Shown: positions 1 through 64,000 of the stretch, one piece after another
Layout: each line of letters starts with the position of its first letter
How positions within the stretch are numbered: position 1 is the stretch's first letter
Assembly: GCA_027623675.1 (NCBI GenBank)
Contig: JAQBVF010000004.1
Location: 32,001 to 96,000 of the forward strand
DNA from: Chloroflexota bacterium
Lineage (GTDB): Bacteria; Chloroflexota; Dehalococcoidia; Lucifugimonadales; UBA3495
Direction: 5' to 3'
Length of the DNA: 64,000 nucleotides
Notes under the pieces: generated by a model
Told to the model about the DNA's origin: nothing
Seen by the model: the letters and a program-made list of their open reading frames with translations, nothing else
The model's database searches: none
Translations under genes and position numbers: made by a program

Positions 1-1
1 C

Positions 2-1189
2 ATGGGGCAGGTCTTGGCCGAGGACATCAGCTCACCCATCGCGCTGCCGCCGCTGAACAACTCGGGCATGGACGGGTATGCCCTGCTCCACAGCGACATC
101 TCCGGGGCCTCTAAAGCGAACCCCAAGAACCTGAGCGTGATCGGCGTCGTGGCGGCGGGTCAGATGCCCGACAAGACCGTTACTACCGGCACCGCCATGC
201 GCATCATGACCGGGGCGCCGGTGCCCGACGGCGCCGACACCGTGGTGCCTTTTGAAGAGACCGACGAGGTGGAGCGCAAACGGGAGGGCAAGCCCTTGGA
301 CCAGGTGGCCATCTTCGCCGACATGCCTCCGGGCTGCAACGTGCGGCCCGCCGGAGAGGACGTTAGCCGGGGCGCGTTGGTGCTGCAGAAGGGCACGGTG
401 GTGCGGGCCGCCGAGGTTGGCGTGATCGCGTCGCTGGGGCTGGATAAGGTAAAGGTGGTGCGCCGTCCGGTGGTGGCGATCCTGGCCACGGGGGACGAGC
501 TTGAGATTACCGGCACCCCGCTGACAGGCGGCAAGATCTACGACTCGAACAGCTTCAGCGTGGCTGCGTCAGTGATAGCCAGCGGCGGCATTCCAAAGAT
601 ATTGGGCATCGCGCGGGATAACTTGGCTGATCTGAATGCCAGATTGGAAGCGACTGCCGGGGCCGATCTAGTGGTGACATCAGCGGGCGTATCCAAGGGC
701 GATTATGATATGGTGAAAGATGTGCTTAACCAAAGGGGCGAGATGAACTTCTGGTCCGTGCGGATGCGCCCGGCCAAGCCCCTGGCGTTTGGGCATCTAA
801 ACGGTCCTGCCGCCACCCACGGAAAGGACATTCCACTCCTGGGACTGCCTGGCAATCCGGTGAGCGCCATGGTGGCCTTCGAGATGTTCGCCAGGCCCGC
901 GATACGCGCCATGCTCGGCAAGGCTGTGAGGCCTCGGCCCGTCGTTGAAGGCGTGCTTACCAGTGCCATCCGAAATGAGGACGGCCGCCGGGTTTATGCT
1001 AGGGTAGAAGTGGAACTGAAAGACGGAACGTATCAGGCGACCCCCACCGGACCCCAGGGATCCAATATCCTAACCTCCATGTCCAAAGCCAATGGTCTGG
1101 CGATCTGCCCCGAGGACCTGCCGGGTAAGAACGCTGGCGATCGGGTGCAGATTATCATGCTGGACTGGAACGAAGAGGTGCAAGTATGA
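2..1189 (+). CDS. moeA: Molybdopterin molybdotransferase MoeA (may be 5'-partial at window edge)
   Basis: Motifs SGMDGYA, RIMTGAPVPDGAD, ATGDEL, IYDSNS, MRPAKPLAFG, GLPGNPVSA. Confidence 0.95.
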   Translation: MGQVLAEDISSPIALPPLNNSGMDGYALLHSDISGASKANPKNLSVIGVVAAGQMPDKTVTTGTAMRIMTGAPVPDGADTVVPFEETDEVERKREGKPLDQVAIFADMPPGCNVRPAGEDVSRGALVLQKGTVVRAAEVGVIASLGLDKVKVVRRPVVAILATGDELEITGTPLTGGKIYDSNSFSVAASVIASGGIPKILGIARDNLADLNARLEATAGADLVVTSAGVSKGDYDMVKDVLNQRGEMNFWSVRMRPAKPLAFGHLNGPAATHGKDIPLLGLPGNPVSAMVAFEMFARPAIRAMLGKAVRPRPVVEGVLTSAIRNEDGRRVYARVEVELKDGTYQATPTGPQGSNILTSMSKANGLAICPEDLPGKNAGDRVQIIMLDWNEEVQV

Positions 1190-1671
1190 CAACAGAAGAC
1201 CCCAACACCGAAGAGATGGCCCCCGAGGCTTCCCCCGAAACTTCCCTAGAGATTTCGCCAGAGACCTCGCCCGAGGAACAGCCGGAACGGGAAAACCCCA
1301 TGTTCCTGATCAGCGTTGAACGCCTGGACAGACTCGAGCGGTCGCCGGTGCATCTGGTTGCCGGGCGGCTGGCGCCGACCAGCCCATCCAAGTCCAAGCC
1401 GATCAGTGAGCTTGGCGATGTGAAGGGCTTGATCCGGGAGATCGCCAAGAATTACAAGAACGACCCCGACTTCATCCGGTCGGACATGCCGGTGCAGGAG
1501 ATCGTCTTCCGGACACTGCTGGCCCGGGGCAACCGCCCCATGTCGCTCTCTGACTTGCATTACGAGCTTACAGAGCGGTGGGCGACGCCGATCCGCCCCA
1601 TAGTGATCACCGAAGAGCGGTTGCTGCGCATCTTGGACAACGACAGCTACTATGGGTTCGCCCGTAAATAG
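1186..1671 (+). CDS. Conserved hypothetical protein, acidic repetitive N-terminus, possible winged-helix C-terminus
   Basis: ATGA overlap with moeA stop, GAGG SD, terminator downstream; (S/A)PE(T/A/E) repeats at N-terminus. Confidence 0.75.
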   Translation: MTTEDPNTEEMAPEASPETSLEISPETSPEEQPERENPMFLISVERLDRLERSPVHLVAGRLAPTSPSKSKPISELGDVKGLIREIAKNYKNDPDFIRSDMPVQEIVFRTLLARGNRPMSLSDLHYELTERWATPIRPIVITEERLLRILDNDSYYGFARK

Positions 1672-1715
1672 CGGTCCCGGGCAAGCCGCTTCCTTAGGCG
1701 ACAAACAAAGGCCAC

Positions 1716-1749
1716 AAAAAAACCGGGGTGTGAGAACACCCCGGTTTTT
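1716..1749. terminator. Bidirectional intrinsic terminator
   Basis: AAAAAAA-CCGGGGTGT-GAGA-ACACCCCGG-TTTTT between convergent genes. Confidence 0.9.
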
Positions 1750-1770
1750 CTTGTTCGCTTTTAAGGCCGT

Positions 1771-2133
1771 TTAAGCGGCGGCCAGCTGCTCGTTGGCCAC
1801 TGCCACCAACTTCTTGAAGGCATCCGGGTCGTGGAAAGCCATGTCGGCCATGATCTTTCGGTCCAGCTCAACCCCGGCCAGCTTCAGGCCGTGCATGAAC
1901 TGGCCGTAGTTGGTCCCGGCTTCGCGGCAGGCCGCATTGATGCGGACGATCCACAGCCGGCGGAACTCGCCCTTGCGCTCACGGCGATGCCGGTAGGCGT
2001 AGGACCAAGCGTGCATGACCGCTTCTTTGGCCCATTTGTAGTTACGGGAAGATGCGCCGCTATAGCCTTTGGCGGCCTTTAATATCTTTTTGTGGCGGGC
2101 GCGTTTAGTGACGCCGCGTTTGACTCTAGACAA
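1771..2133 (-). CDS. rplT: 50S ribosomal protein L20
   Basis: MSRVKRGV...[11 protein letters not shown]...[12 protein letters not shown]...LDRK; TTG start. Confidence 0.98.
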
Positions 2134-2159
2134 GGGTTAATCTCCGGTAGGGGTCTGGT

Positions 2160-2357
2160 TCAGCCGTAGGGAAGCATCCGATGCAGGCGCTTGTAGTCCG
2201 CGGGATCTACGGCCAACTTATCGGAAAACTTTCTAGTTACCTTGGTGGGCTTCTTGCGCCTGAGGTGGCTGCTCATGCGTTTGCGGCGCATCAGCTTGCC
2301 GGTGCCGGTTACGTGTATTCGGGCCTTGGCCCCTTTATGTGTTTTAAGTTTTGGCAT
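2160..2357 (-). CDS. rpmI: 50S ribosomal protein L35
   Basis: MPKLKTHKGAKAR...TGTGK; true start ATG 2357; conserved infC-rpmI-rplT order. Confidence 0.97.
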   Translation of the reverse strand: MPKLKTHKGAKARIHVTGTGKLMRRKRMSSHLRRKKPTKVTRKFSDKLAVDPADYKRLHRMLPYG

Positions 2358-2928
2358 CTGCCAGTTCTTCTTGTCCCTGATTGGTTTCTTTTGGAGCGCC
2401 ATCCGCCTTCTCACTCTGGGTGAGAGCCGGAATAAGCACCATGGACAGCGCCCGGCCTTCCATGGTCGGGGGGCGTTCCAAACGCACTTCTTCTTTCAGT
2501 TCGTCGGCCACCCGCTTGAGGACTGAGAGCCCCAGTTGCTGATGGGCGGCTTCGCGTCCCCGGAATCGGACGGTGAGCTTGACCTTGGAACCATCGTTGA
2601 TGAACTCGCGAATCTTGCGAGTCTTGGCGTCCAAGTCGTGGGTCCCAATATTGGGCCGGAAACGCACCTCTTTCTGCTCGGTGCTTCGCTGACCCTTCTT
2701 GGATTCGCGTTCCTTCTTGGAGGTGAGGTAAAGGAGTTTGCCGTAGTCCAGCAACCTGCAGACGGGAGGGTCGGAGTTAGGAGCCACCTCGACCAAGTCT
2801 ACTTCAGCGTCGCGCGCGAGTTGAAGTGCTCGTGAGACATCCATCACGCCGAGCTGGGCCCCATTGTCACCGATGACTCGAACCTGGGGGCTGTTTATCC
2901 GCTCGTTGACCCGATACTGTCTAGCTAT
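2344..2928 (-). CDS. infC: Translation initiation factor IF-3 with non-canonical ATA start
   Basis: Frame extends upstream of the ORF track call: ATA GCT AGA CAG TAT CGG GTC AAC GAG CGG ATA (xARQYRVNERI); GGAGG SD 9 nt upstream; DLVEVAPNSDPPVCR and FRGRE motifs. Confidence 0.95.
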   Translation of the reverse strand: MARQYRVNERINSPQVRVIGDNGAQLGVMDVSRALQLARDAEVDLVEVAPNSDPPVCRLLDYGKLLYLTSKKERESKKGQRSTEQKEVRFRPNIGTHDLDAKTRKIREFINDGSKVKLTVRFRGREAAHQQLGLSVLKRVADELKEEVRLERPPTMEGRALSMVLIPALTQSEKADGAPKETNQGQEELADAKT

Positions 2929-3253
2929 GCTCTGTTACCTCCGATATATTCCTCGCCATTAACGTAAACGATAAGTGGAATCACTCTACCATAAGGCCCG
3001 TACAGCGTCAATCAAAATCGGGCGTGGCCACGCCTGCCGGAAGGCCTCTCGTCCATCGCGGCCCAGCGGGCCGGACATGGCACCGCCGCCCAGCTTGAAA
3101 CCGGACCCGCCAAACTCGCCGATGGCGTACCTGTTTCCATCAGATCGGTCTGGGTGGTGTCGATAGCGTACCAACTGCTGGGTTAGTGCCACGGAGTTTG
3201 GGTGCAAGGGAGCGAATGCCAACCACACCGTTTTCCCGGCCTGGATCCTGGGT

Positions 3254-4195
3254 CTATCGCTGGGGAGATTCGTCGTTGGGGTCGTCGTCATCCAGGTCTA
3301 GGTCCTGGTCCGGGTCTATGTTGGTGTCCACGCTGGAGCCCAAGCCCTGGAGGAACTCTTCGACCATCGGGGAGAGGGGCGCGCTGGATGGCCCGCCGCT
3401 TCCGTTCTCGCGGTCGTAACGCTCCTCAAGCCGTTGCAAGAGGCTGGCCACATCCGCGGTGTCGGTGACGATGTTCTGCAGCGATGCGTATTGCTGGCGG
3501 CCACGCTCGGCGTCGGCCAGGCGGCTGGGCAGTCCGTAGATCGTGCAGAGTATCTGCATGAGCCGCGCCGTGCCGGTGAAGTCCTCTTCCACCTGGAAGT
3601 ATTGGGGCAGGTGCACCACGAAGATGCGGGTCTCAACGCCCATCGCCTCGCAGGCATTGGAGATCAGATAGGTGATGGTCGTGGGACCTTCGTAGTCGCT
3701 GGGGCGCACGCCGACCAGCTTGTATTCATCCTGGTTATCGGTGTCCACCGTGCCGCCTGAAACCAGCAGCGGGCGCGTGTGGGGGACCATGTCGTACATG
3801 GCGCCGATCATCGAATATCGCTTGATGCCGAGATGCTTTAGCACCTCGATCACCGAGTCGGTGTAATCTTCGCCGTAGAGATGTGGTTCCAGCAGGTGCA
3901 GCGTGACCAGGTCGGGACCGTTCTCCCGGATGGACACGTTGATGGTGGTCGAGGGGATGTTGTACTCACGCACACCCTGTTTCAAGACGGACCTGGGCCG
4001 GTAGCGGGTGAAGTCGTAATAGCGGCCAGGCTTGACCAGGCGGCCAATCTCCTTGGACTCGAGGTGGCGTTCGATACGCCGCAGGGTCAGCGTTCCCACG
4101 TTTCCCACGTCGATCCATGGCCGTAGGACCGCCAGGACATGCGGGTCTTTCAGCTCGGGAATAGGCTCTGGGAATTCAAAATCACCGATGCGCAT
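3254..4195 (-). CDS. PAC2 (proteasome assembly chaperone 2) family protein
   Basis: PWIDVGNVG, YYDFTRYRP, LEPH, VPHTRP, YEGPT motifs; acidic tail; start estimated. Confidence 0.85.
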   Translation of the reverse strand: MRIGDFEFPEPIPELKDPHVLAVLRPWIDVGNVGTLTLRRIERHLESKEIGRLVKPGRYYDFTRYRPRSVLKQGVREYNIPSTTINVSIRENGPDLVTLHLLEPHLYGEDYTDSVIEVLKHLGIKRYSMIGAMYDMVPHTRPLLVSGGTVDTDNQDEYKLVGVRPSDYEGPTTITYLISNACEAMGVETRIFVVHLPQYFQVEEDFTGTARLMQILCTIYGLPSRLADAERGRQQYASLQNIVTDTADVASLLQRLEERYDRENGSGGPSSAPLSPMVEEFLQGLGSSVDTNIDPDQDLDLDDDDPNDESPQR

Positions 4196-4410
4196 CAATC
4201 TAGTTTGACAGTGGAGAATTGGTTTGACAAGGGCAAGACATCCGGCCTGGGGGGATTTCCCGGCTTGGATCAAACCGTGTTTGGGGCGTGTGTCGAAAAC
4301 CGGAACTTTGGTATCATACGTAGCTAGAAACAGAGGGGTTGCCGGTCTGGTTTCAATGCGAACCGGCCCGGGGGAACCGGCTTTAGGTTCACCAGGATCA
4401 AGAAGGGCGG

Positions 4411-5007
4411 ATGCAGGCTAAATACCCGGCAGTTCTGACCATCATCATCGCTATCTTCCTGCTGACGGCCTGCGGCGGTGAAGCAGCCACGCCCAAGGTG
4501 GAAACACCGGGAGACTCGGAATCCGCGCCGGCCTCAGATACCCCGACTGCTATTCCCATCTGGCGTTACGTGAACAGCGGTTGGGTTTCGCCGTTGGACG
4601 CGCCAGACGCCAACGCGTTTTCCAAGGAACTGCGGGCGGTCATCATCACTAGCAACCTGGAGATGGAGCGATTTAACCGCGCAACGCCCAGCAAACGGAC
4701 GTTCGGGACCGGCGCCACCTTGGGCCGGCCGGAATTTCCCGGTTCGGTGGTCTTGGCGGTTTATCTCATGTGGCAGCCGTTCCAGGGGGACCCGCTATCG
4801 GTTGTCGGACTCACGATCGAAGGCAACCGGGCCGTCGTGGATCTGGAACTTGACGAGGACGCCCAGGGCCGGGAGTACCCCTACCTGTTTGCGCCCATGA
4901 CCATGGTCATGGTGGACCGTTCTGAGTTTCCGGAGCAGGGGCCTGTGGAGTTCGAGTTCAGGCTGGATGGCCTGGCGCCGGTTATTGTTTCCGACTCGCT
5001 GGAATAG
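4411..5007 (+). CDS. Hypothetical lipoprotein
   Basis: Signal peptide with lipobox LLTAC. Confidence 0.75.
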   Translation: MQAKYPAVLTIIIAIFLLTACGGEAATPKVETPGDSESAPASDTPTAIPIWRYVNSGWVSPLDAPDANAFSKELRAVIITSNLEMERFNRATPSKRTFGTGATLGRPEFPGSVVLAVYLMWQPFQGDPLSVVGLTIEGNRAVVDLELDEDAQGREYPYLFAPMTMVMVDRSEFPEQGPVEFEFRLDGLAPVIVSDSLE

Positions 5008-5065
5008 GTCTTAGCCAAGGCGGGTCACCGGGTCAAAAAATAAGAACCGGAGACACGAAGAATCT

Positions 5066-5101
5066 CTAAGGGGCGTCCCGATCGATCGGGACGCCCCTTA
5101 G
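5066..5101. terminator. 36-bp perfect palindrome between convergent genes (probable terminator)
   Basis: CTAAGGGGCGTCCCGATC|GATCGGGACGCCCCTTAG. Confidence 0.7.
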
Positions 5102-5162
5102 CATTGGAGCCGCGTTGGAACCCGCAGGGTCCTCTGAAACGCGGCGCTTTGATAGGCGGTGC

Positions 5163-5711
5163 TTACTGGGGTATCTCGGCGACCATGCCTTCGCCCAGTT
5201 CCACGTCCATGGTGCAGAGGACCTGGGCCACCAGCAGGTAGTGCCCGACCAGCACGGCTAGGTGCAGGGTGTCCTGTTCGCCGAACCGGTCCACCAAGCC
5301 CTTGTAGGTGGCGTCCTTCACCTTGTGGTCACGGAGCAGCTCGTGGACATAACTGACCAGTTGGGCCTCGTCGCCCGAGAGTCCGGCTGGCGCGGTTCCG
5401 TCGGCAATGGCCTTGATGGTCTTGTCGGAGACTCCGGCGGCCCGGGCCAATTTTGCGTGGGCCGAGAACTCGTACTGGGAATTCATCTCCTTTGCGGTGG
5501 AGATAATCACGGTCTCTTTCAGGGCCTCGGGGATTCCGAACTCGTAGCGCACGAAAGCGCCGGTGTCGGCCACGCGGGCGGCCAGCTTGGGGCTATGGAG
5601 CAGCACACCGTAGGGGCCGCGGATGCTGCCGCGGGTGCCGACTATGGAGTCGAAATACTCGTGGTCTTCAGGCTTAAGTTGGTCTCTGGTAACGGCGGGA
5701 AGTCTGGCCAT
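5163..5711 (-). CDS. Carboxymuconolactone decarboxylase/AhpD-like family protein
   Basis: GPYGVLLHSP, YEFSAH, ARAAGVS motifs; AGGAG SD. Confidence 0.85.
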   Translation of the reverse strand: MARLPAVTRDQLKPEDHEYFDSIVGTRGSIRGPYGVLLHSPKLAARVADTGAFVRYEFGIPEALKETVIISTAKEMNSQYEFSAHAKLARAAGVSDKTIKAIADGTAPAGLSGDEAQLVSYVHELLRDHKVKDATYKGLVDRFGEQDTLHLAVLVGHYLLVAQVLCTMDVELGEGMVAEIPQ

Positions 5712-5826
5712 TTGGGTTTCTCCTTTTGGTTGGTGTTGCGGTTCAGATTTGGCTGGTTGAGGAAGGTGGCCTCACCCGAGCTGTCCATCTCAGTGGAGAA
5801 GGGACTCGTCGTCTCGACTGAGTCCC

Positions 5827-6735
5827 CTATCTCTTTACGGCTGGGACCGGGTTACCGGGGATGTTTACCTGCACCGAGCCCAGGTGGTTGCGGCTGGTGA
5901 AGTACAGGGTTTTCCAGTTGTCTCCGCCGAAGGCCAGGTTGGTGGTGGCCGTGGCGCCGTGGTTGACCCGGCCCAGCTTCTTGCCGGTGGGGTCCATGAT
6001 GTACAGGCCGCCCGAGCCGCCGCAGTAGATGTTGCCTTCGATGTCGACCTTCATGCCGTCAGGAACGCCAGGCTCATCGCCGGTCAGGTCGGCAATCACC
6101 GTGTCGCTCTGCTTGGCCAGTGTCCCGTTGGGCTGGACCTCGAAAGAGCGGATGTGGCCCCTGCGGGAGTCGTTCACATACAGGATGCTCTCGTCTGGGG
6201 AGAACATCAGCCCGTTGGGAACGATGAAATCGTCGATCAACAGGGTGAGCGTGCCCAGGTCGGGGCTGACCCGGTATACGCCGGAGAAGGTCAGGTCCCA
6301 CTGTTCGGCGGGCAGGGGGCTGGTCCAAGGGTCGGTGAAATAGATGCTGCCGTCCGACTTCACGATCACGTCGTTGGGCCGGTTCAGGCGGCGGCCCTGG
6401 AAGCTGGCGGCGATGACCGTGACGCTGCCATCAACCTCTTGGCGGGCGACACGCCGGCTGTCGTGCTCGGCGGAAACCAAGCGGCCCTGTAGGTCGCGGG
6501 TCAGGCCGTTGGCCCGGTTCGTCGGCTCCTGGAAAACGGTAGTGTCTCCGCCGGGGGTGTGCTTCATCCGCCTGTCGTTGTGGATGTCGCTGAATAGCAG
6601 GTAGCCGCCCTCTTTCCACCAGAGGGGTCCTTCGGCTGGGCCCTGGTCTCCGCCGAAGCCGTCGGCCAGGTGCTGGATCGGAGTGTCGGTGGATATGATC
6701 TTGGATAGTTCCGGGGCAAACTGCTCTATCGGCAT
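5827..6735 (-). CDS. SMP-30/gluconolactonase family protein
   Basis: AEGPLW, LFSDI, NGLTRD, NRPNDVIV, PNGLMFSPD, PDGMKVD, TNLAFGG. Confidence 0.93.
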   Translation of the reverse strand: MPIEQFAPELSKIISTDTPIQHLADGFGGDQGPAEGPLWWKEGGYLLFSDIHNDRRMKHTPGGDTTVFQEPTNRANGLTRDLQGRLVSAEHDSRRVARQEVDGSVTVIAASFQGRRLNRPNDVIVKSDGSIYFTDPWTSPLPAEQWDLTFSGVYRVSPDLGTLTLLIDDFIVPNGLMFSPDESILYVNDSRRGHIRSFEVQPNGTLAKQSDTVIADLTGDEPGVPDGMKVDIEGNIYCGGSGGLYIMDPTGKKLGRVNHGATATTNLAFGGDNWKTLYFTSRNHLGSVQVNIPGNPVPAVKR

Positions 6736-6941
6736 GGTCGCCTCCTTTATCGGTGATTCCAGATGATTTCTAGCCTGGGGTCTGAAATTACTGAGGCATT
6801 ATAATACGAAACCCGTGGGTGCGCGCCGGGCATGGGCCACATCTGTTCCGGCCAGCTTGACTAGGCTCGGCTGGGGGGCTATTCTGCCCCTAATCCGGCG
6901 GAGGCCATATCCTGCATCGCAATCAATTATGGAGGCGCACC

Positions 6942-7298
6942 ATGGCACTGAGTCTCAACCACGTTCATCTCAAGACAACCGATCCCCAGGCAACCGCCCA
7001 GTTCTACATCGACACGTTGGGCGCAACCAAGGTCGCCGATGTGGGGGACATCGGAGTGCGTCTGGACCTGCATGGACTGACCCTGAATGTGACCAAGCAT
7101 ATCGACACCCAGACCAGGGACCAGAAATACGGCATCGAGCATATCGCCATCGACGCTGACGACATTCAGGGCATGATCGACAGCCTGAAGGCCAACGGCG
7201 CCAAAATCTTGGAAGAGACTTCCATTTCGGGCGGCCGGCGGGTGGTCTTCTTCGAGGGCCCCGACGGTGTGCAGCTCGAGTTCATCGAAAACAAGTGA
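6942..7298 (+). CDS. VOC/glyoxalase family protein
   Basis: LNHVHL...IEHIAI...FFEGPDGVQLEF; GGAGG SD. Confidence 0.9.
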   Translation: MALSLNHVHLKTTDPQATAQFYIDTLGATKVADVGDIGVRLDLHGLTLNVTKHIDTQTRDQKYGIEHIAIDADDIQGMIDSLKANGAKILEETSISGGRRVVFFEGPDGVQLEFIENK

Positions 7299-7319
7299 TC
7301 CATCAAGCATTCTAGGCAG

Positions 7320-7364
7320 TGGTCCACGCAACGATCCACGCAACAATCCAGGAACAATCTACGA
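7320..7364 (+). repeat. Degenerate 11-12 bp tandem repeat (RRTCCACGCAAC-like, about 4 copies)
   Basis: GGTCCACGCAAC GATCCACGCAAC AATCCAGGAAC AATCTACGAG. Confidence 0.6.
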
Positions 7365-7380
7365 GGGTAGGAGCGCCGAC

Positions 7381-8034
7381 ATGATCTACGAACAACGGAT
7401 ATACAAAGCTGTGCCCGGCAAATTGCCGGCCATCAACGCCCGTTTCGCCAACCACACCATCGGCTTCTTTGAGGAGTTCGGCATCGGAGTGGTCGGTTTC
7501 TGGAACGACGAGATCGGGGAGAGCAACCAGCTCACCTATATCACCAGCTTTGAGAACATGGCCGACCGGGAAGAGAAATGGAACGCCTTCCAGTCGCACA
7601 AACCCTGGCATGAAGTCCGGGCCGAGACCGAGGCCAATGGGCCTCTGGTTAGCCAGGTGATCAACTCCTTCATGAGCCTGACGCCCTACTCGCCCCAGCC
7701 TGCCTTCAAGACCAATCTGCAGGAGAAGCGGGTTTACGACACCATGCCCGGCAAACTGCCCAATCTCCATGCCCGTTTCAAGGACCATACCATGGGCCTG
7801 TTCGAGAAGCACGGCATCCAGAACGTGGCCTACTGGACCGAGGATATCGGAACCAGCAACCGCTTGGTCTACATGGTGGGTTACCCCGACCTGGACGCCA
7901 GGGAAAAGGGCTGGGCCGGTATGAACGCTGACCCGGAATGGCAGAAAGCCAGAGCGGCATCTGAGGTTGATGGGGCGTTGGTGCGGGTGTCCAAGCATTC
8001 GATTCTCCGTTTGACCGACTATTCGCCCAGGTAA
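7381..8034 (+). CDS. Tandem NIPSNAP-domain protein
   Basis: Two copies of YE.R.Y...PGKLP....RF..HT...F; AGGAG SD before ATG 7381. Confidence 0.9.
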   Translation: MIYEQRIYKAVPGKLPAINARFANHTIGFFEEFGIGVVGFWNDEIGESNQLTYITSFENMADREEKWNAFQSHKPWHEVRAETEANGPLVSQVINSFMSLTPYSPQPAFKTNLQEKRVYDTMPGKLPNLHARFKDHTMGLFEKHGIQNVAYWTEDIGTSNRLVYMVGYPDLDAREKGWAGMNADPEWQKARAASEVDGALVRVSKHSILRLTDYSPR

Positions 8035-8133
8035 GTACCCTGCTCTGAAGCAGGTTTTCGTACATCGGCCTGGACCAGATGCGGTCCGGGCCGATGTGAT
8101 TCTTGGCCCATCCGGATTTAAGGACTGACGGAC

Positions 8134-9294
8134 ATGGATGTAGCAAAGATCAGAAGCCAGATACCCGTTCTGGCGCATACCGCCTACATGAACACCGGTT
8201 GGTCAGGGCCATCGCCCAGACAGGTCGCCCAGGCCATGAAGGACCGGATAGACCTGGAACTGGAGCAGGGGTCGACCACATCGGGGGTCTACGAAGCTGG
8301 AAAAGAGATTCAAGCCCGGGCCCGCGAGGCGGCGGCGCGGATATTCAACGCGTCGGTGGACGAGGTGCTGGTAACCCGCAACACCACGGAGGGGATCAAC
8401 ATCGTCATGAGCGGCCTGGACTGGCGCCAGGGCGACGAGATCATCACCTGCAATCTGGAGCACGGCTCGGTGGTGGTGCCCAGTCAGATGGTTGGACTGC
8501 GCTACGGCGTCGCGGTGAAGGTGGTGGACCTGGACCCGCACGACCCCCGCGAGACCATCCTGGCCAAGATCGAGGCGGCATTCACCCCCAAGACTCGCAT
8601 GGTCTTCATCAGCCACATCGAATATTCCACCGGCCTGCGCATGCCGGCGGAGGAGATCAGGAAGTTGACCAAAGACCGGGGGATCCTGTTCATGTTGGAC
8701 GGGGCGCAGACCGGCGGTCACATCGCCCTGGACATGGCCCGATCCGAGTTCGATTTCTATTCCATCCCCGGCCAGAAATGGCTGCTGGGCTACGAGGGCA
8801 CCGGCGCCTTGTTCATCCGCCAAGAGCACCTCGAGCGGATACACCCGGCCCACACCGGCGGCAGGGCGGTGGCGTCACCCATGGACGTGCATAACTTCCA
8901 GCCCAATCCACACACCATGGAGAAGTTCTTGGGCGGGTCGGCTAGCGTGCCTCTACAGGCGGCGTTCTTGGAGGCCACCAAGTTCATTGAAGAGGCCGGT
9001 ATCCAGAACATCGAGGCCAGGAACCTGGACCTGGCGGAGTCGGCCAAGGCCAAGCTGTCGGAGATTCCCGGTGTGACGGTGATATCGCCTTCGGAACGGC
9101 GTGATTCGTCGGGTCTGGTCAGCTTCTCGGTTGAGGGCCAGACACCAGTGTCGGTGGTCAGCCGATTGTGGGAGAACCATCAGGTGGTGGTCCGCCAAGT
9201 AGCGTATCCCGCAGGCGTCCGCGCCTCTCTCCATTTCTTCAATACCGAGGAGGAAGTGGAATTGTTGGCCGGTGGGGTCCGCGAATTGGCGTAA
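8134..9294 (+). CDS. Class V PLP aminotransferase (cystine lyase C-DES/isopenicillin epimerase-like)
   Basis: YMNTG, NTTEG, EHGS, DGAQ, PGQKWLLG (PLP Lys), VRAS.HFFNTEEE; lacks the NifS/SufS catalytic Cys loop. Confidence 0.88.
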   Translation: MDVAKIRSQIPVLAHTAYMNTGWSGPSPRQVAQAMKDRIDLELEQGSTTSGVYEAGKEIQARAREAAARIFNASVDEVLVTRNTTEGINIVMSGLDWRQGDEIITCNLEHGSVVVPSQMVGLRYGVAVKVVDLDPHDPRETILAKIEAAFTPKTRMVFISHIEYSTGLRMPAEEIRKLTKDRGILFMLDGAQTGGHIALDMARSEFDFYSIPGQKWLLGYEGTGALFIRQEHLERIHPAHTGGRAVASPMDVHNFQPNPHTMEKFLGGSASVPLQAAFLEATKFIEEAGIQNIEARNLDLAESAKAKLSEIPGVTVISPSERRDSSGLVSFSVEGQTPVSVVSRLWENHQVVVRQVAYPAGVRASLHFFNTEEEVELLAGGVRELA

Positions 9295-9531
9295 TACCAC
9301 GCTCCGACCGTTGCCAAAGGACGATGCCAAACATGCCGGAGCGCCTCCCGCTCCGGCTTTTAATTTCCATTTTAATTTCTGTCGAGCATTGCCAGAATCC
9401 GGGAGAAATTTGCTTTTAAGATGCCGCTAGCGGCGGCCGGTTGGATGGGTATTTGGGTACATTCGGCCCTATTGTGAAATTGCGCGATGCGAGACCATGT
9501 TGCTGGAAAACCTGGGAGGAGGAAATCCAAA

Positions 9532-10449
9532 ATGTACGAGAAGATTCTAGTTCCCTTAGATGGGTCCAAGACTGCTGAAACGATCTTGCCCAACGTTGTG
9601 AGACTGGCCCTCGAGTCCAGAGCCAAGGTCGTTCTGTTAACGGTGGATGTCCCCCATGCGGCCTCAGGCAGGGCTGGTTTTGGTTGGAGTGAATTTGGCA
9701 ACGCGATGGCCACGCTGGAAAAACCGGGGGCCCAAATGAAGGCGTATCTGGACAGCGCGGCCAGCATGCTGGAGGGGATGGAGGTTTATGCCACGACTGC
9801 CACGGCCGCTGGGAACGCGGCTGAGGAGATACTGGCTTACGCGACGACGCACGGATGCGACCTGATTGCCATGTCCACCAGGGGCCGCTCCGCTCTGCGC
9901 CGAGGTCTGATGGGCAGCGTAACCGACGCCGTGATGCGGGCATCGACTGTGCCGGTCCTGGCAGTTGGCCCGAATAGGGTCGACGGAAAGGATTTGGACG
10001 GCTCCATCCGCACCATTGCCGTTCCTCTGGACGGCTCGGAGACAGCGGAAGCGGTGCTTCCTCATGTGGAAACATTGGCTGGCCTTCTGTCACTGGAGGT
10101 CGTCCTGCTGCGGGTGGTGCGTCTGATGCCTTGGGCCTATGGCGCCCATGACGGGATTCCGTTGGACACGACCGACATAGAGCATGCCTTGAAGTCTGAG
10201 GCCAAGGCGTACTTGGCCAAGATCGAGGCGAGGTTCACGGCGAAGGGCATTGCATGCCGCAGTGAGGTGCTGCACGGGGTGCCATGGGACAAGATCGTGG
10301 CCTACGTTGGTAAGTTTGACGACATGATGGTTGCCCTATCCACCCACGGCCGTTCCGGGTTGCCGCGTTTGGTTTTGGGCAGCGTTGCCGACATGCTCAT
10401 CAGGTCACTGGAAACGCCTACTCTCGTCGTAAGACCGAGCCGGCCGTAG
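9532..10449 (+). CDS. Tandem universal stress protein (2x Usp)
   Basis: KILVPLDGS...MSTRGRS...GSV and VPLDGS...STHGRSG...LGSVAD; GGAGG SD. Confidence 0.93.
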   Translation: MYEKILVPLDGSKTAETILPNVVRLALESRAKVVLLTVDVPHAASGRAGFGWSEFGNAMATLEKPGAQMKAYLDSAASMLEGMEVYATTATAAGNAAEEILAYATTHGCDLIAMSTRGRSALRRGLMGSVTDAVMRASTVPVLAVGPNRVDGKDLDGSIRTIAVPLDGSETAEAVLPHVETLAGLLSLEVVLLRVVRLMPWAYGAHDGIPLDTTDIEHALKSEAKAYLAKIEARFTAKGIACRSEVLHGVPWDKIVAYVGKFDDMMVALSTHGRSGLPRLVLGSVADMLIRSLETPTLVVRPSRP

Positions 10450-10505
10450 TCTGTAAAAAGAGCACGTCCGGTCCGACTCCCGAGACCGGGTTGGGAGGTC
10501 GTGAG

Positions 10506-10676
10506 ATGGCGCACATAACGGGAGCTGGCCGACCCGAAAAAGGCGTGTCGGCTGTGGTTGAAATCACCGCAAATCTTGGTATTTGGGCTTGGGCGCCATT
10601 TCGGGACTCGCGTGGTTCCGCAATCGGCGCGTGGTCGCGGCGCGGTTTCCGAATCGTCCTTCCTCCCAAGGACTGA
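10506..10676 (+). CDS. Possible small hypothetical protein (56 aa)
   Basis: GGGAGG SD 7 nt upstream and terminator-like hairpin downstream; no recognisable motif. Confidence 0.3.
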   Translation: MAHITGAGRPEKGVSAVVEITANLGIWAWAPFRDSRGSAIGAWSRRGFRIVLPPKD

Positions 10677-10699
10677 GTCGAGAGACACGCTGAAGGATG

Positions 10700-10745
10700 G
10701 AGGCCTCACCGGCGCACCGTTGGTGGGGCCTCTAGTCTTTTATTG
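10700..10745 (+). terminator. Intrinsic terminator-like hairpin
   Basis: GAGGCCTCACC...GGTGGGGCCTC followed by a T-rich tail. Confidence 0.6.
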
Positions 10746-10779
10746 GGTTGGTGCGTTCGGGGTCCGCGGAACGGCGGAC

Positions 10780-11688
10780 CTATAGCGCGCCGGGCGGGTA
10801 GTGTTCCAGCCACCAGCGGGCTATCTCGTCCCGGCGGGCGAACCAAACGTTGGAGAAGTTTTTGGTGTAGCGGAGAAATTTCTCCACGGCGCGGGAGCGT
10901 GCCGGGCGACCGGCTATGCGGCAGTGAAGGCCCACCGACATCATCTTGGGATGACTGGCCCCCTCTTCATACAGGCAATCGAAGGTCTCTTTCAGGTATT
11001 CGTAGAAATCGTTGATGCTGACCAGGCCGCCGCGCCAGAACCGGGCGTCGTTGGTCTCCATGCTGTACGGCACCACCAGCCAGGGCTTGGCCGTCCCCTC
11101 ATTTTCCACTTCCACGTAATAAGGCAGGTCGTCGTTCAGACCGGCGCTGTCGTAGATGAACCCGCCCTCGTCAGCCACCAGGCCTCTGGTGTTCAGGCTG
11201 GGGCCGTAGCGGGTGAACCAACCCACCGGGCGCTCTCCGGTGCTCCGCTCCAACGAAGCCACGGCCTTGGCGATTGCCTCGCGCTCGGCACCAATGTCTT
11301 GCAGGTGGTACTCCTCCCATCGGTAGCCGTGGCCGCAGACCTCATGGCCCTGGGCGGTGATCTCCTTGGCCACCGCCGGGTTGCGCTCCAGAGCCAGGGC
11401 ACAGGAGAAGAATGTGGACTTGACGCCGTGGCGTTGGAACATGTCCATCAGCCGCCACACGCCCACCCGGCTTCCGTATTCGAAGAAAGACTCATTGTTC
11501 AGGTCGCGGTCCTGGGGTGGCACGGGAGACGGCACCTCGCCGTTGGTCTCGTGGTGGGAGTCGCCGTCCAGCGTTGAATATTCCGAACCCTCTTCATAAT
11601 TGACCACCAGGGACACGGCGATGCGCGCGCCTCCGGGCCACTCTATCTGGGGAACGTCCTTTCCGTAGCCGATCAGGTCTCGCTGCAT
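10780..11688 (-). CDS. Polysaccharide deacetylase-fold protein, PuuE allantoinase-like
   Basis: RDLIGYG, WPGGARIAVSLVVNYEEG, FEYGSRVG, HGYRW, MSVGLHCRIAGRP. Confidence 0.9.
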   Translation of the reverse strand: MQRDLIGYGKDVPQIEWPGGARIAVSLVVNYEEGSEYSTLDGDSHHETNGEVPSPVPPQDRDLNNESFFEYGSRVGVWRLMDMFQRHGVKSTFFSCALALERNPAVAKEITAQGHEVCGHGYRWEEYHLQDIGAEREAIAKAVASLERSTGERPVGWFTRYGPSLNTRGLVADEGGFIYDSAGLNDDLPYYVEVENEGTAKPWLVVPYSMETNDARFWRGGLVSINDFYEYLKETFDCLYEEGASHPKMMSVGLHCRIAGRPARSRAVEKFLRYTKNFSNVWFARRDEIARWWLEHYPPGAL

Positions 11689-11794
11689 CGGGTGTCCTCC
11701 TAGCCTCGTAAGTAGGGGCCATTATATCGCCGGGCCCGGTTGTCGCCATGATAAAATCGGTCACGCTTAAGACGAGCCTCACCGAAGGTGCGCC

Positions 11795-13756
11795 ATGACT
11801 AAGTCCATCACCCCTGACCTGGTTTACCGCCTAAGAACGGTTGGTGACCCAGCCCTGTCTCCCGACGGCACGCTGCTGGCCTATACGTTGGGCTGGGTCG
11901 ACAGCGATAGCCTGGGGAGCCGTTCCCGGATAACCCTGGTGGACCTGGGAGACGGCTCGAGCAGGGAATTGACCCAAGGCGAGAAAGACGCAGCGGCCAA
12001 GTTCTCGCCCGACGGCCGCCAGGTTGCCTTCCTGCGTTCCGTCGGCGGCGCGCCTTCTCAGGTGTGGGCCGTGGGGACCGACGGCGAGAGCGAACAGCAA
12101 TTGACCCATCTGAAAAAGGGCGTGTTCGACTACCAATGGTCGCCCGATGGGCAGAAAATTGTGGTCTGTGCCGATGTCGACCCTGCGCCCGACGGTCCGG
12201 CAGAAGGTTCGGAAGGTGTTTTGGAAGGCATTCCTCAGGTGACAGTGGTCCAACGGATACGCTACCGGTACGACACCCTTGGCTGGCGGGGCGATTCCCA
12301 CTTCCACCTGTTCGTATTGGACCTGGAGAGTGGGGAGGTCCGGCAGATCACGGACGGAGATTGGGACGACACGGCCCCGGTCTGGTCACCCGACGGCTCG
12401 CAGATCGCCTTCATGTCGGGACGCCGCGACGACCGAGATTTCCTCGCCCTGAGCGAGGTTTACAGCGTGCCGGCGACCGGAGGCGAGGCTAGATTGCGGT
12501 CCGAGGGTTTGTTCAGCGTCGGCGCGCTAACCTGGTCGCCTGACGGGCAGCGTCTGGCGGTGGTCGGGTCGGACGCCCCCGAGGGCATGGTGCTGTGGCA
12601 GGGTTGGCTATACGTGCTTGAGGAAGGTAGGGTGCCGAGAAAGCTGACCGACGACACGGTCAGACCCTACCTAGGGTTTCCACCGGTGACGCGGCCGGCC
12701 ACCCTAAATTGGACCGGTGATGGCCGCATCGTCTACTTGGGGGAGCGTAAGGGGGAATCGTTCCTTTTCCGGACGCCCTGTGAAGGCGGGAGCCGCGAGG
12801 TGATCTGGGGCGGTTCCTGCTTGGCCACGGGGTTGTCGATGGACCAGCAAGCCGGCACGGCTGTCGTCGTGGCCACGTCTCCCGCATCCCCCGGTGACAT
12901 CCACCGGGTCGATCTAGCCACGGGCCAGGCGCGGCAGGTATCGGACCATAACCGCGCCTACATGCAGGAGCATCCGGCGGCGCGCCTGGAGAAATTCTTT
13001 ATCCAACGGGCCGGATACGAGATTGAGTGCCGGCTGTTGCTTCCGCCCGGATTCGACGCCGCCAACACCTACCCCTTGGTCTTGGATATACACGGCGGTC
13101 CAAACGGGGCGTTCTATGACGCTTTTGTCCCGGCCCAACAGGTCTTGGCCACGGCGGGATACCTGGTGTTGGCGGTGAACCCCAGGGGCTCGTCCACCTA
13201 CGGCGAGGATTTCATGATGGCTGTGCTCGGCGATTGGGGCGGCGAGGATTACCAGGACCTGATGGCTGCGGTTGACGAGGTCTGCCGGCGGCCCTATGTG
13301 GACTCAGCCAGACTGGGCGTTCACGGCTATAGCTACGGTGGTTATATGACCAGCTGGACCGTGGGGCATACCAACCGGTTCAAGGCTGCGGTGGTGGGCG
13401 CGCCCTGCATCAACCTTCACAGCATGTACGGAACATCTGACATCGGAATCAGCTTCGGGGAGGCACAATGGGGCGGGTCCGTGGCCGACGCGGTGGACAA
13501 GATGTTGGAGCGTTCGCCGATCTCGTATGCGTCCAGGGTTGAAACGCCGGTCCTGCTGCTGCACGGAGACGCCGACGCCCGGTGTCCCATCGGTCAGAGC
13601 GAGGAGTATTTCACGGCGTTGAAACGGCTGGGCAAAGAGGTTGAGTTCGTTAGGTTCCCCGGCTGCTCCCATCTGTTCCCCCGGATGGGTCACGCCAAGA
13701 TGCGTGAGGAATACCTGACTCGGACCCTGGGCTGGTTCAACCGGTTCATAACGTAG
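11795..13756 (+). CDS. S9 family peptidase (acylaminoacyl peptidase-like, beta-propeller + hydrolase)
   Basis: Repeated WSPDG; IHGGP, NPRGS, GYSYGG nucleophile, D..CP, FPG.SH. Confidence 0.95.
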   Translation: MTKSITPDLVYRLRTVGDPALSPDGTLLAYTLGWVDSDSLGSRSRITLVDLGDGSSRELTQGEKDAAAKFSPDGRQVAFLRSVGGAPSQVWAVGTDGESEQQLTHLKKGVFDYQWSPDGQKIVVCADVDPAPDGPAEGSEGVLEGIPQVTVVQRIRYRYDTLGWRGDSHFHLFVLDLESGEVRQITDGDWDDTAPVWSPDGSQIAFMSGRRDDRDFLALSEVYSVPATGGEARLRSEGLFSVGALTWSPDGQRLAVVGSDAPEGMVLWQGWLYVLEEGRVPRKLTDDTVRPYLGFPPVTRPATLNWTGDGRIVYLGERKGESFLFRTPCEGGSREVIWGGSCLATGLSMDQQAGTAVVVATSPASPGDIHRVDLATGQARQVSDHNRAYMQEHPAARLEKFFIQRAGYEIECRLLLPPGFDAANTYPLVLDIHGGPNGAFYDAFVPAQQVLATAGYLVLAVNPRGSSTYGEDFMMAVLGDWGGEDYQDLMAAVDEVCRRPYVDSARLGVHGYSYGGYMTSWTVGHTNRFKAAVVGAPCINLHSMYGTSDIGISFGEAQWGGSVADAVDKMLERSPISYASRVETPVLLLHGDADARCPIGQSEEYFTALKRLGKEVEFVRFPGCSHLFPRMGHAKMREEYLTRTLGWFNRFIT

Positions 13757-13843
13757 CTGCGGCCCGGCCAGATGGACGGACCGTGAGGAACCGGGACCCG
13801 GGCGAGTTGGTTTCGGGAATCGCGCCGGGGGTAACCGGCGGTC

Positions 13844-16582
13844 CTATGCCTGGTCGCCCGGTATGGTTCTTACCACGTCAGAGCGTGGATCGATGACAGC
13901 TTCGTCTCTATTGGAGATGGCCGCGACCAACTGCTCTAGCTTGCGAATGTCGAAAGGTTTCGACACGACCGGGTTGGCGATGTTGTCGAGAAACGCCCTG
14001 GTTGCAGTACCGACGGTGTCTCCGGTGACGAAAATGATGCGGTCCACGAGTTCGGGGTATGCCGCATTGACCTTCTCGTATAACCCCTGCCCGCCCATGC
14101 CGGGCATCCTTAGGTCCAGCAGGATGCAGTCGTATCTCAGGCACTCAAGTTTGCGCCAAGCTTCTTCACCGTCGCCTGCCTGGTCCACGTTGTACCGCCG
14201 CAGCTCAAGCTGTTTCGCCAGGACCGAGCGTAGGTCTGGTTCGTCGTCCACCACCAAGATATGCCTGGCGGGCTTGGATCCGGCGCCGAAATCTGGTGAG
14301 TTAGAGCTGTCGTCCAAGGCGGGAGCCTCCAAGTTGGCGGTCACCGGCAATCGGATGTAGAAAGTGGCGCCTTCATCAACCTTGCTTGCCGCCCAGATCG
14401 CCGCTTCGTGTTGGGCTAGGATTCCGAGACAAACGCTCAGTCCCAGCCCCGCGCCGGACCCAACCTCTTTGGTGGTGTAGAAGGGCTCGAATACCCTGCT
14501 GAGAATGTCTGAAGGGATCCCAGGTCCGTCGTCTTTGATGCTGATGGTCACGCTGTTTTCCCCAGCGGTGGCCGAGACAGTTATCTGGCCCCTGCCGTGG
14601 GCCGATGAACATGCCTGTTCGGCGTTGGACAGGATGTTTAACAAGACCTGAATCATCAAGTGCTCGTCCATCATGATCAGAGGCAGGTCGCTCGGGACGT
14701 CCTCTACGAGGGTGATATTGTTGATGCGGAACTCGTGAGACTTCATCTCAACGGCTCGGCTTATCAGGCCCGAGATGCCCAATGGCCGCCGGTCCGGAGT
14801 GGATTTTTTGGCAAATTGCAGAAGGTTTCTCACGATATTGGCAGCCCGGTAGGCTTGGGCTGAAACCACCTGAAGGTCGCTGCGGATGCCATCGGGCAGG
14901 TCTTCGTCGAGAATCATCTGGGAATAGAGAACGATCGAGGTCAACGGGTTGTTGATCTCATGGGCGACGCCGGCGGAGAGTTCACCGATCGACGCCATGT
15001 GCTTGGCTTCAGCCAGTCTGCGGTCGGTTTCTTTGCGCTCCGTGATGTCTTCGACAAACCCTCCGATGCGGTAGACGTCGCCGGATTCTTCTTTGACGGG
15101 GAACCCGCGGCTAGAGATCCAGAGCTGCCGCCCGTCGGCGCGCATGATGCGGAATTCCTCGTACAGCTCTCCGGTGATAAGTGCCGTTGCAGCAGCCTTG
15201 TTGACGCGCTCGCGGTCTTCCGGATGCACCAGGTCCAGCCAGGAAAAAGATTTTTCATAAAGTATGCCGGCGGGGATACCCCATATCCGCTCGACGCTGG
15301 GACTGACGTAGACCACCTTGTGCGGCCTCAAGTCGGATAGCCAGAAGCCGCCGTGGACGTTGTCGGCGATCTGACGGAAACGGGCCTCGTTCTCTTGGGC
15401 TTCGACGATCGCCCTCTTCCTCTTTTCGTTAAGGTCGTGATTGACCATTGCGCCGCCCAGCAGGGGGCCGACACGCTCGGCCAAACTCAGGTCAGCTCCC
15501 GCGAATGGATCACCCGACCTGGCCAGGATGAGGACTCCAACCACAGCTTCACCCAACTTGAGAGGCATAACCAGGATCGAGTCATGTCCTGCGTCCCAGA
15601 ACGTTTGCGTTTGCAGAAAACCTTCTGGCGTGCCACCCGGACTGTCGCGGTTGATCACCGCGCTTTCCGCCGACCGGGCGGTATCGAGCGCCACACCGCC
15701 CAAAGCTGCTCGGACGGCGGCTCCGTGATCTGGAGCGGTGTTTTCTCCAAGCACGAATGGCGTGCTGACGGTCTGCTGCTCCACGTCGACCGAATCGATC
15801 GAGATGTGCTGGTACGTGATTAACTTGCCCAACTCGGTGGCGAAATTGGAGAATTTATCCTCGATTCCCTGGGGAGAGCTAACGATGCGGCCGATGTTCG
15901 CCTCTACTTCCCTCTCTTGGATCTCCCTGTTGCGGTGTAGGTCCAACTCGTGATTCGCGAACGCACCGCTACGCAGATCGCTGCCCCGTTCTTCCTGCAG
16001 GCCGACATTCTCTATCAGCGCCCCAAGCATGCCGGTGACGGCGGTTACGAGTTGGACGGTATCCGGATGGAAATGGTCGACTTCGGTTGAGGAGAACGCC
16101 AGCATTCCCACCAGGTTTTCATCGGCCTGGACCGGGCAGATGAGGAAGGAACGGTAAAGAGGCGAATAATACTGCGGCATGGGCTCTTTGAGCTTGGCGG
16201 TATCGCTGATCACCAATGTGGTGCGCTCCCTGAAGGCGCGCGCTATCGGGCAGCAGCGGTGGTTGGATAGAGGCAGGTCAAAATCTCTATCCTTCATGGT
16301 GGACTTCTCGGTGGGAGAGTAGGCCGCAACCAAACGGAGTCCGCTGCCGGAATCGTTCAGGGTCCTTAGACTGGCCACGGCAGAGTTGGCGGTACGGGCT
16401 AACACCGCCAGCATCATTTCAGATTTTAGGCTGTGGTCCATCGGCCTAGTCAGAATCGCGGCGATCTCCGCCAAGGCGTCGAGCTCTCGCCGCCATTGCC
16501 GGCCAGTCTCCGATAGAGTGACTTCGGTGGGCTGCCGGCCGCGCCTATTTAAAGAACCTAGAATATCGCGGATAATCGTCAA
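13844..16582 (-). CDS. Hybrid sensor histidine kinase (GAF-GAF-PAS-HisKA-HATPase-REC)
   Basis: GVAHEINNPL, NILSNA, DDGPGI, FEPFYTTK, GLGLS, LVVDDE...LLDLRMP; PAS VHPEDR; start uncertain. Confidence 0.92.
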   Translation of the reverse strand: MTIIRDILGSLNRRGRQPTEVTLSETGRQWRRELDALAEIAAILTRPMDHSLKSEMMLAVLARTANSAVASLRTLNDSGSGLRLVAAYSPTEKSTMKDRDFDLPLSNHRCCPIARAFRERTTLVISDTAKLKEPMPQYYSPLYRSFLICPVQADENLVGMLAFSSTEVDHFHPDTVQLVTAVTGMLGALIENVGLQEERGSDLRSGAFANHELDLHRNREIQEREVEANIGRIVSSPQGIEDKFSNFATELGKLITYQHISIDSVDVEQQTVSTPFVLGENTAPDHGAAVRAALGGVALDTARSAESAVINRDSPGGTPEGFLQTQTFWDAGHDSILVMPLKLGEAVVGVLILARSGDPFAGADLSLAERVGPLLGGAMVNHDLNEKRKRAIVEAQENEARFRQIADNVHGGFWLSDLRPHKVVYVSPSVERIWGIPAGILYEKSFSWLDLVHPEDRERVNKAAATALITGELYEEFRIMRADGRQLWISSRGFPVKEESGDVYRIGGFVEDITERKETDRRLAEAKHMASIGELSAGVAHEINNPLTSIVLYSQMILDEDLPDGIRSDLQVVSAQAYRAANIVRNLLQFAKKSTPDRRPLGISGLISRAVEMKSHEFRINNITLVEDVPSDLPLIMMDEHLMIQVLLNILSNAEQACSSAHGRGQITVSATAGENSVTISIKDDGPGIPSDILSRVFEPFYTTKEVGSGAGLGLSVCLGILAQHEAAIWAASKVDEGATFYIRLPVTANLEAPALDDSSNSPDFGAGSKPARHILVVDDEPDLRSVLAKQLELRRYNVDQAGDGEEAWRKLECLRYDCILLDLRMPGMGGQGLYEKVNAAYPELVDRIIFVTGDTVGTATRAFLDNIANPVVSKPFDIRKLEQLVAAISNRDEAVIDPRSDVVRTIPGDQA

Positions 16583-16767
16583 TCTAACTGAATCCTTGGT
16601 CTAAAAACGGCACGGTGAATTTCGTGTAGGTTCAAACCGTGGCGATACCGTGGTTGTACAAGGACAGGCGAATACGCCCCCAACCTGAGATTACAATTTG
16701 TTTGTATGGCCGGAATATCAGTTGGGTAATAATTTTGTGAGAGAGCACTGAGGTCGATTGTTGCTCA

Positions 16768-18123
16768 TCATATTGATTTCGGCGCCTTGGCCCAGCCGTC
16801 GCCCCAGGGAACATCGGCAAGGTTCCTGGAGCGGCGCACTTCGTTGATGGTGAGGACGCCCCGGTCCAAAAGCTGCGCCTCACGCGAAACCCGGACGGAC
16901 TCGTCTTCGCTCAAACCCTCGATTGCGGAGAGGTCGAATTCAAGCTCCAGACCGGGGTACCCCAGGGCCGGAAAAAGGTTGCGTGTGACCTGGTCAGCGA
17001 TGAAGCGCATCTCAGGGACCATGGTATTGCGCCAGAAGAAACGCTCGGCGGCGTTCACGTTGGAGAATGTGGCCCGTTCCAGGTCCGACAGGAGCGGCTT
17101 GGGGACACCGTAGGTCCGGCTGACCTCCTCCAGGCTCCAACGCAGGCCCTGGATGAAGTCCATCTCGCGGTGGCTGATGCCCAGGGTTTTGATGTCCCGG
17201 ACAAAGCTGGCCACGGCGGGCCGGTGCGCTTGCGAGGGGCCGCGAAACCGGGCTTCCCAACGCCGGTAGAACTCCTCCATCTCGTTGTCGGTCATAGTCT
17301 CGTTGGTCAGCAAGACAAAGTCGGGTTGGGCGGAGTTGCGTAGGAAATTACGGTTGAATCGTAGGCTGTCCTTCCCCATGTCGGCCGACATGCGCAGCGG
17401 GGCGATGGGCGACAGGCCGGCGTAGTCTTCCAGCGGGTTGAAGTACCGGAACCAGACCATCTCGTCGGGCGTGTAGGCCACGCGCCCGTCCCGCCCGTTG
17501 TAGACGAATCCTCGGATGTGCTGGCCGCGGTCCGGTACGATGCTAACCCGGTCGGGCCGCAGGGGCCACAACTCTGGTTGCCCCTTCTCGTTGCGCTCGA
17601 TCGACCAGAAGGCAGACCCCCATAGGTTCAGGTAGATCTCCGTGGCCCGCCAGAGGTCGCTGCCGTTATACCAGCGGTTGGCGTGTTCCAAGATTCGTTG
17701 GGCCGGGTGGCCGCGTTCCACGGGCACCCGGCTCCCGGATTCAGTGGTGCGGTATACGACCGCCGGAGCGCGGCTCAGGGCGTCGGACCGCAACCGGATG
17801 GCTGCGTATACCGGCACCGAGGTGGCGTAATATTCGCCGTACTCGGTGCGTGCCCAACCGCCGTTGCTTCCGGCGAACCCTGGGAACCCGTCGACGTCCA
17901 CGGTTGACGCGCGGTTGGCCCGTTGGACGGTGTCCAAGTCTCGGGCTGAGTGTCTTGAAAACCCAGGCAGAAAACCTGGCGCCAGATCCAAAGCCTGTGC
18001 TATCAATCTGGATGCGGCCTGTTTAATCAGACCGTAGACTTGTCCCGTCGTCTGCCGCACGGCTGATTGCTCCGTCCTGGCCGTCTGGTTCGACGGCAGC
18101 GTGGATCTTTGCCTTTCTGTCAT
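16768..18123 (-). CDS. Phage portal protein, HK97 family
   Basis: VYAAI, LWGSAFW, LWPLRPDRV, GLSPI, YGVPKPLL, ATFSN, LTINEVR...WGD; ATG overlaps terminase TGA (ATGA). Confidence 0.93.
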   Translation of the reverse strand: MTERQRSTLPSNQTARTEQSAVRQTTGQVYGLIKQAASRLIAQALDLAPGFLPGFSRHSARDLDTVQRANRASTVDVDGFPGFAGSNGGWARTEYGEYYATSVPVYAAIRLRSDALSRAPAVVYRTTESGSRVPVERGHPAQRILEHANRWYNGSDLWRATEIYLNLWGSAFWSIERNEKGQPELWPLRPDRVSIVPDRGQHIRGFVYNGRDGRVAYTPDEMVWFRYFNPLEDYAGLSPIAPLRMSADMGKDSLRFNRNFLRNSAQPDFVLLTNETMTDNEMEEFYRRWEARFRGPSQAHRPAVASFVRDIKTLGISHREMDFIQGLRWSLEEVSRTYGVPKPLLSDLERATFSNVNAAERFFWRNTMVPEMRFIADQVTRNLFPALGYPGLELEFDLSAIEGLSEDESVRVSREAQLLDRGVLTINEVRRSRNLADVPWGDGWAKAPKSI

Positions 18124-19469
18124 ACCCACAACCTCGTTTTGTTGGCTGATTCCAAGAAGGCCAGCATCAGAGCGTCGGCTTTATCTGGGGATGGGAGTCC
18201 CCGTTGGCGCATGCCTTCTTTGCTTTCCATCTGGATCCGGCCTTGGCTGTCGTAGCTGTAGCGCAGGGCGGCCAATTCGCCCATCAACTGGTGGTCGTTG
18301 GGAATGGCGATCTCGCAGGCCGCGAATAGTTCCCTGAGCCGCCAGTAGCCTTCGGCGCGCAGGTTGGCGAATAGACCATCCTGGCCGGCACGGCGGGCCA
18401 CGTTGATGCCTTTTACCGGGTGACCCTGTTCCTTGAGGCGGTCGACCACGCCTGCTCCCACTCCGATCTCGTCGATACACACCCTTTCGGGAGAGGTGTC
18501 CCGGATGGCCGCGGCCACCCACCCGGCCAATCGCATGGTGTCCATGTTCCGGAAGGTCTGAATCTCCATCACCCGCCCGCCCTGCCTGCGGAGGATGACG
18601 CTGCGGTCGGAGCCGAACCGGGCCACGTCCACCGCCAGGATGACGTCTTCGCCGCTTTCATTGGCGCCGCTGGGTACAACAGCGGTCCAGCGGCACGCGG
18701 CCTCTTCCACGTCGGTCAGGCCGATCAAGGTGTCTTCGGCCTGGTCTGGGAATTCGCCCAGCACCCTGGCCCGATATATGGGGTTGTCCTCGCCCCAGGT
18801 CTCCCGGCGTTCCTCCACCCACCGGGCTGAGGTGAGCCCCGGCACCACCGATCTCCCTGCCTTGACGTTTGGGCTGTCCAAGGCGGAGATGGTGATGTTG
18901 TGGTAGAGGTGCCGTTCCTGGTAGAAGGCCCGGCGAAAGGCGCCGGTCACCGTGGTGGGATTGCCGATCAGCAGCAACAACGGATCGGCGGAGGTCATCA
19001 CGGCTTCGATGGCCTCGTAGATCTCGTCGCTAACGCCTTCCGCCTCGTCGACGACTATCAGCATGTTGGGGCTGTGAAACCCCTGGAACTGGTCGGCGTT
19101 CTCCGCGGACAGGCCCATGGCGTAGCGGTCGTCGGCGATCTCCCAGCGGGTGTCCAGCATCTTGCCGCCCAACAGCTCGGCGTGGGGCCGGAAAAGACGG
19201 TGGACCTGCCGCCAGAGGATGTGCCGCACCTGGCGGAATGTAGGGGCGGTGCTAAGGGCGATGGCGGCGTCTCGGTGCGTGTGCAAGAACCACAACAGGG
19301 TTACGGCGGCGCAGAAACCCTTGCCCAGGCCATTGCCCGATTTGACCGCAACCCGGCGGTGCCGCACCAATGAGTCGAGGACCTCTCGTTGTTTGTCCCA
19401 AAGATTGACGCCCAGTATGTCGGTGGCGAACTCAACTGGAGTCGGGGCGGTGCCCGAAGGTCCCGGCAT
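18120..19469 (-). CDS. Phage terminase large subunit
   Basis: Walker A-like VKSGNGLGKG, Walker B IVVDEAEG, IGNPT coupling motif, RNase H-like nuclease VDVARFGSD, DEIGVGAG, SPDKADAL; start estimated. Confidence 0.92.
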   Translation of the reverse strand: MPGPSGTAPTPVEFATDILGVNLWDKQREVLDSLVRHRRVAVKSGNGLGKGFCAAVTLLWFLHTHRDAAIALSTAPTFRQVRHILWRQVHRLFRPHAELLGGKMLDTRWEIADDRYAMGLSAENADQFQGFHSPNMLIVVDEAEGVSDEIYEAIEAVMTSADPLLLLIGNPTTVTGAFRRAFYQERHLYHNITISALDSPNVKAGRSVVPGLTSARWVEERRETWGEDNPIYRARVLGEFPDQAEDTLIGLTDVEEAACRWTAVVPSGANESGEDVILAVDVARFGSDRSVILRRQGGRVMEIQTFRNMDTMRLAGWVAAAIRDTSPERVCIDEIGVGAGVVDRLKEQGHPVKGINVARRAGQDGLFANLRAEGYWRLRELFAACEIAIPNDHQLMGELAALRYSYDSQGRIQMESKEGMRQRGLPSPDKADALMLAFLESANKTRLWV

Positions 19470-19474
19470 CCGGC

Positions 19475-19684
19475 CTAACTTTGGGCCGGATAGCCCGACT
19501 CTAATGCAGTGGTTCGCGGGCCGTGCTCTTGTTCGTGGGCGGCCTGGGAGGCGGGGCTGGCCGGCGGACTGGTTGGTGGGCTGAATAGGTAACCGCATTC
19601 CTGGCAGCGGAATACGTCGTTATCTTCTTGGGCTCGTTTTTCCAGGGGGATCAGTCGGGGAGACTGGCAACGTCGGCAATGCAA
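19475..19684 (-). CDS. Small zinc-ribbon protein (CxxC...CxxC) heading the terminase-portal operon
   Basis: MHCRRC...FRCQECGYLF; AGGAGG SD before TTG; ends 5 nt before terminase ATG. Confidence 0.7.
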   Translation of the reverse strand: MHCRRCQSPRLIPLEKRAQEDNDVFRCQECGYLFSPPTSPPASPASQAAHEQEHGPRTTALESGYPAQS

Positions 19685-19720
19685 AGCGTGTTACCTCCTG
19701 ATGGCGGTCAGATGTGGAAG

Positions 19721-19760
19721 CCAAAAAAAAGAACGGACCCTTCTTAGAGGGTCCGTCCCT
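19721..19760 (-). terminator. Leader terminator/attenuator upstream of terminase operon
   Basis: Minus strand GGACGGACCCT-CTAAGA-AGGGTCCGTTC-TTTTTTTT between promoter and SD. Confidence 0.75.
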
Positions 19761-19769
19761 GTTGGTAAC

Positions 19770-19799
19770 ACGCTAGGGTTCTGCAATCCAGGGTGTCAA
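19770..19799 (-). promoter_or_regulatory. Sigma70-like promoter of terminase-portal operon
   Basis: TTGACA-N18-TAGCGT on the minus strand. Confidence 0.6.
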
Positions 19800-19870
19800 T
19801 CGCCGGCCCGTCATCTCGGGACCGCCGTCTTGGCGTTGCATCACCCCTTACTCGGGGAGATTGGCCGGGA

Positions 19871-20056
19871 TTACGCGGGGTTGTGCTTGTTCAGGACCTC
19901 AGCGACACGAGGGTCGATGCTGCCCAGTTCGACTCCGCCGTCCGCCCTGGCAATGCCGAGGTGGGCGTCGCGCTGAATCTCTTCCCAGTCGGGCTCCAGT
20001 TCGTAGTTGTCCCGAAGCTCGTCAAACATGGCATCAAGGGATTTTTTGTCAAACAT
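19871..20056 (-). CDS. Small acidic hypothetical protein (61 aa)
   Basis: GGAGG SD before MFDKKSLDAMFDEL; host-like codon usage. Confidence 0.65.
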   Translation of the reverse strand: MFDKKSLDAMFDELRDNYELEPDWEEIQRDAHLGIARADGGVELGSIDPRVAEVLNKHNPA

Positions 20057-20315
20057 GATTTTCGGTGTCCTCCACTTGGTTTGTCGGCCGGTCATGGTCT
20101 GTACTTTAACTCGAGCAGACCCTCCAACAGCGGGCAAGTCCGACGTACAGTCTCTTTAGGGCCATATTGTGGCTGTTTCCAGCATAAACCATGCAGGCTG
20201 CAGCGAGGCCTAGTCTACAATTTTTCAATCAGCCTGGCAAGTGTCGATTCAGCCTCAATGAAACCGGGAATAGTCACGGTGGAACCGGGCTTGCCGGTCC
20301 GTGTGTCGATCAGGT

Positions 20316-20564
20316 CTATGGAACACGTTTTTCCGGTTTGACCTGGCCGCTGGTTGCGGCCTCCTCCGAGCGTCTCTTGCCCTGCAGCAAGTAGGCCGCG
20401 ACTATGAATAGGGGGATCGCAATGATGACCAGCCCCATCAGGGCGACCACAACCCACGGTCCTGTCCCAAAGAGCGAGTCCAACTTGGTTTTGATCCAGT
20501 GGACCAATTCCGGGTCGGCGGCGTCGCCTTGGTGGGCCAGGATAAAGGTGAAGAAGTGGACCAT
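20316..20564 (-). CDS. Small single-pass membrane protein
   Basis: Hydrophobic segment WVVVALMGLVIIAIPLFIVAAYLL; follows the MFS gene. Confidence 0.6.
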   Translation of the reverse strand: MVHFFTFILAHQGDAADPELVHWIKTKLDSLFGTGPWVVVALMGLVIIAIPLFIVAAYLLQGKRRSEEAATSGQVKPEKRVP

Positions 20565-20599
20565 CAGGACAAGACCATCACAGAGAAGGCATGAGGGGG

Positions 20600-21907
20600 T
20601 TAGTCCCCGGCAGCGGGCGCGGCTTCGACCGGTTTCTGGTAGCGTGCCGAGTATTTACGCTCTTTGATGGTGAACGCCGACAAGGCGGCCGGGAACAGGA
20701 GCGCCCCGACGATGGCGAAAGGCAGGGTATAGGAGCCAGTGACGTCGAAGAGCAGTCCGGCTAGCAGCACGCTGCTGAATCCGCCGATCTGGTGAAACAT
20801 GAACGTGATCCCGGAGATGGTCCCCAGGGCCTTGAGTCCGTACACGTCTGCCGTGAGAGAGGAGGTTAAGGGCAGGGTGGCGACCCAAGAGAATCCGGCC
20901 ACGCTGGCAAAGATCCACAGTCCGATGACTGAATCGATGGTCAAAAGCAGGATATAGGCCGTGCCCCGCATGAGATAGACCAAAGCCAACCAGTTCTTGG
21001 TGCCGCCGATCTTGTCGGCGAGCAAGCCGGCGCCCAGGGCTCCGATGATATTAAGGCCCATCATGTAGCCGAATATGGTGGCCGCGGTGCTCCCGGAGAT
21101 TCCCCGGTCTTCCATTGCGAAGGGTATGAAATGCACCGATAACACGAAAGTGGTGGTACCACAGACGAAATACGAGCCGGCCATCTGCCAGATGGGAGCA
21201 GACTTGAAGGACTGACGCCAATTCTCCACTTCCAGCGGTCCGGTGACTTCGCGGCGGGGCGCGCCCGCGGCGTCGGTCGGCGGCTCCGGGTCGCCGTCCG
21301 GGTAGAGTCCTTTCTTCGACGGCCGTTCGTGGATGAATAGATAGGCCAGGGGCAAGGAGAGCAGCACCACGATGCCCAAGCCAACCCATGCCGTGCGCCA
21401 GTTGGTGGCCTGGAGTAGGTACATGGAGAAGGGCACCATGATCATGCCACCCAAAGAGAGGGCAGCGGAGTTGATGCTGATGGCGGTGGCGCGCCGGCGC
21501 TTGAACCACCGCGACATCAACGCGGCGGTGTTGGACAGCGCCGGGCCGCTCTGCGCCATGGAGGCGACCACGCCGAACATGAATGCCAGGAACAAGATGT
21601 GGAAGGTCAAGGCCAGCATGGCAGTGGCGCCGCCCAGGACCATCAGGCTGATCAGGATCAGCTTGCGGCCACCGGTGCGGTCGAATATCTGGCCCATGAA
21701 AGGCTGGCTGAGGCCGTTGACCAGCACACCCAGAGCAGCGGCGATGGAGATGGTGAAGCGGTTCCAGCCGAATTCGTCGCTCATGGGTACCACGAAAACG
21801 CCGAAACTGTTGCGCGCTCCGATGGCCACAAACCCGATGAATACCGTGGCGGCGCAAACGTACCAGCCGTAGTAGGTGGGTTTCTTAGTTTTTTCGGTGT
21901 GTTGCAT
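20600..21907 (-). CDS. MFS transporter
   Basis: YYGW start, G.IFDRTGGR, WF.RRRA, G.LADKIG motifs, about 12 hydrophobic segments. Confidence 0.93.
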   Translation of the reverse strand: MQHTEKTKKPTYYGWYVCAATVFIGFVAIGARNSFGVFVVPMSDEFGWNRFTISIAAALGVLVNGLSQPFMGQIFDRTGGRKLILISLMVLGGATAMLALTFHILFLAFMFGVVASMAQSGPALSNTAALMSRWFKRRRATAISINSAALSLGGMIMVPFSMYLLQATNWRTAWVGLGIVVLLSLPLAYLFIHERPSKKGLYPDGDPEPPTDAAGAPRREVTGPLEVENWRQSFKSAPIWQMAGSYFVCGTTTFVLSVHFIPFAMEDRGISGSTAATIFGYMMGLNIIGALGAGLLADKIGGTKNWLALVYLMRGTAYILLLTIDSVIGLWIFASVAGFSWVATLPLTSSLTADVYGLKALGTISGITFMFHQIGGFSSVLLAGLLFDVTGSYTLPFAIVGALLFPAALSAFTIKERKYSARYQKPVEAAPAAGD

Positions 21908-22051
21908 CAGATATCAGACGTATTACGCCCCGAATCTGGCTAAGTCCTGGGTCAATCGCACGATGACCATCCAATGATATCACCATACCGGCGATGAATA
22001 GCAATGAAATTCGCGAATCTTGGATGCCGGGGAGAAGGGAGTGCTTGCCGG

Positions 22052-22888
22052 TCAGGTGGTCAGCCAATCACAGAACGCGTCAGCCGTGCCGGTCCCGCTG
22101 ATGGCCCTTAGCCGGCCATCGGCCAATAACTGCGCTGGTTTGAGCCGTCCCCAGACCAGGAGTGCCAGCGCTTCAGCGTCGCAAGCGAGGGTCGCAGTTG
22201 GTTCGCCCTGGGCTTCCTCAACCCTGGTCTCCTCTCGCCCCGCGGTAACGTCCCGCTGGAGATCGGCGGCGCCGGTGGTCTTGATCCGGTATCGGGCGGG
22301 CGTCGTTGCGGGCCGGAACCCGGCCAGGCCCAGGCTGTTTAGCCACACCGGCAGCCGGTCCAGTACCGGGGCCACGCAATCAGGCGTAAGGCCGGCTTTG
22401 GGGTCGGATGGGAAGCGGATGTCCCAGGAGTGAATCACCACTTCGCTGATGCGGGTCGTCACGTAGGCCGAGGCCGGCTGGAGTTGTCTCAGGCCCCAGC
22501 ATTCCTTGCGCCAGTCGGAATCCTCCATGATGGAAAATATGCCTTCCAGACGGTCGACGCTTGAATAAAATGCGTCTACCAGGTCGCTGTCAGCGGCGCT
22601 GCTGTATCCCTTGGCCACGCGGGCGATGAAATCTGGCAGCACGGTCAGGGGCATGGACCCGATCTCCGGCAAGCCCTCGGGGGCGGAGGTGACGCCGGCC
22701 CGGCCTTGGGCGATTGCGTCGGCGAAGAACTCGGCGGCCCAGCCCAGGTGGCCGATAACATCGCCAACGGTCCAACCTTCGCAGGGGCTGGCCAAGCCCC
22801 ATTCGTTCGAGGTGGTTCCCTGGAGGTATTCCTTGAGACGGCCGGTCTCGGCCGCAATGAGTTTTACCCCTTCCGCGGTCGAGACCAT
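22052..22888 (-). CDS. Maleylpyruvate isomerase-like (MDMPI_N/DinB superfamily) protein
   Basis: SPCEGWTVGDVIGHL and EVVIHSWDI motifs. Confidence 0.85.
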   Translation of the reverse strand: MVSTAEGVKLIAAETGRLKEYLQGTTSNEWGLASPCEGWTVGDVIGHLGWAAEFFADAIAQGRAGVTSAPEGLPEIGSMPLTVLPDFIARVAKGYSSAADSDLVDAFYSSVDRLEGIFSIMEDSDWRKECWGLRQLQPASAYVTTRISEVVIHSWDIRFPSDPKAGLTPDCVAPVLDRLPVWLNSLGLAGFRPATTPARYRIKTTGAADLQRDVTAGREETRVEEAQGEPTATLACDAEALALLVWGRLKPAQLLADGRLRAISGTGTADAFCDWLTT

Positions 22889-23074
22889 ATCACTCCTATC
22901 TGGCCATCGGCTGGATACAACTTAGCTGCCTAGCGAACAATCATGGTGAGCGTGTTGCATGACCTTTCCGCAGAATCGGTGCCTCGACAGGTCCACCATG
23001 AGCGGGGCGGACAGCAGTCACCATGACTGGTTGCGCAGCTAGGCGTCAGGAAGCTATGTCGGGCTAAGCCCCGG

Positions 23075-24571
23075 CTAAGCCCCCCGCAGCGCCTTGGCGT
23101 CCTGTCCGGCGCTCGTGCCCGACAGCTTGCCGAAGACCATGCCGGCCGACAGTCCGGAGCCGCCGGGGTAATTGTGATAGAACAGGCCGCCGACCATCTC
23201 ACCGGCGGCGTAGAGGCCGGGGATGGGCTCCTGGCTGTTGGTAACGACGCGGCCACGGTTGTCGATCTTGACGCCGCCGAACGTAAAGCTGATGCCGCAA
23301 GTTACGGCGTAGCCGGTGTAGGGCGGGGTGTCGATGAGCTCGGCCCAATTGCTCTTCGGCGGGGTGATGCCCACCGTGTTCCGGCCGTCTTTGATGGTCG
23401 GGTTATAGGGGATATCCGTTTGCACCGCTGCGTTGTACTCCTCGATGGTCTTCACGAATCCGGCTGGGTCGATGTCCAGCCGCTCGGCCAGTTCCTCCAG
23501 GGTATCGGCCCTGGCCATGGTCACCTGGTCGATGTGGTATTCGTCGCGCAGCAGGTGCTTAACCTTGTCGTCAAAGATGTGGAAGCCCAGGCCTTGGGGC
23601 TGGGTAAGGTAGGCCCGGCCAAATTTTACGTAGGTGTAGTTGCGGAAGTCCTCGCCCTCGTCCAGGAAGCGCTCGCCGTTGATGTTCACGATCAGGCCGA
23701 AGGGGTAGGAATGCTTCTGGTAAAGCTCGGTGATGGTGCGGTCGCCGAACGCCGGGGCGTTCATGTCCCAGGCCACGGCGTGGCAGCTACTGTAATGGCC
23801 GTGGGACTGGGCGCCAATGTCCAGCGCCATCTTTATTCCGTCGCCGGTGTTGTAGGGGATACCCCGGACCTTCACGTTCTCCCAGCCGGGGCCAAGGTAA
23901 CGGCAGCGCATCTCCGCGTTGGCCTCGAAGCCGCCGGCAGCCAGTACCACCGCGCCCGCGGAGATATCCTCAAATCCGTCCGGCCCCAGGACCGTCAACC
24001 CGCTGACCCGGCCCTTTTGGTCCTGAATCAATTTCTTGGCTTCGGTGGAGTAGCGCACGTCGATGCCCATCTCGGCGCAGACGTCGAACTGTTGGTCGGA
24101 CAGGCCCTTGCCGGCTCCGACAGCCTCGACCAGGAGACCGCCCCAGAATCGGTACTTGTCGCCGTCTTTGAATGCCTGCCGTCCGTAGGCCAGGACGAAC
24201 CGGACTCCCTTGGACTGCAGCCACTGCATGGTTGGCAGCGACTGGCTGACCAGTATCTGGGCCAGCTCGGGGTCGGTGAGCCCCTGGGTTACGCGCATCA
24301 TGTCGTCGTAGAACTGGTTCTCGGTGTAGCTGCCAACTTCGATCTGGTTGACCTCGGTCTCCGACATGTCGGGAATGACCGTTCGGATGTCGTCCAGACC
24401 CTCAAAGGCGAAGCGGATGATCCCGCCGGTGAAGTAGGTGTTGCCGCCCCGGAAATATTCTGGAGCTTTCTCCACGACCAGGACCCGGTCGGTGTTCTCC
24501 TTAGCGGCGATGGCCGCGGACAGGGCCGCGTTTCCGGCGCCGACTACAATCACGTCATAATGTTCTGCCAC
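23075..24571 (-). CDS. tcuA: FAD-dependent tricarballylate dehydrogenase TcuA-like
   Basis: VVGAGNAA, RGGNT.FTGG, AAGGFEAN, NTGDGI, TFGG, AGEMVGGLFYHNYPGGSGL. Confidence 0.85.
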   Translation of the reverse strand: MAEHYDVIVVGAGNAALSAAIAAKENTDRVLVVEKAPEYFRGGNTYFTGGIIRFAFEGLDDIRTVIPDMSETEVNQIEVGSYTENQFYDDMMRVTQGLTDPELAQILVSQSLPTMQWLQSKGVRFVLAYGRQAFKDGDKYRFWGGLLVEAVGAGKGLSDQQFDVCAEMGIDVRYSTEAKKLIQDQKGRVSGLTVLGPDGFEDISAGAVVLAAGGFEANAEMRCRYLGPGWENVKVRGIPYNTGDGIKMALDIGAQSHGHYSSCHAVAWDMNAPAFGDRTITELYQKHSYPFGLIVNINGERFLDEGEDFRNYTYVKFGRAYLTQPQGLGFHIFDDKVKHLLRDEYHIDQVTMARADTLEELAERLDIDPAGFVKTIEEYNAAVQTDIPYNPTIKDGRNTVGITPPKSNWAELIDTPPYTGYAVTCGISFTFGGVKIDNRGRVVTNSQEPIPGLYAAGEMVGGLFYHNYPGGSGLSAGMVFGKLSGTSAGQDAKALRGA

Positions 24572-24711
24572 TGGGGACCTCCTAGGGGGTTCGATAATCG
24601 GGTAATTGGGTTTGATAAAGGGATTTTTCGATATTGGGTTTCAGCCTTTTTAGCGTGCACTATAATAGTCTGTCGAACATAAAGTCACAAGATATCGAGG
24701 GGAGAACGGTC

Positions 24712-25266
24712 ATGGACCGGTGCGCTTGGGCAGACAACGAGCTGATGACTGCTTACCACGACCAAGAGTGGGGAGTGCCGCTGCACGACGACCGTAAGTT
24801 GTTCGAGTTCCTAATCTTGGAGGGCGCTCAGGCGGGTCTCAGTTGGAACACCATCTTGCAGAAGCGGGAGACCTACCGGGCCGCCTTCGATAACTTTGAA
24901 CCCAAGATTATCGCCGGGTACGGAGACGCCAAAGTGCAGGAGTTGTTGGCCGACCCGGGCATCGTCCGCAACCGGCTCAAGATCGCCTCGGCCATCGGCA
25001 ACGCCAAGGCCTATCTGGCGGTGGTTGGGGAATTCGGCAGCTTCGATGCTTATGTGTGGGGATTCGTCGGAGGCCAGCCAAAAGCCGACGACCGGGTATC
25101 CATGTCAGAAGTCCCAGCCAAGACCGCCGATTCCGACGCCATGAGCAGGGATATGAAGGGCCGCGGGTTCAAGTTCGTCGGCTCTACCATCTGTTACGCC
25201 TTCATGCAGGCCACCGGCATGGTAAACGACCATACCGTTGATTGCTTCAGGCGTGGGCAAGTGTAG
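24712..25266 (+). CDS. tag: DNA-3-methyladenine glycosylase I
   Basis: RCAW, YHDQEWGVP, LEGAQAGLSW, IVRNRLKI, FVGSTICYAFMQA.GMVNDH. Confidence 0.96.
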   Translation: MDRCAWADNELMTAYHDQEWGVPLHDDRKLFEFLILEGAQAGLSWNTILQKRETYRAAFDNFEPKIIAGYGDAKVQELLADPGIVRNRLKIASAIGNAKAYLAVVGEFGSFDAYVWGFVGGQPKADDRVSMSEVPAKTADSDAMSRDMKGRGFKFVGSTICYAFMQATGMVNDHTVDCFRRGQV

Positions 25267-25367
25267 GTTGCCGCCGCAGTGCGCCCGGTTTAAGATACAC
25301 GCGGCCCAAGAGTTAACCGTTAACTTAACGGCCAACTTACGACCACATAATAGGGGGATTCGCCAGC

Positions 25368-26339
25368 ATGAGAGCTGCGAGACTTGTCGGACCCAAACTC
25401 TTTGAATTCGTGGATGCCGAAACGCCGGTGGCCAACGACGGCCAGGTCCTGATCAAACTGGAGCGCGTGTCGGTCTGCGGCAGCGACTGCCGTCACGGGT
25501 TCAATATCCATCCCGAAGAAGAATATCCCATGGACGTCGGCCGGCCCTGCCACGAACTGGCCGGGGTTATCGTCGAGAGCCGTACCGATGAATACCAAGA
25601 GGGTCAACGGGTGATTGCCATCCCGGAGCGGGGCTCCGGCGGGCTGGTGGAATACATGACGTCCGACCCCAGCCGGATGATTCTGCTGCCCGATGAAGGG
25701 CCATTGGACGAATGGGTGATGTGCCAGCCCTCGGGCACGGTACTCTACTCCTGCCAGCAGATGCCGAACATTCTGGGCAAGAACGTTTTGATCCTGGGAC
25801 AGGGGAGCATCGGACTCAGCTTCTCAATGATCACCTCGCGGATGGGGGCCTCCAGCGTCACCGTGGTCGACCCGCTGGACTACCGGCTCAACAAGTCCCG
25901 GGACCTGTTCGGGTCTACCCACCAGATCAACCCCAACAAAGAGAACCTGGATGAAGCCGTTCTGGAGATCACCGGCGGGGTCGGCCCCGACGTGGTGGTT
26001 GAGGCCGCCGGCTATCCCAACACGTTCAACGATTGCTTCCGGCTGGTGCGTCAATTCGGCACCATCATCATATTCGGCGTCCAGGCCGACGACTTCGTGC
26101 CCATCGAGCATAGCTGGATCATGGACAAGCAACCCCGCATGATCGGCACCACCGGCGCCCGCAGCGGAGACCCCACCTCCCAGATCAAACACATGGTGGC
26201 CCTCAGGCAGCGGGGCTGGTGCGACCCTGCCAATCTGATCACTCACCGCATGGGCTTTACAGACGTTCAAAAAGCCTACGACATGTATGATCAACAGCAG
26301 GACGAAATCGTTAAAGTGGTGATAAACATCAACGAATAG
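25368..26339 (+). CDS. Zinc-binding medium-chain dehydrogenase
   Basis: VCGSD, CHE (for the usual GHE), GQGSIG Rossmann motif; lacks the structural 4-Cys Zn lobe. Confidence 0.88.
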   Translation: MRAARLVGPKLFEFVDAETPVANDGQVLIKLERVSVCGSDCRHGFNIHPEEEYPMDVGRPCHELAGVIVESRTDEYQEGQRVIAIPERGSGGLVEYMTSDPSRMILLPDEGPLDEWVMCQPSGTVLYSCQQMPNILGKNVLILGQGSIGLSFSMITSRMGASSVTVVDPLDYRLNKSRDLFGSTHQINPNKENLDEAVLEITGGVGPDVVVEAAGYPNTFNDCFRLVRQFGTIIIFGVQADDFVPIEHSWIMDKQPRMIGTTGARSGDPTSQIKHMVALRQRGWCDPANLITHRMGFTDVQKAYDMYDQQQDEIVKVVININE

Positions 26340-26429
26340 TCTATCGCCCGGCTCCCCCGGTGTTATTTGGCGGTACGACCGGGTAGCGTGGGCCAGAAAA
26401 GTGGGCCAGAAGTGTAGTGAAGAGGTGTT

Positions 26430-27452
26430 GTGATGGTGAAGCCGGCTTTCGAGATAAAGATGGTCAGGGAGAATCTGGACCTGTCCATGGCCCTGTTGCA
26501 GGCGGTCGGAGAAGAAAAGGTGACCGCCAAACAGCTATTTAGGAACGGCCCTGATGATATGTTCGTCGCTTTCGCGGTGGATAATCAGGGGCCCAGCCAG
26601 ATCGAATTGACGCGGCGCGCAGCCAATCAGACTCGCGCCGCGTTTGCGTTAGCCGTGATACAGACCCAACGCAGTTTGGACCGGGTCTTCAAAACCCCAC
26701 CCATCCCTGAAAATTCCTCTGGAAAAACCTTCGAAGACCACCCCGAAGTGAACCCCGACCTACAGGCGGCGCGGTGTGTGATGTTCCTACTGAACAACAC
26801 TGTGGCGCCCAACCTGTTCAGCCCGGTCTGGAACTGCCCGCCCCAGTACCGGCGTCAGTTCGAGGTGCGGCCAATCAGCCTGCTGTTGGACGCCGAACTG
26901 CTCCACGGCAAGGCGCTCAGTTGGGACCATGTGGGAGGCTTGCACCAATTCCTCGATCTGCTGGTGTATTTCGCCAACTGTATCGAAGACCTGCCTGAGC
27001 TCGAGAAACCGGCCGGCGCGGCGTCACCCACACCGGCCAGAAATATCGAAGAGGCGGTCATCGAGCGACGGGATGGTTCCGTCGGCCCAGCTTCAGATTC
27101 AGAGCGGCAGCAAGAGACACTGGCCACGCCACCGCCTGCCGCCGCCGTCGACGCCGCCGTGGCGCGATTCGTTGCCGAGCGGTGCAAGTTGGGCAGCCAG
27201 AATCTGGTCATCGCCAAAGACCTGTACGCCGATTTCCAGGAGTGGTGCCGGGGATCCGGATTGGACGACGTTTCGCAACGCAGCTTTGGTATGCAACTCA
27301 CGGCGATGGGCTTGCAGCGCCGCCGCCGTGGCCGGGGCAAGCACTGGTGGGACGGCATCCGGCTGTCCGGCCAGGTGAAGCCGGAACTTGAGGAAGAGCT
27401 TGAAACGGCGAACGGCCGCTACGGTGGTTTTCAGCCTGAATTGACCACCTAG
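26430..27452 (+). CDS. Hypothetical protein with C-terminal D5/P4-primase-like winged-helix domain
   Basis: VARFVAERC...LYADFQEWC...SQRSFG..L...G....R.....WDGIRL pattern typical of phage/plasmid primase C-termini. Confidence 0.7.
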   Translation: MMVKPAFEIKMVRENLDLSMALLQAVGEEKVTAKQLFRNGPDDMFVAFAVDNQGPSQIELTRRAANQTRAAFALAVIQTQRSLDRVFKTPPIPENSSGKTFEDHPEVNPDLQAARCVMFLLNNTVAPNLFSPVWNCPPQYRRQFEVRPISLLLDAELLHGKALSWDHVGGLHQFLDLLVYFANCIEDLPELEKPAGAASPTPARNIEEAVIERRDGSVGPASDSERQQETLATPPPAAAVDAAVARFVAERCKLGSQNLVIAKDLYADFQEWCRGSGLDDVSQRSFGMQLTAMGLQRRRRGRGKHWWDGIRLSGQVKPELEEELETANGRYGGFQPELTT

Positions 27453-27522
27453 GTCTCGGAAAAACACCGAAACACCGAAACGCCCGCTAGCCTTGGGAAC
27501 TCCGAGGCTGGCTTTCGCCCAG

Positions 27523-27678
27523 TCAACAGCCCGGTTGGCCGAGATTGCCGCAGCAGCCCTTCCGGGTCCGAAGTTTGGTGAAGGTGTTGGCCACAACCAG
27601 CCGCAGCTTTCGCCAGATAGGCATGGGCTGCTTAAAGTTATCCCAGGGTTGAAAGGTCCGTTGGTCTCGACCGCACAT
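27523..27678 (-). CDS. Unannotated 51-aa Cys-rich microprotein
   Basis: MCGRDQRTFQPWDNFKQPMPIWRKLRLVVANTFTKLRTRKGCCGNLGQPGC-TGA; TG-N-CATAAT 9 nt before ATG; below the ORF track cutoff. Confidence 0.6.
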   Translation of the reverse strand: MCGRDQRTFQPWDNFKQPMPIWRKLRLVVANTFTKLRTRKGCCGNLGQPGC

Positions 27679-27735
27679 GATTGCCGGATTATGACAGTCG
27701 GGTAGAATACGGGCAACCTGGACCAGGAGCCTGCC

Positions 27736-29106
27736 ATGCCTAACACCCCCGCTATTCCCGATTACCTCAACCGTCTCTCCCGGTTCGTTTGCGAGACCCG
27801 CTTGGAAGACCTCGAGCCATCCACCGTATCCGCCGCCAAGTCGGTGGTGCTGGACACATTGGGCGCGATGCTGGCCGGAAGCCGCCTACCCGAGAACCGC
27901 AAACTGGCTCAGTTGGCCGCCAAGACCGGTGGGCCAGGACCAGCCACTCTCCTGGGGCAGCCCGGTTCAACCTCGGCTGTTTTCGCGGCCCTTTCCAACG
28001 CCACGGCCGGCGTCGCCCTGGAGATGGACGAGGGCAACCGCCAAGGGGGAGGGCACGCGGCCATCCATGTCGTACCGGCGGCGTTGGCCGTGGCTGAAGA
28101 AAGGGGCGCCAGCGGCAAGGAATTTTTGGAGAGCGTCATCGCCGGTTATGAGGTTACCTCACGCATCGGCTCGGGCACCCAGGTTAAGAAGGCCGTCCAT
28201 TCCCACGGCACCTGGGGGACCTTCGGTTCGGCGGTCGCCACTGCCAAACTGATGGGATTTGACGAAGGGCAGATGGTCCAGGCCATCAACATCGCCGCCT
28301 CCATGAGTCCGGCCAACACCTGGACGCCGTGTTTGGAGGGCGCCACCGTCCGAAACCTCTATCCCGGCCGCTCGGGCTTCCAAGGAATCATGGCGGCCCA
28401 AATTACCCTGTGCGGTTTCACCGGGCTGGCCGACGGCCCGGCTGACATCTACACGTCGCTGCTGGGCGACGGCTTTGACCCGGACGCCGTGGTGAAAGAC
28501 CTGGGCGTTCCCGGCGCCTACCGCATCCAGCAGAACTACTTCAAACTCCACGCCTGCTGCCTCTACAACCACCCGGTACTGGATGGGGTGCAGACCCTTT
28601 TGGGCCGGGAGGGGTTCGCCGCTGAGGAAGTGGAACGTATCGATGTCCAGGCGCCGGCCCTGGCGATGATTATGACTGACCCGGAGCCAGCGAACATGCT
28701 GGCCGCCAAGTTCTCGCTTCCCTACGCGGTGGCGACTGCGGTGGTGCACAAGACCACCGGTATCACGGCGTTCTATCCGGAGCGGGTGAATGACCCGGAG
28801 ACCCTGGCCCTGGCTCGGCGGGTGGCCATATCGGCTGACCCGGCGATGGACCTGCGCCGTTATGACTACCCGGCAGCCAAGGTGTCCATCGCGCTCAAGG
28901 ACGGCCGCACATTGAGCGAGGACGTCGTCGCCCACCACGGCGACGCCCGTAATCCGGCGTCACGCGAGGAATTGGAGGGGAAGTTCAATCTCTTGACCCA
29001 AGACGTTCTGGGCGAAGACGGAGCGGCCAGGGTCATTGAGACGGCGGGTCATCTGGACGCCTTGGGGAACATCCGGGACCTGACAAGATTGTTGAGACCC
29101 AGCTAG
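27736..29106 (+). CDS. MmgE/PrpD family protein
   Basis: VLDTLGAMLAG, ALEMDEG, AGYEV, HSHGTWG, FKLHACC, AKFSLPY, GDARNP. Confidence 0.93.
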   Translation: MPNTPAIPDYLNRLSRFVCETRLEDLEPSTVSAAKSVVLDTLGAMLAGSRLPENRKLAQLAAKTGGPGPATLLGQPGSTSAVFAALSNATAGVALEMDEGNRQGGGHAAIHVVPAALAVAEERGASGKEFLESVIAGYEVTSRIGSGTQVKKAVHSHGTWGTFGSAVATAKLMGFDEGQMVQAINIAASMSPANTWTPCLEGATVRNLYPGRSGFQGIMAAQITLCGFTGLADGPADIYTSLLGDGFDPDAVVKDLGVPGAYRIQQNYFKLHACCLYNHPVLDGVQTLLGREGFAAEEVERIDVQAPALAMIMTDPEPANMLAAKFSLPYAVATAVVHKTTGITAFYPERVNDPETLALARRVAISADPAMDLRRYDYPAAKVSIALKDGRTLSEDVVAHHGDARNPASREELEGKFNLLTQDVLGEDGAARVIETAGHLDALGNIRDLTRLLRPS

Positions 29107-29128
29107 GGGCAGCGGGGCGGTCCTGGGA

Positions 29129-29848
29129 TCACCGGCCGCGCCCGTCGCCCCACAGAATGATGTGCAGCCGGGTGGTGAATCGGAACCCGTGCTTTGCGCA
29201 CACGTCAGGCAGCCACGAACTGTTCCTCGCCAAGGCGGCTGGCGTCCGGCCCTCGGGCATCAGGAGGACCCGCTCCGACGGCAGTCCGTATTTCTCCTGC
29301 AGCGCGCACACCTCGGTAACATCCTGCTCCCCGGTCACGACAAATTTGAAGTAGGCCGTCGGCAGTTGGGCGAACGCCTCCAGGGCTTGGGGAATCTCCC
29401 GCGCCTCGGGTGAATTGCTCGAAGTGCGCAGCTTGGGGGACACGTTCCATTGGCTGATGTGCCTCAGCATCCCCGGCAGTGGCGCGATGGTCCCGTTGGT
29501 CTCGACTTCGAAGGTATAACCGGCCGCGGCCAGCGATTCGGTCAATGGCTCCAACTCCGCTTGTTGCAGCAAGGGCTCGCCGCCGGTTATCACCACGTGA
29601 GAGCAGTCGAACGCCCGGATGCGCCGCTCTAGATCGGCCGCGGTCAGCTCCATCACCTCGGTCTGATAATCGAAGTTTTGCCAGTCCCAGGTGTATTTGG
29701 TGTCGCACCAGGCGCAGGCCAGATTGCAAGTGGCCAGGCGCAAGAACACCGAGGGGACGCCCATGGAGACACCCTCGCCCTGAATGGAGTGGAATATCTC
29801 GGGTTTGCCTCCTGAGCGTCGGCTTACTTTTAGCATCAACGGCGGCAT
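29129..29848 (-). CDS. queE: 7-carboxy-7-deazaguanine synthase QueE (radical SAM)
   Basis: EIFHSIQGEG, CNLACAWCDT, TGGEPLLQ, ETNGT, VSPKL, RLHIILWG. Confidence 0.95.
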   Translation of the reverse strand: MPPLMLKVSRRSGGKPEIFHSIQGEGVSMGVPSVFLRLATCNLACAWCDTKYTWDWQNFDYQTEVMELTAADLERRIRAFDCSHVVITGGEPLLQQAELEPLTESLAAAGYTFEVETNGTIAPLPGMLRHISQWNVSPKLRTSSNSPEAREIPQALEAFAQLPTAYFKFVVTGEQDVTEVCALQEKYGLPSERVLLMPEGRTPAALARNSSWLPDVCAKHGFRFTTRLHIILWGDGRGR

Positions 29849-29851
29849 CCC

Positions 29852-30583
29852 CTAGTTGGGCAGGGCCGGGTCGAGATAACCGGCGTCCCTGAAGCCGTTG
29901 GCCCTCAAAATGCAGCTATCGCACCGCCCGCAGGGGACCTCCTCCCCTTGGTAGCAACTCCAGGTGAGCTCCAGAGGAGCGCGGAGTTCAATGCCCAGCC
30001 GCACGATATCGGCCTTGGACATCGCGATTATCGGCGTTTCGATCTGCAATGGGACCTGGTACTCGGTCCAGAGCTTGCTGCCGTAGCCCAGGGACTCGCC
30101 CATCTTCTCGAAGAATTCGGGACGGCAGTCGGGGTAGCCGCTGTAATCGACGGCGTTGGGGGCCATGTAGAGCATGGCTTGGACGTCGGCCGGAGAGACG
30201 CCTTCGATCTCGATTGCGTGCAGCGCCTGGCTCTCCAGGTAGGCGGCGGCCAGGGCCAGGAAGATGGTGTTGCGCAGGGGCACATAGGTGATGGGGATGC
30301 TGTTGCCCATCTGGGCAGCGTCGCGGTCTTCGGGCATGGGGAAGCGGCCGGGGTTGGTGAGGGCCGAGTACCACGCCACCTTGCCCAAGAAAGAGATGTC
30401 CATCAATTCCTGGGGAATGGCCAAAGAGCGGGCAACCGCCTCGGCGCAATACACCTCTTTGCTGTGGACCTGGCCGTAGTGAAAAGTTAGGGCCGACAAG
30501 TGGTCGGTCCTGTCCTTGGCGAAGGCCGTAACGGTGGTGGAGTCCAGCCCTCCGGACAGCAGGCTGATGCCGTAGCTGGGCAT
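29852..30583 (-). CDS. queC: 7-cyano-7-deazaguanine synthase QueC
   Basis: LSGGLDS, TYVPLRN, DYSGYPDCR, TWSCY...PCGRCDSC. Confidence 0.96.
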   Translation of the reverse strand: MPSYGISLLSGGLDSTTVTAFAKDRTDHLSALTFHYGQVHSKEVYCAEAVARSLAIPQELMDISFLGKVAWYSALTNPGRFPMPEDRDAAQMGNSIPITYVPLRNTIFLALAAAYLESQALHAIEIEGVSPADVQAMLYMAPNAVDYSGYPDCRPEFFEKMGESLGYGSKLWTEYQVPLQIETPIIAMSKADIVRLGIELRAPLELTWSCYQGEEVPCGRCDSCILRANGFRDAGYLDPALPN

Positions 30584-30587
30584 GGAC

Positions 30588-31007
30588 TTAGCTGCCCCCG
30601 TGGTATTCGGCGTATTGGTTCACCGACTCCCAGAGCCGGACCTTGGCCGGAGTGATGCCGCATAGTTCCACCGTCTTCTCGTACAACTCCCGGCTCATTA
30701 CCTCGCAAGACGGGTTCTGGTCTTGGAACTGGTAAAGCCGCACCAGGCTCGTGTTGGCGAGCCCGGCGATGAGTTCGCTGTCTCTGCTATTCACCAAGAA
30801 GGCGTGGTCCCAATTCTCGTCCACCCACGATTTGACCCGGTCCTTGAGGCTGGTGAAATCGTAGACCAGGCCCAGGCTGTTCAAGACCGGCGACTCCAAG
30901 AAGACTTCGGCCCGGTAGGTGTGGCCGTGGGGGTAGGCGCATTTGCCTTGATAGTCCAACAGGCGGTGGCCGCTGTCAAAGGTGAATTCGATTCGTATCT
31001 GGTACAT
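30588..31007 (-). CDS. queD: 6-carboxytetrahydropterin synthase QueD
   Basis: FDSGHRL..Y.GKC..PHGHTY, DF, WDH, NPSCE, LWES. Confidence 0.93.
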   Translation of the reverse strand: MYQIRIEFTFDSGHRLLDYQGKCAYPHGHTYRAEVFLESPVLNSLGLVYDFTSLKDRVKSWVDENWDHAFLVNSRDSELIAGLANTSLVRLYQFQDQNPSCEVMSRELYEKTVELCGITPAKVRLWESVNQYAEYHGGS

Positions 31008-31037
31008 AGATCGGGGGTGGGGTCTCAACCGCGAGGG

Positions 31038-31472
31038 TTATTTGCTGTCTTTGGCGCGGTTATATTCCACGGTCACCGCGGTATGCAATCCGCCACGGAC
31101 CTTGTAGTCCAGGGTGATCTTCATGGATTGGGGCTGGCAGACGGCCACCAGGTCGTTGAGTATGCGGTTGGCGGCATGCTCCTGGACGATGCCCACGTCC
31201 CGGTAGGACAGCAGGTAGAACTTCAGCGATTTCAGCTCGATGCAGGAATCGCTGGGGACGTAGAAGATGCGCAGGTCACCGTAGTCGGGCAGTCCGGTCC
31301 ACGGGCATACGGCGGTGAATTCGTCGGTGTCTATCTCAACCTGGGACTGCTGGTCGGGGTATTCGTACCGGAAGGTGAGCAGGCATTCGGGGTTGATCGC
31401 CTCCTCCCCCTTGGCCGGCAGCTCCTGGTCCAAGCCTTGGTACTGTTCTTTCAAATCTCTGATGGTTGCCAT
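31038..31472 (-). CDS. queF: preQ1 synthase (nitrile reductase QueF, type I)
   Basis: EFTAVCPWTGLPDYG, ELKSLKFYLLSYR, EH, VRGG; GGAGG SD. Confidence 0.95.
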   Translation of the reverse strand: MATIRDLKEQYQGLDQELPAKGEEAINPECLLTFRYEYPDQQSQVEIDTDEFTAVCPWTGLPDYGDLRIFYVPSDSCIELKSLKFYLLSYRDVGIVQEHAANRILNDLVAVCQPQSMKITLDYKVRGGLHTAVTVEYNRAKDSK

Positions 31473-31537
31473 GCGCGCCTCCGTGGTGCCGTCCCGTTGG
31501 GTATCGTTCGCTTGATGTTCGCCGGGGCCTGGCAATA

Positions 31538-31567
31538 ATGATAGGTGGCTAGGCTGAGGGGTGTCAA
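31538..31567 (-). promoter_or_regulatory. Sigma70-like promoter of que operon
   Basis: TTGACA-N18-TATCAT on the minus strand. Confidence 0.6.
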
Positions 31568-31644
31568 AGCGTGTTGCGCGGTCCGGTGGCCGGAGATAAG
31601 ATACGGGCACCCTGGTTGGAGTCCGGTTGGGAGAGCATATCGCC

Positions 31645-32175
31645 ATGGCTCAAGCAGGCCTCGAAGCCCATTCGTTGAAAGGTTTGGACGCCATGTCCAT
31701 AGAGCAGGCACAGACGCTGTCTTTCCAAGAACGAGATGCACTGCTGGACCTGATCATCGCCGATGGCCGCCACGACGCCACCGGGGCGGTCTCCTACCGC
31801 TCGGGCATGTACACCGATTACTTCGAGGAAGACCTGACCCGGATGCTCAAGGTGAAGGCGGTCAAGGTCTACGTGCGGGGCACCACCTCCTCTAACTTCG
31901 ACGGACAGGTGGTCGGCGTGACCTTCATGGAGCAGTACCGGGCCTGTTTCCGGCACGTGGAGACCACGCTTGCGGCGGCCAGGACCAACTTTAGCCGCGT
32001 GGTCAATATGGTGGTCTTCCTGACGAACATAGATAATTGGGCCAAGTTCAACGAAGTGTTCCGCGAGTTCGTGCCCAACCCGCCCTGCCGAGCCGTGATT
32101 GGCGCCACCGGACTGGCCCAAAAGGCCATCGCCATCGAGATAGTCGACTGTTTCGCCTACCGGGTGGCGGACTAA
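31645..32175 (+). CDS. RidA/YjgF family protein with N-terminal extension
   Basis: EQYRACF..V...L...VVFLT...FNEVF.EF....PPCR..IG...L....IEI; start uncertain. Confidence 0.8.
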   Translation: MAQAGLEAHSLKGLDAMSIEQAQTLSFQERDALLDLIIADGRHDATGAVSYRSGMYTDYFEEDLTRMLKVKAVKVYVRGTTSSNFDGQVVGVTFMEQYRACFRHVETTLAAARTNFSRVVNMVVFLTNIDNWAKFNEVFREFVPNPPCRAVIGATGLAQKAIAIEIVDCFAYRVAD

Positions 32176-32262
32176 GTATTACCTGGTTTAACCTAAAACC
32201 GCTGCGCCTGCTGGGCGGCGGACCAGGCGCTTTCGAGAATCGAAACTGGATTGGAGGCAGAC

Positions 32263-32700
32263 ATGGCTAACCTGACATTGGCCTATAAAGTGCGCGGCTA
32301 CAGCACCGGCAACCTGGGCCGGGCCATCTGCAACGCCCGGACCCATCATTTTGTCGCTGACGATGGCGGCGGCGATGAAGTCGGCGCCGGCGAGTTCTTC
32401 TTCTCGGGCATCTCGGCCTGCGCGGTGAACATGGTGGAGCGCATCGCCGATCGAGACAAGATCGCCTTGGACTGGATGGACGTCAGCGTGGAGTCCTACC
32501 GCGACTCGGATGCCGACCACGGCGACCTGTCGCTCTACGACGCCATCCGGATCAAGTTCGAGATGTGGGGCGTGGACGACGAGGACGCCCAAAATCTGGT
32601 GGAGACCTGGAAAAAGCGTTGACCGCTTTACGGTTCGGTCGCCGTGGCGACTGCTGACACCACCGTGGAACTGGTCCACCATAGTGAAAAATATCGGTAG
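32263..32700 (+). CDS. OsmC/Ohr-like protein, predicted selenoprotein (U120)
   Basis: GISAC first Cys; in-frame TGA at 32620-32622 in KKR-U-PLYGSV, where the family has a C-P motif; frame continues to TAG 32700; SECIS-like hairpin follows. Confidence 0.85.
32623..32670 (+). promoter_or_regulatory. Bacterial SECIS-like element (OsmC-like gene)
   Basis: GTCGC-CGTG-GCGAC apical hairpin with GU at +22/+23; lower stem TTTACGGT/ACCGTGGA. Confidence 0.65.
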
Positions 32701-32783
32701 CTCATCCGGCCGGCGGTTGGCCGCCGGCAGCCAATAGCTAATTGCCAACCAAACGGCTGATGCCTGTCAGTCAGAGAGGATAT

Positions 32784-33719
32784 ATGCGAATCTGCTCTTT
32801 CCTGCCCAGCTCCACCGAGATGGTGTACGACCTAGGTCTCCAGGACCAACTGTACGGCGTGACCCATGAGTGCGACTACCCCCCCGAGGCGCGGAACAAA
32901 CCGCATGTGGTCCATAGCGTCTTCGAAGGCCAGGAGCCGACCAGCGGCGAGATCAGCAAGGTCATCTCCGAGCGTTTGGCCCAGGGCTTGGGCATCTATG
33001 AGATAGACACCAGATTGCTGCAGGAAGCCGAACCGGACCTGCTAATAACTCAAGCCATCTGCGAGGTTTGAGCAATCTCGTCTCGGCAGGTGGCCGAGGT
33101 TAGCATCGGACTGGCAAAGCAACCGGAGATCTTATCGTTGGACCCGCTTCATATCGGCGACGTCGTTGAAGACCTCAACCGCCTTGGACGCGCCACGGGC
33201 ACCGAGGCCAAGGCGGCGGAAATCACCGCCGGACTCACCGCCCGGATCGAAGCGGTGACCCTGCGGGCCAAGGACGCCGACAAGCATCCCAGCGTGCTCC
33301 ACGTGGAATGGGCGGAGCCGGTGATGTGTGGTGGCCATTGGGTGCCCGAGATGACCGAGTTGGCCGGCGGGACCAACAGTTTCGGCGACAAAGACACCGG
33401 GACGCTGAAGCTGGATTGGGACGAGGTATTGGCCAGCCAGCCTGAGGTCATCATCATGATGCCCTGCGGCTTCGACGTTAAGCGCGGCCTGGAAGATGTG
33501 CCGCTGATGGCCGCGAAAGAGGGTTGGGCGTCGCTGCCGGCAGTGAGGAACAACCGTGTCTACGTGGTTGACGCCGGGGCCTACACCAGCCGCTCCGGCC
33601 CAAGGCTGGTAACCGGCTTGGAGATCATGGCTGAGATGATTCACCCCGAACTGTTCTCGGGCATGATTCCGGAGGGGGCGGCGCTGCGTCTCTTCGGTGA
33701 CCTGGCCAAGACGAGCTAG
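32784..33719 (+). CDS. BtuF/TroA-like cobalamin/Fe-siderophore-binding fold protein, predicted selenoprotein (CxxU, U96)
   Basis: MRICSFLPSSTE, GVTHECDYP, TQAICEV-TGA-AIS (family pattern TQxxCxVCA), GHWVPEM, MPCGF, SRSGPRL; both track ORFs share one frame. Confidence 0.88.
33072..33104 (+). promoter_or_regulatory. Bacterial SECIS-like element (BtuF-like gene)
   Basis: TCTCGGC-AGGTG-GCCGAGG hairpin, loop GU at +19/+20 after TGA. Confidence 0.65.
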
Positions 33720-33756
33720 TTCATCGGCGGTCCCTGGCCGACGGCCGCAAGAATCG

Positions 33757-34428
33757 TTAATTAAGGCGCGGCCCTTGAAACGGGTTCTGCTTGGTGACGC
33801 GCTCCCGCAGTGCCTCGTTGCCCTGCCGTAGCAGGGGTATCAGGTCCGACAGGCGGGTGGCTGCCGTCTCGGTCACCAACAGGCTCTGACGCAGGTGTGT
33901 CTCCAGTTCCAGGTTGGCGGCGATGGCGTAGGACAATTCGATGGGGTCTTCCGGGATGGCGACCCTTGATGTGTACCCGCCGGTGAGCGCGGTCAGGTTA
34001 CGGACCAGTGCCACGTACTCGTCGTTGACCTGGGGCACGAGATCGGCACATCCCTCGCCTGCCAACTCCACCAGATACCGCACCCGACCAACGATATGCG
34101 GCACACGCTGGACAATCTCCTCGATCTCGAAACGCCTCTGGCCCTTGGTCAGGATGTTCATGCGCCCCTGGTCCAATAGCTCGGAACTGAGTATCCGGGT
34201 AGACGTGCCGATGCGTTCCGGCTCGGCCGGCGAGCCGACCTCCAGACCTTCCTTGATCAACACGACTCCGAAAGGCGCATCATCTCTGAGGCACTCCCCA
34301 ATCATGTTCTGGTAGCGCTCTTCAAAGATGTGGAGCGGCAGGTCCTGGCCCGGAAACAGCACCAGGTTCAATGGGAATAGTGGGAGGTCGGTCAATCCGT
34401 CTCGGGACTCTGGCTCACGTTGTTCCAT
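33757..34428 (-). CDS. Stand-alone Lon protease N-terminal substrate-binding domain protein
   Basis: LPLFPL.LVLFPG..LPLHIFEERY...FGVVLI..G.EVG. Confidence 0.92.
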   Translation of the reverse strand: MEQREPESRDGLTDLPLFPLNLVLFPGQDLPLHIFEERYQNMIGECLRDDAPFGVVLIKEGLEVGSPAEPERIGTSTRILSSELLDQGRMNILTKGQRRFEIEEIVQRVPHIVGRVRYLVELAGEGCADLVPQVNDEYVALVRNLTALTGGYTSRVAIPEDPIELSYAIAANLELETHLRQSLLVTETAATRLSDLIPLLRQGNEALRERVTKQNPFQGPRLN

Positions 34429-34471
34429 AACTCTTCGAGTATATTACCTGCGTTCGCGCCAGAACAAGATT

Positions 34472-34819
34472 CTAGCGTCGGTTCTTGGCTCCACGGACCC
34501 TGAAACCGGTGGGACCTTTCTGATGGCGGGCCCACCGCAGAAAATTGGCGACATCGGCGTCGGCCCGCAGCGCATCGATGGAATTCAACTCTTTGGCCAA
34601 TGTGGACTCGGAGAACATGGCGTGGATTTGCCGGTGACACGTGGGGCAGAGCCTGGCTTGAGGGCCGAACCTGCCGCCCCGCGACCGGGGAACCAGGTGA
34701 TGAGTGGTGAACCGCGGCGATTCCCGGCGGCATAACTCGCATACCTGACGATTATGCGCTGGCCGCGTTTGCTCCGTGACCTCGGTCTGTACCGAATCGG
34801 CGGAGTTTCGCCGCGCCAT
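34472..34819 (-). CDS. Small HNH endonuclease-like protein
   Basis: CELC...TTHHLVPRSRGG...LCPTCHRQIH. Confidence 0.85.
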   Translation of the reverse strand: MARRNSADSVQTEVTEQTRPAHNRQVCELCRRESPRFTTHHLVPRSRGGRFGPQARLCPTCHRQIHAMFSESTLAKELNSIDALRADADVANFLRWARHQKGPTGFRVRGAKNRR

Positions 34820-34822
34820 GTA

Positions 34823-35308
34823 TCAGGATTTGTCCGGCACTTCCAGGAAGCGCCATCCCGGAAGGTCAACCTGCCAGTCCTCGTCCTCCCACAACATGGG
34901 AAGGATCAGGCCGTTCATGGCCCGCCCGTGTTCAACCTCGGTGGTGTCGCTCTCCATCCCGAAGGGAAGAAAGGCGAAGGCGTGGATATCGTCCAGATAG
35001 CTGGTGGGCGAGATCCCCAGGTCCGTCAGGTCCTCCAGCGGCCAGAGACTTAAGACAGTCTTCCGAAAGTCGTCCAGCATGGCGGGCCGCAGCGGATGGT
35101 CGTCGTTGTAACCGGCGCGGTAGGCGTCTTGCATATTGATGTGGTTGCGCGTCGCCCACACGCCCATCCGCATGCCGCGAGTCTCCTTGGAGAGCATGGA
35201 CCAGGCCAGGTCCATGTCGCCGTCTCTGACAGCCTCGGCGAAGACCCCGGCCCGGCTGCCGCAGCTATCGGGAAATGGGCTTCGTTTTTCTCCTGGTATG
35301 CGCATCAA
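34823..35308 (-). CDS. Hypothetical protein
   Basis: Co-oriented with ggt and the HNH gene, short gaps, host-like codon usage. Confidence 0.65.
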   Translation of the reverse strand: MMRIPGEKRSPFPDSCGSRAGVFAEAVRDGDMDLAWSMLSKETRGMRMGVWATRNHINMQDAYRAGYNDDHPLRPAMLDDFRKTVLSLWPLEDLTDLGISPTSYLDDIHAFAFLPFGMESDTTEVEHGRAMNGLILPMLWEDEDWQVDLPGWRFLEVPDKS

Positions 35309-35346
35309 TGGTCCTTTGACTTGTTATCGGCAAAAGTGATTGGGGC

Positions 35347-37077
35347 CTACCAACCGACAGCATAGCCGTCGCGGCGGGGGTCGGCGGCGCCGTGCAGGGC
35401 GCCCGTATCCGGGTCAACCTGAATCATCATCTCACTGCCCTGTGCGCCCCAATCGGACATCATGTTCAACCGGTGGCCCCGGCCCTCAAGCCCGGAGCGG
35501 ACACCGGCATCGAACCGGGACTCCATATGCAACAGATTATCACAGACATGGGGAACGTTAGACTCGGTCGGACTGTGGGAATTTCGCCAGCGGGGGGCCT
35601 CCACCGCCTCGGCCACGGTCATGCCAAAGTCGATAAGATGGGTGATCACCTGCATGTTGGTCTGCACCTGGGTGTCCGCGCCAGGGGTGCCGCAAACCAG
35701 CGACAGCCGGCCATCGCCGCCGGCAGCCCCTCCTGCGTTCTCATTGGACGCCGGACCATTGCCTTTGAAGACCATCACCGGGTTCATGGTGTGGCGCACG
35801 CGCTTGCCGGGTTGAAGGCAGTCCACGTGCTCTGGGTCCAAGTGCCAGTAGGTCATGCGGTTGTTCAGCAGTATTCCGGTGTTGCCCGCCACGATGCTGG
35901 ACCCCAGGGAACTCTGGATGCTCTGGAGCTGGCACACCGCGTTGCCCCATCGGTCAACGATCACGAAGCAGGTGGTGTCTTCTTCCTGGACTGCGCCGGT
36001 TGTCACCCGTCCCGCGCTTCCAGAGCCGTTCTGGTAGGCCCAGGGGTCGCCGTGGGCCGGGTCGGCCGCCCGGTTGGGGTCGATGAGCTTGGCCCGCTCC
36101 TTGGCGTACTCCTTGGAGATCAGGCCCTGGGTGGGGACATCGGTGTGGTCCGGGTCGGCCATGTAGGCCTCACGGTCGATGAAAGCCAGCTTCTTGGCTT
36201 CCACCATCAGGTGGATACTCTCTGCTGAGTTGCAGCCCATGGCCTGGAGGTCGTACTGCTCCACCATGTTCAATTCTTGCAGCAACACGTGGCCGCTAGA
36301 GTTGGGCGGCGCTTCGTATACCGTGTGCCCCTTGTAGGTGGTGGAGATTGGTTCCTCCCAACGAGAACGGCAACCCGCCAGGTCTTTCATCGACAGGATG
36401 CCCCCCTGCTCCTGAATGAACCGGACCATCGCCTGGGCAATCTCACCCTCATAGAACGCGTCCCGGCCTCCGTCCACGATGGCCTGGAACGATTTGGCCA
36501 GGTCTTTCTGGTAGATGATCTCTCCCGGCTGGAATGGTTTTCCGTCGTGTGTGAAGATGGCCCGCGATGTGGGAAATTCACACAGCAGAGGGTCGCCGGT
36601 AATCACGCCGGACAAGACGTGCGTCACCGGAAAGCCGTTTTCCGCCAGGTCGATGGCCGGGGCGAACAGCTCGGCCAACTTGAGCGTGGCGTATTTCTCA
36701 TGGGCCGCCATCCAGCCGTCCACCAGTCCTGGCACCGACACCGACATGACCCCCATTTGGGGGATGCCGGTCGCCTGGTAACTTGCCAGGTCGGTGGCGT
36801 ATGGCGCCGCCCCGGTGGCGTTACAGATGTCGATCTTATTCTGGGCTTTGTTGTAGATCATGATGTAGCCGTCGCCGCCGATCCCAGACATATTGGGTTC
36901 GACCACGTTCAGGGCTGCGGCGGTGGCGATGGCGGCGTCAACCGCGTTCCCGCCCTTCTGCAGCACCGACATGCCGGCCTGGGCGGCCAGCGGGTGCCCG
37001 GCGCAAACCATGCCGTTCTTACCCATGACCACGGGCCGGTTGGACTCAAACTTAACGCCGTGGGGTGACTGCACCAT
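35347..37077 (-). CDS. ggt: Gamma-glutamyltransferase family protein
   Basis: GGNAVDAA, SGIGGDG, VPGLVDGW, PPNS, EDTT nucleophile, LNNRM, GTPGAD.Q, AADPRRDG. Confidence 0.93.
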   Translation of the reverse strand: MVQSPHGVKFESNRPVVMGKNGMVCAGHPLAAQAGMSVLQKGGNAVDAAIATAAALNVVEPNMSGIGGDGYIMIYNKAQNKIDICNATGAAPYATDLASYQATGIPQMGVMSVSVPGLVDGWMAAHEKYATLKLAELFAPAIDLAENGFPVTHVLSGVITGDPLLCEFPTSRAIFTHDGKPFQPGEIIYQKDLAKSFQAIVDGGRDAFYEGEIAQAMVRFIQEQGGILSMKDLAGCRSRWEEPISTTYKGHTVYEAPPNSSGHVLLQELNMVEQYDLQAMGCNSAESIHLMVEAKKLAFIDREAYMADPDHTDVPTQGLISKEYAKERAKLIDPNRAADPAHGDPWAYQNGSGSAGRVTTGAVQEEDTTCFVIVDRWGNAVCQLQSIQSSLGSSIVAGNTGILLNNRMTYWHLDPEHVDCLQPGKRVRHTMNPVMVFKGNGPASNENAGGAAGGDGRLSLVCGTPGADTQVQTNMQVITHLIDFGMTVAEAVEAPRWRNSHSPTESNVPHVCDNLLHMESRFDAGVRSGLEGRGHRLNMMSDWGAQGSEMMIQVDPDTGALHGAADPRRDGYAVGW

Positions 37078-37244
37078 GATGATGGTCTCCTAGAAGTACT
37101 CCCCTCTCTCATGGCAGAGGGGGTGGATGGGTGTAGCGATTTCGCAGGCAGGGATGGCGATCCAGCGCGTCCCAGCGAGTCAATGAAAAATGGGCCTCAG
37201 AATTCTGAAGCCCATCTTGGTCTCTTTAGTTGTGGTTGCTGTGC

Positions 37245-37619
37245 CTAGTGGCTGCCGCAACCGCCGCTGCCGCAACCGCAGCCCCCGCCGCCGCTGCCAC
37301 AGCCGCATCCGCTGCCGCAACCGCCAGAGCTGGCGAACATGGGGTTGTTAATCACGAAGCCCACCTGGCCGCCCAGGTTCTCCACGTAATCGATCGTCGC
37401 CTCTTCCAGGAAGGGCGCGCTGTCTGAGTCCATGAGGAAGTTGACTCCCTCTTTGGCCAAGACCGTGTCGTCAGCCTGGGTCTCGGTCTCCATGGTCAGC
37501 ATATATTGAAGTCCGCCCGTTTCAGCGGGAATGGCGACCACCCGCAGCGAACCATCAGTTTCACCCTGTTCGTGCATGACTTCCTTGAGCTTCTCGATGG
37601 CGAGGGTTGTTACTTCCAT
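37245..37619 (-). CDS. HesB/IscA/ErpA-like Fe-S carrier with Cys/Gly-rich tail
   Basis: LRV, Y.L, D.DS...L....IDY......GF.INNP; tail GGCGSGCGCGSGGGGCGCGSGGCGSH. Confidence 0.85.
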   Translation of the reverse strand: MEVTTLAIEKLKEVMHEQGETDGSLRVVAIPAETGGLQYMLTMETETQADDTVLAKEGVNFLMDSDSAPFLEEATIDYVENLGGQVGFVINNPMFASSGGCGSGCGCGSGGGGCGCGSGGCGSH

Positions 37620-37815
37620 TTCCTGTTCTCCTTGGGAACTTTCCGGGAGACCGTCTGGCGATCGACGCCATTTAATCTCTAGGTGTTAAAGCTAACACAG
37701 ACGGAAATGTCCAGTCAACGCCGGGACGGGTCTGGCAGAGCCACTCTGATCGATCATTCTAAGTGCCCTCAGGGTGAGGCACGGCGCGTCGGGACACAAA
37801 CGTGTCAGACCCGCG

Positions 37816-37845
37816 TTGACACTCTGTAAAGCGCGTTTCTACACT
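37816..37845 (+). promoter_or_regulatory. Sigma70-like promoter of protease-capsid operon
   Basis: TTGACA-N18-TACACT. Confidence 0.65.
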
Positions 37846-37921
37846 CAATCTCAGCAGCTTAGACCACATACCGCACAGGCGTCCGGACTTTGGTCCGGAG
37901 ACAGGATCTTGGCAGTTTTCC

Positions 37922-37960
37922 AAGGGGACCGACCCTTAAGGGTCGGTCCCCTTTTTTTGG
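37922..37960 (+). terminator. Leader terminator/attenuator upstream of protease-capsid operon
   Basis: GGGGACCGACCC-TTAA-GGGTCGGTCCCC-TTTTTTT, about 50 nt before the start codon. Confidence 0.8.
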
Positions 37961-38010
37961 ACCACCACGCATCAGATTAATGAAATTGATTATTGATTTA
38001 AGGAGGGGAA

Positions 38011-38838
38011 ATGCCGACTAGCACCCACCGATCCGGGTTGGACCGCCGCCTTTTGTTGGAGTCGCTGCAAGCCTTCAGCCGGGGCGCCCAAGAAGCGCCA
38101 CTGGTCACCAAGTGGACCCACTTTCCTGGGTTTGAACCAGGGCCCGGACCTGGGAATGAATCGCCAGTTGGGATATCCGCCAAGTACTCGGGTGAAGACC
38201 CGGCTGGCGGAGCGGTCACGTTCGTTCTCTCCACCGACGATGTGGACCGGCACGGCGATATCATCAGCGCCGATGGCTGGGTCCTGGATTCCTACCGTGA
38301 GAACCCCGTACTGCTCTGGGCCCACGACTACCGGCATCCGGCGATCGGCCGGGCGGCTAAATTGTGGGCCGAGCCCCACCGGCTCCTGGCAATCATGGAG
38401 TTCGCCCCCACCGGATTCGCCCAAGAGATCGCGTCGTTGTACCGGTCGGGATTCCAGTGGGGAGTCTCGGTGGGGTTCAAGCCCCTGCGCTACGAAGAGC
38501 GGCGGGACGAGAAGACTGGAGCGTTCCTGGGCCTAAGGTTCTTGGAGCAAGAACTGCTTGAAGTGAGCGCGGTCCCGGTGCCCGCCAACCGCAGCGCCCT
38601 CCGCCGGGACGGTCAGCCTGACCGTGATGCTTTGACCGCGCTATGGCCGGTGCTGGCGTCGCAGGTTGATGAGTTGGTCAAACTGGCTGAGGAGATATCG
38701 GACACGGTGGCCGAACTGGAAAATACCGCCAAAGCCGCCAGACATTCAGCCGTACATGATTCTAAACCGGCTAAACAGTCTGCACAGGCGGTCTCGGTCC
38801 CGGGCCTGATGGAGGTGCTGCGTTCCGGCCGGAACTGA
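38011..38838 (+). CDS. HK97-family phage prohead protease
   Basis: FVLSTDDVDRHGDII...GW.LD.Y..NPVLLWAHD, IG, SVGF.P, QELLEVSAVPVPANR; AAGGAGG SD. Confidence 0.93.
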   Translation: MPTSTHRSGLDRRLLLESLQAFSRGAQEAPLVTKWTHFPGFEPGPGPGNESPVGISAKYSGEDPAGGAVTFVLSTDDVDRHGDIISADGWVLDSYRENPVLLWAHDYRHPAIGRAAKLWAEPHRLLAIMEFAPTGFAQEIASLYRSGFQWGVSVGFKPLRYEERRDEKTGAFLGLRFLEQELLEVSAVPVPANRSALRRDGQPDRDALTALWPVLASQVDELVKLAEEISDTVAELENTAKAARHSAVHDSKPAKQSAQAVSVPGLMEVLRSGRN

Positions 38839-38964
38839 CCTGAGCTGCTTAGACGAAACGACAGCCAAAGGGATAGACGCACAGAGCATGTGACCCCATC
38901 GCACGACACACGGGCGGTCCACCCTCGGCCCTGGCGGGCAATCAAATCAAACTAGGAGTTGACC

Positions 38965-40014
38965 ATGACTATCGCGGCGCAAGACTTGGAACTGATAAAA
39001 AGGGAGCTGTCCAGCATCCGGGAATTCTACGACTCCAGGATCGACGCGGAGATCCCTCCCCTCAAAGAGGAATTGGACCGCATCGGCGGGCAGTTGAGCC
39101 AGGTGCAGGAGATGTGGCGGGATGGGGAGAAGCGGTCCCTGCTGTCCCGCCACGCCGGCGAAAGGTCCAGGGTTGCTTTCGGAAAATACGCCGGACTGGA
39201 CCATCTGGACATGGCCTGCGTGCGCAGCCTGCTAACCGCCCAGATGCGTGAGCCTTCTGGCGTCAACCCCCGCATGCTGGACGACTGGCAGTCCAACCTG
39301 AAGGCGGCCATGGACTCCACGTCTTCCGGCTCCGGCGACGAACTGGTGGATACTCAAGAAGCCCGGGCGCTGTGGGACGACGTCAATCTGGAGACCTCGA
39401 TCGCTCCCCTGTTCAACACCGTGCAGATGCCCAGCAACCCCTTTCAGATCCCCCTGCAGATGGGCGACGTCAACTGGTATCCCGGCACTGAGAACGTGGC
39501 GACCAAGAGCACCAGCCTGACCACCGCCCGCCAGACCCTGACCGCCTACGAGCTGGTCGCCGAGGTTCCCTGGTCCTACGACCTGGACGAGGACTCGGTC
39601 ATCGCCATGATGGAGGAACTCCGGCGCAGCCTGATGCGAAACGCCCGCGAGGTGATCGACGACGTGATCTTGAACGGCGACACCACCGCAACCAACAACA
39701 TCAACGCCGACGGGACCACCATCGCCAGCACCGACGCGGGCAAGGGCCAATGGCTGCTGGGGTTCGACGGCCTGCTGCATCTGCCGCTGGTGGACAACAC
39801 CGGCCAGAGCATTGACCACAACGCCGCCGTCTCCGATGACATGTTTAACGAGGTCCGCTCCAAGCTGGGCAAGTACGGGGTGCGGCCCTCCGAAGCGGTC
39901 TACGTCACCGACGTGAACACCTTCATAAGGTCGCTCAGCGTTTCCAACTTCCGCACGCTGGACAAATTCGGCCCCCAGGCAACCCTGGCGATCCGGCAAC
40001 CAAGCAAACGTTAA
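38965..40014 (+). CDS. HK97-fold major capsid protein (C-terminus appears truncated)
   Basis: N-terminal coiled-coil (delta-like) segment, GDELV, QMPSNPFQIP, LDEDS, ILNGDT, GFDGL, LGKYGV.P; ends abruptly after KFGPQATL. Confidence 0.82.
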   Translation: MTIAAQDLELIKRELSSIREFYDSRIDAEIPPLKEELDRIGGQLSQVQEMWRDGEKRSLLSRHAGERSRVAFGKYAGLDHLDMACVRSLLTAQMREPSGVNPRMLDDWQSNLKAAMDSTSSGSGDELVDTQEARALWDDVNLETSIAPLFNTVQMPSNPFQIPLQMGDVNWYPGTENVATKSTSLTTARQTLTAYELVAEVPWSYDLDEDSVIAMMEELRRSLMRNAREVIDDVILNGDTTATNNINADGTTIASTDAGKGQWLLGFDGLLHLPLVDNTGQSIDHNAAVSDDMFNEVRSKLGKYGVRPSEAVYVTDVNTFIRSLSVSNFRTLDKFGPQATLAIRQPSKR

Positions 40015-40046
40015 CGGCGGGCTATTTGCCCGCCGTTATTTTTTTC
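40012..40046 (+). terminator. Intrinsic terminator overlapping the capsid stop
   Basis: TAACGGCGGGC-TATTT-GCCCGCCGTTA-TTTTTTT. Confidence 0.85.
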
Positions 40047-40146
40047 TTCCGCCGGCCCAATGATGACACCCTTCTGGCTTCGGGCTATACTGGCCTAGCC
40101 AGCCCAAATCGCCTAAGATCGGCTAAAACAATAGGACATCCACGCC

Positions 40147-40935
40147 TTGAACGACCAAATTCTCGTTGAGTCTGATTCTCCCATCGCCACGGTCACCTTT
40201 AACCGGCCCAGCCAACGAAACGCCATCAGCTTTGCCATGTGGCGCCGGTTCACCGACATCATGCAAGCTCTCGACGCTGACCGCGCTATCCGCGCCGTGG
40301 TGATCACCGGAGCCGGCGGCGAATCATTCTCGGCGGGGGCCGACATCCAGGATTTCGATGACTACCGGTCCGACTCGACCAAGGGCCGTGGCTACAACGA
40401 AGCCGTGAACGGGGCTCTCAAGATTCTCTCCGAAATGAACACGCCCACGATCTCGATGATTCAGGGTTTCGCCGTCGGCGGCGGCTGCGAACTGGCCGTG
40501 GCCACCGACCTGCGCATAGCCAGTGATGACAGCCGCTTGGGAATCCCGGTGGGCAAGCTGGGCATCAGTATCGGACACCGCGAGATGCGCGGCCTGGTCA
40601 ATCTGGTGGGCAAAGGAAACGCCATGTACATCCTGCTGTCCGCCCGCCTGCTCGACGCCCAAGAATCCCTGCGGATCGGACTGGTCAACCAGGTGGTCGC
40701 TCCGGGTGAGCTTCACGAATACACCTACAAGCTGGCCTCGGACATCGCATCGTTGGCGCCGCTCTCCCACGCGGTTAACAAGTTAACCATGCAGCAGGTG
40801 CAGAACAAACCCTCCCTGGAGAACCTCACGGCTGAGGAAGAGGACCTGCCCCTCACCCAGTTTGACACCAAAGACTACCTGGAAGGCTACAAAGCCTTCT
40901 TGGAAAAGCGGCGCCCCAACTTTGTTGGGGAGTAA
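40147..40935 (+). CDS. Enoyl-CoA hydratase/isomerase family protein
   Basis: NRP...NA, FSAGADI, AVGGGCELA..TDLRIA, AFLEKRRPNF. Confidence 0.93.
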   Translation: MNDQILVESDSPIATVTFNRPSQRNAISFAMWRRFTDIMQALDADRAIRAVVITGAGGESFSAGADIQDFDDYRSDSTKGRGYNEAVNGALKILSEMNTPTISMIQGFAVGGGCELAVATDLRIASDDSRLGIPVGKLGISIGHREMRGLVNLVGKGNAMYILLSARLLDAQESLRIGLVNQVVAPGELHEYTYKLASDIASLAPLSHAVNKLTMQQVQNKPSLENLTAEEEDLPLTQFDTKDYLEGYKAFLEKRRPNFVGE

Positions 40936-40986
40936 CGTCCCAGACCGGCATCGACTCAGAGGTCAAACCAAGCTGGGAGAGACCGT

Positions 40987-41727
40987 TTGACGGCGCGCGC
41001 ACCCAAGGTCCGGGCCGACCGGCTTTTGTATGAGAGGGGCTTGGCCGAGTCCCGCGAGCAAGCCCAGGCGCTCATCATGGAGGGCGTGGTCTACACTCCA
41101 TCGGGCCGCGTCTTGAAAGCTGGTTCAACCCTGCCCGGAGATGTGGAAATTGAGGTGAGGGGCCGACTGCCGTTCGTGAGCCGTGGCGGCGTCAAATTGG
41201 CCCACGCTCTGGACGAATTTCAACTCGATGTCTCCGGACTGACTGGCCTGGACGTGGGCGCCTCCACAGGTGGCTTCACCGATTGCCTCCTGCAACGCGG
41301 CGCGCAGAAGGTCTACGCTGTGGACGTGGGGCACGGTCAGATGAGCTACGGTCTGCGGCAGGACCAGCGAGTGATCGTGATTGAAAAGACCAACGCCCGC
41401 CACCCCTTTGACCTGCCGGAGCCGGTGGACCTGGTGGTCATGGACGTTTCGTTCATCTCAATTACCATGGTTATTCCCGAAGCAACCCGGCACCTGGTCC
41501 CAGGCAGGTACATCGCCGCGCTGGTCAAACCCCAATTCGAGGCACCCAAAGAACAGGTGGGCCGCGGCGGCGTGATCAAAGATCCCAAGATCCATGCCGC
41601 CGTGTTGGGGAAGATGGTCAACTGGGCCGTGGGGCAAGGCCTGCGAGTCAGGAACATCTGCCGGTCTCCGATACAGGGCGACGCGGGCAACCGGGAATTC
41701 TTCATCCTGCTGCAAAAACCGGAATAG
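40987..41727 (+). CDS. tlyA: TlyA family rRNA (cytidine-2'-O)-methyltransferase
   Basis: S4-like N-terminus, FVSRGGVKL, DVGASTGGFTDCLLQRGA, DVSFIS, KPQFE, SPI.G..GN.EF. Confidence 0.95.
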   Translation: MTARAPKVRADRLLYERGLAESREQAQALIMEGVVYTPSGRVLKAGSTLPGDVEIEVRGRLPFVSRGGVKLAHALDEFQLDVSGLTGLDVGASTGGFTDCLLQRGAQKVYAVDVGHGQMSYGLRQDQRVIVIEKTNARHPFDLPEPVDLVVMDVSFISITMVIPEATRHLVPGRYIAALVKPQFEAPKEQVGRGGVIKDPKIHAAVLGKMVNWAVGQGLRVRNICRSPIQGDAGNREFFILLQKPE

Positions 41728-41786
41728 GACAGACCCTGCCAGAACCCGACCAGAATCAACCAATCCGCATTAATAGGAGGTCCTAG

Positions 41787-42260
41787 ATGGACGTTTCAGA
41801 GATTGCAGAGATACTCACCGCCAGGGGAAAGACGGTATCCGTTGCCGAGGCCGACACCGCCGGTCTGATCGGCTACATGCTGGGCAGCATCCCCGGCAGT
41901 TCCAAGTATTTCCCCGGCGGCGTAATCGCCTACACCGGCGGCCTGAAAGAGAAAGTGCTGGGCGTGGCCGACGACGTTTCTCCCACCCACGGCACCGTCA
42001 GCAGCCAGATGGCTATCGGAATGGCCAAGGGGGTTCGAGAACTGACCGGCACCGACTACGCCGTGTCCACCACCGGGGTCACCGGCCCCGCCGCCGGCCG
42101 CGCCGGTCTGCCCATCGGCACCTTCTGGATCGGACTGTCGGTGAAGGACGGCGATGACACGGCCATCGAGATTCATCTTGACGGCGACCGCGACGCCTGC
42201 AAGCGCGGCGCGGCCCAAGCGGCCCTGGACCTATTGGGCAAGGAACTCAGCGCCGGTTAG
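41787..42260 (+). CDS. CinA C-terminal/PncC-like protein
   Basis: VAEADTAGLI (variant of AESCTGG), PGSS.YF.GG..AY, HG.VS, TG.TGP. Confidence 0.85.
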   Translation: MDVSEIAEILTARGKTVSVAEADTAGLIGYMLGSIPGSSKYFPGGVIAYTGGLKEKVLGVADDVSPTHGTVSSQMAIGMAKGVRELTGTDYAVSTTGVTGPAAGRAGLPIGTFWIGLSVKDGDDTAIEIHLDGDRDACKRGAAQAALDLLGKELSAG

Positions 42261-42295
42261 CCAGATTCGATCAACTGGGCGTTTTTTCGACGGGT

Positions 42296-44644
42296 TTAAC
42301 CCGGCTCCAGGGTCTGCTTGGTCTCGTATGACGCTATGATGCGGTCCCAGTCGTATCCCATTGGAATCATCTTGACCTGACGCCAGGTGTCTGACTGGTC
42401 GGCGTAATGTGCGCTGCCGGGATGACCGGAACTGCCCAGCGGGACCACCCACAGAGAGTTCTCCCAGTTGGACGGATCATAGGAGTAGCGCGCCACCGAC
42501 AGGCTGGTGACCGTGGCCGGCGCCGATGGAGAGTAGCCGCCCTGAAGTGGAGTGTCGCCGTCGCCGCTGGTGGGTATGGCCGGCGGGTCCAGTAACCCGG
42601 CCAACTCCGGGAACGCCGCCGAAAGATTATGCTTGGGACGCGCCTGGTGTACCTTTTCCCACTTCCACTTGTCCATGTCCGCTCCCAACCGTTCTTCCAG
42701 CGTCATGACAGCGGTGGAGAGCGCTCTGGCTACCGCTGTGGGCCAGCTATCGCCTCCCGGCAGCAGCGACCGGTCGTCACGGCCGATCATCGCCACCAAC
42801 TGGGCCTTCAACCGGTTGGAGAACGAACCCAAACCCCGGTCCGCCGGGTGCCAGGCTTCCTCAGCCATGGTTTCCGTTAGATTGGCTTCCAACACGTCTT
42901 TCAGCAGGGCGTCGCGCATGGCGCTGTAGATCGTCGGGGCCACCTCGCCGGCGTCCATCTCCGCGTTCCACGCGAGCAGGCGTTCTCGGGCGGCCGCGCT
43001 GGCCAGGTCGGCGGGGGCGATCTTCTTGACCACTTCCAAGTAAGCCAACGCTGGAATGGAGACTCTTTGGGCGTGCACCTGGGCCATATCCCCGGCCGTG
43101 GGGTGGTCCAGCGATTTCAACCCCGCGGTGACGCGCTTCACCCTGAACTCCGGAGTGAAATCGATGGCTATGTAGTAGGGATAGTCGTCCCCCACCGGGC
43201 GGTTGTTGGCGGTGGCGATGTAGCCTTCCGGCGGATTTATCGACACCGGGAGTTCATCAAATGGAATGTCACCTTCCCACTCGTGTTCGCCGGTCCAACC
43301 GGGAACGGGCAGCCAGCCGTTGACGCGGGACCGGATGGGGATGCGGCCCCGGCACAAATAGCCCATGTCCCCGTGGATGTCGGCGAACAGCAGGTTGTTG
43401 CAGGGATCGACCCAGCCTCGCATGCTATCCACCAACTGTTGGCTGCCGTCGGCCCGCAGCATCTTCCACAGTATCACCGGCCAGGTGGAGGCCTGCTCGG
43501 TTGCCGTGTATTTGAAGGCCAGACCCGACCCCTCGGCAGGGTCTCCCCCAACGATCGGGCCATGCCGGGTCACGGTAACCTTGACCTGGACATCGTTTCC
43601 GCCACGGACCTTGATGTTTTCGTTGTGGGTCTCGGCGTCCAACCACTGGTCTTGGAACAGGTACTTGTTCGGCTCCCCATCCTTGAACCGCTCGATGTAC
43701 AGGTCCTGATAATCGGCGGCGGTGTGGGTGACGCTCCAGCAGACCTTGCCGTTGTGGCCGAAGTGGGGGAAACCGGGCACGCCGGGGAATGACAGGCCCA
43801 CAACGTCGAATTCGGGGCAGGCCACCTGGTTCTGATAGTAGGAGTTGGGCGTATCCAGCGCGCGGTGGGAGTCTCCGGCCAATATGGGTTTGCCGGTGGC
43901 TGTCTCGGCCCCGCACAGCACCCAACTGTTGCTGCCCGAGTCCATCTCGCCCAGGTAATTCAATCCGGCGGCGCCTTGGGACAACTCCCTTATCCCCTGG
44001 TCCAAGGGACCGGGAGAGGCCGCGCCGGGGGGTAGGATCATCAGAGAACCCGGTTCGAATCCGGGGAACAGCTTTCCGGCGGCATCGGGTCCCATCTCAC
44101 GCACCATCCGTGCCCGCCAGAGTTTTGACTCGAACACACCCATGAAGATGTGTCTCACCTTGTAGGCGATCAATCCGTCCCAAGGACGCCACGGCTCTGG
44201 TTCCAGTCCGGTGATGCCGTACTCCGCCGGCATGGCGGTCCCGCTGTCGACAAACGCGTTGACCCCGGCGGCATAGGCGTCAAACACGGCCTTAGTGTGG
44301 GTGTCCATAACCTGGTAGTCGGCTTTGGCGCTGGCCTCCAACCGGAAACGGCGCATCAGCGTGTCCTGGGCCACCGCCGGCTCTCCCACAGCCTCAGCCC
44401 ACCGGCCGGCGCCTCGGCGGCGGTCATATTCCATGTGCCACAACCGGTCCTGGGCGGTTACGAAGCCCTGGGCGAAGAAGGCGTCCAACTCTGAAGCGGC
44501 CTTGATGCGTGGTATCCCGTATCCGTCCCGGTACACCTTGACCGATCCCTCAAGACCCTTCAGGCGCACCGTGCCGGTCAGGTCAGGGATCGCCGATCTC
44601 AGGTCTCGTTCGGTTATCGTCCCGGTCTTGGTCTTGGGAGTCAT
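42296..44644 (-). CDS. Penicillin acylase family (Ntn hydrolase)
   Basis: RDGYGIP, AQGFVTAQDRL, GSNSWV (Ser nucleophile), GHNG, TRHGP, NPPEGYIATANN, GSSGHPGS.HY.DQ. Confidence 0.93.
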   Translation of the reverse strand: MTPKTKTGTITERDLRSAIPDLTGTVRLKGLEGSVKVYRDGYGIPRIKAASELDAFFAQGFVTAQDRLWHMEYDRRRGAGRWAEAVGEPAVAQDTLMRRFRLEASAKADYQVMDTHTKAVFDAYAAGVNAFVDSGTAMPAEYGITGLEPEPWRPWDGLIAYKVRHIFMGVFESKLWRARMVREMGPDAAGKLFPGFEPGSLMILPPGAASPGPLDQGIRELSQGAAGLNYLGEMDSGSNSWVLCGAETATGKPILAGDSHRALDTPNSYYQNQVACPEFDVVGLSFPGVPGFPHFGHNGKVCWSVTHTAADYQDLYIERFKDGEPNKYLFQDQWLDAETHNENIKVRGGNDVQVKVTVTRHGPIVGGDPAEGSGLAFKYTATEQASTWPVILWKMLRADGSQQLVDSMRGWVDPCNNLLFADIHGDMGYLCRGRIPIRSRVNGWLPVPGWTGEHEWEGDIPFDELPVSINPPEGYIATANNRPVGDDYPYYIAIDFTPEFRVKRVTAGLKSLDHPTAGDMAQVHAQRVSIPALAYLEVVKKIAPADLASAAARERLLAWNAEMDAGEVAPTIYSAMRDALLKDVLEANLTETMAEEAWHPADRGLGSFSNRLKAQLVAMIGRDDRSLLPGGDSWPTAVARALSTAVMTLEERLGADMDKWKWEKVHQARPKHNLSAAFPELAGLLDPPAIPTSGDGDTPLQGGYSPSAPATVTSLSVARYSYDPSNWENSLWVVPLGSSGHPGSAHYADQSDTWRQVKMIPMGYDWDRIIASYETKQTLEPG

Positions 44645-44767
44645 GTCTACCTTCACGCTGCGGAAGAATCGGAAAATCACCCGGATAATATCATAGGGCC
44701 CGGCGCGGCTACCCACGCTGATGGCCCCGCGAGGTCTTTCCATTGTCGAGGAAATTAAAGAGGAGGA

Positions 44768-44871
44768 CCGCTCATGGTGAGCCCCGTCGAACCACCGCTG
44801 TGGATGGACCCAGTTATTCTTGACCAGGAACCTGAATGGTGCGCGTCCTTCGAGAGCCTCAGGACGAGCGG
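44768..44871. repeat. REP/REPIN-like imperfect inverted repeat pair
   Basis: Arm 1 CCGCTCATGGTGAGCCCCGTCGAACCA; reverse complement of arm 2 CCGCTCGTCCTGAGGCTCTCGAAGGA. Confidence 0.6.
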
Positions 44872-45028
44872 CGAGATCAACGCTAGAGCGATACTAGAGC
44901 GATAATGGAAAGCCCCTGACTGTTTCCGAGCAGGGATTGACGCCGTGCGAGTCTGGGGGCTACCATCCGACTCGTTCATGGCGTCTGATTCAAACCCATA
45001 GCGGGCATGAATAGGGGTAAACCGGACC

Positions 45029-45874
45029 ATGCAGATCACAGATCACATCTATGCCACCCATATCGAAGAAGACCCGGGGAGCTTCGGCGCCATGCACCCA
45101 GGCGGCACCCACATCTATTTCGTCGGCGACCCCAAAGATCACATGGTGATGGTGGACTCAGGCGAGCCCTACCGCTCGTGGACCCGGCAGATCAAGGACT
45201 ACCACGCCGAGCTTGGCAAGCCCAGAATATCGTCCATAGTTATTACCCACGGACACGGCGACCATATCGGCGGCCTGGACCGGCTCCAGGAGGAGTTCGG
45301 CTGCGTGGTGCGCTGCCATCCCAAGCTGGAACCGGCGCTGACCCACCGTCTGGGCGAAGGCAACGTTGTTAAGCTCCGTTCCCGAGAGTCGGTCCCCACC
45401 GGCGGCGGGGCCAAACTCAGGGCCCATTTCACCCCTGGCCATGAGGAAGACCACGTCTCGTATTACATGGCCGAAGGCAAGGTGATATTCAGCGGGGACA
45501 CCATCCTGGGCAACTCTTCCTCCAGCGTGCGGAACCTGAAACAGTACATGACTTCTCTGGAGACCCTCGCCGGGTTGAAGCCGGAGATCCTTTGTCCGGG
45601 CCACGGCCAGGTGCTGAACAAAGGCACGGCCAGGGTGGAATGGTACATTCGCCACCGGACCGAGCGGGAGGAACAGGTGCTGGCCGCGCTGGCTAAAGGA
45701 GTGGATTCGGTGGAGGAGATCGTAACCGCGGTCTACCCCAGGAACCTGCGCCGCAACCTGCGCGCGGCCGCCGGCCGCAACGTCCGCACTCACTTGGACA
45801 AGCTGATCGAAGAGGGCCGGGTCGACGCCTCGCAGGTCAAGTTCTCAATCGCAGCTCCGGGAAAACGGACCTAG
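45029..45874 (+). CDS. Metallo-beta-lactamase fold hydrolase (LACTB2-like, C-terminal wHTH)
   Basis: THGHGDHIGG, TPGH..DH, FSGD, PGHG, HR..RE. Confidence 0.9.
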   Translation: MQITDHIYATHIEEDPGSFGAMHPGGTHIYFVGDPKDHMVMVDSGEPYRSWTRQIKDYHAELGKPRISSIVITHGHGDHIGGLDRLQEEFGCVVRCHPKLEPALTHRLGEGNVVKLRSRESVPTGGGAKLRAHFTPGHEEDHVSYYMAEGKVIFSGDTILGNSSSSVRNLKQYMTSLETLAGLKPEILCPGHGQVLNKGTARVEWYIRHRTEREEQVLAALAKGVDSVEEIVTAVYPRNLRRNLRAAAGRNVRTHLDKLIEEGRVDASQVKFSIAAPGKRT

Positions 45875-45878
45875 CCGG

Positions 45879-46082
45879 ATGCAGTTCAGAATGAATAACG
45901 CCAGACCCAGCGCCGGCATCGGTTGTGGCGGCCTGGTTGCGGTCTTGGGGCTGGTCCTTATATCGCCGATCGGAGAGTTCCTGATCAGCGGTATCGGCTG
46001 GATATTGATCGTGATTGGCGTGTTCGCCGTCCTGTCCGGAATCTACTACTGGTTCAAGAACAATACCGGCGGGGGAGTATAG
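45879..46082 (+). CDS. Small two-TM membrane protein
   Basis: Two hydrophobic segments; 4 nt after the upstream gene; terminator follows. Confidence 0.6.
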   Translation: MQFRMNNARPSAGIGCGGLVAVLGLVLISPIGEFLISGIGWILIVIGVFAVLSGIYYWFKNNTGGGV

Positions 46083-46120
46083 AACCGGACCCTGCCGGCG
46101 GTAAAAAAGGCGGTAAAAAT

Positions 46121-46157
46121 AAGAAAGGCCGGGGCTCATCTGCCCCGGCCTTTTCTT
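46121..46157. terminator. Bidirectional intrinsic terminator
   Basis: AAGAAAGGCCGGGGC-TCATCT-GCCCCGGCCTTTTCTT. Confidence 0.85.
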
Positions 46158-46176
46158 CCGTGCTTGTAACCCCTGC

Positions 46177-46560
46177 CTAACCCGAGCGTTCCAGCAGTTC
46201 GATGCGGACGTCTCCCGGTGCGCGGACGAAGGCGATGCGCAGTCCCGGCCGCAGGTCCTTGGGCTCCATGGAAAACTCCGCGCCCTTGGACTTCAAGTCG
46301 GCTGCCGCGGCTTCCAGGTCCTCCACCCGGAGTCCGAAATGGTCCAGACCCAGGTGGGGGTCGACCGGTCCGGCCGGGGTGGTCGTTTCGGCCTTGGCAA
46401 TGAAGATGATCAGCCCGTTGATGTCGATATCGACCCTGGGTTGGCCGTCCGACTGGATGGACTCCATGATCTTGGCCCCGAACATCTTGTTGAAGTACCT
46501 AGCAGTCTCGATGGGTTCCTGGCTGCGCAGGTGTATGTGGTCGTAGCTATAGGTAACCAA
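46177..46560 (-). CDS. VOC/glyoxalase family protein
   Basis: YDHIHL...LDHFGL.V...AF..APGDVRIELLER; TTG start with AGGAG SD. Confidence 0.88.
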   Translation of the reverse strand: MVTYSYDHIHLRSQEPIETARYFNKMFGAKIMESIQSDGQPRVDIDINGLIIFIAKAETTTPAGPVDPHLGLDHFGLRVEDLEAAAADLKSKGAEFSMEPKDLRPGLRIAFVRAPGDVRIELLERSG

Positions 46561-46603
46561 TGGCGCTCTCCTGGCTTTTTCTCCCGGCATTTAATGCGGC
46601 GGC

Positions 46604-47803
46604 CTACCGGGCGATCCCGTAGGCCACCGCTTGCACTTCCTTGTCCTCGTCTTGCCGCATCCGGTTGCCTAAGGCGACTATCATGGCGCCCATGGCGGTA
46701 TCCGACCAGAACCACTCGTGGATCTCACGGTCGGCGCCGTCGGGCCTCTGGGCCATGCGGGCCTCATAGTAGAAGGCCTTTAGGTCGTCAACACAATAGC
46801 GGATGAACTGGGGAACGGTGAAATCCTGAGGCCGTTCTTTCATGTCGGTCTCTTCGCCGCTGATGTAGCCCTCGAGGAACCGGATAACCCCCCGGAACCG
46901 CCGCTGCGGAATGGTGCTCAGTCCCACGGCTGTCCGCCCGGCGTGGGCGTTGCTCCACTGCTCGTAGTAGGCCCGCAGTGAAGTTAGTTCGTCGGCCGCG
47001 TTAAGATTTTCTTTCTCAGAGGTGTTGGTTCTTTCGGAACCCTGAATCAGGATGTCCGGGACCATATCGTCGGGAAGCTGCTCCAGGACCGGCCCTTCTT
47101 GGCGGTCTAGGAGGTCGAAAGTGGCCTGCAATACCCGGTGCTGGTATTCCGGGTTGTCGGGCTCGCCCAAGGCATTCCCGAAGAAGAAGGGCACGGCCAA
47201 CATGCGGGGCGGTTTCACCCGCTGGGCATGTTCCTCGATCAGGACGATCCCGGTGGTGGTCAGCCCAAACTCTTCAAGCACACGCGCAATCACGCTTACA
47301 GCGTGAGAGCAGGCCGGTCAAGTTGGGGTCAGCAGCACCACCTCAACGCCCTCGGCCTTGAGACGACGCGCGACCTCCGGCCCCGACTCCTCGATGATTC
47401 CAGTCACGTTCCGAAGCGCGCCCATGAAGGAGTAATAGTTGTCCGACAGGGAGCCAATCTTCCCCTGATCGACCAACTCAGGCAGGCGGTCGATGGGGAA
47501 GGTGACGTTGATGTCTCGGTAGATGCCGGTATGGTCGAACCCGATACTGGTGTGGCTCTGGATGATGTCGGCGGCGCCGGCGCTGCGAGGGATGACCCGG
47601 AAGGACGTGTCCCCGCCTCCTTTGTGGTCGGCGATGAAGGGTTTGTCGCCCCGCACATGCAGCCCCGCCGTGGTAACCAGGCCCAGTTTGCTCTTGGACA
47701 GCGGTTTGGCCATGGGGGTCCACGGAGTGTCGTCATGCTCAACGCACGGCCACATCAACATGCTCTTTCTCTGAATCTCGCTCAGGGCCGATAGCTTTGG
47801 CAT
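46604..47803 (-). CDS. GrdB/PrdB-like selenoprotein B family protein (UxxC, U162) fused to a C-terminal helical domain
   Basis: LVTTAGLH, GDTSFRVIP, DINVTFP.DRL.EL...G.IG, FMG, VLLTPT-TGA-PACSHAVS.IAR.LE..G..T; TGA at 47318-47320, both track ORFs in frame. Confidence 0.92.
47286..47317 (-). promoter_or_regulatory. Bacterial SECIS-like element (GrdB-like gene)
   Basis: TCACGCT-GTA-AGCGTGA hairpin, GU at +19/+20 after TGA. Confidence 0.7.
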
Positions 47804-48010
47804 AACAACTCCTAGATAGCCGACGATAACGGCTAAATTTCCAGTGCGAATCGCCCTAAAAGTATGCCCTGGCCCAGGGGATGTCAAGCGTGGCGGTCGA
47901 TACCCACCGGGCGCGTCCTGCGTTTTCCATCACCGCCAGTTATAATGAGCGCCAGATAATTCACCGGATTTTGGGATACCCCCAGAGCAACAGGAGCCAG
48001 AGAAGCCTAA

Positions 48011-49381
48011 ATGGCCGCAACCATCGTCATCGCAGGGGTCCGCAGCGGTGTGGGCAAGACCACCATCGCCAGCGGTATCATGGGCGCTCTCCACCGGCGG
48101 GGCCTGAAGGTTCAGCCGTTCAAGGCCGGCCCCGATTACATCGACCCCTCCTACCACAAACTGGCTTGCGGCGTCCCCAGCCGCAACCTGGACACCTGGC
48201 TCTGCCAACACGACACGGTGCTTGAGCTGTTTCAGAGGGCCAGCGCGGGGAGCGGCGTATCCGTTGTGGAAGGCGTCATGGGCGTTTTTGACGGCCACTC
48301 CAGCCTTACCGAAGAGGGCTCCACCGCCCAACTGGCCAAACTGCTGGGAGCGCCGGTGATTCTCATCGCCGACGCCGCCAAGGTTGCCCGCAGCGTGGCG
48401 GCCGAGGTGCTGGGCTACCAACAGTTCGATCCGGACCTGAACGTGGCCGGAGTGATCCTGAACGGCGTGGGCAGTGACCGGCATCTGGAGTTCTGCAAAC
48501 CTCAGATCGAAGCCACCACCGGGATCCCCGTCCTTGGCTACCTGCCCCGGAAGGACGAGTTCATCCAGCCGGAACGCCATCTGGGGCTGATACCAACGGT
48601 TGAAGGCACAGTGGCCCGGCAGTGGTATGACAGCGTCATCGCCCAGATCGAGGCGACCATGGATGTGGATGCCATACTGAGGCTGGCCCAAACGGCTAAG
48701 ACGCCAACCGCCAGCTCTTCGGTATACCCTGAGACATCGATCCCGGCCCGGACAACCATAGCGGTGGCCCAGGACAAGGCGTTCAATTTCTACTACCAGG
48801 ACTCTCTAGACCTATTGGAAGCATGGGGGGCGGAGCTGGCCCCGTTCAGCCCGCTGGAAGACGGCAAACTGCCGGCGGGAGTAGGAGGCATCTACCTGGG
48901 CGGAGGATTCCCCGAACTGTTCGCCGCCCAACTTGCCGCGAACAAGCCGATGCACGAGTCGGTGCGGCAAGCGGTGGCCAGGGGCGTGCCGGTCTACGCT
49001 GAATGCGGCGGCCTGATGTACCTGGGAAAGAGCCTGTCTGACCTGGAGGGCGCAACGCACCCCATGGTCGGCGTCATACCGGCGGAGTCGGCCATGTCCC
49101 AGACCCGCTTGACCCTGGGGTACCGCGAGGTCGAGTCATGCTCCGACAATCCGGTGCTGACGACGGGACAGCGGGTGCGGGGGCATGAATTTCACTGGTC
49201 AACCCTGGCCGAGCAGCCAAGACCGGACGAATCGGTGTATAAAGTGGTGGACCAGGGCGACCGTCTCGACGGTTTCCGCACCGGCAATGTGTGGGCGTCT
49301 TACGTGCACATCCACCTGGGCAGCCGCCCCGGCCTGGCCACCAGGTTCGTCGAGACCTGCGCCGGCGCCGGCGGCAGCTAA
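48011..49381 (+). CDS. cbiA: Cobyrinate a,c-diamide synthase
   Basis: SGVGKTT, FKAGPDYIDP, EGVMG.FDG, ERHLGL, GGFPE, YAECGG, GHEFH, SYVHIH. Confidence 0.95.
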   Translation: MAATIVIAGVRSGVGKTTIASGIMGALHRRGLKVQPFKAGPDYIDPSYHKLACGVPSRNLDTWLCQHDTVLELFQRASAGSGVSVVEGVMGVFDGHSSLTEEGSTAQLAKLLGAPVILIADAAKVARSVAAEVLGYQQFDPDLNVAGVILNGVGSDRHLEFCKPQIEATTGIPVLGYLPRKDEFIQPERHLGLIPTVEGTVARQWYDSVIAQIEATMDVDAILRLAQTAKTPTASSSVYPETSIPARTTIAVAQDKAFNFYYQDSLDLLEAWGAELAPFSPLEDGKLPAGVGGIYLGGGFPELFAAQLAANKPMHESVRQAVARGVPVYAECGGLMYLGKSLSDLEGATHPMVGVIPAESAMSQTRLTLGYREVESCSDNPVLTTGQRVRGHEFHWSTLAEQPRPDESVYKVVDQGDRLDGFRTGNVWASYVHIHLGSRPGLATRFVETCAGAGGS

Positions 49382-49454
49382 GAAATTTTCGAATATCGCA
49401 GGGGACGCCCGCGGCCCCATGCCCGGCGTCGAACCGGCGGTATCAGGATAAATT

Positions 49455-50057
49455 ATGAGTACGGACAAACCGGCAGAACAGAGCCCCAACACGGCAGCCG
49501 AAGCAGCCGAAGGACCTCAATCGGTCACCGGCCCCAGGATCAACAAAGGTCTGTTGATCGTCAACACCGGCAAGGGCAAGGGCAAGACCACAGCCGCCAT
49601 GGGCGTTGCGATGCGCGCCTGGGGCCGCGACATGAAGGTCATAATCCTGCAGTTCATCAAGCACTCTACCGCCAATTTCGGCGAGCAGCGGGCCGCCCAT
49701 AAGATGGGCATCGAGATTCGAGCCATGGGCGACGGCTTCACCTGGCGTTCCAAAGACCTGGACCAGTCCGCCGACCTGGCGCGTGCCCAGTGGGAAGACT
49801 GCAAAGAAGTGATAGCGTCAGGCGACTACGATCTGGTGGTCCTAGACGAGTTCACCTACCCCATGCACTACGGATGGGTCGACACCGAAGAGGTGATTCA
49901 GACGCTTAAAGCCCGCCCCGAGATGCAGCATGTGATCATCACCGGCCGCAACGCCCCCGAAGCCCTCATGGAATACGCCGACCTGGTCTCCGAGATGCAG
50001 GTCATTAAGCACCCCTACCAACAGGGCATCAAAGCCCAACCGGGCATCGAGTTTTAG
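49455..50057 (+). CDS. cobO: Cob(I)yrinic acid a,c-diamide adenosyltransferase (CobO/BtuR)
   Basis: [42 protein letters not shown]. Confidence 0.96.
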
Positions 50058-50103
50058 TCCAGGCTGGTTGATTCAGATTCAGCCCGGCCAACGGAGGTTG
50101 AAT

Positions 50104-50733
50104 ATGCCGACTCCAACGTTTGAAGAAGTCTGGGAAAGGCTTAAAGAATTGGAAGGCAAGACCATCATTACGCTGGGAGTCAAACGTCCTAATCGCATCG
50201 TTGGATTCTCGGCAAGCAAAATGATTCGGCAGACGCGAACCAGCGACGGAAAGGGATGGAAGGAACCCACGGTTGTGCCAAAAAGCGCTTTTCGTGCTAT
50301 TTGGGAGAAATTAGCTGAAACCGGGGTTTGCGAGATTAGTGAAGCCAAGGGGGGATGGTATGTTGCAGCCGCATGCCTGGTCGAAGTCCCCAAGTTGGGC
50401 GTCGAATTGCTGCTGGAGAGGAAACATCCAACCATCGAACTCAAAGATTGGCAACGCACGCCCAATGTCGAAACTCGAATGAACAATGTTGACGAGGACC
50501 ATGATGGGTTCGGCGATCTTGACCGGATTGTGGTTGACCCGGACATATGCAGTGGAAAGCCGACCATCCGGGGTACCCGAATCATGGTTACCAATATTCT
50601 CGGGATGATGGCCGGAGGTTACTCGGCAGCAGGCGTTATCGAGAGCTATCCTGAATTGACTAAAGCCGACGTTTCGGCAGCCTTAGATTATGCCTCCCAG
50701 ATCGTAAACGAGGAAAAGGTAATTGCCCGGTAG
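50104..50733 (+). CDS. DUF433 antitoxin domain fused to an unknown N-terminal domain
   Basis: C-terminal RIVVDPDICSGKPTIRGTRI.V..IL...A.G......YP.L...D..AAL.YA; visibly lower GC. Confidence 0.85.
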   Translation: MPTPTFEEVWERLKELEGKTIITLGVKRPNRIVGFSASKMIRQTRTSDGKGWKEPTVVPKSAFRAIWEKLAETGVCEISEAKGGWYVAAACLVEVPKLGVELLLERKHPTIELKDWQRTPNVETRMNNVDEDHDGFGDLDRIVVDPDICSGKPTIRGTRIMVTNILGMMAGGYSAAGVIESYPELTKADVSAALDYASQIVNEEKVIAR

Positions 50734-51124
50734 TGATGAACCGCCGGTCATTCGAGTCCTTCTGGACCAAAATGTTCCGCGGGAGATTGGCACCTGGTTG
50801 GGGCAATCAAAGCCCGGGTGGCAGATCTCCCACACCAGTAGTGTGGCTCTTGACGGGGAGCCAGATTCAGCCGTGTACCGATGGGCACAAGACCACGAAG
50901 CCGTCGTCGTGACGTTTGACGGGGACTTCGCGGACCGCCGTGGATTTGCAGTTGGCATCCATTATGGAATAATTCGTCTTCGAGTGTGGCCCACCACCGT
51001 GGAAGAGACTATCTTGGCATTGCAACGGCTTTTTGAGGCTGTGGCAGACTGCGAGATCGTTGGTGCCTTGATAATCGTAGGACGGAACACCATAAGGGTC
51101 CGCTCGCTTAGACGACCAAGTTGA
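50723..51124 (+). CDS. DUF5615/Mut7-C-like PIN-domain toxin
   Basis: VLLDQNVP, D..V..WA, VVVTFDGDF, H.GII.LR, RVR.L; overlaps the DUF433 gene. Confidence 0.85.
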   Translation: MPGSDEPPVIRVLLDQNVPREIGTWLGQSKPGWQISHTSSVALDGEPDSAVYRWAQDHEAVVVTFDGDFADRRGFAVGIHYGIIRLRVWPTTVEETILALQRLFEAVADCEIVGALIIVGRNTIRVRSLRRPS

Positions 51125-51140
51125 GAATAGGAGGGCCGCA

Positions 51141-52229
51141 TTGGCTATCTCAGACCTTATTGACCGCACGATAAGCGAAATCGTGCCCCTGGACGAGGAC
51201 GCAATGTCCGCCGCCCGGGCCAGGCAGGACCAACTTACCAAGCCCCTCGGCAGCCTGGGCCGCTTGGAAGACCTTTCGGTACAGCTCGCCGGGATCTTCG
51301 GTCAGGCTACCCCCAGCATCGGCAAGAGGACCGTCATCTTGGCGGCCGGCGACCACGGCGTGGTTGCCGAGGGCATCAGCGCCTACCCGCAGGACGTGAC
51401 CCCGGCCATGGTGATGAACTTCCTGGGCGGCGGTGCAGCCATCAACGCGCTGGCGAAGCACGCCGGGGCCGACATCGTGGTCATCGACGCGGGGGTAGCC
51501 GCCGACCTGCCGCCGCACCCGTCCCTCCGCTCGGCCAAAGTCGGGCCGGGCACCGCCAACATCGCCGTCGGGCCGGCCATGACCCGGGAGCAGGCGATTC
51601 AATGCCTGGAGATAGGCATTCAGGCGGCCACGGAGCAGATCGCAGCCGGCGCTGACCTGATCGGTTGCGGCGATATGGGCATCGGCAACACCACCCCATC
51701 ATCCGCAATCACCTCGGTGATCACCGGAGCAGCTACCGACGTCACCACCGGAAGGGGCACCGGCCTGGACGACACCGGCCTGGCCCACAAGGCTTCAGTC
51801 GTCCAGCGGGCCATCGACGTCAACCGCCCCGACCCCAAGGACGGCCTGGACGTACTGATGAAGGTTGGCGGGTTCGAGATCGGCGTGCTGGCCGGCGTGT
51901 TCCTTGGGGCCGCGGCCGGTCATCGTCCCGTGGTGGTTGACGGGTTCATATCCGGCGCGGCGGCGCTCATCGCCTACACCATCGCCCCCGAGGCCGTACA
52001 CCGGTTCATCGCGTCCCACCAATCGGTTGAGCCCGGACACCGCCTCGCCCTCGCCCACATGGAACTGAGCCCGTTGCTGGACCTGGGAATGAGGCTGGGT
52101 GAAGGCACCGGAGCAGCCCTGTCCATGCACATCATCGAAGCGGCGGCGAATTGCCTTTCCGGCATGGCCACCTTCGCCGAGGCCGGTGTCTCCGGGAAGA
52201 TCGAAGACGGCGAGGAGGCTGGCTCCTGA
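51141..52229 (+). CDS. cobT: Nicotinate-nucleotide--dimethylbenzimidazole phosphoribosyltransferase
   Basis: LTKPLGSLGRLE, DHGV, GGAAIN, MGIGNTT, GGFEI, DGFI, RLGEGTGA, MATF. Confidence 0.97.
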   Translation: MAISDLIDRTISEIVPLDEDAMSAARARQDQLTKPLGSLGRLEDLSVQLAGIFGQATPSIGKRTVILAAGDHGVVAEGISAYPQDVTPAMVMNFLGGGAAINALAKHAGADIVVIDAGVAADLPPHPSLRSAKVGPGTANIAVGPAMTREQAIQCLEIGIQAATEQIAAGADLIGCGDMGIGNTTPSSAITSVITGAATDVTTGRGTGLDDTGLAHKASVVQRAIDVNRPDPKDGLDVLMKVGGFEIGVLAGVFLGAAAGHRPVVVDGFISGAAALIAYTIAPEAVHRFIASHQSVEPGHRLALAHMELSPLLDLGMRLGEGTGAALSMHIIEAAANCLSGMATFAEAGVSGKIEDGEEAGS

Positions 52230-53029
52230 TCTCCGGCTGGCTCAATTCCCTCAGATTGGCGGTGACCTTCCTCACCATCTTCCCGGCCTCGCGCGGCCTG
52301 GACATCGGCCCGAAAGACATCAGCAACTCCCGGGCCTTCTACCCCGCCGTGGGGCTGCTGATGGGCCTGCTCTTGGTTGGCGTCGAATACGGTTCCAGCC
52401 GGCTGTTCCCCGAGCCGTTGACCGCCGCGCTTCTGGTGGCGGTCATGGTCATCGTCACACGGGCACTCCACCTGGACGGACTGATGGATGTGTGCGACGG
52501 CGTATTCGGCGGCTTCACCCCGGAACGGCGTTTGGAGATCATGCGCGACTCCCGGGTGGGAGCGTTCGGCGTGGCGGGCGGCGTGACCCTCCTGTTGCTG
52601 AAGTACGGCGCATTGCTCGCCTTGCTGACCCTGCGTGAGCCCGGCAAGGAATGGGCGTTGCTGCTGTTTCCGGCCCTCTCCCGGTGGACTATGGTGGTCC
52701 TGCTGGGGGCCTTCCCATACATCAGGTCGGCGGGATTGGGGTCGCCTTTCCACGGGGTCGATACCAAGAAATCCACCGGATTCGCCGGCCTCACCGCCTT
52801 GGCAGCCGCTGTCCTGTTGGGCGGGTTCGCCGGGCTGGGTCTATTCTTCGGCGTCGTCGTCCTGGCATGGTTCCTGGGTTGGGCCATGGCCAAGTCCCTG
52901 GGTGGGCTATCCGGCGACACCTACGGCGCAACCAACGAGATGATCGAGACCGTGGTCATCATTGCCGCCGTCGCCCTGGCAGGCCAGGAATGGCTGGAAC
53001 CGCTGCCCAACCTGCTGGACCGTTTGTGA
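52226..53029 (+). CDS. cobS: Adenosylcobinamide-GDP ribazoletransferase (cobalamin synthase), probable CTG start
   Basis: FLTIFP, LHLDGL.D..DG, RLEIMRDSRVGAFG, GG.SGDTYGA; GAGGAGG SD 7 nt before CTG, which overlaps the cobT TGA. Confidence 0.93.
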   Translation: MISGWLNSLRLAVTFLTIFPASRGLDIGPKDISNSRAFYPAVGLLMGLLLVGVEYGSSRLFPEPLTAALLVAVMVIVTRALHLDGLMDVCDGVFGGFTPERRLEIMRDSRVGAFGVAGGVTLLLLKYGALLALLTLREPGKEWALLLFPALSRWTMVVLLGAFPYIRSAGLGSPFHGVDTKKSTGFAGLTALAAAVLLGGFAGLGLFFGVVVLAWFLGWAMAKSLGGLSGDTYGATNEMIETVVIIAAVALAGQEWLEPLPNLLDRL

Positions 53030-53979
53030 TGTATTCCGGATATGACGATCTGGCGGTTTTGGCTCTGGCGGTCGCCCTGGACCTGATCTTTGGGGAGCCG
53101 CCCATGTGGGCCCACCCCACGGTCTGGATCGGGCGGCATATCGGGTTCCTGGAGAAGCGTGCGCCCAGGGAAGGCTTTGCCGGTCTGGCGGCGGGTGTGA
53201 TCATCGCCCTGACCCTGCCTATCTTCTGGGGAGTCGTCATGTACCTGGTGGCGGTGGGATTGAAGGAGATTCACACGGTGGTCTACATCCTGGTCGGCGC
53301 TGCCCTGCTTAAGACCACATTCTCTGTCCGGCTGCTGCACCGGGAGGCGGAACTGGTCCGGGGGCACCTGGACCGGGGAGACATGGACCAGGTGCGGGCG
53401 CGGATGCCTTCGTTGGTCAGCCGCGACCCGGGCAGCCTGACCGCCGAACAGGCCACCGCCGCCACGGTTGAGTCGGTGTCGGAGAACATCAACGACAGCT
53501 TTCTGGCGCCCTGGTTGTTCTTCGCCATCTTCGGGCTGCCTGGGGCGTTTGCCTACCGGGCGGTGAACACGCTGGACAGTATGATAGGCTACCGGGGCGT
53601 GTACGAGCGCTTGGGCAAGGCCTCGGCCCGGTTGGACGACCTGCTGAACCTCGTCCCGGCGCGGCTGGCCGGGCTGCTCTTGGTGGCGGCCAGCGGCTTC
53701 CTGCCGGGGCAGCGTATAGGCGGGGCCTGGAGCGCCATGTGGCGGCACCACGGCCGCACCCAGAGTCCCAACGCCGGCTGGACCATGAGCGGCATGGCCG
53801 GGGCGCTGGGGGTGCAGCTTGAGAAGGTCGATCCGAAGGCCGGCTACAAACTGGGCGACCCGGACCGGCCCCTGGAACCCCAAGACATCCGCCGCGCGGT
53901 CCAGTCCATGTACCTGGTTGGCTTTTTCGGGGTGATCATCGCCCTGGCCGTGGTCTACGCCCGTGGCAGTATCCTTTAG
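53029..53979 (+). CDS. cbiB: Adenosylcobinamide-phosphate synthase CbiB
   Basis: D..FGEP...HP, LVSRD, ESVSEN..D, YRAVNTLDSMIGY, ARLDD..N.VPARL, SPNAG. Confidence 0.95.
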   Translation: MYSGYDDLAVLALAVALDLIFGEPPMWAHPTVWIGRHIGFLEKRAPREGFAGLAAGVIIALTLPIFWGVVMYLVAVGLKEIHTVVYILVGAALLKTTFSVRLLHREAELVRGHLDRGDMDQVRARMPSLVSRDPGSLTAEQATAATVESVSENINDSFLAPWLFFAIFGLPGAFAYRAVNTLDSMIGYRGVYERLGKASARLDDLLNLVPARLAGLLLVAASGFLPGQRIGGAWSAMWRHHGRTQSPNAGWTMSGMAGALGVQLEKVDPKAGYKLGDPDRPLEPQDIRRAVQSMYLVGFFGVIIALAVVYARGSIL

Positions 53980-53996
53980 CAGCGATAGCATATTAG

Positions 53997-55139
53997 ATGT
54001 CCGACCAACAACCAGATAACGCGGTGGGCCGCCCCGTCCATGGGGGTTTGAAGCCCAGAGAACTGCGCGACCTTGGCCTTAATCCTGAAGACCTGGTGGA
54101 TTTCAGCGCCAGCATCAGCCCCATCGGCCCTCCCGAAGGCGTCTGGGAGGCCATCCGTAGCGTGGACCTGAGCGCCTATCCCGACCCCGAATGCCTAGAC
54201 CTGCGCGAGGCTATCTGCCGGCACATCTCGACGCCCTCCCGCCAGATCCCCATAGAACGGGTGCTGGTGGGCAACGGTTCCACCGAGATATTCCACCTGC
54301 TCACCCGGGTTTACCTTTCGCCGGCCAACTCCGCTGTTTTGCTAACGCCGACCTACGGCGAATACGACGGCGCTTGCCGCCTGTCCGGGGCAACTGTATT
54401 TAACCTTGAGGCCGACCTGACCGGCGGTTTCCGGTGGGACATGGAAGCGGCTGCCATTCTGATCGCCGCCGAGCGGCCCAAGCTGGTGATCGTCTGCAAC
54501 CCCAACAATCCAACCGGCGTCTACCTGGATCTGGGGGAGATCGAGGCGCTGGCCAAGGCCGCGGATGATGCCGGCAGCCTGCTGGTTGTGGACGAGGCCT
54601 ATCTGGCCTTCGTGGCAGACCCGTGGGACTCCCTGGCGCTGCTGCACCGTCCCAACGTTATGCTGGTGCGCTCCATGACTAAAGACTACGCCCAGACCGC
54701 CCTTCGCCTGGGGTACGCTCTGGCCTCTGAGGATGTGGTCGCCCGGCTCCGGGCCTACCAGCCCGATTGGAGCGTCAACGGCCTTGCTCAGAAGGCGGGC
54801 ATATCAGCCCTGGAAGATGCGGGGTATCTGCCCAGGGCAAGGGAAGCCGTTTTCTCAGCCAAGGCGTATCTGACCGCCGAATTCCAGGCGCTGGGTTTGG
54901 AAGTCCCCCAATCCGATGCCAACTTCCTGTTGGTCCGCGTCGGTAACGCAGCCACGTGGCGGGCATCACTGCTGGCCAAAGGAGTGGTGGTGCGCGACTG
55001 TGCATCGTTCGGCCTCCCCGAGTACATCCGCGTCGGAGTCCGGGCCATGGCTGACTGCCGGGTGTTGGCGGCCGCGGTGGCCGACGTTGCACGGTCCGCC
55101 GGTCTGGGCGCCCTTGATGATTCGAAGCCTGGCGATTAG
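53997..55139 (+). CDS. cobD: Threonine-phosphate decarboxylase CobD / HisC-like PLP enzyme
   Basis: VHGG, DFSASISP.G, YPD, GNGSTE, CNPNNPTG, VDEAY, RSMTK, LRLGY, RDC.SF; cob operon context. Confidence 0.85.
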   Translation: MSDQQPDNAVGRPVHGGLKPRELRDLGLNPEDLVDFSASISPIGPPEGVWEAIRSVDLSAYPDPECLDLREAICRHISTPSRQIPIERVLVGNGSTEIFHLLTRVYLSPANSAVLLTPTYGEYDGACRLSGATVFNLEADLTGGFRWDMEAAAILIAAERPKLVIVCNPNNPTGVYLDLGEIEALAKAADDAGSLLVVDEAYLAFVADPWDSLALLHRPNVMLVRSMTKDYAQTALRLGYALASEDVVARLRAYQPDWSVNGLAQKAGISALEDAGYLPRAREAVFSAKAYLTAEFQALGLEVPQSDANFLLVRVGNAATWRASLLAKGVVVRDCASFGLPEYIRVGVRAMADCRVLAAAVADVARSAGLGALDDSKPGD

Positions 55140-55200
55140 AATCTAGGCTGATACCCGGGTTCCCAAGTACGAACCAACCGAACGTTAGGAGTCTCCTGCC

Positions 55201-55815
55201 ATGACTACTACTCGACAGACCAGTACCGGACTGACCGTTGGAGATAGCACATTCAACGAGGCATTCGGCGCCCCATCCGACCGGGCAGTCCTCAAGCTCA
55301 AGTCCCATATGACCCCCTACGTTCAGGAGTTCATCCGCGCCGCTCCCTTCGCCGTCATGGCCACCGCCGGTGAAGATGGCCGCTGCGATGCCTCCCCCAA
55401 GGGCGGCAAGCCCGGTTTCGTCAAGGTGCTGGACGAGAAGCGCCTCCTGTTCCCCGATGTGGCCGGCAACCGGCTCTTCCAGTCCTACCAGAATATCGAG
55501 GGCAACCCCTATATCGCTCTGCTGTTCTGCATACCAGGCATCAACGACACTGTCCGCGTCAACGGCAAGGTCACCATCGTCAATAGAGAGGAACTCCAAC
55601 GGCAGAACATCGAACTGTCCCTCTACGAGACCGACGACAACTCCAAGCACCTACAAGGGATGCTCGTTGAGGTTGAAGAGTCCTACGGACATTGCCCCCG
55701 GGCCTTCAAATTCTCCAAGCTCTGGGACCCCGGCGAGATCGCCAAGAATCAGTCATCTTCGCCCATCCCAGAACGCACGGATGAGAACTACTACAGCCAC
55801 CAAGAGGGCGCATAG
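55201..55815 (+). CDS. Pyridoxamine 5'-phosphate oxidase-like FMN-binding protein
   Basis: DASPKGG.PGFV, PD..GN, N...NP...LLF..PG...T.RVNG, HCPRA. Confidence 0.85.
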   Translation: MTTTRQTSTGLTVGDSTFNEAFGAPSDRAVLKLKSHMTPYVQEFIRAAPFAVMATAGEDGRCDASPKGGKPGFVKVLDEKRLLFPDVAGNRLFQSYQNIEGNPYIALLFCIPGINDTVRVNGKVTIVNREELQRQNIELSLYETDDNSKHLQGMLVEVEESYGHCPRAFKFSKLWDPGEIAKNQSSSPIPERTDENYYSHQEGA

Positions 55816-55853
55816 CCGGCAGAGACCGGCAGTAGATCGAGAGGAAATCATGG

Positions 55854-55886
55854 GAGGCGCCGGACATTTGTCCGGCGCCTCTTTTT
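55854..55886 (+). terminator. Intrinsic terminator
   Basis: GAGGCGCCGGACA-TT-TGTCCGGCGCCTC-TTTTT. Confidence 0.85.
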
Positions 55887-56029
55887 CGCGTTTGGAACCA
55901 GTCTGAAAAGGTCTTTAGAACCCTCCTGGTGGGAGGAATTTCTTGGGGCCGGTCTCGGTTTACAACGACGATGACCCACCGTAAGATGGGGTGAAACCTC
56001 TAACCCGAATCAACCAAGGATTTCTGCAG

Positions 56030-58684
56030 ATGGTAACCATCTCGTTTGACAAACATACACTGTCCAACGGCCTGGACGTGATCCTCCACGAAGACCACAC
56101 GATTCCACTGATAGCGGTTAATGTTTGGTATCACGTGGGCTCAAAAGACGAAGAGGTTGGCCGCACGGGATTCGCCCACCTATTTGAGCATGTGATGTTC
56201 GAGGGCTCCAAGAACCACAACAGCAGCCACTTCGATCCACTGCAAAAAGCTGGCGCCAACCTGAACGGGTCCACCACGCCAGACCGCACCAACTACTGGG
56301 AGGATGTGCCCACCAATTATCTGGACCTGGCCCTCTGGCTGGAATCAGACCGCATGGGATTTCTGTTGGATGCCCTGGACCAGCAGCGCTTGGACATCCA
56401 ACGCGACGTGGTCAAGAACGAACGCCGCCAGTCCTACGAGAACCGGCCCTATGGTATGGCCCATGGCACGTTGCAAGAAGCCCTATACCCGAAACCCCAC
56501 CCCTATAACTGGATGACCATTGGGTCTCAGGAAGACCTGGACGCGGCAACCCTGGACGATATCAAGAACTTCTTCAAGCGGTTCTATTCTCCGACCAACG
56601 CCAGCCTGGCCATTGCCGGGGATATCGACCCCGGCCAGGTGTTGGAACTGGTCAACCACTACTTCGGCGACCTTCCTCCGGGCGAATCGGTGCCCCGCCG
56701 GGGACGCCATGACTCGTCCTTAAATGGCCGCATCGAATTGGAGATGCGGGACAAAGTCACCCTGCCCAGGTCATACGTCGCCTGGCCGACCCCTCCCGAA
56801 GGCGACCCCGATGACGCCGCATTGGATGTCTACCAGGCAATCATGTCCGACGGGTTGACCTCCCGCCTGCACCGGTCGTTGGTCTATGAGAAACAGATCG
56901 CCCAGAGCGCGTTCGTTCGGTATCATTCCTCCGAGATCGCCGGTCAGTGCGTCCTCCAACTCACTGCTGCCGAAGGCCATGAATTAGCTGAGGTGGAAGC
57001 AGCCGCCGACGCCGAGATGGCCCGCCTGCTCCGCGAACCGCCCACCGATGAAGAGATAACCAGAGTCAAGAACCGGATCGAAGCCAGCCATTTTCGACAG
57101 CTAGCCCGCATCGGCGGCTTCGGCGGAATCGCCGACCAACTGAACCATTTCAGTGTCATGTTCAACAACCCCGACCTGATCAACACCAGTCTGGACAAGT
57201 ACATGGCGGTGACCCGCGAAGACGTCATCCGAGTAGCCCAGACCCACTTGGGCGACAACCAGGTGCGCCTGCGCGTTCTGCCCGAGCCGACCCTGTCATC
57301 GTCTGCATCCACTGTTGACCGGACCATCATGCCTTCGCCCAAGAGCGAGCCGGTCTTCACGCCGCCGACGCCGACGCGAACCAGGCTTTCCAATGGCATG
57401 GGCATCTCGGTGGTCGAACAGCGCGGCCTGCCGATCGTGGCCTTTGGTTTGCTGATGGACGCAGGGGCATCCAGAGATCCCGAAAAACTACCCGGACTCG
57501 CCGGGTTCACCGCCCAGATGCTGCCCGAGGGCACCAAAGCCAAGTCCAGCATGGAGATTGCCCAAGCCTTTGAGTTCATCGGGTCCCGGCTGTCAACCGA
57601 CGGACGCCGGGAGTACACCCTGCTCTCAGCCGAGACCCTAACCAAGCACTGGCCCACGGCCCTGGAACTGACCGCCGACCTGGCGCTCAACCCCAGCTTT
57701 CCTGACCACGAGATTGAGCGGGTCCGCCGCGAGCATCTGACTGATCTCCGGCGGGGCAAAGACGAGCCTAACGCCGTTGCCGAGCAGTTGATGGCAAGCC
57801 TGGTCTTCAAACGTGGTTCGGGCTATGGCCACCCGCTGGCGGGGACCGAAACATCCATCGGCACACTGACCCGCGATGACCTGGTCCACCAGTTCACCCG
57901 CGACTACAGGCCGGACTCCGCCAACCTGATCGTGGTGGGTGACATCACCGTCGACGAGGTGGTGAAACGCGCGGAGGCTGTGTTCGGCGGCTGGAAGAGC
58001 GGCAACGCCTCGGCCAATGGACGCACGGCCGCTGAGCCGCTCAACGGCGCCGCCACCCTCTATCTGGTTGACCGGCCCGGAGCGCCCCAATCGGTGATCC
58101 GCACTCTTCACACCACCATTCCGCGGAGCCACCCGGACTACCTGGGGCTAACCCTGATGAACTACGCCTTCGGCGGGCAATTCTCCGCCCGGCTGAACCA
58201 GAACCTACGGCAGGACAAGGGCTACAGCTACGGTTATCAGTCCAACATCCAGTGGTTCCGTGGTCCGTCCCTGATGCTGGCCGGTGGTTCGGTGCAGACG
58301 GAGGTCACCAAGGAATCGGTCTTTGAAACGCTGAAGGAGTTCAACGAGGTCCGCGGCTCCCGGCCCATCACCCAGGAGGAGTTGGATAACTCCAAGGCTG
58401 GGATATTGAGGAGCTTCCCGGCCAACTTCGAGCGCCCCGGGGCCGTCATGGGCCAGATCTTGCAGATGGTCCAGTTTGACCTTCCCGATGACTACCTGCA
58501 AAACGTCAGGGGCAATATGGAGGCCATCACCCTGGACGAGGTGCACCGCATCACCCAGGAGTTGGTCCGGCCCGACGAGCTAAAGATACTGGTGGTGGGG
58601 GACAGGCAGCAGATCGAGACCGGACTTCGGGAATTGGACCTACCCACCGTGATCCTGGACGTGGACGGTGTCGAGACGACCTGA
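56030..58684 (+). CDS. M16 family zinc peptidase (pitrilysin/PqqL-like, fused halves)
   Basis: LSNGL, GFAHLFEH (HxxEH), TNY, ESDRM, VVKNERRQ, SARLNQNLRQDKGYSYG. Confidence 0.94.
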   Translation: MVTISFDKHTLSNGLDVILHEDHTIPLIAVNVWYHVGSKDEEVGRTGFAHLFEHVMFEGSKNHNSSHFDPLQKAGANLNGSTTPDRTNYWEDVPTNYLDLALWLESDRMGFLLDALDQQRLDIQRDVVKNERRQSYENRPYGMAHGTLQEALYPKPHPYNWMTIGSQEDLDAATLDDIKNFFKRFYSPTNASLAIAGDIDPGQVLELVNHYFGDLPPGESVPRRGRHDSSLNGRIELEMRDKVTLPRSYVAWPTPPEGDPDDAALDVYQAIMSDGLTSRLHRSLVYEKQIAQSAFVRYHSSEIAGQCVLQLTAAEGHELAEVEAAADAEMARLLREPPTDEEITRVKNRIEASHFRQLARIGGFGGIADQLNHFSVMFNNPDLINTSLDKYMAVTREDVIRVAQTHLGDNQVRLRVLPEPTLSSSASTVDRTIMPSPKSEPVFTPPTPTRTRLSNGMGISVVEQRGLPIVAFGLLMDAGASRDPEKLPGLAGFTAQMLPEGTKAKSSMEIAQAFEFIGSRLSTDGRREYTLLSAETLTKHWPTALELTADLALNPSFPDHEIERVRREHLTDLRRGKDEPNAVAEQLMASLVFKRGSGYGHPLAGTETSIGTLTRDDLVHQFTRDYRPDSANLIVVGDITVDEVVKRAEAVFGGWKSGNASANGRTAAEPLNGAATLYLVDRPGAPQSVIRTLHTTIPRSHPDYLGLTLMNYAFGGQFSARLNQNLRQDKGYSYGYQSNIQWFRGPSLMLAGGSVQTEVTKESVFETLKEFNEVRGSRPITQEELDNSKAGILRSFPANFERPGAVMGQILQMVQFDLPDDYLQNVRGNMEAITLDEVHRITQELVRPDELKILVVGDRQQIETGLRELDLPTVILDVDGVETT

Positions 58685-58699
58685 TCCCCTGGACCATGC

Positions 58700-58738
58700 A
58701 AACAAAAAGGCCCGCCGTTGTGGCGGGCCTTTTTGTTT
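58700..58738. terminator. Bidirectional intrinsic terminator
   Basis: AAACAAAAAGGCCCGCC-GTTGT-GGCGGGCCTTTTTGTTT. Confidence 0.9.
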
Positions 58739-58766
58739 CAAGACCTGGTTTGCTCAAGACCGGGTT

Positions 58767-59939
58767 CTACCGCTGGGGCCGCTCTCCCAGGGTCAAGGTC
58801 AAGGTCTTACGGGTGCCCGTTCCGTTGGCCGTTCTGAAAACCTCTACCTCCAGTTCCTGACCGGCGCTGAATTCGGTCTTCAACAAGCGGGTCAGGTCGG
58901 ACACCGTTGCCACGTCAAACCCTCCGATGTTCACCACTATGTCGCCTGGTTGGATTCCGGCTTTGTCCGAGGGGCCGTCAATCACCGTGGTCTGGATAAT
59001 CACGCCTTGGCGGATGGGCAGCCCAACCTCCGCCGCGATCTCGGGCACCAGGTCGGCCAGGAAAACCCCCATCCACGCCCACCGGACATGCCCCAACTCG
59101 ATGAGCTGCTCCGAGACTTGGAGCGCGGTCCCGATATCGATGGCGAAGCCGATGCCTTCAACCACCACGCTCCCGCCACCCTGTCCCGTTCCCCGCAGCA
59201 CGGCGGTGTTGATCCCCACCAGGTTCCCGCCTAGGTCGATCAAAGGCCCGCCGCTGTTGCCAGGGTTGATGGAGGTGTCCGTCTGGATAAGATCGTAGAG
59301 GGTCACGCCCGGGGACGATTCGATCGACCTGCCCAAGGCCGAAACAACGCCAACCGTGACGGTGGGTCCACCTGGCAAGGCCAGGGCGTTTCCGATGGCT
59401 ATAACCCAGTCGCCGGCGCGCAGGCCGCCGTTCTCTCGCACAGGCATCGCGGGATATTTGTCTCCCGGCAAACGCAGGACAGCCAGGTCCGACAAGCGGT
59501 CGGCGCCCACGATCTCTGCCACCTCTTGGCTGCCGTCGTCCATGGTTACGGTGATCTTCACGGCATCTTCGATCACATGGTTGTTCGTCAACACCAAGCC
59601 CGACTCGTCAAAGATGACGCCGGTCCCGCTGCCGAAGCCTTTTTGCTGCCGCCCGAACCGGTCCTGGGTCACGATCTCGGCAACAACTGAGACCACCGAC
59701 GGCCTGACCCGCTCCACCGTATCGGCTATGTTGGGCAACCGCAGCGAGTCCATCTCGGCTGTTGTGCCTGAGACCGGCGCCGTTGTTGCCGCGGTTGAGC
59801 CAACCGGCGTTGCATTTGCGTCGGCATCGCCGCCGGCGCAGGCAACCACGGTCAATACAGCCAGCATCGCCAAAGCGAGGAACGCCCGGCCCGGCTTCAG
59901 CATCATTGACCTGATCGTGTAACTAAGACCACTCATCAA
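58767..59939 (-). CDS. htrA: HtrA/DegP-like trypsin serine protease with PDZ domain (lipoprotein)
   Basis: TNNHV, SDLAV, QTDTSINPGNSGGPL, GIGFAI; lipobox VVAC; start uncertain. Confidence 0.92.
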   Translation of the reverse strand: MMSGLSYTIRSMMLKPGRAFLALAMLAVLTVVACAGGDADANATPVGSTAATTAPVSGTTAEMDSLRLPNIADTVERVRPSVVSVVAEIVTQDRFGRQQKGFGSGTGVIFDESGLVLTNNHVIEDAVKITVTMDDGSQEVAEIVGADRLSDLAVLRLPGDKYPAMPVRENGGLRAGDWVIAIGNALALPGGPTVTVGVVSALGRSIESSPGVTLYDLIQTDTSINPGNSGGPLIDLGGNLVGINTAVLRGTGQGGGSVVVEGIGFAIDIGTALQVSEQLIELGHVRWAWMGVFLADLVPEIAAEVGLPIRQGVIIQTTVIDGPSDKAGIQPGDIVVNIGGFDVATVSDLTRLLKTEFSAGQELEVEVFRTANGTGTRKTLTLTLGERPQR

Positions 59940-59960
59940 AATTCCCTTAAGTCCAAATCC

Positions 59961-60692
59961 CTAAAACCCCTTGGCCGCCTCGCGCTGGATCCGAAATAGG
60001 GGTTCCATACCCCGCGACGCCAAAGACAGCACCTCTTCCACTTTGTGGCGCGGGAACGGCTGGGCCTCCGTGGCCCCCTGAATCTCAACCAGTCCTCCCC
60101 GAGAGGTGAGCACCACGTTGAAATCCACGTCGGCGGCGAAGTCTTCTTCATAGCAAAGGTCGAGCAGCAGTTGACCGTCCAGAATACCCACGCTGATCGC
60201 CGCCACGGGACACAGGAGCGGCAATCTGGTCAACACCCGGTTCTTGACCAGCATTGCCAACGCCTGGTGCAGGGCCACGTAGGCCCCGGTGATGGCGGCG
60301 GTCCTGGTGCCGGCGTCAGCTTGGATCACGTCGCAGTCGATCTGCACGGTGCGCTCGCCCAGTGCGTTAAGGTCGGTGACCGCTCGCAGGGAACGCCCGA
60401 TGAGCCGCTGAATCTCTTGCGAACGCCCGCTGGGTTTGCCGTCGTCCCGTTCGCGAGACGTCCGGGTGTTGGTGGACCGGGGGAGCATGGAGTACTCCGC
60501 CGTAACCCAGCCCTTGCCCTGGCCCCGCAGGAATCCGGGAACGCGCTCTTCCAGCGACGCCGCGCAGAGCACCTTGGTGGCGCCCATCTCGATCAATGCC
60601 GAACCCTCGGCGTATTTCTGATAACCGGGCGTGATGATCGTGGGGCGGTGTTCGTCCCAGGCGCGTCCGTCCGGTCTGGAATGATTAGCCAA
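59961..60692 (-). CDS. rph: Ribonuclease PH
   Basis: RPDGR, AEGS, GWVTAEYSMLP, GRSQEIQRLIGRSLRA, DCDVIQAD.GTRTAAITG, DLCYEED; TTG start estimated. Confidence 0.96.
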   Translation of the reverse strand: MANHSRPDGRAWDEHRPTIITPGYQKYAEGSALIEMGATKVLCAASLEERVPGFLRGQGKGWVTAEYSMLPRSTNTRTSRERDDGKPSGRSQEIQRLIGRSLRAVTDLNALGERTVQIDCDVIQADAGTRTAAITGAYVALHQALAMLVKNRVLTRLPLLCPVAAISVGILDGQLLLDLCYEEDFAADVDFNVVLTSRGGLVEIQGATEAQPFPRHKVEEVLSLASRGMEPLFRIQREAAKGF

Positions 60693-60829
60693 TCGTCGAC
60701 AAAACCTCTCGCGTGATTCTAGACACGGCCATATTACGGCCATCTTTTGCTTATCTTGGTGAAGGCCCTAGGGGAGTCTAGTAGTCAAAAACCAAGTATA
60801 CATCAGCACTTGTTCATCAAACTCAAAGC

Positions 60830-63247
60830 TCACCGTTCCGTGTTCACCCATAATTCCGCGCCGTCGGTCACAAACTCCACATCGCCCATCAGGTCGGTGC
60901 GGTAGACGTTTTGGGCGCCGGTCTGCTTCTCAAGCCGCTCCATCACCGCAGGGCTGGGGTGGCCGTAGGAGTTGTCTCCGCCCACCGACACCAATACCGC
61001 CGTGGGATTGACTCCGCTGATGAACCCGGCGGTGGAGGATGTATTGCTGCCGTGGTGGGCGGCTTTCAGGACCGTGCTCTCTAGGCCAGCGTCTCCCGAC
61101 ACCAACACTGATTCCGTCTCCGCTTCGATGTCCGCCGTCAGCAGAAAGCTGATTGAACCGTAGGTAACCCTCAGCACCACGGAGCCGTTATTGCCGGAAT
61201 CACTGAACGATGGGCCGGGGCCGGGATGCAATACCTCCACCGTGACGCCCGAGCCCAGGTCTACCTGATAGCCTCGGCTGACCGGCACGACCTTCACCTG
61301 GTTGCGCTCTACTCCAGCCTGCCACTGGGCGTACATGGCTGGGCCAGGTGATGCCACTCCGGTCAGCGCCGCACCCACCTCGTAATCGTCGAGCACCTTG
61401 ATCAGACCCCGGCTGTGGTCCGCGTCCAGGTGGGTCATCACCACCAGGTCCAGACTGCGGTCGTTGCTGGGCATCACGTCGCTCAGGGCACTTAGGGCGC
61501 TATCCGTCGCCGGGCCTCCGTCGACCAGCACCTGGCGTCCTTCAGGGGTGACTATCAACGTGCTGTCGCCTTGGCCTACGTCCAGGAAATATACGTGCAG
61601 GTTTCCGTCGCCGCTGGACCCGACCTGCCACCAGATCATCGCGGCTCCCACGGCCACCACCACGGCGCTGAACATGACCGGCATGGCCCCGATTAAGCTG
61701 GCGCTGGTTTGCCGAGACCTCGACTGGGCTTTCCACTGGCCGAGACGCTCCCACAATAACCTGGTGCGCCGTGGGCTCATCAGAAGCAAAAGTCCAGCCA
61801 ACGCTGAATACCAGACGATCACCAGCCAGCCGCCGGCCCATCCGGTCTGCACGGTCGAGCCGGGAGCCGCTTCGACCAACCCGATGAGATAGCTGATGGG
61901 CGCCCAGGCCAGCCAGCCGGCCCATTGGCCCAGGACCACGCTGAACATCCCAAGCACCGCCGCCACCAGCGTGCCAACCATGATGAACGGCATGGCCGGG
62001 AGCGCCAGCACAGTGACGATCACCCCAAGCAGGGCCACCTCCTGGAAATTGAACGCCACCAGCGGCCAGGTTGCCAACGCCGCGGCTAAAGAGATCATCA
62101 GGGCTAAGCCGATGGGGCGGAGCGGTTTTAACACCCATGGCTGGTTCGGGGTCTCCGGCCTTGGCCATTCGGGTATAACCGTCTGCGCCAGCGAGATTCC
62201 ACCCACGGCTGCGAAGCTAAGCTGGAAGGACACCCGCTGCACGATCTCCGGTGAGATGGCGCTCATCGCCGCCGCGCTGAACGCCAATGCCGGCAGGATG
62301 CTGCCCGGACGCCCCAATGCCATCGCCGCCAGATAAACGCTGCCCATGATTGCCGCCCGCACCACCGAGGGCGGCAATCCCGATACCAATGCGTAAGCCC
62401 AAACGGCGATGAACGGCACGATCAGAAAATATTGGCCGCGCCGTCCAAATAACCAGGACGCGGCGGCAACGAACATGACCACCAGAACGCCGACATGCAG
62501 TCCCGATATTGCCAGCAGATGGGACGTGCCGGTGCTGCGGAAGTCCTGGACCAACTCGGGCGGCAGACGGCTCCGCTGGCCCAGGAGCATCGCCTGTCCC
62601 AGGGCCGACTGGGGATAGGGCAAAACGTCTTCGATGCTTTCTGACAACCGGCCACGCAGCGAATAGGGCCATGCCCGCCAACCGCCGTCCTCTCCTGTCA
62701 CCACTGCTGAATCGGCAAAAACGATGCCGCTTATGCCCTGGTTAGCCAGGTACGCCGGATAGTCGAAACCGCCAAATGGCTTGGGCTGGTCCAGCCGCCC
62801 GGAAACGGAAACCAGGTCGCCGTAGTCGAAGTAGGGTGGCGGTCTACTTGAAACGAGGTCATCGGGAGGATCGGCCCACACCAGCACCTTGCTCTCGGCC
62901 GGCACCGGTCCGTCTCCCAGGTCCGCCGCCCGCACGTCCAGCGTGAATCCGACTCTGGCGCCGGATAGCTCCGGGTCGCTGACGATGCGCCCTTTCAGAG
63001 ACACGCTGGCCGTTCCCTGAGCGGTCAATCCCGGCAACGGGCCTGAAACGGAGTCGGCCCGCCACACGCCCACCAACAAAATCGCCGCCAAAATCGCGGG
63101 AAAGGACGAAAGGCCGCGGAGGCGCAGGGCCAGGCCCATGCAGACAGAACCGCCAAGGAGCAGCAGCAAGGGTGTAAGCGGGGCACTGGTTTCCAGTCCA
63201 ACCAGGACGCCAAGCAGCCATGCCGCTGCCATGAAAGCCAGCTTCAT
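60830..63247 (-). CDS. comEC: DNA internalization competence protein ComEC/Rec2
   Basis: HLLAISGLHV, PSVVRA.IM, SFQLSF.A, DVGQGD, THLDADH, LLTAD, AHHGS, YGHP. Confidence 0.96.
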   Translation of the reverse strand: MKLAFMAAAWLLGVLVGLETSAPLTPLLLLLGGSVCMGLALRLRGLSSFPAILAAILLVGVWRADSVSGPLPGLTAQGTASVSLKGRIVSDPELSGARVGFTLDVRAADLGDGPVPAESKVLVWADPPDDLVSSRPPPYFDYGDLVSVSGRLDQPKPFGGFDYPAYLANQGISGIVFADSAVVTGEDGGWRAWPYSLRGRLSESIEDVLPYPQSALGQAMLLGQRSRLPPELVQDFRSTGTSHLLAISGLHVGVLVVMFVAAASWLFGRRGQYFLIVPFIAVWAYALVSGLPPSVVRAAIMGSVYLAAMALGRPGSILPALAFSAAAMSAISPEIVQRVSFQLSFAAVGGISLAQTVIPEWPRPETPNQPWVLKPLRPIGLALMISLAAALATWPLVAFNFQEVALLGVIVTVLALPAMPFIMVGTLVAAVLGMFSVVLGQWAGWLAWAPISYLIGLVEAAPGSTVQTGWAGGWLVIVWYSALAGLLLLMSPRRTRLLWERLGQWKAQSRSRQTSASLIGAMPVMFSAVVVAVGAAMIWWQVGSSGDGNLHVYFLDVGQGDSTLIVTPEGRQVLVDGGPATDSALSALSDVMPSNDRSLDLVVMTHLDADHSRGLIKVLDDYEVGAALTGVASPGPAMYAQWQAGVERNQVKVVPVSRGYQVDLGSGVTVEVLHPGPGPSFSDSGNNGSVVLRVTYGSISFLLTADIEAETESVLVSGDAGLESTVLKAAHHGSNTSSTAGFISGVNPTAVLVSVGGDNSYGHPSPAVMERLEKQTGAQNVYRTDLMGDVEFVTDGAELWVNTER

Positions 63248-63302
63248 GGGCGTTGAAGATGCGAGTGGATTGAGGCTGCTGCGCCAACCGGTCGGACGGC
63301 GC

Positions 63303-63932
63303 TCACCGAAGGCCTGACACCGTGACCAAGTCCCGGATGTTCTGGTAGGTCACCGGGCCGATCTTGGGAACTTCCTGGACCTCGGCGACGGACTGAAAAG
63401 GGCGGATATTCTCCCTGTAGGAAATTATGGCCGCCGCCAACGCCGGTCCGATGCCCGGGAGGGTGTCCAGCAGGGCGGCGGACGCCAGGTTCAGGTCGAT
63501 CAGGCCGCCGGTCTGACCCTGCGTTTGGGCCGGCGGCAGGTTGGCGATGGGAGGAGGGGCTTCACCGATCTTGGCGATGTAATATTCGGTCTGGTCTACC
63601 ACCCGCAGCGCCAGATTGATGCCGTCCAGATTGGCGTCTTCGGCGGGGCCGCCTGCCGCAGTCAGGGCGTCGGCGATCCGGCTGTCGGGTGGAAGGGTGT
63701 AGACCCCGGGCCGTACCACGGCCCCGTTCACGTACACCCTGACATCAGTAAGCGGAGGCGCACTGGGGGGGAACGGAGCGGCCTGGCCGCTGGCGCCAGA
63801 CTGTGGCGCGATTACCCGGACCGGCGCATTGTCGTCTTGGCGGGCCAGCAAGACCACCGCGCCCAACACCGCGGCCACGGCAGCGGCCACCAACAACATG
63901 AAAGCGATGTTCCGGGCGGTGAGCTCCGGCAT
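63303..63932 (-). CDS. comEA: ComEA DNA-binding protein (SLBB + helix-hairpin-helix)
   Basis: V.GAV.RPGVY.L....R..DA...AGG, INLA, IDLN.A....L.TLPGIGP, IGP. Confidence 0.95.
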   Translation of the reverse strand: MPELTARNIAFMLLVAAAVAAVLGAVVLLARQDDNAPVRVIAPQSGASGQAAPFPPSAPPLTDVRVYVNGAVVRPGVYTLPPDSRIADALTAAGGPAEDANLDGINLALRVVDQTEYYIAKIGEAPPPIANLPPAQTQGQTGGLIDLNLASAALLDTLPGIGPALAAAIISYRENIRPFQSVAEVQEVPKIGPVTYQNIRDLVTVSGLR

Positions 63933-64000
63933 GCCCTTCCCCAGCCTGTATCTCGCGTTTGGCGTCTAGCGGGCCTGGAAGCGTCGCAGTCTCGGGGCTC

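Follow-up and report, generated by a model that had tools for sequence, protein, structure and literature searches.

The window analyzed here, a 64,000-nucleotide stretch of DNA, carries two units of phage-head genes that appear, judged from sequence, to be a broken member of an order-wide, head-only system resembling gene transfer agents (GTAs) or capsid-forming PICIs (cf-PICIs); that intact members produce particles is something we infer. With moderate confidence, we regard both units as the remains of an ancient phage-derived head-assembly and DNA-packaging set that SAR202-type Dehalococcoidia, which are very abundant and live in the deep ocean and in association with sponges, have inherited vertically as ordinary chromosomal genes. 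The copy in this genome is probably dead, because a deletion removed the end of its capsid gene.

The order-wide system is apparently undescribed. Our literature search turned up no description of a GTA-like system in SAR202, Dehalococcoidia or Chloroflexi, in agreement with a first-pass annotation of the same DNA, which knew of no characterised GTA in this lineage. That annotation proposed a domesticated packaging/capsid system. The proposal holds at the level of the clade, where synteny, selection, co-occurrence, gene trees and a common control signature speak for it, but not for a working system in this genome, where part of the capsid and the adaptor are lost.

Results

Two phage-derived units among host genes

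The gene identities given in the first-pass annotation are confirmed: a Zn-ribbon/terminase/portal unit and a protease/capsid unit lie on opposite strands, about 18 kb apart (Table 1). The intervening genes are ordinary host genes, as claimed (MFS, MDMPI, tcuA, tag, ADH, PrpD, queE/C/D/F, Lon-N, ggt and IscA). This divergent layout could most simply have arisen through an old inversion, one end of which fell between portal and protease. Host-like composition is also borne out, with a GC content of 0.61-0.64 and a GC3 of 0.73-0.86 in the four large phage-derived genes versus a GC3 of 0.71-0.85 in host neighbors; the GC3 of the 69-aa Zn-ribbon ORF is lower (0.61).

The large-terminase (TerL) ORF spans 18120-19598 on the minus strand, with translation probably beginning at the ATG at 19472, and it had no match in a Pfam scan. 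The terminase and protease motifs are intact, as had been read from the sequence: the invariant TerL residues G50/K51, E143, D282/D289, D334 and D430/D433 are present, so that both terminase domains retain their catalytic residues, and the protease catalytic residues His105 and Ser153 are invariant.

Table 1. Features of the two phage-head units (window positions)
Feature	Position	Strand	Evidence and remarks
Portal protein, HK97 type	16768..18129	-	PF04860 E=6.6e-70, TIGR01537; ORF intact
Large terminase (ATPase + nuclease)	18120..19472	-	phrog_2 E=7e-40; ORF intact
69-aa Zn-ribbon protein (CRRC...RCxxCGYLFSP), first gene of terminase operon	19475..19684	-	
Leader terminator-like hairpin (GGGACGGACCC...GGGTCCGTTC + T-run), between promoter and Zn-ribbon ORF	19729..19760	-	
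Promoter-like element, terminase operon: TTGACA (19799-19794), 18-nt spacer, TAGCGT (19775-19770)	19770..19799	-	Read from sequence
Promoter-like element, protease-capsid operon: TTGACA, 18 nt, TACACT	37816..37845	+	10/12 matches
Leader terminator-like hairpin (GGGGACCGACCC-TTAA-GGGTCGGTCCCC + T-run), 5' leader of protease-capsid operon	37922..37953	+	
Prohead (S78/HK97-type) serine protease, C-terminal scaffold-like tail	38011..38838	+	PF04586 E=9e-6, TIGR01543, phrog_80; ORF intact
HK97-fold major capsid protein (MCP) gene, 3'-truncated	38959..40014	+	TIGR01554 E=3.8e-15
Deletion junction	39987..40016	.	blastn end points vs sister species
Terminator-like hairpin closing operon	40012..40038	+	

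One control signature on both operons

Intact sets in relatives consist of two operons, one with the Zn-ribbon, large-terminase and portal genes and the other with the protease, HK97 capsid, small head proteins and head-to-tail adaptor. The two are usually far apart on the chromosome, and both open with a common promoter motif and, after it, a common covarying hairpin that resembles an intrinsic terminator. Both promoters ascribed to the units in the first-pass annotation, and the terminator of the protease-capsid unit, have promoter-like or terminator-like counterparts in the sequence. The extended motif GTTGACACCYTGGA is common to the two promoters. The terminase-operon promoter is kept in 4/4 aligned TerL leaders and was not picked up by a simple consensus scan; the protease-operon block GCGTTGACACYCTGGAAAGCGCGTTTCTACACTCAAT is kept, with a few substitutions, in 8/8 aligned species.

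A regular expression for the leader hairpin has only two matches in the 3.07-Mb genome, and these are the two phage-head leaders. A covariance model ranks the same two first (protease leader, 48.4 bits) and second (terminase leader, 39.4 bits). Across relatives, the regular expression matches 59 of 91 protease leaders and 8 of 17 TerL leaders, and in more distant families or phage contigs we found 1 match in 57 sources. Over 60 leaders, 91.6% of cells are paired; pair 18:38, for instance, occurs as AU 26, GC 14, CG 7, GU 4, UG 3 and UA 2 times. A signature shared in this way fits one joint function of the two operons, packaging included.

A deletion in the capsid operon

The capsid gene is not intact; it is truncated (351 aa versus 445 aa in relatives) by a deletion that the first-pass annotation overlooked. 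The conserved last ~100 residues are missing, the protein is out of register past about residue 345, and about half of profile positions 286-425, the part most like solved capsid proteins, is gone. Similarity to sister species (blastn) ends at 39986/7 and restarts at 40016, a loss of about 3.5 kb, or 4.3 kb relative to G002, where an IS element also sits. The lost stretch holds the capsid 3' end and six genes, d1-d6 (decoration/cement-like genes and the head-tail adaptor), all kept by sister species; tblastn found neither d1-d6 nor the capsid C-terminus anywhere in the assembly. An independent 5240-nt contig from public run X1 covers 39523-40400, across the junction, with 0 differences. The stretch homologous to the closing hairpin sits 3' of d6 in sister species, and the restart at 40016 corresponds to a point 84 nt past d6 in G002. 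With the capsid C-terminus and all downstream head and adaptor genes deleted, no capsid can form in this genome. That terminase, portal and protease remain intact points to a recent loss.

The small head proteins of intact relatives are lineage-specific, and this genus has two jelly-roll, cement-like paralogues. The d4 product resembles a phage cement protein (E=2e-4), and that of d6 is similar to head-to-tail adaptors, among them the RcGTA neck protein (PDB 6te8, 6toa, 6tba), with weak E-values of 1e-3 to 2e-2.

Erosion, missing parts and possible independence of the two halves

The gene set is eroding within this genus, where terminase/portal deletions are repeated and independent: they differ in extent in at least six other species (G008, G001, G006, G012, G018, G019). 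The MCP has stops in G014, the portal has a possible frameshift in G002, and IS elements lie inside the module in G002 and G025. Among 40 genomes fetched from the wider order, one MCP (G137) and one portal (G049) contain an internal stop, and the portals of G136 and G042 are each split into two matches.

Head-completion, tail and lysis genes, for which the first-pass annotation looked to the rest of the genome, did not turn up there: d1-d6 are absent, and searches for tube, tail-terminator and tape-measure families, and for lysis genes, found none. None of 5 genomes yielded the tape measure (phrog_991), genes for tail terminator and tube are confined to some lineages (12-14 of 80 loci), and no lysis genes were found, so a delivery mechanism is missing.

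Such gaps bear on whether the set serves transfer at all. It might instead have been domesticated to interfere with the assembly or packaging of related infecting phages (defense or tail theft), or as a capsid-protease compartment with terminase and portal kept for a separate reason. The halves have been lost independently (MCP without portal in G008 and G012, TerL and portal without a whole MCP in this genome), and since each survives without the other, the two may not be mutually dependent. Tail or lysis genes were not found in most lineages, related tailed phage contigs exist with capsids 40-54% identical and a homologous adaptor, and in G028 a TIR-domain, defense-type gene lies between the two units. 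We nevertheless consider a non-transfer job unlikely. Among the 121 genomes sampled from the order, each at least 95% complete, 59 encode MCP and 65 encode portal, and every one of the 59 with MCP also has portal; the catalytic residues of both terminase domains and the control signature shared by the operons likewise argue for a function that includes packaging. For the compartment version, the capsid matches phage models, with no encapsulin model at E<=0.001 (Pfam) and no cargo gene seen.

Conservation, selection and distribution

Several observations favor a vertically inherited chromosomal set. The gene order S9 peptidase, portal, TerL, host genes, IscA, protease, MCP recurs in G003, G005, G002 and G012. 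In G022, from another genus, portal-TerL is still beside the S9 peptidase gene and protease-MCP is beside ECH-FtsJ-CinA, with 1.6 Mb between the units. MCP relatives are encoded on 273 genome stretches; of the 80 loci that we kept, 79 have an adjacent protease, 63 carry adaptor d6, 46 have IscA upstream, and only 5 include TerL and portal. MCP and portal are nearly always single-copy, 3 kb to 2.5 Mb apart, and their presence by family is all or none (e.g., 7/7, 7/7 and 4/4 versus 0/7, 0/7 and 0/6), although absences are soft because most genomes are MAGs.

The dN/dS values are 0.10-0.18 for TerL, 0.065-0.13 for portal, 0.09-0.16 for protease and 0.05-0.08 for the retained part of the MCP (0.05-0.18 overall, at dS 0.6-2), compared with 0.03-0.23 for host neighbors at similar dS. 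We built trees from 40 of the 59 genomes together with this genome (G000), G003 and two phage contigs. All 12 multi-member families form clades with support of at least 95 in the portal tree, as do 9 of the 12 in the MCP tree, where the others are compatible. The number of label changes is the minimum (14), against a mean of 34.4 after shuffling, and none of 200 shuffles was as low. The same superclades recur in both trees, and both agree with host families. L152, a phage-like contig with tail genes, nests inside the chromosomal clade in each, so more than one capture, or recombination with phages, may have taken place.

These results also make it quite improbable that we are looking at an ordinary defective prophage that is decaying neutrally, its presence in relatives being due to related phages that integrated time and again at a favored site. 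The truncated capsid, the many deletions in the genus, the IS elements in G002 and G025, and the tailed contig nested in the trees would suit such a prophage. However, it is difficult to reconcile with the low dN/dS, with a split layout that several species share unchanged, down to the host genes that flank and separate the units, with single-copy, all-or-none presence and trees that follow host families, and with our finding neither an integrase nor an att-type repeat close to the units.

Comparison with known systems

RcGTA-type GTAs of Alphaproteobacteria contain phage-derived genes for terminase, portal, protease, HK97 capsid and adaptor, lack genes for integration and replication, are inherited vertically over deep host divergence under purifying selection, and have components at more than one locus. 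The SAR202 set is alike in all these respects, with L152 as a caveat to strict vertical descent, and the fold of d6 resembles, at weak E-values, the RcGTA neck protein. Our searches found no baseplate, tape-measure or lysis genes in it (and most lineages lack tail genes altogether), and it differs further in the split of its head genes into two distant operons, in the Zn-ribbon ORF that occupies the place of the small terminase, and in its private leader-terminator signature. Particles of such GTAs carry random host DNA to other cells and leave the host by lysis under its control. A complete head and tail gene set for DNA delivery is not found in this genome, where the capsid is truncated, the adaptor deleted and none of the tail families was found in our searches.

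The first-pass annotation held that the window has no integrase, att site, repressor, replication, tail or lysis genes. In a Pfam scan, indeed, none of its 68 ORFs was recognized as an integrase, a repressor, or a tail or lysis protein, nor did the scan reveal a complete replication module, and scans of the flanks in loci L073 and L100 found no integrase, tail or lysis genes around the module. The claim fails for one ORF between the units (26430-27452), which has a P4/D5-primase C-terminal-like domain and occurs in 6 of the 7 genomes of one family and in no other genome sampled.

cf-PICIs carry an integrase, att sites and a replication module of their own. They are compact mobile islands, whereas the SAR202 set lacks an integrase, lies as two units 18 kb to 2.5 Mb apart in a fixed host context, and follows host phylogeny. 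A preprint describes cf-PICIs as having their own capsid and packaging genes and no tails, and as releasing tail-less, DNA-filled capsids that borrow phage tails (bioRxiv 10.1101/2025.02.11.637232). At the level of the clade, the SAR202 set likewise has its own capsid, portal, terminase and connector genes and no tail genes; in this genome, the capsid is truncated and the connector deleted. A phage satellite of this type that still moves with phage help is very improbable: its head-only structural genes plus adaptor and the primase-like ORF would fit, but the missing integrase and replication module, the distance between units, the fixed context and the restriction of that ORF to one family all speak against mobility.

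HK97-like siphophages of Chloroflexota (IMG/VR L152, L168) carry homologues of the terminase, portal, protease, capsid (40-54% identity) and adaptor genes, and these follow one another as in the SAR202 set. Unlike the SAR202 set, they have a portal fused to a MuF-like domain, continue with a tail terminator, two tube proteins, a tail completion protein and a tape measure, and carry neither the Zn-ribbon ORF nor the leader hairpin. A functional HK97-like prophage was set aside as a candidate, as there is no contiguous terminase-portal-protease-capsid-tail-lysis module with integrase. Encapsulins are also HK97-fold shell proteins kept as host genes; here, in contrast, genes for protease, portal, terminase and adaptor go with the shell gene. 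We rejected this candidate too: the capsid gene matches phage capsid models only (PF05065, TIGR01554), co-occurs with portal in 59/59 genomes, and has no cargo gene in view.

A proposed mechanism

Returning to the vertically inherited head set, we suggest that the leader hairpin would keep the two operons silent and that their expression would await a signal for read-through (antitermination). Once expressed in an intact genome, the gene products would build HK97-like capsids, which the terminase would fill with DNA through the portal and the adaptor would close. The result would be tail-less particles, or stub-tailed ones where tail-terminator and tube genes are kept, similar to those of GTAs or cf-PICIs. 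In this genome, the ~3.5-kb deletion would have ended the process by taking the capsid C-terminus and everything downstream. More tentatively, SAR202-type Dehalococcoidia could maintain an order-wide, vertically inherited head-only machine in which two dispersed operons, co-activated by leader-terminator read-through, yield tail-less DNA-filled capsids, either as a tail-borrowing GTA or as a defense that diverts phage assembly. If true, this would be a chromosomally fixed counterpart of capsid-forming satellites.

The Zn-ribbon protein

The first gene of the terminase operon may encode a small-terminase-like or regulatory subunit. The Zn-ribbon ORF is kept in relatives: a reading frame with two CxxC motifs lies 5' of TerL in 10 of 17 loci and in none of 4 phage contigs, and Cys3, Cys6, Cys27 and Cys30 are invariant in the alignment (A5). 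We collected 166 homologues, whose organisms, where named, are Dehalococcoidia or Chloroflexi. None of the 166, most of them unnamed, carries a functional annotation; where there is a name, it is for example 'hypothetical protein', in one case 'transposase-like protein' and in another 'rubredoxin'.

Gene content of the two units

The Zn-ribbon, terminase, portal, protease and capsid genes named in the first-pass annotation are real, with profile matches for the four large genes and two CxxC pairs for the Zn-ribbon ORF (see table). We place the terminase start, from sequence comparison, probably at the ATG at 19472, directly past the stop of the Zn-ribbon ORF; the part of the terminase ORF upstream of this codon contains stops in sister species. 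As had been claimed, the terminase and protease motifs are intact, with the invariant ATPase and nuclease residues retained in the former and the invariant His and Ser in the latter. The genes between the units are ordinary host genes (MFS, MDMPI, tcuA, tag, ADH, PrpD, queE/C/D/F, Lon-N, ggt and IscA), and a scan of 68 window ORFs returned no integrase, repressor, tail or lysis protein, in agreement with the earlier reading. The host-like composition proposed there holds for the four large phage-derived genes, whose GC and GC3 fall inside the host range, but not for the Zn-ribbon ORF, which has a lower GC3 of 0.61. This ORF is conserved across families, and its 166 homologues, in Dehalococcoidia/Chloroflexi-type records, include none with a functional annotation. 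A predicted complex of the large terminase (TerL) with the Zn-ribbon protein scored 0.00, the fold of the partner being uncertain.

Head genes and leader elements in the window, with dN/dS (Nei-Gojobori) between the window and four sister species
Feature	Position	Strand	Evidence	dN/dS
Portal	16768-18129	minus	PF04860, E=6.6e-70; TIGR01537	0.065-0.13
Large terminase (ORF)	18120-19598	minus	phrog_2, E=7e-40; no Pfam match	0.10-0.18
Zn-ribbon ORF (69 aa)	19475-19684	minus	two CxxC pairs; upstream of terminase, different frame	
Leader hairpin, terminase operon	19760-19729	minus	covariance model, 39.4 bits	
Promoter-like element, terminase operon	19799-19770	minus	motif read from sequence	
Promoter-like element, protease operon	37816-37845	plus	motif read from sequence	
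Leader hairpin, protease operon	37922-37953	plus	covariance model, 48.4 bits	
Prohead protease	38011-38838	plus	database profile matches	0.09-0.16
HK97-type capsid gene	38959-40014	plus	database profile matches	0.05-0.08
Neighbouring host genes				0.03-0.23

Synteny and distribution

Searching relatives for orthologs and host-gene synteny, as the first-pass annotation had proposed, showed that the arrangement of ~25 kb is kept gene for gene in four sister species. In G022, which belongs to a different genus of this family, the portal-terminase unit still adjoins the S9 peptidase gene and the protease-capsid unit ECH-FtsJ-CinA, with 1.6 Mb between the two. Relatives of the capsid protein are encoded in 273 genome stretches, and the closest loci belong to MAGs of the SAR202 cluster, Dehalococcoidia or Chloroflexota. 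Among the 80 loci kept, each spanning up to 10 kb on either side of the capsid gene, 79 have the protease next to the capsid gene, 63 carry a putative head-to-tail adaptor gene (d6) and 46 have IscA upstream. Only 5 of the 80 include terminase and portal; the split is therefore the rule and no oddity of the genome under study (G000).

We surveyed 121 genomes of the order, each at least 95% complete. The capsid gene was found in 59 and the portal in 65, all 59 capsid-positive genomes also being portal-positive, and both genes were almost always single-copy. The distance between them ranges from 3 kb to ~2.5 Mb. Presence by family is all or none (e.g., 7/7, 7/7 and 4/4 versus 0/7, 0/7 and 0/6).

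Between the head units of other lineages lie genes of defence or methylation type: one for a TIR-domain protein of the CAP12/Pycsar type in G028 (locus L021, 8741-9994) and, in locus L100 (7562-8497), one for a Dam-type methyltransferase encoded on the other strand.

Twenty-five short IMG/VR contigs filed as viral (L113-L136 and L173) encode a capsid protein at least 70% identical to this family. IscA and/or ggt sits next to the module in about a dozen (e.g., L113, L114, L118, L119, L121, L124-L127, L130 and L173), while the shorter ones hold module genes only, so that their context cannot be judged. Such contigs are often host chromosome fragments, and the module therefore inflates SAR202 virus calls.

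Selection and inheritance

For the four phage-derived genes, dN/dS is 0.05-0.18, against 0.03-0.23 for host neighbours. Their dS is like that of host genes (0.6-2, partly saturated). Of the 59 capsid-positive genomes, 40 went into the trees, together with G000, a relative (G003) and two phage contigs; the other 19 include those with split or duplicated matches. In these trees, the product of quick searches with SH-aLRT as the sole support measure and coded groups as family labels, all 12 multi-member host families form clades with support of at least 95 for the portal, and 9 of 12 do so for the capsid, the remaining 3 being compatible. Family labels change 14 times, the minimum, against a mean of 34.4 under shuffling, and none of 200 shuffles came that low. 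Two superclades, and the internal structure of the window's family, are identical in the capsid and portal trees. The set has been inherited vertically and under selection. As a caveat, a phage-like contig with tail genes (L152) groups next to or within one of the superclades in each tree, and the set may have been captured repeatedly or have exchanged genes with phages.

A shared leader signal

That each unit has its own promoter, as had been claimed, agrees with a promoter-like element at the head of each operon; the two elements share the motif GTTGACACCYTGGA, and each has a spacer of 18 nt and a -10-like hexamer. Downstream of each element lies a hairpin with the pattern GGGAC-N-GACC(C)...GGGTC-N-GTCCC followed by a T-run. 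A regular expression for this hairpin has two matches in the whole G000 genome, which are the two leaders; the hairpin is matched in 59 of the 91 leaders of the protease operon and in 8 of the 17 of the terminase operon. A covariance model built from 60 leaders gives the next-best site in G000 22.9 bits, and this site is an ordinary terminator whose stem differs. Weaker model matches in G000 and two relatives (G037 and G024), whose stems also differ, are ordinary terminators too.

In the alignment of the 60 leaders, 91.6% of cells are paired, and the central pair covaries (AU 26, GC 14, CG 7, GU 4, UG 3, UA 2). An RNA structure fits the hairpin better than a DNA operator does, because G:U pairs are frequent. 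From these sequence patterns we infer a leader terminator controlling both operons, which would hold both off unless read-through is induced. A search for further hairpin-bearing operons with the strict pattern in 5 relatives returned protease leaders only, and among 57 sources from distant families and phage contigs the single match was the TerL leader of one genome (G035).

Position 37929, in the 5' arm of the protease-operon hairpin, carries a minority C>T in both public sequencing runs that hold the window's DNA (depth 10.8/77 and 7.8/17.5); the change would convert a C:G pair to U:G, with pairing kept.

Content of the intact set and search for tail genes

Related tailed phage contigs carry, in order, the terminase, a portal fused to a MuF-like domain, the protease, the capsid gene, small genes and the adaptor, followed by a tail terminator, two tube proteins, a tail completion protein and a tape measure. 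The chromosomal modules of the window's genus end at the adaptor; in 12-14 of the 80 loci, genes for a terminator, a tube protein and a protein of 700 aa follow. A search of 5 genomes for a tape measure came back empty, and the genome-wide scan for tail genes called for earlier found no tail terminator, tube, 700-aa protein or tape measure in G000.

Sister species have six genes (d1-d6) 3' of the capsid gene. For the predicted d6 structure (pLDDT 79.6), the closest matches are head-to-tail adaptors, among them the RcGTA neck protein, at weak E-values. The predicted d4 structure (pLDDT 93.7) is a jelly roll whose closest match is a phage cement protein, and d5 is a paralogue of d4. None of d1-d5 matches PHROG or Pfam, and a d4 sequence profile has no match in the PDB.

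Two G000 loci, C17:15644-16945 (L285:6644-7945) and C13:112942-113268 (L286:5942-6268), encode distant homologues (29-41% identity) of 538/547-aa and 96-aa proteins from the module's far end in other lineages. They sit among host genes without the leader hairpin, and could be additional scattered components of the set or else paralogues with no link to it.

Capsid truncation and erosion in the genus

The first-pass annotation missed that the capsid gene is truncated. The window's capsid ORF encodes 351 aa, versus about 445 aa in every close relative; the protein matches the family as far as residue ~345, after which only a short, unrelated tail remains. DNA similarity to four sister species ends at 39986/7 and picks up again at 40016, a point 84 nt past the operon's last gene in one of them (G002). 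The deleted stretch, ~3.5 kb long (4.3 kb relative to G002, which has an additional IS element there), corresponds to the capsid 3' end and d1-d6, and neither the capsid C-terminus nor d1-d6 was found in the whole G000 assembly (3.07 Mb, 91% complete). We reject misassembly as the cause on the strength of a 5240-nt contig from a different assembler that crosses the junction with 0 differences, although the two public runs, as possible source samples, are not independent sampling. About half of the conserved capsid core is missing, because positions 286-425 of the family profile are the part most like solved capsid proteins. The window's capsid gene is very probably dead.

Erosion is also seen elsewhere in the genus. 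The terminase-portal locus, at a constant position, is shortened by deletions of differing extent in six genomes (G008, G001, G006, G012, G018 and G019), the capsid gene of G014 has stops, and the G002 portal looks frameshifted; in nine other species the capsid ORF has its full length. Together with the low dN/dS, the picture fits a function that was maintained while the set was complete and was then lost piecemeal, repeatedly and recently in the genus, the window being one case. For G000, the outcome is a loss of function, open to dating, in a system of this kind.

Relation to known systems

Domesticated phage particles are known from few lineages only. The set is like gene transfer agents in evolutionary mode, but does not amount to a complete, delivery-competent particle. 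In gene content it resembles capsid-forming PICIs, but it lacks their integrase, replication genes and mobility. Such PICIs are described, in a preprint, as releasing tail-less capsids that borrow phage tails (bioRxiv 10.1101/2025.02.11.637232). Literature searches gave no account of such a system in SAR202, Dehalococcoidia or Chloroflexi, in line with the earlier statement that no characterised gene transfer agent is known in this lineage. Particle production, and any role in transfer or defence, we infer.

If conserved across many Dehalococcoidia families, the set would add a new lineage for domesticated head-only packaging. The architecture, if true, would also be new: tail-less, with head genes split over the chromosome under a common antitermination-type switch. 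An uncultured but globally abundant clade would thereby gain a concrete candidate mechanism for exchanging genes or for interfering with phages.

Other features of the window

A primase-like ORF (26430-27452, plus strand, 340 aa) resembles the P4/D5-type primase C-terminal domain (PF03288, phrog_1156) over its last ~80 residues. Within the genus this ORF remains intact and is kept under selection (dN/dS 0.10-0.21). We considered it as a component of the head system, of which it is probably not part: among the 121 genomes it is confined to the family of the window, being present in 6 of its 7 members and in none elsewhere.

At 32742-33719 (plus strand), a BtuF/Peripla_BP_2-type binding-protein gene appears as two same-frame ORFs (32742-33071 and 33090-33719) with one TGA between them. 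Read as selenocysteine, the TGA gives a C-E-V-U (CxxU) motif, and both halves are 84-93% identical in sister species, with the same gap, making the gene a candidate selenoprotein.

Long ORFs at 31564-32748 and 19793-20341 (185, 186 and 182 aa) have dN/dS of ~0.7-1.9 and stops in relatives, with unusually low dS (0.12-0.28 and 0.14-0.54, respectively). What is conserved here is the DNA and not these reading frames. At gathering thresholds Rfam has no match anywhere in the window, nor does 31400-33200 match a family at E<=0.1.

Finally, a DUF433/DUF5615 (PIN-like) pair at 50068-51124 (plus strand) lies between cobO and cobT, inside a row of cobalamin-salvage genes, and is a probable toxin-antitoxin module.

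Follow-up and report, generated by a model that had tools for sequence, protein, structure and literature searches.

A conserved promoter-proximal hairpin and T-run precede dispersed virion operons in SAR202-type Dehalococcoidia and may gate their transcription

Two phage-head operons within a 64,000-nucleotide stretch of DNA (the window, to which all coordinates refer) open with leaders of the same construction. Read directly from the sequence, leaders A and B both run from a TTGACA-N18-TAnnnT promoter through a GGGAC-N-GACC hairpin to a T-run. This anatomy is observed, as are its restriction to virion genes, its conservation among relatives and a covariation of stem positions that preserves pairing. 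We propose, with a probability of roughly 0.5, that a promoter-proximal intrinsic terminator gates dispersed virion operons, and that a hairpin-recognising factor acting in trans lifts termination at all of these loci.

Leader A is on the minus strand. Promoter A (19770..19799) has a -35 element TTGACA at 19799-19794, an 18-nt spacer and a -10 element TAGCGT at 19775-19770. The hairpin, T8 and GG that follow occupy 19721..19760; hairpin A itself (19760-19729, arm AGGGACGGACCC) has 13 pairs, with T8 at 19730-19723, and begins 10 nt past the -10, near the predicted 5' end of the transcript. AGGAGG is found at 19699-19694. Leader B is on the plus strand, with promoter B at 37816..37845 (TTGACA 37816-37821, 18-nt spacer, TACACT 37840-37845) and the hairpin, T7 and GG at 37922..37960. 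Hairpin B (37922-37953, arm GGGGACCGACCC, loop TTAA, T7 at 37952-37958) has 14 pairs and lies about 76 nt past the -10; GGAGG at 38002-38006 and an ATG at 38011 follow. Re-reading the sequence and coordinates thus confirmed the promoter, hairpin and T-run sequences given in the earlier note, together with its claim that both hairpins sit between promoter and ribosome-binding site.

Both sites have the stable, G+C-rich stem-loop and the U-run directly behind the stem that characterise an intrinsic terminator, and the T-run is present on one strand only, the opposite strand having none. Folding energies are -23.7 kcal/mol for hairpin A (z -4.05) and -31.9 kcal/mol for hairpin B (z -5.92), values reached by none of 200 shuffles, and the two are the strongest of 14 terminator-like sites in a consensus scan of 19000-38500. 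Promoter B scored 10/12 in the consensus scan. Promoter A is absent from the list because its -10 agrees with TATAAT in no more than 3 of 6 positions.

Operon A begins, where a small terminase would usually be found, with ZnR, a 69-residue zinc-ribbon ORF (minus strand, 19475..19699 with its AGGAGG; TTG 19684 to stop 19475) carrying CRRC...CQEC. Its four cysteines are invariant in nine of nine orthologues and it has matches in 24 of 41 genomes; the zinc-ribbon matches in Pfam are all sub-threshold. The terminase large subunit gene terL follows (minus, 18120..19472; phrog_2, E 7e-40). Its true start is likely the ATG at 19472 (450 residues) rather than the listed 19598 (a 492-residue ORF), which overlaps ZnR in another frame, because distant orthologues align only from about residue 45-53 of the longer ORF. 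The operon also encodes an HK97-type portal protein (minus, 16768..18129; PF04860, E 6.6e-70; TIGR01537). Operon B encodes a prohead protease of the HK97/S78 type (plus, 38011..38838; PF04586, E 9e-6; PHROG head-protease and head-protein families; TIGR01543) and a major capsid protein (plus, 38959..40014) whose gene is truncated at its 3' end.

Within the 3.07-Mb assembly of this SAR202-type bacterium (G000), the full hairpin pattern occurs at two sites only, leaders A and B. A covariance model, R1, scored these at 55.2 and 55.0 bits respectively; the next site scored 26.2 bits, and the matches at this level are ordinary 3'-end terminators. Hence the outcome that had been named as counting against a regulatory role, a generic genome-wide repeat, did not occur in either the pattern scan or the R1 scan. 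The similarity of the arms alone is not unique: 173 terminator-like sites in the genome give 14,878 pairs, of which 11 have at least 10 of 11 arm bases in common, so the chance for a pair named beforehand is about 7e-4. The two leaders also share an extended -35/spacer motif, TTGACAC-YYTGKAWWRC, which marks only these two promoters in the genome; one further match lacks a -10 at the right spacing.

The module is conserved upstream of orthologous genes, so a second outcome named in the earlier note as refuting, a lack of such conservation, did not occur either. R1 matched 23 of 41 related genomes and 17 of the 19 other genomes of the genus, usually with exactly one A-type and one B-type site per matching genome, although such counts over related genomes are not independent observations. 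Class-wide, we considered 80 capsid loci (those labelled Dehalococcoidia, Chloroflexota or SAR202), one of which has no upstream DNA to assess. A sense-strand R1 match lies ahead of the protease gene at 59 of the 80, and a GGGAC hairpin with T-run was found by pattern at 70, of which 69 are convincing; with four more found by R1 alone, the leader hairpin is present at about 73. The T-run is kept at those 70 loci, with five or more T among the 10 nt that follow, and among orthologous leaders it is often interrupted. Both hexamers of promoter A and its 18-nt spacing recur in 12 of 16 stretches examined upstream of terL, and promoter B recurs in 14 of 15 stretches upstream of the protease gene (spacer 18 nt in 13, 17 nt in one). 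Outside the family the A/B spacer motif is lost whereas the hairpin stays. Furthermore, the scan of other genomes with a covariance model, a check suggested by the earlier note, located the module ahead of major tail protein genes (phrog_10528, E 2.5e-33 and 4e-32), a portal gene and distant terL genes of 34-35% identity.

The stem is maintained both in pairing and in sequence. In an alignment of 24 sequences 97.0% of cells are paired and a mid-stem pair is AU in 10, GC in 10 and CG in 3; the compensatory C-G/G-C swap previously noticed between hairpins A and B is real. Among 76 distinct rows 96.3% are paired and two central pairs covary (AU 43, GC 21, UA 4, CG 3; and GC 53, CG 19). In alignment A3 the pair counts are inflated by its having been fitted to the model and by the presence of 18 reverse-strand rows of the palindrome. 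In these 76 rows none of 500 shuffles reached the observed covariation score, and pairing fell to 36-56% when the partners were slid by 1-3 columns. The stem base GGGAC/GTCCC is fixed, with four pairs invariant in all 76 rows at capsid identities down to 69%, and as judged from this alignment the constraint on its sequence far exceeds what pairing requires. At one stem position 21 of the 76 rows have a non-canonical A.C pair, which counts against a gated terminator. Other features common to A and B and pointed out before, namely the TAA-containing loop, the GG after the T-run and CATCAG, are not kept in orthologues.

A palindrome this close to perfect, whose outer half-site bases (GGGAC/GTCCC) are fixed and which in compact modules follows the promoter closely, could also be a duplex DNA operator at which a dimeric repressor would block RNA polymerase just past the promoter. 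However, the arms are kept while the distance between half-sites ranges from 4 to about 90 nt, which a DNA-binding dimer would not tolerate, and the central positions vary yet covary to keep pairing. The G-U pairs in the stem work on the sense strand only and the T-run lies behind one strand only. Hence we regard an operator as very improbable.

The same variation in loop length, from 4 nt to about 90 nt across leaders with the stem retained, also speaks for pairing at the RNA level. Since RNAalifold on 10 leader B sequences returned the terminator helix as the only consensus structure, with no competing fold conserved upstream, folding of the riboswitch type is unlikely, and a riboswitch or alternative-structure attenuator was rejected on this basis and because no Rfam family reaches its gathering score for the leaders. 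The weak sub-threshold Rfam matches (best 33.9 bits against a gathering score of 80) are all small RNAs ending in terminators. Together with an order of promoter then terminator that is that of a small RNA gene, this is compatible with short stable trans-acting RNAs (about 40 nt at A and about 110 nt at B), akin to the short RNAs that lambdoid phages make close to their promoters; expression of the downstream genes would then come about by other means. We find this scarcely credible, given that the terminator stem alone is conserved, with the rest of leader B not conserved and almost nothing else present at A. Moreover, the downstream genes have no other conserved promoter: across orthologous leaders none is found between the T-run and the ribosome-binding site, a stretch that varies in length and sequence.

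Stem-loops at the 5' ends of mRNAs are known to stabilise them, and in A-type and compact modules the hairpin starts 7-10 nt past the -10, essentially at the predicted +1. The hairpin could accordingly be a post-transcriptional 5' element that blocks 5'-end-dependent decay, or a place where the message is bound or processed, for instance by a double-strand RNase or a translational regulator, with the U-run secondary; stems of specific sequence would suit recognition by a protein. In B-type leaders, however, 16-126 nt separate the hairpin from the -10, so that it is not 5'-terminal, and a U-run, which a stabiliser does not need, is conserved behind the stem. A role of this kind therefore seems improbable.

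Termination at hairpin A might also serve a neighbouring gene. The gene orf88 (minus, 19871..20137; conserved 61-residue core 19871-20056) is co-directional with leader A and upstream of it, and hairpin A is the first terminator downstream. The gene gave no family match in family and profile scans and has matches in 30 of 41 genomes; as these include genomes without a head-gene or hairpin match (G010, G013, G021 and G023), it behaves as a host gene. Genome G009 keeps hairpin A although ZnR, terL and portal are all gone, so that part of the conservation of hairpin A may serve orf88. These data could fit a plain attenuator or insulator, that is, a partly leaky ordinary terminator with no dedicated factor, which would shield potentially harmful virion genes from read-through, end the orf88 transcript at A and keep expression from the operon's own promoter permanently low, regulation being exerted at the promoter, perhaps through a repressor. 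The interrupted T-runs fit leaky termination, and 18 of 98 leader rows have a GAAC-N4-GTTC dyad (at most one mismatch) directly adjoining the -10, suggesting repression at the promoter in some elements. In G024 orf88 faces the other way and has its own terminator, likewise starting GGGAC, and an insulating terminator has been described for Tn916 (PMC11658703). Nevertheless we consider an attenuator or insulator unlikely. It offers no reason for the same stem base to recur at two or more loci class-wide while the 173 other sites in this genome differ, locus B has no co-directional upstream gene (HesB is divergent), and, with the promoter placed ahead of the terminator, any transcript that the operon itself initiates has to cross the hairpin.

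A promoter under LexA (SOS) control would be expected to overlap a box of consensus GAAC-N4-GTTC; the 18 leader rows that have one with at most one mismatch come from other genomes. A LexA-regulated promoter in G000 was rejected, as promoter A has four mismatches to this consensus. The B promoters of the genus have at least two, with a GAAA-N5-TTTC dyad instead, and near-LexA-boxes are present upstream of lexA in G126 and G000.

In the gated-terminator model, RNA polymerase starting at the leader promoters would stop at the hairpin by default, leaving the operons silent, until a trans-acting factor recognised the conserved stem sequence in the nascent RNA and suppressed termination at all loci together. 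The module would then be the common 5' control element of a ZnR-terminase-portal operon and a protease-capsid-connector operon, and elsewhere of portal or major tail protein operons. A hairpin-recognising factor is probably required for read-through. What we infer in this model is where transcription starts, that it terminates at the hairpin, and that a factor exists and which one it is. A tentative candidate is ZnR, whose gene comes immediately after hairpin A; if ZnR were the factor, the arrangement would form a positive feedback switch. Family scans of the genes flanking the two operons detected no antiterminator family and no Q-like gene, the neighbours being housekeeping genes, and a noisy analysis found no conserved gene upstream of promoter B across the 80 loci.

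Read-through of terminators is described as controlling phage-derived particles in the cases of GafZ (PMC11150451) and BrrG (bioRxiv 10.1101/2024.11.20.624540). The lambdoid Q factors (lambda Q, Q21 and Q82) and BrrG offer a similar layout, with a strong promoter, a close intrinsic terminator and virion genes that are off until bypass (PMC9388147); BrrG, a Q21-like protein of the Bartonella gene transfer agent (GTA), is reported to couple loci of different origin (bioRxiv 10.1101/2024.11.20.624540). Q-type factors differ in being loaded at a promoter-near DNA element with a -10-like pause element, after which they ignore terminator sequence, whereas here no non-coding feature is more conserved than the terminator stem, which recurs at several loci. 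The GafYZ system of the Caulobacter GTA likewise involves domesticated phage-derived particles, dispersed loci and structural transcription that depends on passing a terminator, and a shared promoter-spacer element is proposed there for factor loading (PMC11150451); A and B also have a spacer motif in common within the genus, one that is lost in other families. GafZ is described as loading at promoter DNA and bypassing any terminator, and as having one target promoter, and the Caulobacter terminator comprises three 150-bp GC-rich repeats after the first gene (PMC11150451); here, in contrast, a short hairpin of conserved sequence stands before the first gene of each operon.

A terminator between promoter and structural genes is therefore common to the present leaders and to Q-, GafZ- and AlpA-type systems, but independence of terminator sequence is not predicted to leave a stem base invariant class-wide, and a recognisable antiterminator gene is missing among the genes flanking both operons. 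The analogy to lambda Q and GafZ drawn in the earlier note is loose because the terminator stem itself is conserved in sequence here. On this comparison the closest precedents do not account for the conserved stem, since their antiterminators need no particular terminator sequence, and antitermination by reading a hairpin, if true, would set the factor apart from the known ones, whose loading takes place at promoter DNA. The lambda N/nut boxB and HK022 put elements, which signal antitermination from the nascent RNA close to the promoter, are alike in being short promoter-proximal RNA hairpins of conserved sequence, one per operon; here too a factor or the polymerase would recognise the hairpin. 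However, boxB and put are not terminators, have no U-run and act on terminators further downstream. With protein-mediated attenuation, where a protein bound to leader RNA governs whether the terminator forms, as for LicT/SacY and the RAT hairpin (PMC5393181), the leaders would share a sequence-specific RNA element that decides between termination and read-through, but in that type an antiterminator structure overlaps and competes with the terminator; none is conserved here and there is no room for one at locus A.

The 18-kb housekeeping block between the two operons is syntenic across the genus. The capsid, terL, portal and protease genes have dN/dS values of 0.07-0.16, like neighbouring genes, which range over 0.06-0.18 when G000 is compared with G005, with similar dS; this points clearly to long-term purifying selection on the virion genes. 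The element is best read as an old one of phage origin that has been passed on vertically in Dehalococcoidia (SAR202, an abundant marine group, and relatives). Vertical phage structural genes under purifying selection in a host chromosomal context are the mark of a GTA-like system, and we tentatively entertain the possibility of an undescribed one in Dehalococcoidia, in which head, portal, packaging and tail operons would be co-switched by a new form of antitermination whose factor reads GGGAC...GUCCC in nascent RNA.

The complete set of head, connector and tail genes expected of such a system is not present in G000. Capsid orthologues have 443-445 residues, whereas homology here ends at about residue 342 (about 39985), and the frame closes after nine further, unrelated codons. 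In run X2 a contig spans the capsid junction to ECH (39523-40400) with no differences, and contigs of relatives in run X3 continue past 39984 with other sequence. About 4 kb of connector genes downstream of the capsid gene are deleted, and a gene-family search found no tail gene in this genome, major tail protein included. With its capsid gene cut short and its connector genes deleted, this genome can probably no longer build particles. With gene loss also common in the genus, the earlier conclusion of a maintained regulon rather than random decay fails for this genome. Several congeners kept leaders after losing genes; G017 has both despite the loss of terL, portal and capsid, which may only reflect the recency of the deletions. 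Relatives such as G005 retain the capsid gene, five small ORFs and an adaptor-like protein, and a tail tube gene is also held by 13 of 84 loci searched.

Re-reading the window confirmed the sequences that an earlier note had given for leaders A and B. Leader A, on the minus strand, has a -35 hexamer TTGACA (19799-19794), an 18-nt spacer and a -10 hexamer TAGCGT (19775-19770); its hairpin, AGGGACGGACCC-TCTAAGAA-GGGTCCGTTCTT (19760-19729), begins ten bases past the -10 and is followed by a T8 run to 19723 and by AGGAGG at 19699-19694. Leader B, on the plus strand, has TTGACA (37816-37821), an 18-nt spacer and TACACT (37840-37845), and its hairpin, AAGGGGACCGACCC-TTAA-GGGTCGGTCCCCTT (37922-37953), lies about 76 bases past the -10, with a T7 run at 37952-37958, GGAGG at 38002-38006 and an ATG at 38011. 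A consensus scan of positions 19000-38500 picked up promoter B and missed promoter A, because the -10 of the latter matches at 3/6 positions only. The same scan placed hairpins A and B (13 and 14 pairs) as the top two of 14 terminator-like sites, a total that shows no excess over the 15.7 expected from shuffled sequence. Their folding energies of -23.7 (A) and -31.9 kcal/mol (B) were equalled in 0/200 shuffles. Independent contigs from sequencing runs X1 and X2 end within the hairpin B palindrome (37928-37930), and short contigs of 53-61 nt span it; these ends are an assembly artefact of the inverted repeat and no biological joint.

The first gene of operon A, which had gone unnoticed, encodes a 69-aa zinc-ribbon protein (ZnR; CRRC...CQEC; TTG 19684 to 19475, minus strand) with all four cysteines invariant in 9/9 orthologues. 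It is followed on the same strand by terL, the terminase large subunit gene (phrog_2, E 7e-40), whose listed start at 19598 overlaps ZnR in a different frame; judging from the sequence, the true start is probably the ATG at 19472, and alignment with distant orthologues begins only at residue ~45-53. An HK97-type portal gene (PF04860, E 6.6e-70, minus strand) is last in this operon. Operon B, on the plus strand, comprises a prohead protease and an HK97-type major capsid protein. The genes flanking and separating both operons are all housekeeping (prolyl oligopeptidase, hybrid histidine kinase, MFS transporter, gamma-glutamyltransferase, Fe-S assembly protein, enoyl-CoA hydratase (ECH), FtsJ and CinA). 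The hybrid kinase (GAF-PAS-HisKA-HATPase-REC, 13844-16582, minus strand) follows the portal gene after 186 nt, in the same orientation, and is missing from the corresponding place in the related genome G002. In another relative, G017, it is reduced to its receiver end immediately after ZnR, which suggests that one deletion also took terL and portal.

The complete hairpin pattern occurs at sites A and B only in the whole assembly containing the window (G000; 3.07 Mb, 48 contigs, 91% complete). A covariance model, R1, trained on 24 orthologous hairpins, gave 55.2 bits for A and 55.0 for B; the runners-up (26.2 and 25.9 bits) are ordinary terminators that lie past stop codons and have no GGGAC-N-GACC arm. 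Furthermore, a spacer motif common to both leaders, TTGACAC-YYTGKAWWRC, marks these two promoters only within G000 and is gone outside the family. The likeness of the A and B arms is not unique among pairs of terminator-like sites in this genome: of the 14,878 pairs formed by the 173 such sites listed, 11 have at least 10/11 arm bases in common, a chance of ~7e-4 for a pair named beforehand. On the relatedness of A and B the comparative data weigh more than this within-genome null.

Among 41 related genomes, 19 have the capsid gene, 23 the terminase gene and 23 an R1 match, and R1 matches occur in 17/19 other members of the genus, most of which have a single A-type and a single B-type site. 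The divergent split arrangement of the operons is also found on single contigs of G005, G002, G003 and G037. Promoter hexamers, 18-nt spacing, hairpin and T-run are all retained upstream of orthologues. Finer features that the earlier note had singled out (the TAA-containing loop, the GG after the T-run and CATCAG) are not conserved in the orthologues, and neither is the CCAA...TTGG stem extension present in both G000 leaders. A search of reference genomes with the capsid alignment returned 165 stretches, of which the best 80 are at least 69% identical and bear titles that are all Dehalococcoidia, Chloroflexota/Chloroflexi or SAR202. Among these best 80, 59 have a sense-strand R1 match before the protease gene, and 70 (one seemingly spurious) have a hairpin by pattern (GGGAC arm, at least 9/10 pairs, T-rich tail); four more were found by R1 only, giving 73/80 in all, and one locus has no assessable upstream DNA. 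In an even sample of 151 genomes across the order, with stricter filters, 17 had a match at E <= 1e-5. The hairpin pattern also matched 35 stretches of viral contigs, seven of which have promoter and T-run, every one on a contig of at most 11 kb; six resemble the host leader of B type and one is a compact module. This pattern search of viral contigs found no complete phage carrying several hairpin copies. The cis-element is real, conserved and specific.

The pattern of substitution within the hairpin bears on whether it acts as RNA or as a double-stranded operator. In the 24-sequence alignment 97.0% of cells are paired, and one mid-stem pair is AU in 10 sequences, GC in 10 and CG in 3. A wider alignment fitted to the model has 76 distinct rows, 18 of them reverse-strand reads of the palindrome, and 96.3% of its cells are paired. 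Its central pairs covary (AU 43, GC 21, UA 4, CG 3, GU 3, UG 2 at one; GC 53, CG 19 at another) and four pairs are invariant. The covariation score of these 76 rows was matched by 0/500 shuffles, and shifting the partner by 1-3 columns left 36-56% paired. The consensus is (A)GGGAC-NN-ACC ... GGU-NN-GUCCC(U) followed by a U-run; its G-U pairs are valid on the sense strand only, and loop length varies between 4 nt and ~90 nt (leader A of G037, leader B of G028) with the arms unaffected. A contrary detail is an A.C mismatch at one stem pair in 21/76 rows. Taken together, the covariation, the fixed pairs, the sense-only G-U pairs and the range of loop lengths argue for selection on an RNA structure whose stem base is sequence-specific, and count against a double-stranded operator. 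The terminator helix was the sole consensus structure in ten leader B sequences, which therefore have no conserved fold that would compete with it.

Beyond the focal genus, the promoter-hairpin-T-run module precedes several further kinds of gene. It stands before terL genes of 34-35% identity in G126, G150 and G085, before a portal gene in G133, and before major tail protein genes in G082 and G058 (phrog_10528, E 2.5e-33 and 4e-32) and, by sequence similarity, in G035 and G109. In G028 both leaders, A and B, have it, and so does a separate small-terminase-terL fragment; we rejected this second terminase copy as an intact prophage, as it is an isolated fragment amid host genes. Hits upstream of further phage genes were the test by which the earlier note would define a regulon, and its result was positive. 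The hairpin begins 7-10 nt past the -10 in the compact modules and in all A-type leaders, which therefore have it at the inferred transcript start, and 16-126 nt past it in B-type leaders. Two module copies in G126 (loci L261 and L263) are followed by a similar 47-55-aa ORF (MHKTT...) and, beyond it, by host genes, in L261 one of the DHDPS family; these copies may be remnants of lost operons.

We consider the element best read, on sequence comparison, as a sequence-specific promoter-proximal terminator common to scattered virion operons that belong to a domesticated phage element. The hairpin and U-run would form an intrinsic terminator between the sole conserved promoter and the first ribosome-binding site, with premature termination as the presumed default. 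The stretch between T-run and Shine-Dalgarno sequence is variable among orthologues and contains no conserved promoter; therefore the operon transcripts must cross the hairpin. Since the stem base is fixed at several loci across the class and ordinary terminators differ, we think that a trans-acting factor recognises the stem-base sequence; antitermination by such a factor is the inferred part. Terminator read-through has precedents in phage-derived particle systems, namely GafZ (PMC11150451) and BrrG (bioRxiv 10.1101/2024.11.20.624540). Both factors load at promoter DNA and act whatever the sequence of the terminator, whereas here the terminator stem itself is conserved, so that the present system would be a variant.

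In a serious rival reading the hairpin is no more than an attenuator or insulator; this applies most of all to locus A, where it doubles as the predicted end of the transcript of orf88, the co-directional gene upstream. In G009 hairpin A persists beside orf88 with nothing behind it, which also favours this explanation. In G024 orf88 faces away from operon A, and its own terminator (L089 3573-3596, minus strand) is also GGGAC-initial (GGGACGGGTT...AACCCGTCCC). We rejected orf88 as a dedicated regulator: it is present in 30/41 genomes, some of them with no head-gene or hairpin match, and is a host gene; an Atlas look-up returned weak unnamed clusters only (best score 0.82). Clustering of ORFs at the 80 capsid loci, where spurious ORFs swamp the GC-rich DNA, brought out no conserved regulator gene upstream.

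ZnR is a further candidate for a stem-reading factor. Its distribution parallels that of the terminase (24 vs 23 of 41 genomes), it is intact in G017, and its gene lies immediately behind hairpin A, so that positive feedback would follow were ZnR the factor. Its position is also where a small terminase belongs. The compact modules of G126, G150 and G085 lie directly before terL with no ZnR between, and 4/5 genomes with ZnR-less modules encode, at another place, a related protein with two zinc ribbons. Those of G085 and G150 (L273, L275), 91-98 aa long, are encoded just upstream of a ligD-like gene, whose translation looks by eye like DNA ligase D.

In 18/98 leader rows (three loci listed twice), mostly compact modules and G028-type B leaders, the -10 adjoins a GAAC-N4-GTTC dyad with no more than one mismatch; the dyad is perfect in the G028-type B leaders and was seen in the promoter spacers of L159, L161, L168, L081, L242 and L252-L264. 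It resembles the LexA box of the Gram-positive type. The lexA genes of G126 and G000 are preceded by near-boxes, and the leader promoters of G000 have no good box.

If the terminator reading is true, the hairpin is a new cis-regulatory RNA motif that tags every operon of a phage-derived particle system and points to antitermination keyed to terminator sequence, unlike the described action of Q, GafZ and AlpA. No Rfam family (release 15) matched it at gathering score, the best permissive match reaching 33.9 bits where the gathering score is 80. The host class is abundant in deep ocean and groundwater and barely open to genetics, and the covariance model offers a simple sequence handle with which to locate every part of a dispersed element of this kind in metagenomes. 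Chloroflexota would then join the few phyla with known gene-transfer-agent-like elements; full-text literature searches (SAR202 with GTA; Dehalococcoidia with GTA and capsid) found no description of a gene transfer agent in SAR202 or Dehalococcoidia.

The window itself supports a more limited conclusion. Synteny of the 18-kb block that separates the operons extends throughout the genus, and comparison of G000 with G005 or G002 gives dN/dS values of 0.07-0.08 (capsid), 0.10-0.13 (portal), 0.13-0.15 (terL), 0.15-0.16 (protease) and 0.12-0.26 (ZnR). In neighbouring genes the values are 0.06-0.18 against G005 and 0.05-0.23 against G002, with dS similar to that of the virion genes. By these sequence measures the virion genes are old, vertically inherited and under purifying selection. 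The G000 capsid product has 351 aa, and its homology to the 443-445-aa orthologues ends at residue ~342; at the break (39985-40147) nine unrelated codons precede a stop at 40014, with ECH beginning at 40147. In relatives ~100 further capsid codons and ~4 kb of connector genes occupy this point, which therefore marks a deletion in G000, and the gap from capsid to ECH is ~4.2 kb in G002 versus ~130 nt in G000. The G005 stretch missing from G000 holds five small ORFs without family match and a 274-aa protein matching a head-tail adaptor (phrog_442, E 8.5e-12). A search across G000 found neither these G005 ORFs nor any major tail protein, bar a partial match of 59 residues to the 274-aa protein. 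Past the G005 capsid gene lies a paralogous ORF pair (L077 4658-5463; 129 and 139 aa, 44-48% identity), found in 52/84 loci searched; the adaptor-like protein is found in 74/84. A DNA contig of run X2, possibly the source sample, spans the capsid-ECH junction without differences, and in relatives from run X3 other sequence continues beyond 39984. The earlier claim that the system is maintained rather than decaying is thus right for the long history of the lineage and fails for G000, whose element, from its sequence, is partly decayed, with leaders intact and the structural module broken.

Other relatives show losses and insertions of their own. G017 keeps both leaders and ZnR and has lost terL, portal and capsid. 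In G002 a DDE transposase gene directly follows the capsid gene (L086 10397-11707), a ~2.8-kb insertion separates leader A from ZnR/terL (L085 5662-8567), and the portal gives two overlapping alignment segments, suggestive of a frameshift. The G024 terminase gene (L089 4460-8829) is interrupted near residue 185-227 by a ~2.8-kb insertion, and the G028 terminase (L081 15967-17529) has ~90 extra residues where the matches of the G001 and G006 terminases end (residue ~270-278); the terminase gene may be an insertion hot spot.

What the first reader, a model, noticed from the sequence alone, without database searches (positions are those of the whole stretch)
32784..33719. BtuF-like binding protein is one gene with an in-frame UGA: CxxU selenoprotein with no signal peptide or transporter
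Seen: two ORFs in one frame are joined by TGA (33069-33071) in TQAI-C-E-V-U-AIS, where the family pattern I recognise is CxVC. A CTCGGC/GCCGAG hairpin with a GU-containing loop follows at +11..+27. The protein starts at MRICSFLPS with no signal peptide, and no ABC permease or ATPase is nearby. Inference: a cytoplasmic periplasmic-binding-fold protein with a redox or metal-binding CxxU site, possibly a corrinoid/metal chaperone or enzyme. I cannot confirm whether Sec forms are already catalogued; the function appears uncharacterised.
Basis: partly seen in the sequence, partly recalled or inferred. Interest (0 to 1): 0.75.

Follow-up and report, generated by a model that had tools for sequence, protein, structure and literature searches.

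The report
Catalogued BtuF-like selenoprotein, likely B12 handler
The two reading frames are one gene whose internal stop codon almost certainly encodes selenocysteine, a case already listed in published catalogues, and the protein is likely not a transport component but an untested in-cell handler of vitamin B12 that would use its sulfur and selenium residues on the cobalt.

Summary
Observation confirmed. 32784-33719 is one 311-codon frame with a single TGA at codon 96 (C93-E-V-U96). The codon is Cys in 143 of 144 distant relatives, TGA in 49 of 49 distinct close Dehalococcoidia/SAR202-type orthologue loci, followed by a hairpin meeting the published bSECIS rules, in a genome with selA, selB, selD and tRNA-Sec. 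It is not new: two reviews list 'cobalamin-binding protein BtuF, CxxU' among predicted selenoproteins, and this scan reported it before on other genomes. Added here: (1) the whole family lacks signal peptides, keeps four cleft-edge cysteines (138 of 144) and is a clade apart from true BtuF; (2) Cys forms in several phyla lie in cobalamin-riboswitch operons or next to corrinoid adenosyltransferases, beside a separate signal-bearing BtuF (9 of 80 loci clear B12 context; 61 none); (3) Cys228 falls where IsdE has its haem-iron ligand (inferred); (4) the upstream OsmC-like gene is also read through a conserved UGA. Best guess: a cytoplasmic cobamide chaperone/reductase before adenosylation (about 45%); a four-thiolate metal site is the main rival. 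Function untested.

The parts
32784..33719 (+). Gene for a 311-aa signal-less class III binding-protein-fold selenoprotein (PF01497)
   Evidence: model pLDDT 96.5; matches BtuF 1n4a Z 24.6, rmsd 2.4 A over 240 residues
33069..33071 (+). In-frame TGA = Sec96 of the C93-x-x-U96 motif
33082..33098 (+). bSECIS hairpin, 6-7 bp stem, AGGTG loop 16 nt after UGA
   Evidence: rules from PMC13188914
33060..33062 (+). Cys93, first residue of CxxU, in a loop insert right after the position of BtuF W85
   Evidence: 142 of 144; mapping
32871..32873 (+). Cys30 (H-E-C-D), next to the position of BtuF cavity residue Y50
   Evidence: 140 of 144
33465..33467 (+). Cys228 (P-C-G), C-lobe cleft loop; inferred equivalent of IsdE His229
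   Evidence: 142 of 144; match ranges
32774..32780 (+). Purine-rich ribosome-binding site before the ATG
   Evidence: sequence; in relatives an in-frame stop often lies 0-10 codons upstream of the same ATG, leaving no room for a leader
32263..32700 (+). Upstream OsmC-like gene, also read through a UGA (Sec120 at the second Cys position), 83 nt before the BtuF-like gene
32620..32622 (+). In-frame TGA of the OsmC-like gene (annotated as its stop)
   Evidence: TGA in 42 of 42 distinct loci that hold the gene
32636..32653 (+). bSECIS hairpin of the OsmC-like gene, 7 bp stem, CGTG loop
   Evidence: codons 125-129 at 0.95-1.0 top-codon share
31627..32175 (+). RidA/YjgF-family gene, first of the likely three-gene run
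   Evidence: PF01042; same order in most family loci

Best explanation
This is one gene whose UGA96 is almost certainly recoded as selenocysteine, giving a signal-less protein with the predicted fold of vitamin-B12/haem binding proteins that likely works inside the cell as a cobamide chaperone-reductase rather than as a transporter subunit. Shown: the frame, the motif, the SECIS, the Sec machinery, the lack of leader, four near-invariant cysteines, and B12 operon context of some Cys relatives. Inferred: the protein would hold a corrinoid in its two-lobed cleft, Cys228 would act as a thiolate ligand to cobalt (BtuM-like), and the C93-x-x-U96 pair (with Cys30) would supply electrons to reduce Co(III) or strip the upper ligand (cyano, hydroxo, damaged alkyl), handing the cofactor to a CobA- or PduO-type adenosyltransferase. 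In this B12-synthesising organism the job would be recycling or maturation of its own cofactor; Sec would speed the thiol step. Probabilities: Sec 0.97; cytoplasmic and not an ABC receptor 0.93; B12-related role 0.55-0.6; this full mechanism about 0.45 for chaperone with thiol chemistry.
For: Sec; selA in 60 of 61 family genomes. No leader in 144 representatives whereas the true BtuF genes of the same loci have leaders and no Cys. No FecCD permease in this genome (27 bits only; none by tblastn); strong FecCD hits in 18 of 61 family genomes while 199 of 201 hold the family. B12 context: cobalamin riboswitch heading a TonB-receptor operon that holds the gene in L096, L101, L110; adenosyltransferase starting within about 20-70 nt downstream in L097, L105, L127, L148; CobB/CobQ-type gene 34 nt upstream in L156; these loci lie on at least four separate branches of the family tree. 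Precedent: BtuM ligates cobalt through a Cys, decyanates B12 and is encoded beside btuR (PMC6072759, passages). C30, C93/U96 and C228 follow the strands that end at the cleft. The genome makes and uses B12.
Against: 61 of 80 distant loci show no B12 neighbour, and the seeds were partly drawn from those loci. The Sec form itself, in 21 long family stretches, sits among ridA/osmC/que/lonN/kef genes, not B12 genes; the cob cluster is 14 kb away and none of the 3 riboswitches is near. None of the six BtuF cavity aromatics is kept identically (PMC5269720), and two inserts (about residues 44-70 and 91-98) may fill the cleft. The fold fits haem receptors as well as BtuF (Z 25.6 vs 24.6, tied). No coordinates were available to measure Cys-Cys distances. 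Why a genome needs three paralogues is unexplained.
Confidence: 0.45

Rival explanations
1. The four residues C30, C93, U96, C228 converge on one metal site (Co, Zn or an Fe-S cluster); the protein is a cytoplasmic metal chaperone, store or electron carrier, in B12 operons perhaps for cobalt.
For: Exactly four thiols, all four present in 138 of 144, with conserved H28, E175, W176, H/N185, W186; loss of BtuF aromatics and two inserts near the cleft; a ferredoxin gene directly upstream in one Chloroflexota group (L107 group).
Against: C228 is in the other lobe and maps to an axial tetrapyrrole-metal ligand position (inferred); immediate neighbours are B12 import and adenosylation genes more often than cobalt transporters; Cys-to-Sec change is by general knowledge typical of redox-catalytic Cys.
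Confidence: 0.3
2. A general thiol/selenol oxidoreductase working with the neighbouring OsmC-like selenoprotein (peroxide or damaged-metabolite repair); B12 context in relatives is secondary.
For: Two Sec genes 83 nt apart; OsmC-like gene within the fetched stretch in 42 of 49 Sec loci; RidA neighbour; thioredoxin/DsbA-type neighbours in L144, L159, L174 and a DCC1-like fusion P0245.
Against: No OsmC-like hit in the 80 distant loci (one search found it only in family loci); a CPA2 antiporter often separates the two genes, so the link may be plain synteny; riboswitch control in three phyla points to B12.
Confidence: 0.17
3. An ordinary periplasmic BtuF serving an ABC transporter encoded elsewhere.
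For: PF01497 and fold; databases name relatives 'cobalamin-binding protein'.
Against: No leader family-wide; 37 bits against a cut-off of 234 for BtuF; no FecCD here; separate true BtuF in the same operons; Glu at the two docking columns (E72/E202, recalled) in only 46 and 44 of 144.
Confidence: 0.04
4. A nonsense mutation, split gene or sequencing error.
For: Databases hold 95-aa and about 204-aa halves; no RNA or protein data seen.
Against: Always TGA, never TAA/TAG, at a column that is Cys elsewhere; both halves equally conserved (0.87, 0.82); frozen stem codons.
Confidence: 0.02

Closest known systems
'Cobalamin(-)binding protein BtuF' predicted selenoprotein family (cd01144, CxxU, one Sec; table entries in PMC9312934 and PMC13188914)
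   Same: BtuF-like fold, CxxU motif, one Sec
   Different: Nothing found. The entries give only name, motif and accession; I saw no functional text in the passages. The source they cite (PMC5029168) has no 'BtuF' in main text or five supplements. I could not fetch the listed accessions.
Canonical BtuF (E. coli, V. cholerae) and class III haem receptors (PhuT, ShuT, IsdE)
   Same: Two-lobed helical-backbone fold, Z 23-26, about 20% identity; hhalign probability 98.4
   Different: No signal peptide, no cognate permease, four invariant Cys/Sec, two inserts, cavity aromatics replaced; separate clade (SH-aLRT 99, quick tree with long outgroup branches)
BtuM (Cys-ligated, decyanating B12 transporter) and human CblC
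   Same: Proposed job only: thiol-based upper-ligand processing next to an adenosyltransferase (PMC6072759)
   Different: Unrelated folds (membrane S-component-like; CblC flavin-dependent); activity shown for them, untested here
SaoB/SaoX ABC substrate-binding selenoproteins (NF040727, NF040735)
   Same: Sec in a binding-protein-type protein
   Different: No NCBIfam hit to either; other motifs (CUxxT, UxP); they come with a permease
OsmC-like selenoprotein family (PMC1088965; NF041052) for the upstream gene
   Same: PF02566 fold, one Sec, SECIS
   Different: Motif is U-P-L-Y at the second Cys, not UxxT; 26 bits against a cut-off of 95

Membership tests
Bacterial selenoprotein | In-frame UGA aligned to conserved Cys of homologues | tested here: met
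   Cys in 143 of 144, 14 of 14 other rows
Bacterial selenoprotein | UGA conserved in other genomes | tested here: met
   49 of 49 distinct orthologue loci; all 150 listed best matches carry a TGA; also L102
Bacterial selenoprotein | bSECIS: 3-9 nt loop, G in first two positions, 16-37 nt from UGA, MFE <= -7.5 | tested here: met
   5-nt AGGTG loop, 16 nt, -11.8 kcal/mol; energy z-score not significant
Bacterial selenoprotein | selA, selB, selC, selD in the genome | tested here: met
Bacterial selenoprotein | Selenium found in the protein | not testable with these tools
   needs MS or 75Se
Catalogued 'BtuF CxxU' selenoprotein | BtuF-type domain with CxxU and one Sec | tested here: met
   PF01497, fold, motif; CDD cd01144 itself is not held
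Catalogued 'BtuF CxxU' selenoprotein | Homology to listed accessions RUA21600.1 / MDE0719563.1 | tested here: inconclusive
   neither accession appeared in 20 cluster look-ups
Canonical BtuF (NF002894) | Score above curated cut-off | tested here: not met
   37.2 vs 234 bits
Canonical BtuF (NF002894) | Signal peptide or lipoprotein anchor | tested here: not met
   1 residue before strand 1 vs 21-46 in true BtuFs; family-wide; no SignalP tool was available
Canonical BtuF (NF002894) | Cognate BtuC/FecCD permease | tested here: not met
   (genome 91% complete)
Canonical BtuF (NF002894) | Cavity aromatics Y50, W66, W85, F162, F168, W196 | tested here: not met
   map to E29, I71, Q90, E175, M181, T207; Y72 and W176 lie one residue off
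Canonical BtuF (NF002894) | Binds cobalamin | not testable with these tools
   needs assay
BtuM/CblC-like B12 processing (works-like) | Encoded with B12 import and adenosyltransferase genes | tested here: inconclusive
   yes in 9 of 80 distant Cys loci, not at this locus
BtuM/CblC-like B12 processing (works-like) | Cys-Co ligation and decyanation | not testable with these tools
   only positional inference
OsmC_like_Se (NF041052), upstream gene | Score above cut-off and UxxT motif | tested here: not met
   26.2 vs 95 bits; U-P-L-Y

The most novel reading that the evidence does not exclude
The signal-less four-cysteine 'BtuF' family (966 clusters at 50% identity with E <= 1e-30, bacteria and archaea) is a widespread, unrecognised prokaryotic counterpart of human CblC: a periplasmic-binding fold turned into a cytoplasmic enzyme that ligates cobalamin through Cys, strips or reduces its upper ligand and feeds adenosyltransferase; the SAR202-type form does this with selenocysteine, tying selenium supply to B12 recycling in an abundant aquatic lineage.
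Probability: 0.3. Interest if true: 0.7.

Novelty: new member of a known kind. Interest (0 to 1): 0.3.

Why it matters
As a selenoprotein call it is an annotation fix: databases split the gene into 95-aa and about 204-aa pieces and cut the upstream OsmC-like gene 25 codons short. The value lies in the function: a large family is labelled 'cobalamin-binding protein' or 'ABC substrate-binding protein' though it cannot be exported. If it processes B12 inside the cell it would fill a gap between B12 import and adenosylation in many prokaryotes and is cheap to test, because Cys forms express normally and B12 chemistry is visible by spectrum.

Tried and rejected
Hairpin significance by folding energy: none (z 0.11 and -0.81). 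Promoter/terminator scan: one weak + strand site upstream of ridA, no terminators; uninformative. RNA evidence: no RNA holder listed; no conclusion on expression. NCBIfam has no model for this family above cut-off. No solved structure of the four-Cys family (best 20-23% identity). Printing the IsdE alignment failed (it ranked below the top five), so the His229 equivalence rests on equal-length match ranges and an assumed chain numbering; IsdE H229/M78 as ligands rests on a reference title, a passage on streptococcal HtsA and recall. Borths 2002 not held. Paper searches: selenoprotein+BtuF 4 papers; SAR202+selenoprotein 0; DUF6580/DUF5522/CWC 1; BtuF+cytoplasmic+decyanation and Chloroflexi searches gave no study of this family. 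A link to the neighbouring queCDEF genes was considered and dropped: opposite strand, present in 8-12 of 21 family stretches, not among recurrent neighbours of distant loci. A language-model look-alike search was not obtained. No complex prediction was run, since adjacency alone did not justify it. The tree is the quick version; 16 redundant or frameshifted loci were left out.

Full report
1. Observation. Window 32784-33719 (+) translates to 311 residues with one TGA, codon 96 at 33069-33071, in C93-E-V-U96. A plain ORF scan splits it in two, and public sets do the same: the closest database hits are 193-214-aa C-terminal halves at 85-92% identity named from SAR202/Dehalococcoidia, with 95-aa halves in the same clusters. 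The hairpin CTCGGC-AGGTG-GCCGAG lies at 33082-33098. Contigs of two runs cover the whole stretch with no difference, though they may be the window's source.

2. The UGA is Sec. The genome (91% complete) has selA (453 bits), selB (348 bits, cut-off 242), tRNA-Sec and selD, itself with an in-frame TGA; selA was found in 60 of 61 family genomes. Of 81 loci examined, 51 have TGA and 30 TGC/TGT at this column (two TGA loci are duplicates, the Cys loci are 28 more distant Dehalococcoidia and 2 own paralogues). In the 49 distinct Sec loci both halves are equally conserved (0.87, 0.82), stem codons are frozen (CGG 49/49; GCC 96%) and loop/spacer codons are free, against 7 of 110 comparable sites elsewhere. 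The hairpin meets the four bSECIS rules given in PMC13188914 (passage), although its energy is ordinary for this base make-up (z 0.11). My strict SECIS rule hit 14 of 612 TGA-ended but 9 of 1983 TAA/TAG-ended ORFs; 12 of the 14 continue into long frames with motifs I recognise from recall as selenoprotein types. One further Dehalococcoidia genome outside the family set has C-A-E-TGA (L102) and selA; three sister Cys forms also have selA, so Sec is not forced by the machinery.

3. Already catalogued. [quoted passage not shown] The cited source PMC5029168 does not contain 'BtuF' in text or supplements. I found no functional study. Earlier notes of this scan reached the same verdict on other genomes; I had the catalogue rows before reading them.

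4. What the protein is. Pfam PF01497; AlphaFold model pLDDT 96.5 matching haem receptor 2r79 (Z 25.6) and BtuF 1n4a (Z 24.6) about equally. It is not a true BtuF: 37 bits against 234. Among 144 representatives at 50% identity (145 of 151 rows kept, >=270 aa) the start is at or near strand 1 and no extension looks like a signal peptide. C30, C93, C96, C228 are each in 140-143 of 144, all four in 138, with Q90, E175, W176, P179, W186, R270, R274. Against E. coli BtuF, whose cavity is Y50, W66, W85, F162, F168, W196 (PMC5269720, passage), C30 is next to Y50, CxxU lies in an insert just after W85, a 26-residue insert precedes W66, and no aromatic is kept identically. The C228 column falls, by equal-length match ranges, on position 229 of Lmo2184 (5joq) and chain position 200 of IsdE (2q8p), which is residue 229 if that chain is two tag residues plus 32-289; His229 is a haem axial ligand in streptococcal HtsA (PMC4684392, passage) and, from recall and a reference title, in IsdE. 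So all four thiols are inferred to line the cleft. This genome has no FecCD permease or true BtuF but three four-Cys paralogues; 199 of 201 family genomes hold the family and 18 of 61 a full FecCD.

5. Context. Locally the order is ridA-like, osmC-like, this gene, then a convergent LON-N gene; a CPA2 antiporter often intervenes in relatives. The OsmC-like gene is itself a selenoprotein gene: its 'stop' at 32620 is followed by a conserved 25-codon tail and a SECIS with frozen codons, TGA in 42 of 42 distinct loci. In 80 distant loci (best of 594) I scanned 110 neighbours and 16 chosen loci for RNA families. Three loci in three phyla have a cobalamin riboswitch before a TonB-receptor operon holding the gene (L096, L101, L110). 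An adenosyltransferase follows directly in L097, L105, L127, L148; a CobB/CobQ-type gene precedes in L156; L170 has cbiB 2.4 kb away (weak). That is 9 of 80 clear, 19 of 80 with looser markers (second BtuF, FecCD, PF01902, DUF6580, DUF5522, ECF S component), against 1.5% of sliding windows of this B12-making genome with the same seeds (seeds partly from the loci, one control genome). Where an ABC importer is present it has its own leader-bearing, Cys-free BtuF. The B12-linked loci are scattered over the tree; the family is one clade apart from true BtuF; the Sec forms group with Dehalococcoidia Cys forms, and the 62-67% identical Cys proteins (one named from Tectimicrobiota) fall inside an unresolved Sec-rich clade (quick tree). 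This genome encodes CobN, a chelatase subunit, BluB, CbtA, cobB-cobA-cobT-cobS-cbiB-cobD at window 48011-55136, PduO, three riboswitches and five B12-binding domains above cut-off.

6. Mechanism. Best reading (0.45): a cytoplasmic cobamide chaperone-reductase. Shown: location signals absent, thiol set, operon context in relatives. Inferred: corrinoid bound in the cleft, Cys228 on cobalt as Cys80 in BtuM (PMC6072759, passages), CxxU reducing Co(III) or removing the upper ligand, product passed to adenosyltransferase. Against: most loci and the Sec locus itself lack B12 neighbours, cavity aromatics are gone, inserts may close the cleft. Rivals: four-thiolate metal or Fe-S site (0.3), general oxidoreductase paired with the OsmC-like selenoprotein (0.17), ordinary BtuF (0.04), broken gene (0.02).

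7. Verdict. A correct call and a new member of a catalogued predicted selenoprotein family; not a new kind of system. Interest 0.3, carried by the testable idea that a large mis-named family processes B12 inside cells.

Noticed in passing
window 32263-32700 (+): OsmC-like gene read through TGA at 32620 (Sec at the second Cys, U-P-L-Y), with its own SECIS; makes a two-selenoprotein gene pair.
   Followed up: yes
window 46607-47803 (-): PrdB/GrdB-like gene with in-frame TGA near 47320 (T-P-T-U-P-A-C, UxxC) and SECIS-like hairpin; 399 aa read through; TIGR04483 159 bits, below cut-off.
   Followed up: partly
G000 contigs C12, C13, C17, C18, C20, C35, C44: Selenoprotein-rich genome: six UGSC-type, a second PrdB-like, a deiodinase-like and a DUF3179-like read-through candidate (labels from recall).
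   Followed up: no
G000:C36:68020-68928 and C42:5649-6548: Two Cys paralogues (37% and 41%) with all four cysteines; one precedes a flavin reductase gene, the other is divergent from folD-queA.
   Followed up: partly
window 48011-55136 (+): cobB-cobA-cobT-cobS-cbiB-cobD cluster 14 kb downstream.
   Followed up: partly
window 29129-31475 (-): queF-queD-queC-queE cluster divergent from the ridA-osmC-btuF-like run.
   Followed up: partly
window 38011-40014 (+): Phage prohead protease and HK97-type capsid genes amid host genes; 16771-19469 (-) looks like further phage packaging genes (by eye, untested).
   Followed up: no
window 37245-37619 (-): HesB/IscA-like protein lacking the first Cys motif, with a Gly/Cys-rich tail.
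   Followed up: no
P0186, P0131, P0245: Family members fused to dephospho-CoA kinase, gamma-glutamylcyclotransferase and a DCC1-like domain; single cases, all cytoplasm-compatible.
   Followed up: no
L100:4449-6379, L101:5912-6256, L104, L097:4324-5001: DUF6580, DUF5522/Cys-rich CWC and a PF01902 ATP pyrophosphatase recur next to the family in B12 loci; a CWC protein also lies in the Sulfurospirillum cobamide cluster (PMC7755780, table passages).
   Followed up: partly
L157:5001-5923: Dehalococcoidia copy with a frameshift near the start plus TGA at the Sec column, probably an assembly error.
   Followed up: no
L170: Labelled Pseudonocardiales but its protein nests among Acidobacteriota copies: mis-binned contig or transfer.
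   Followed up: no
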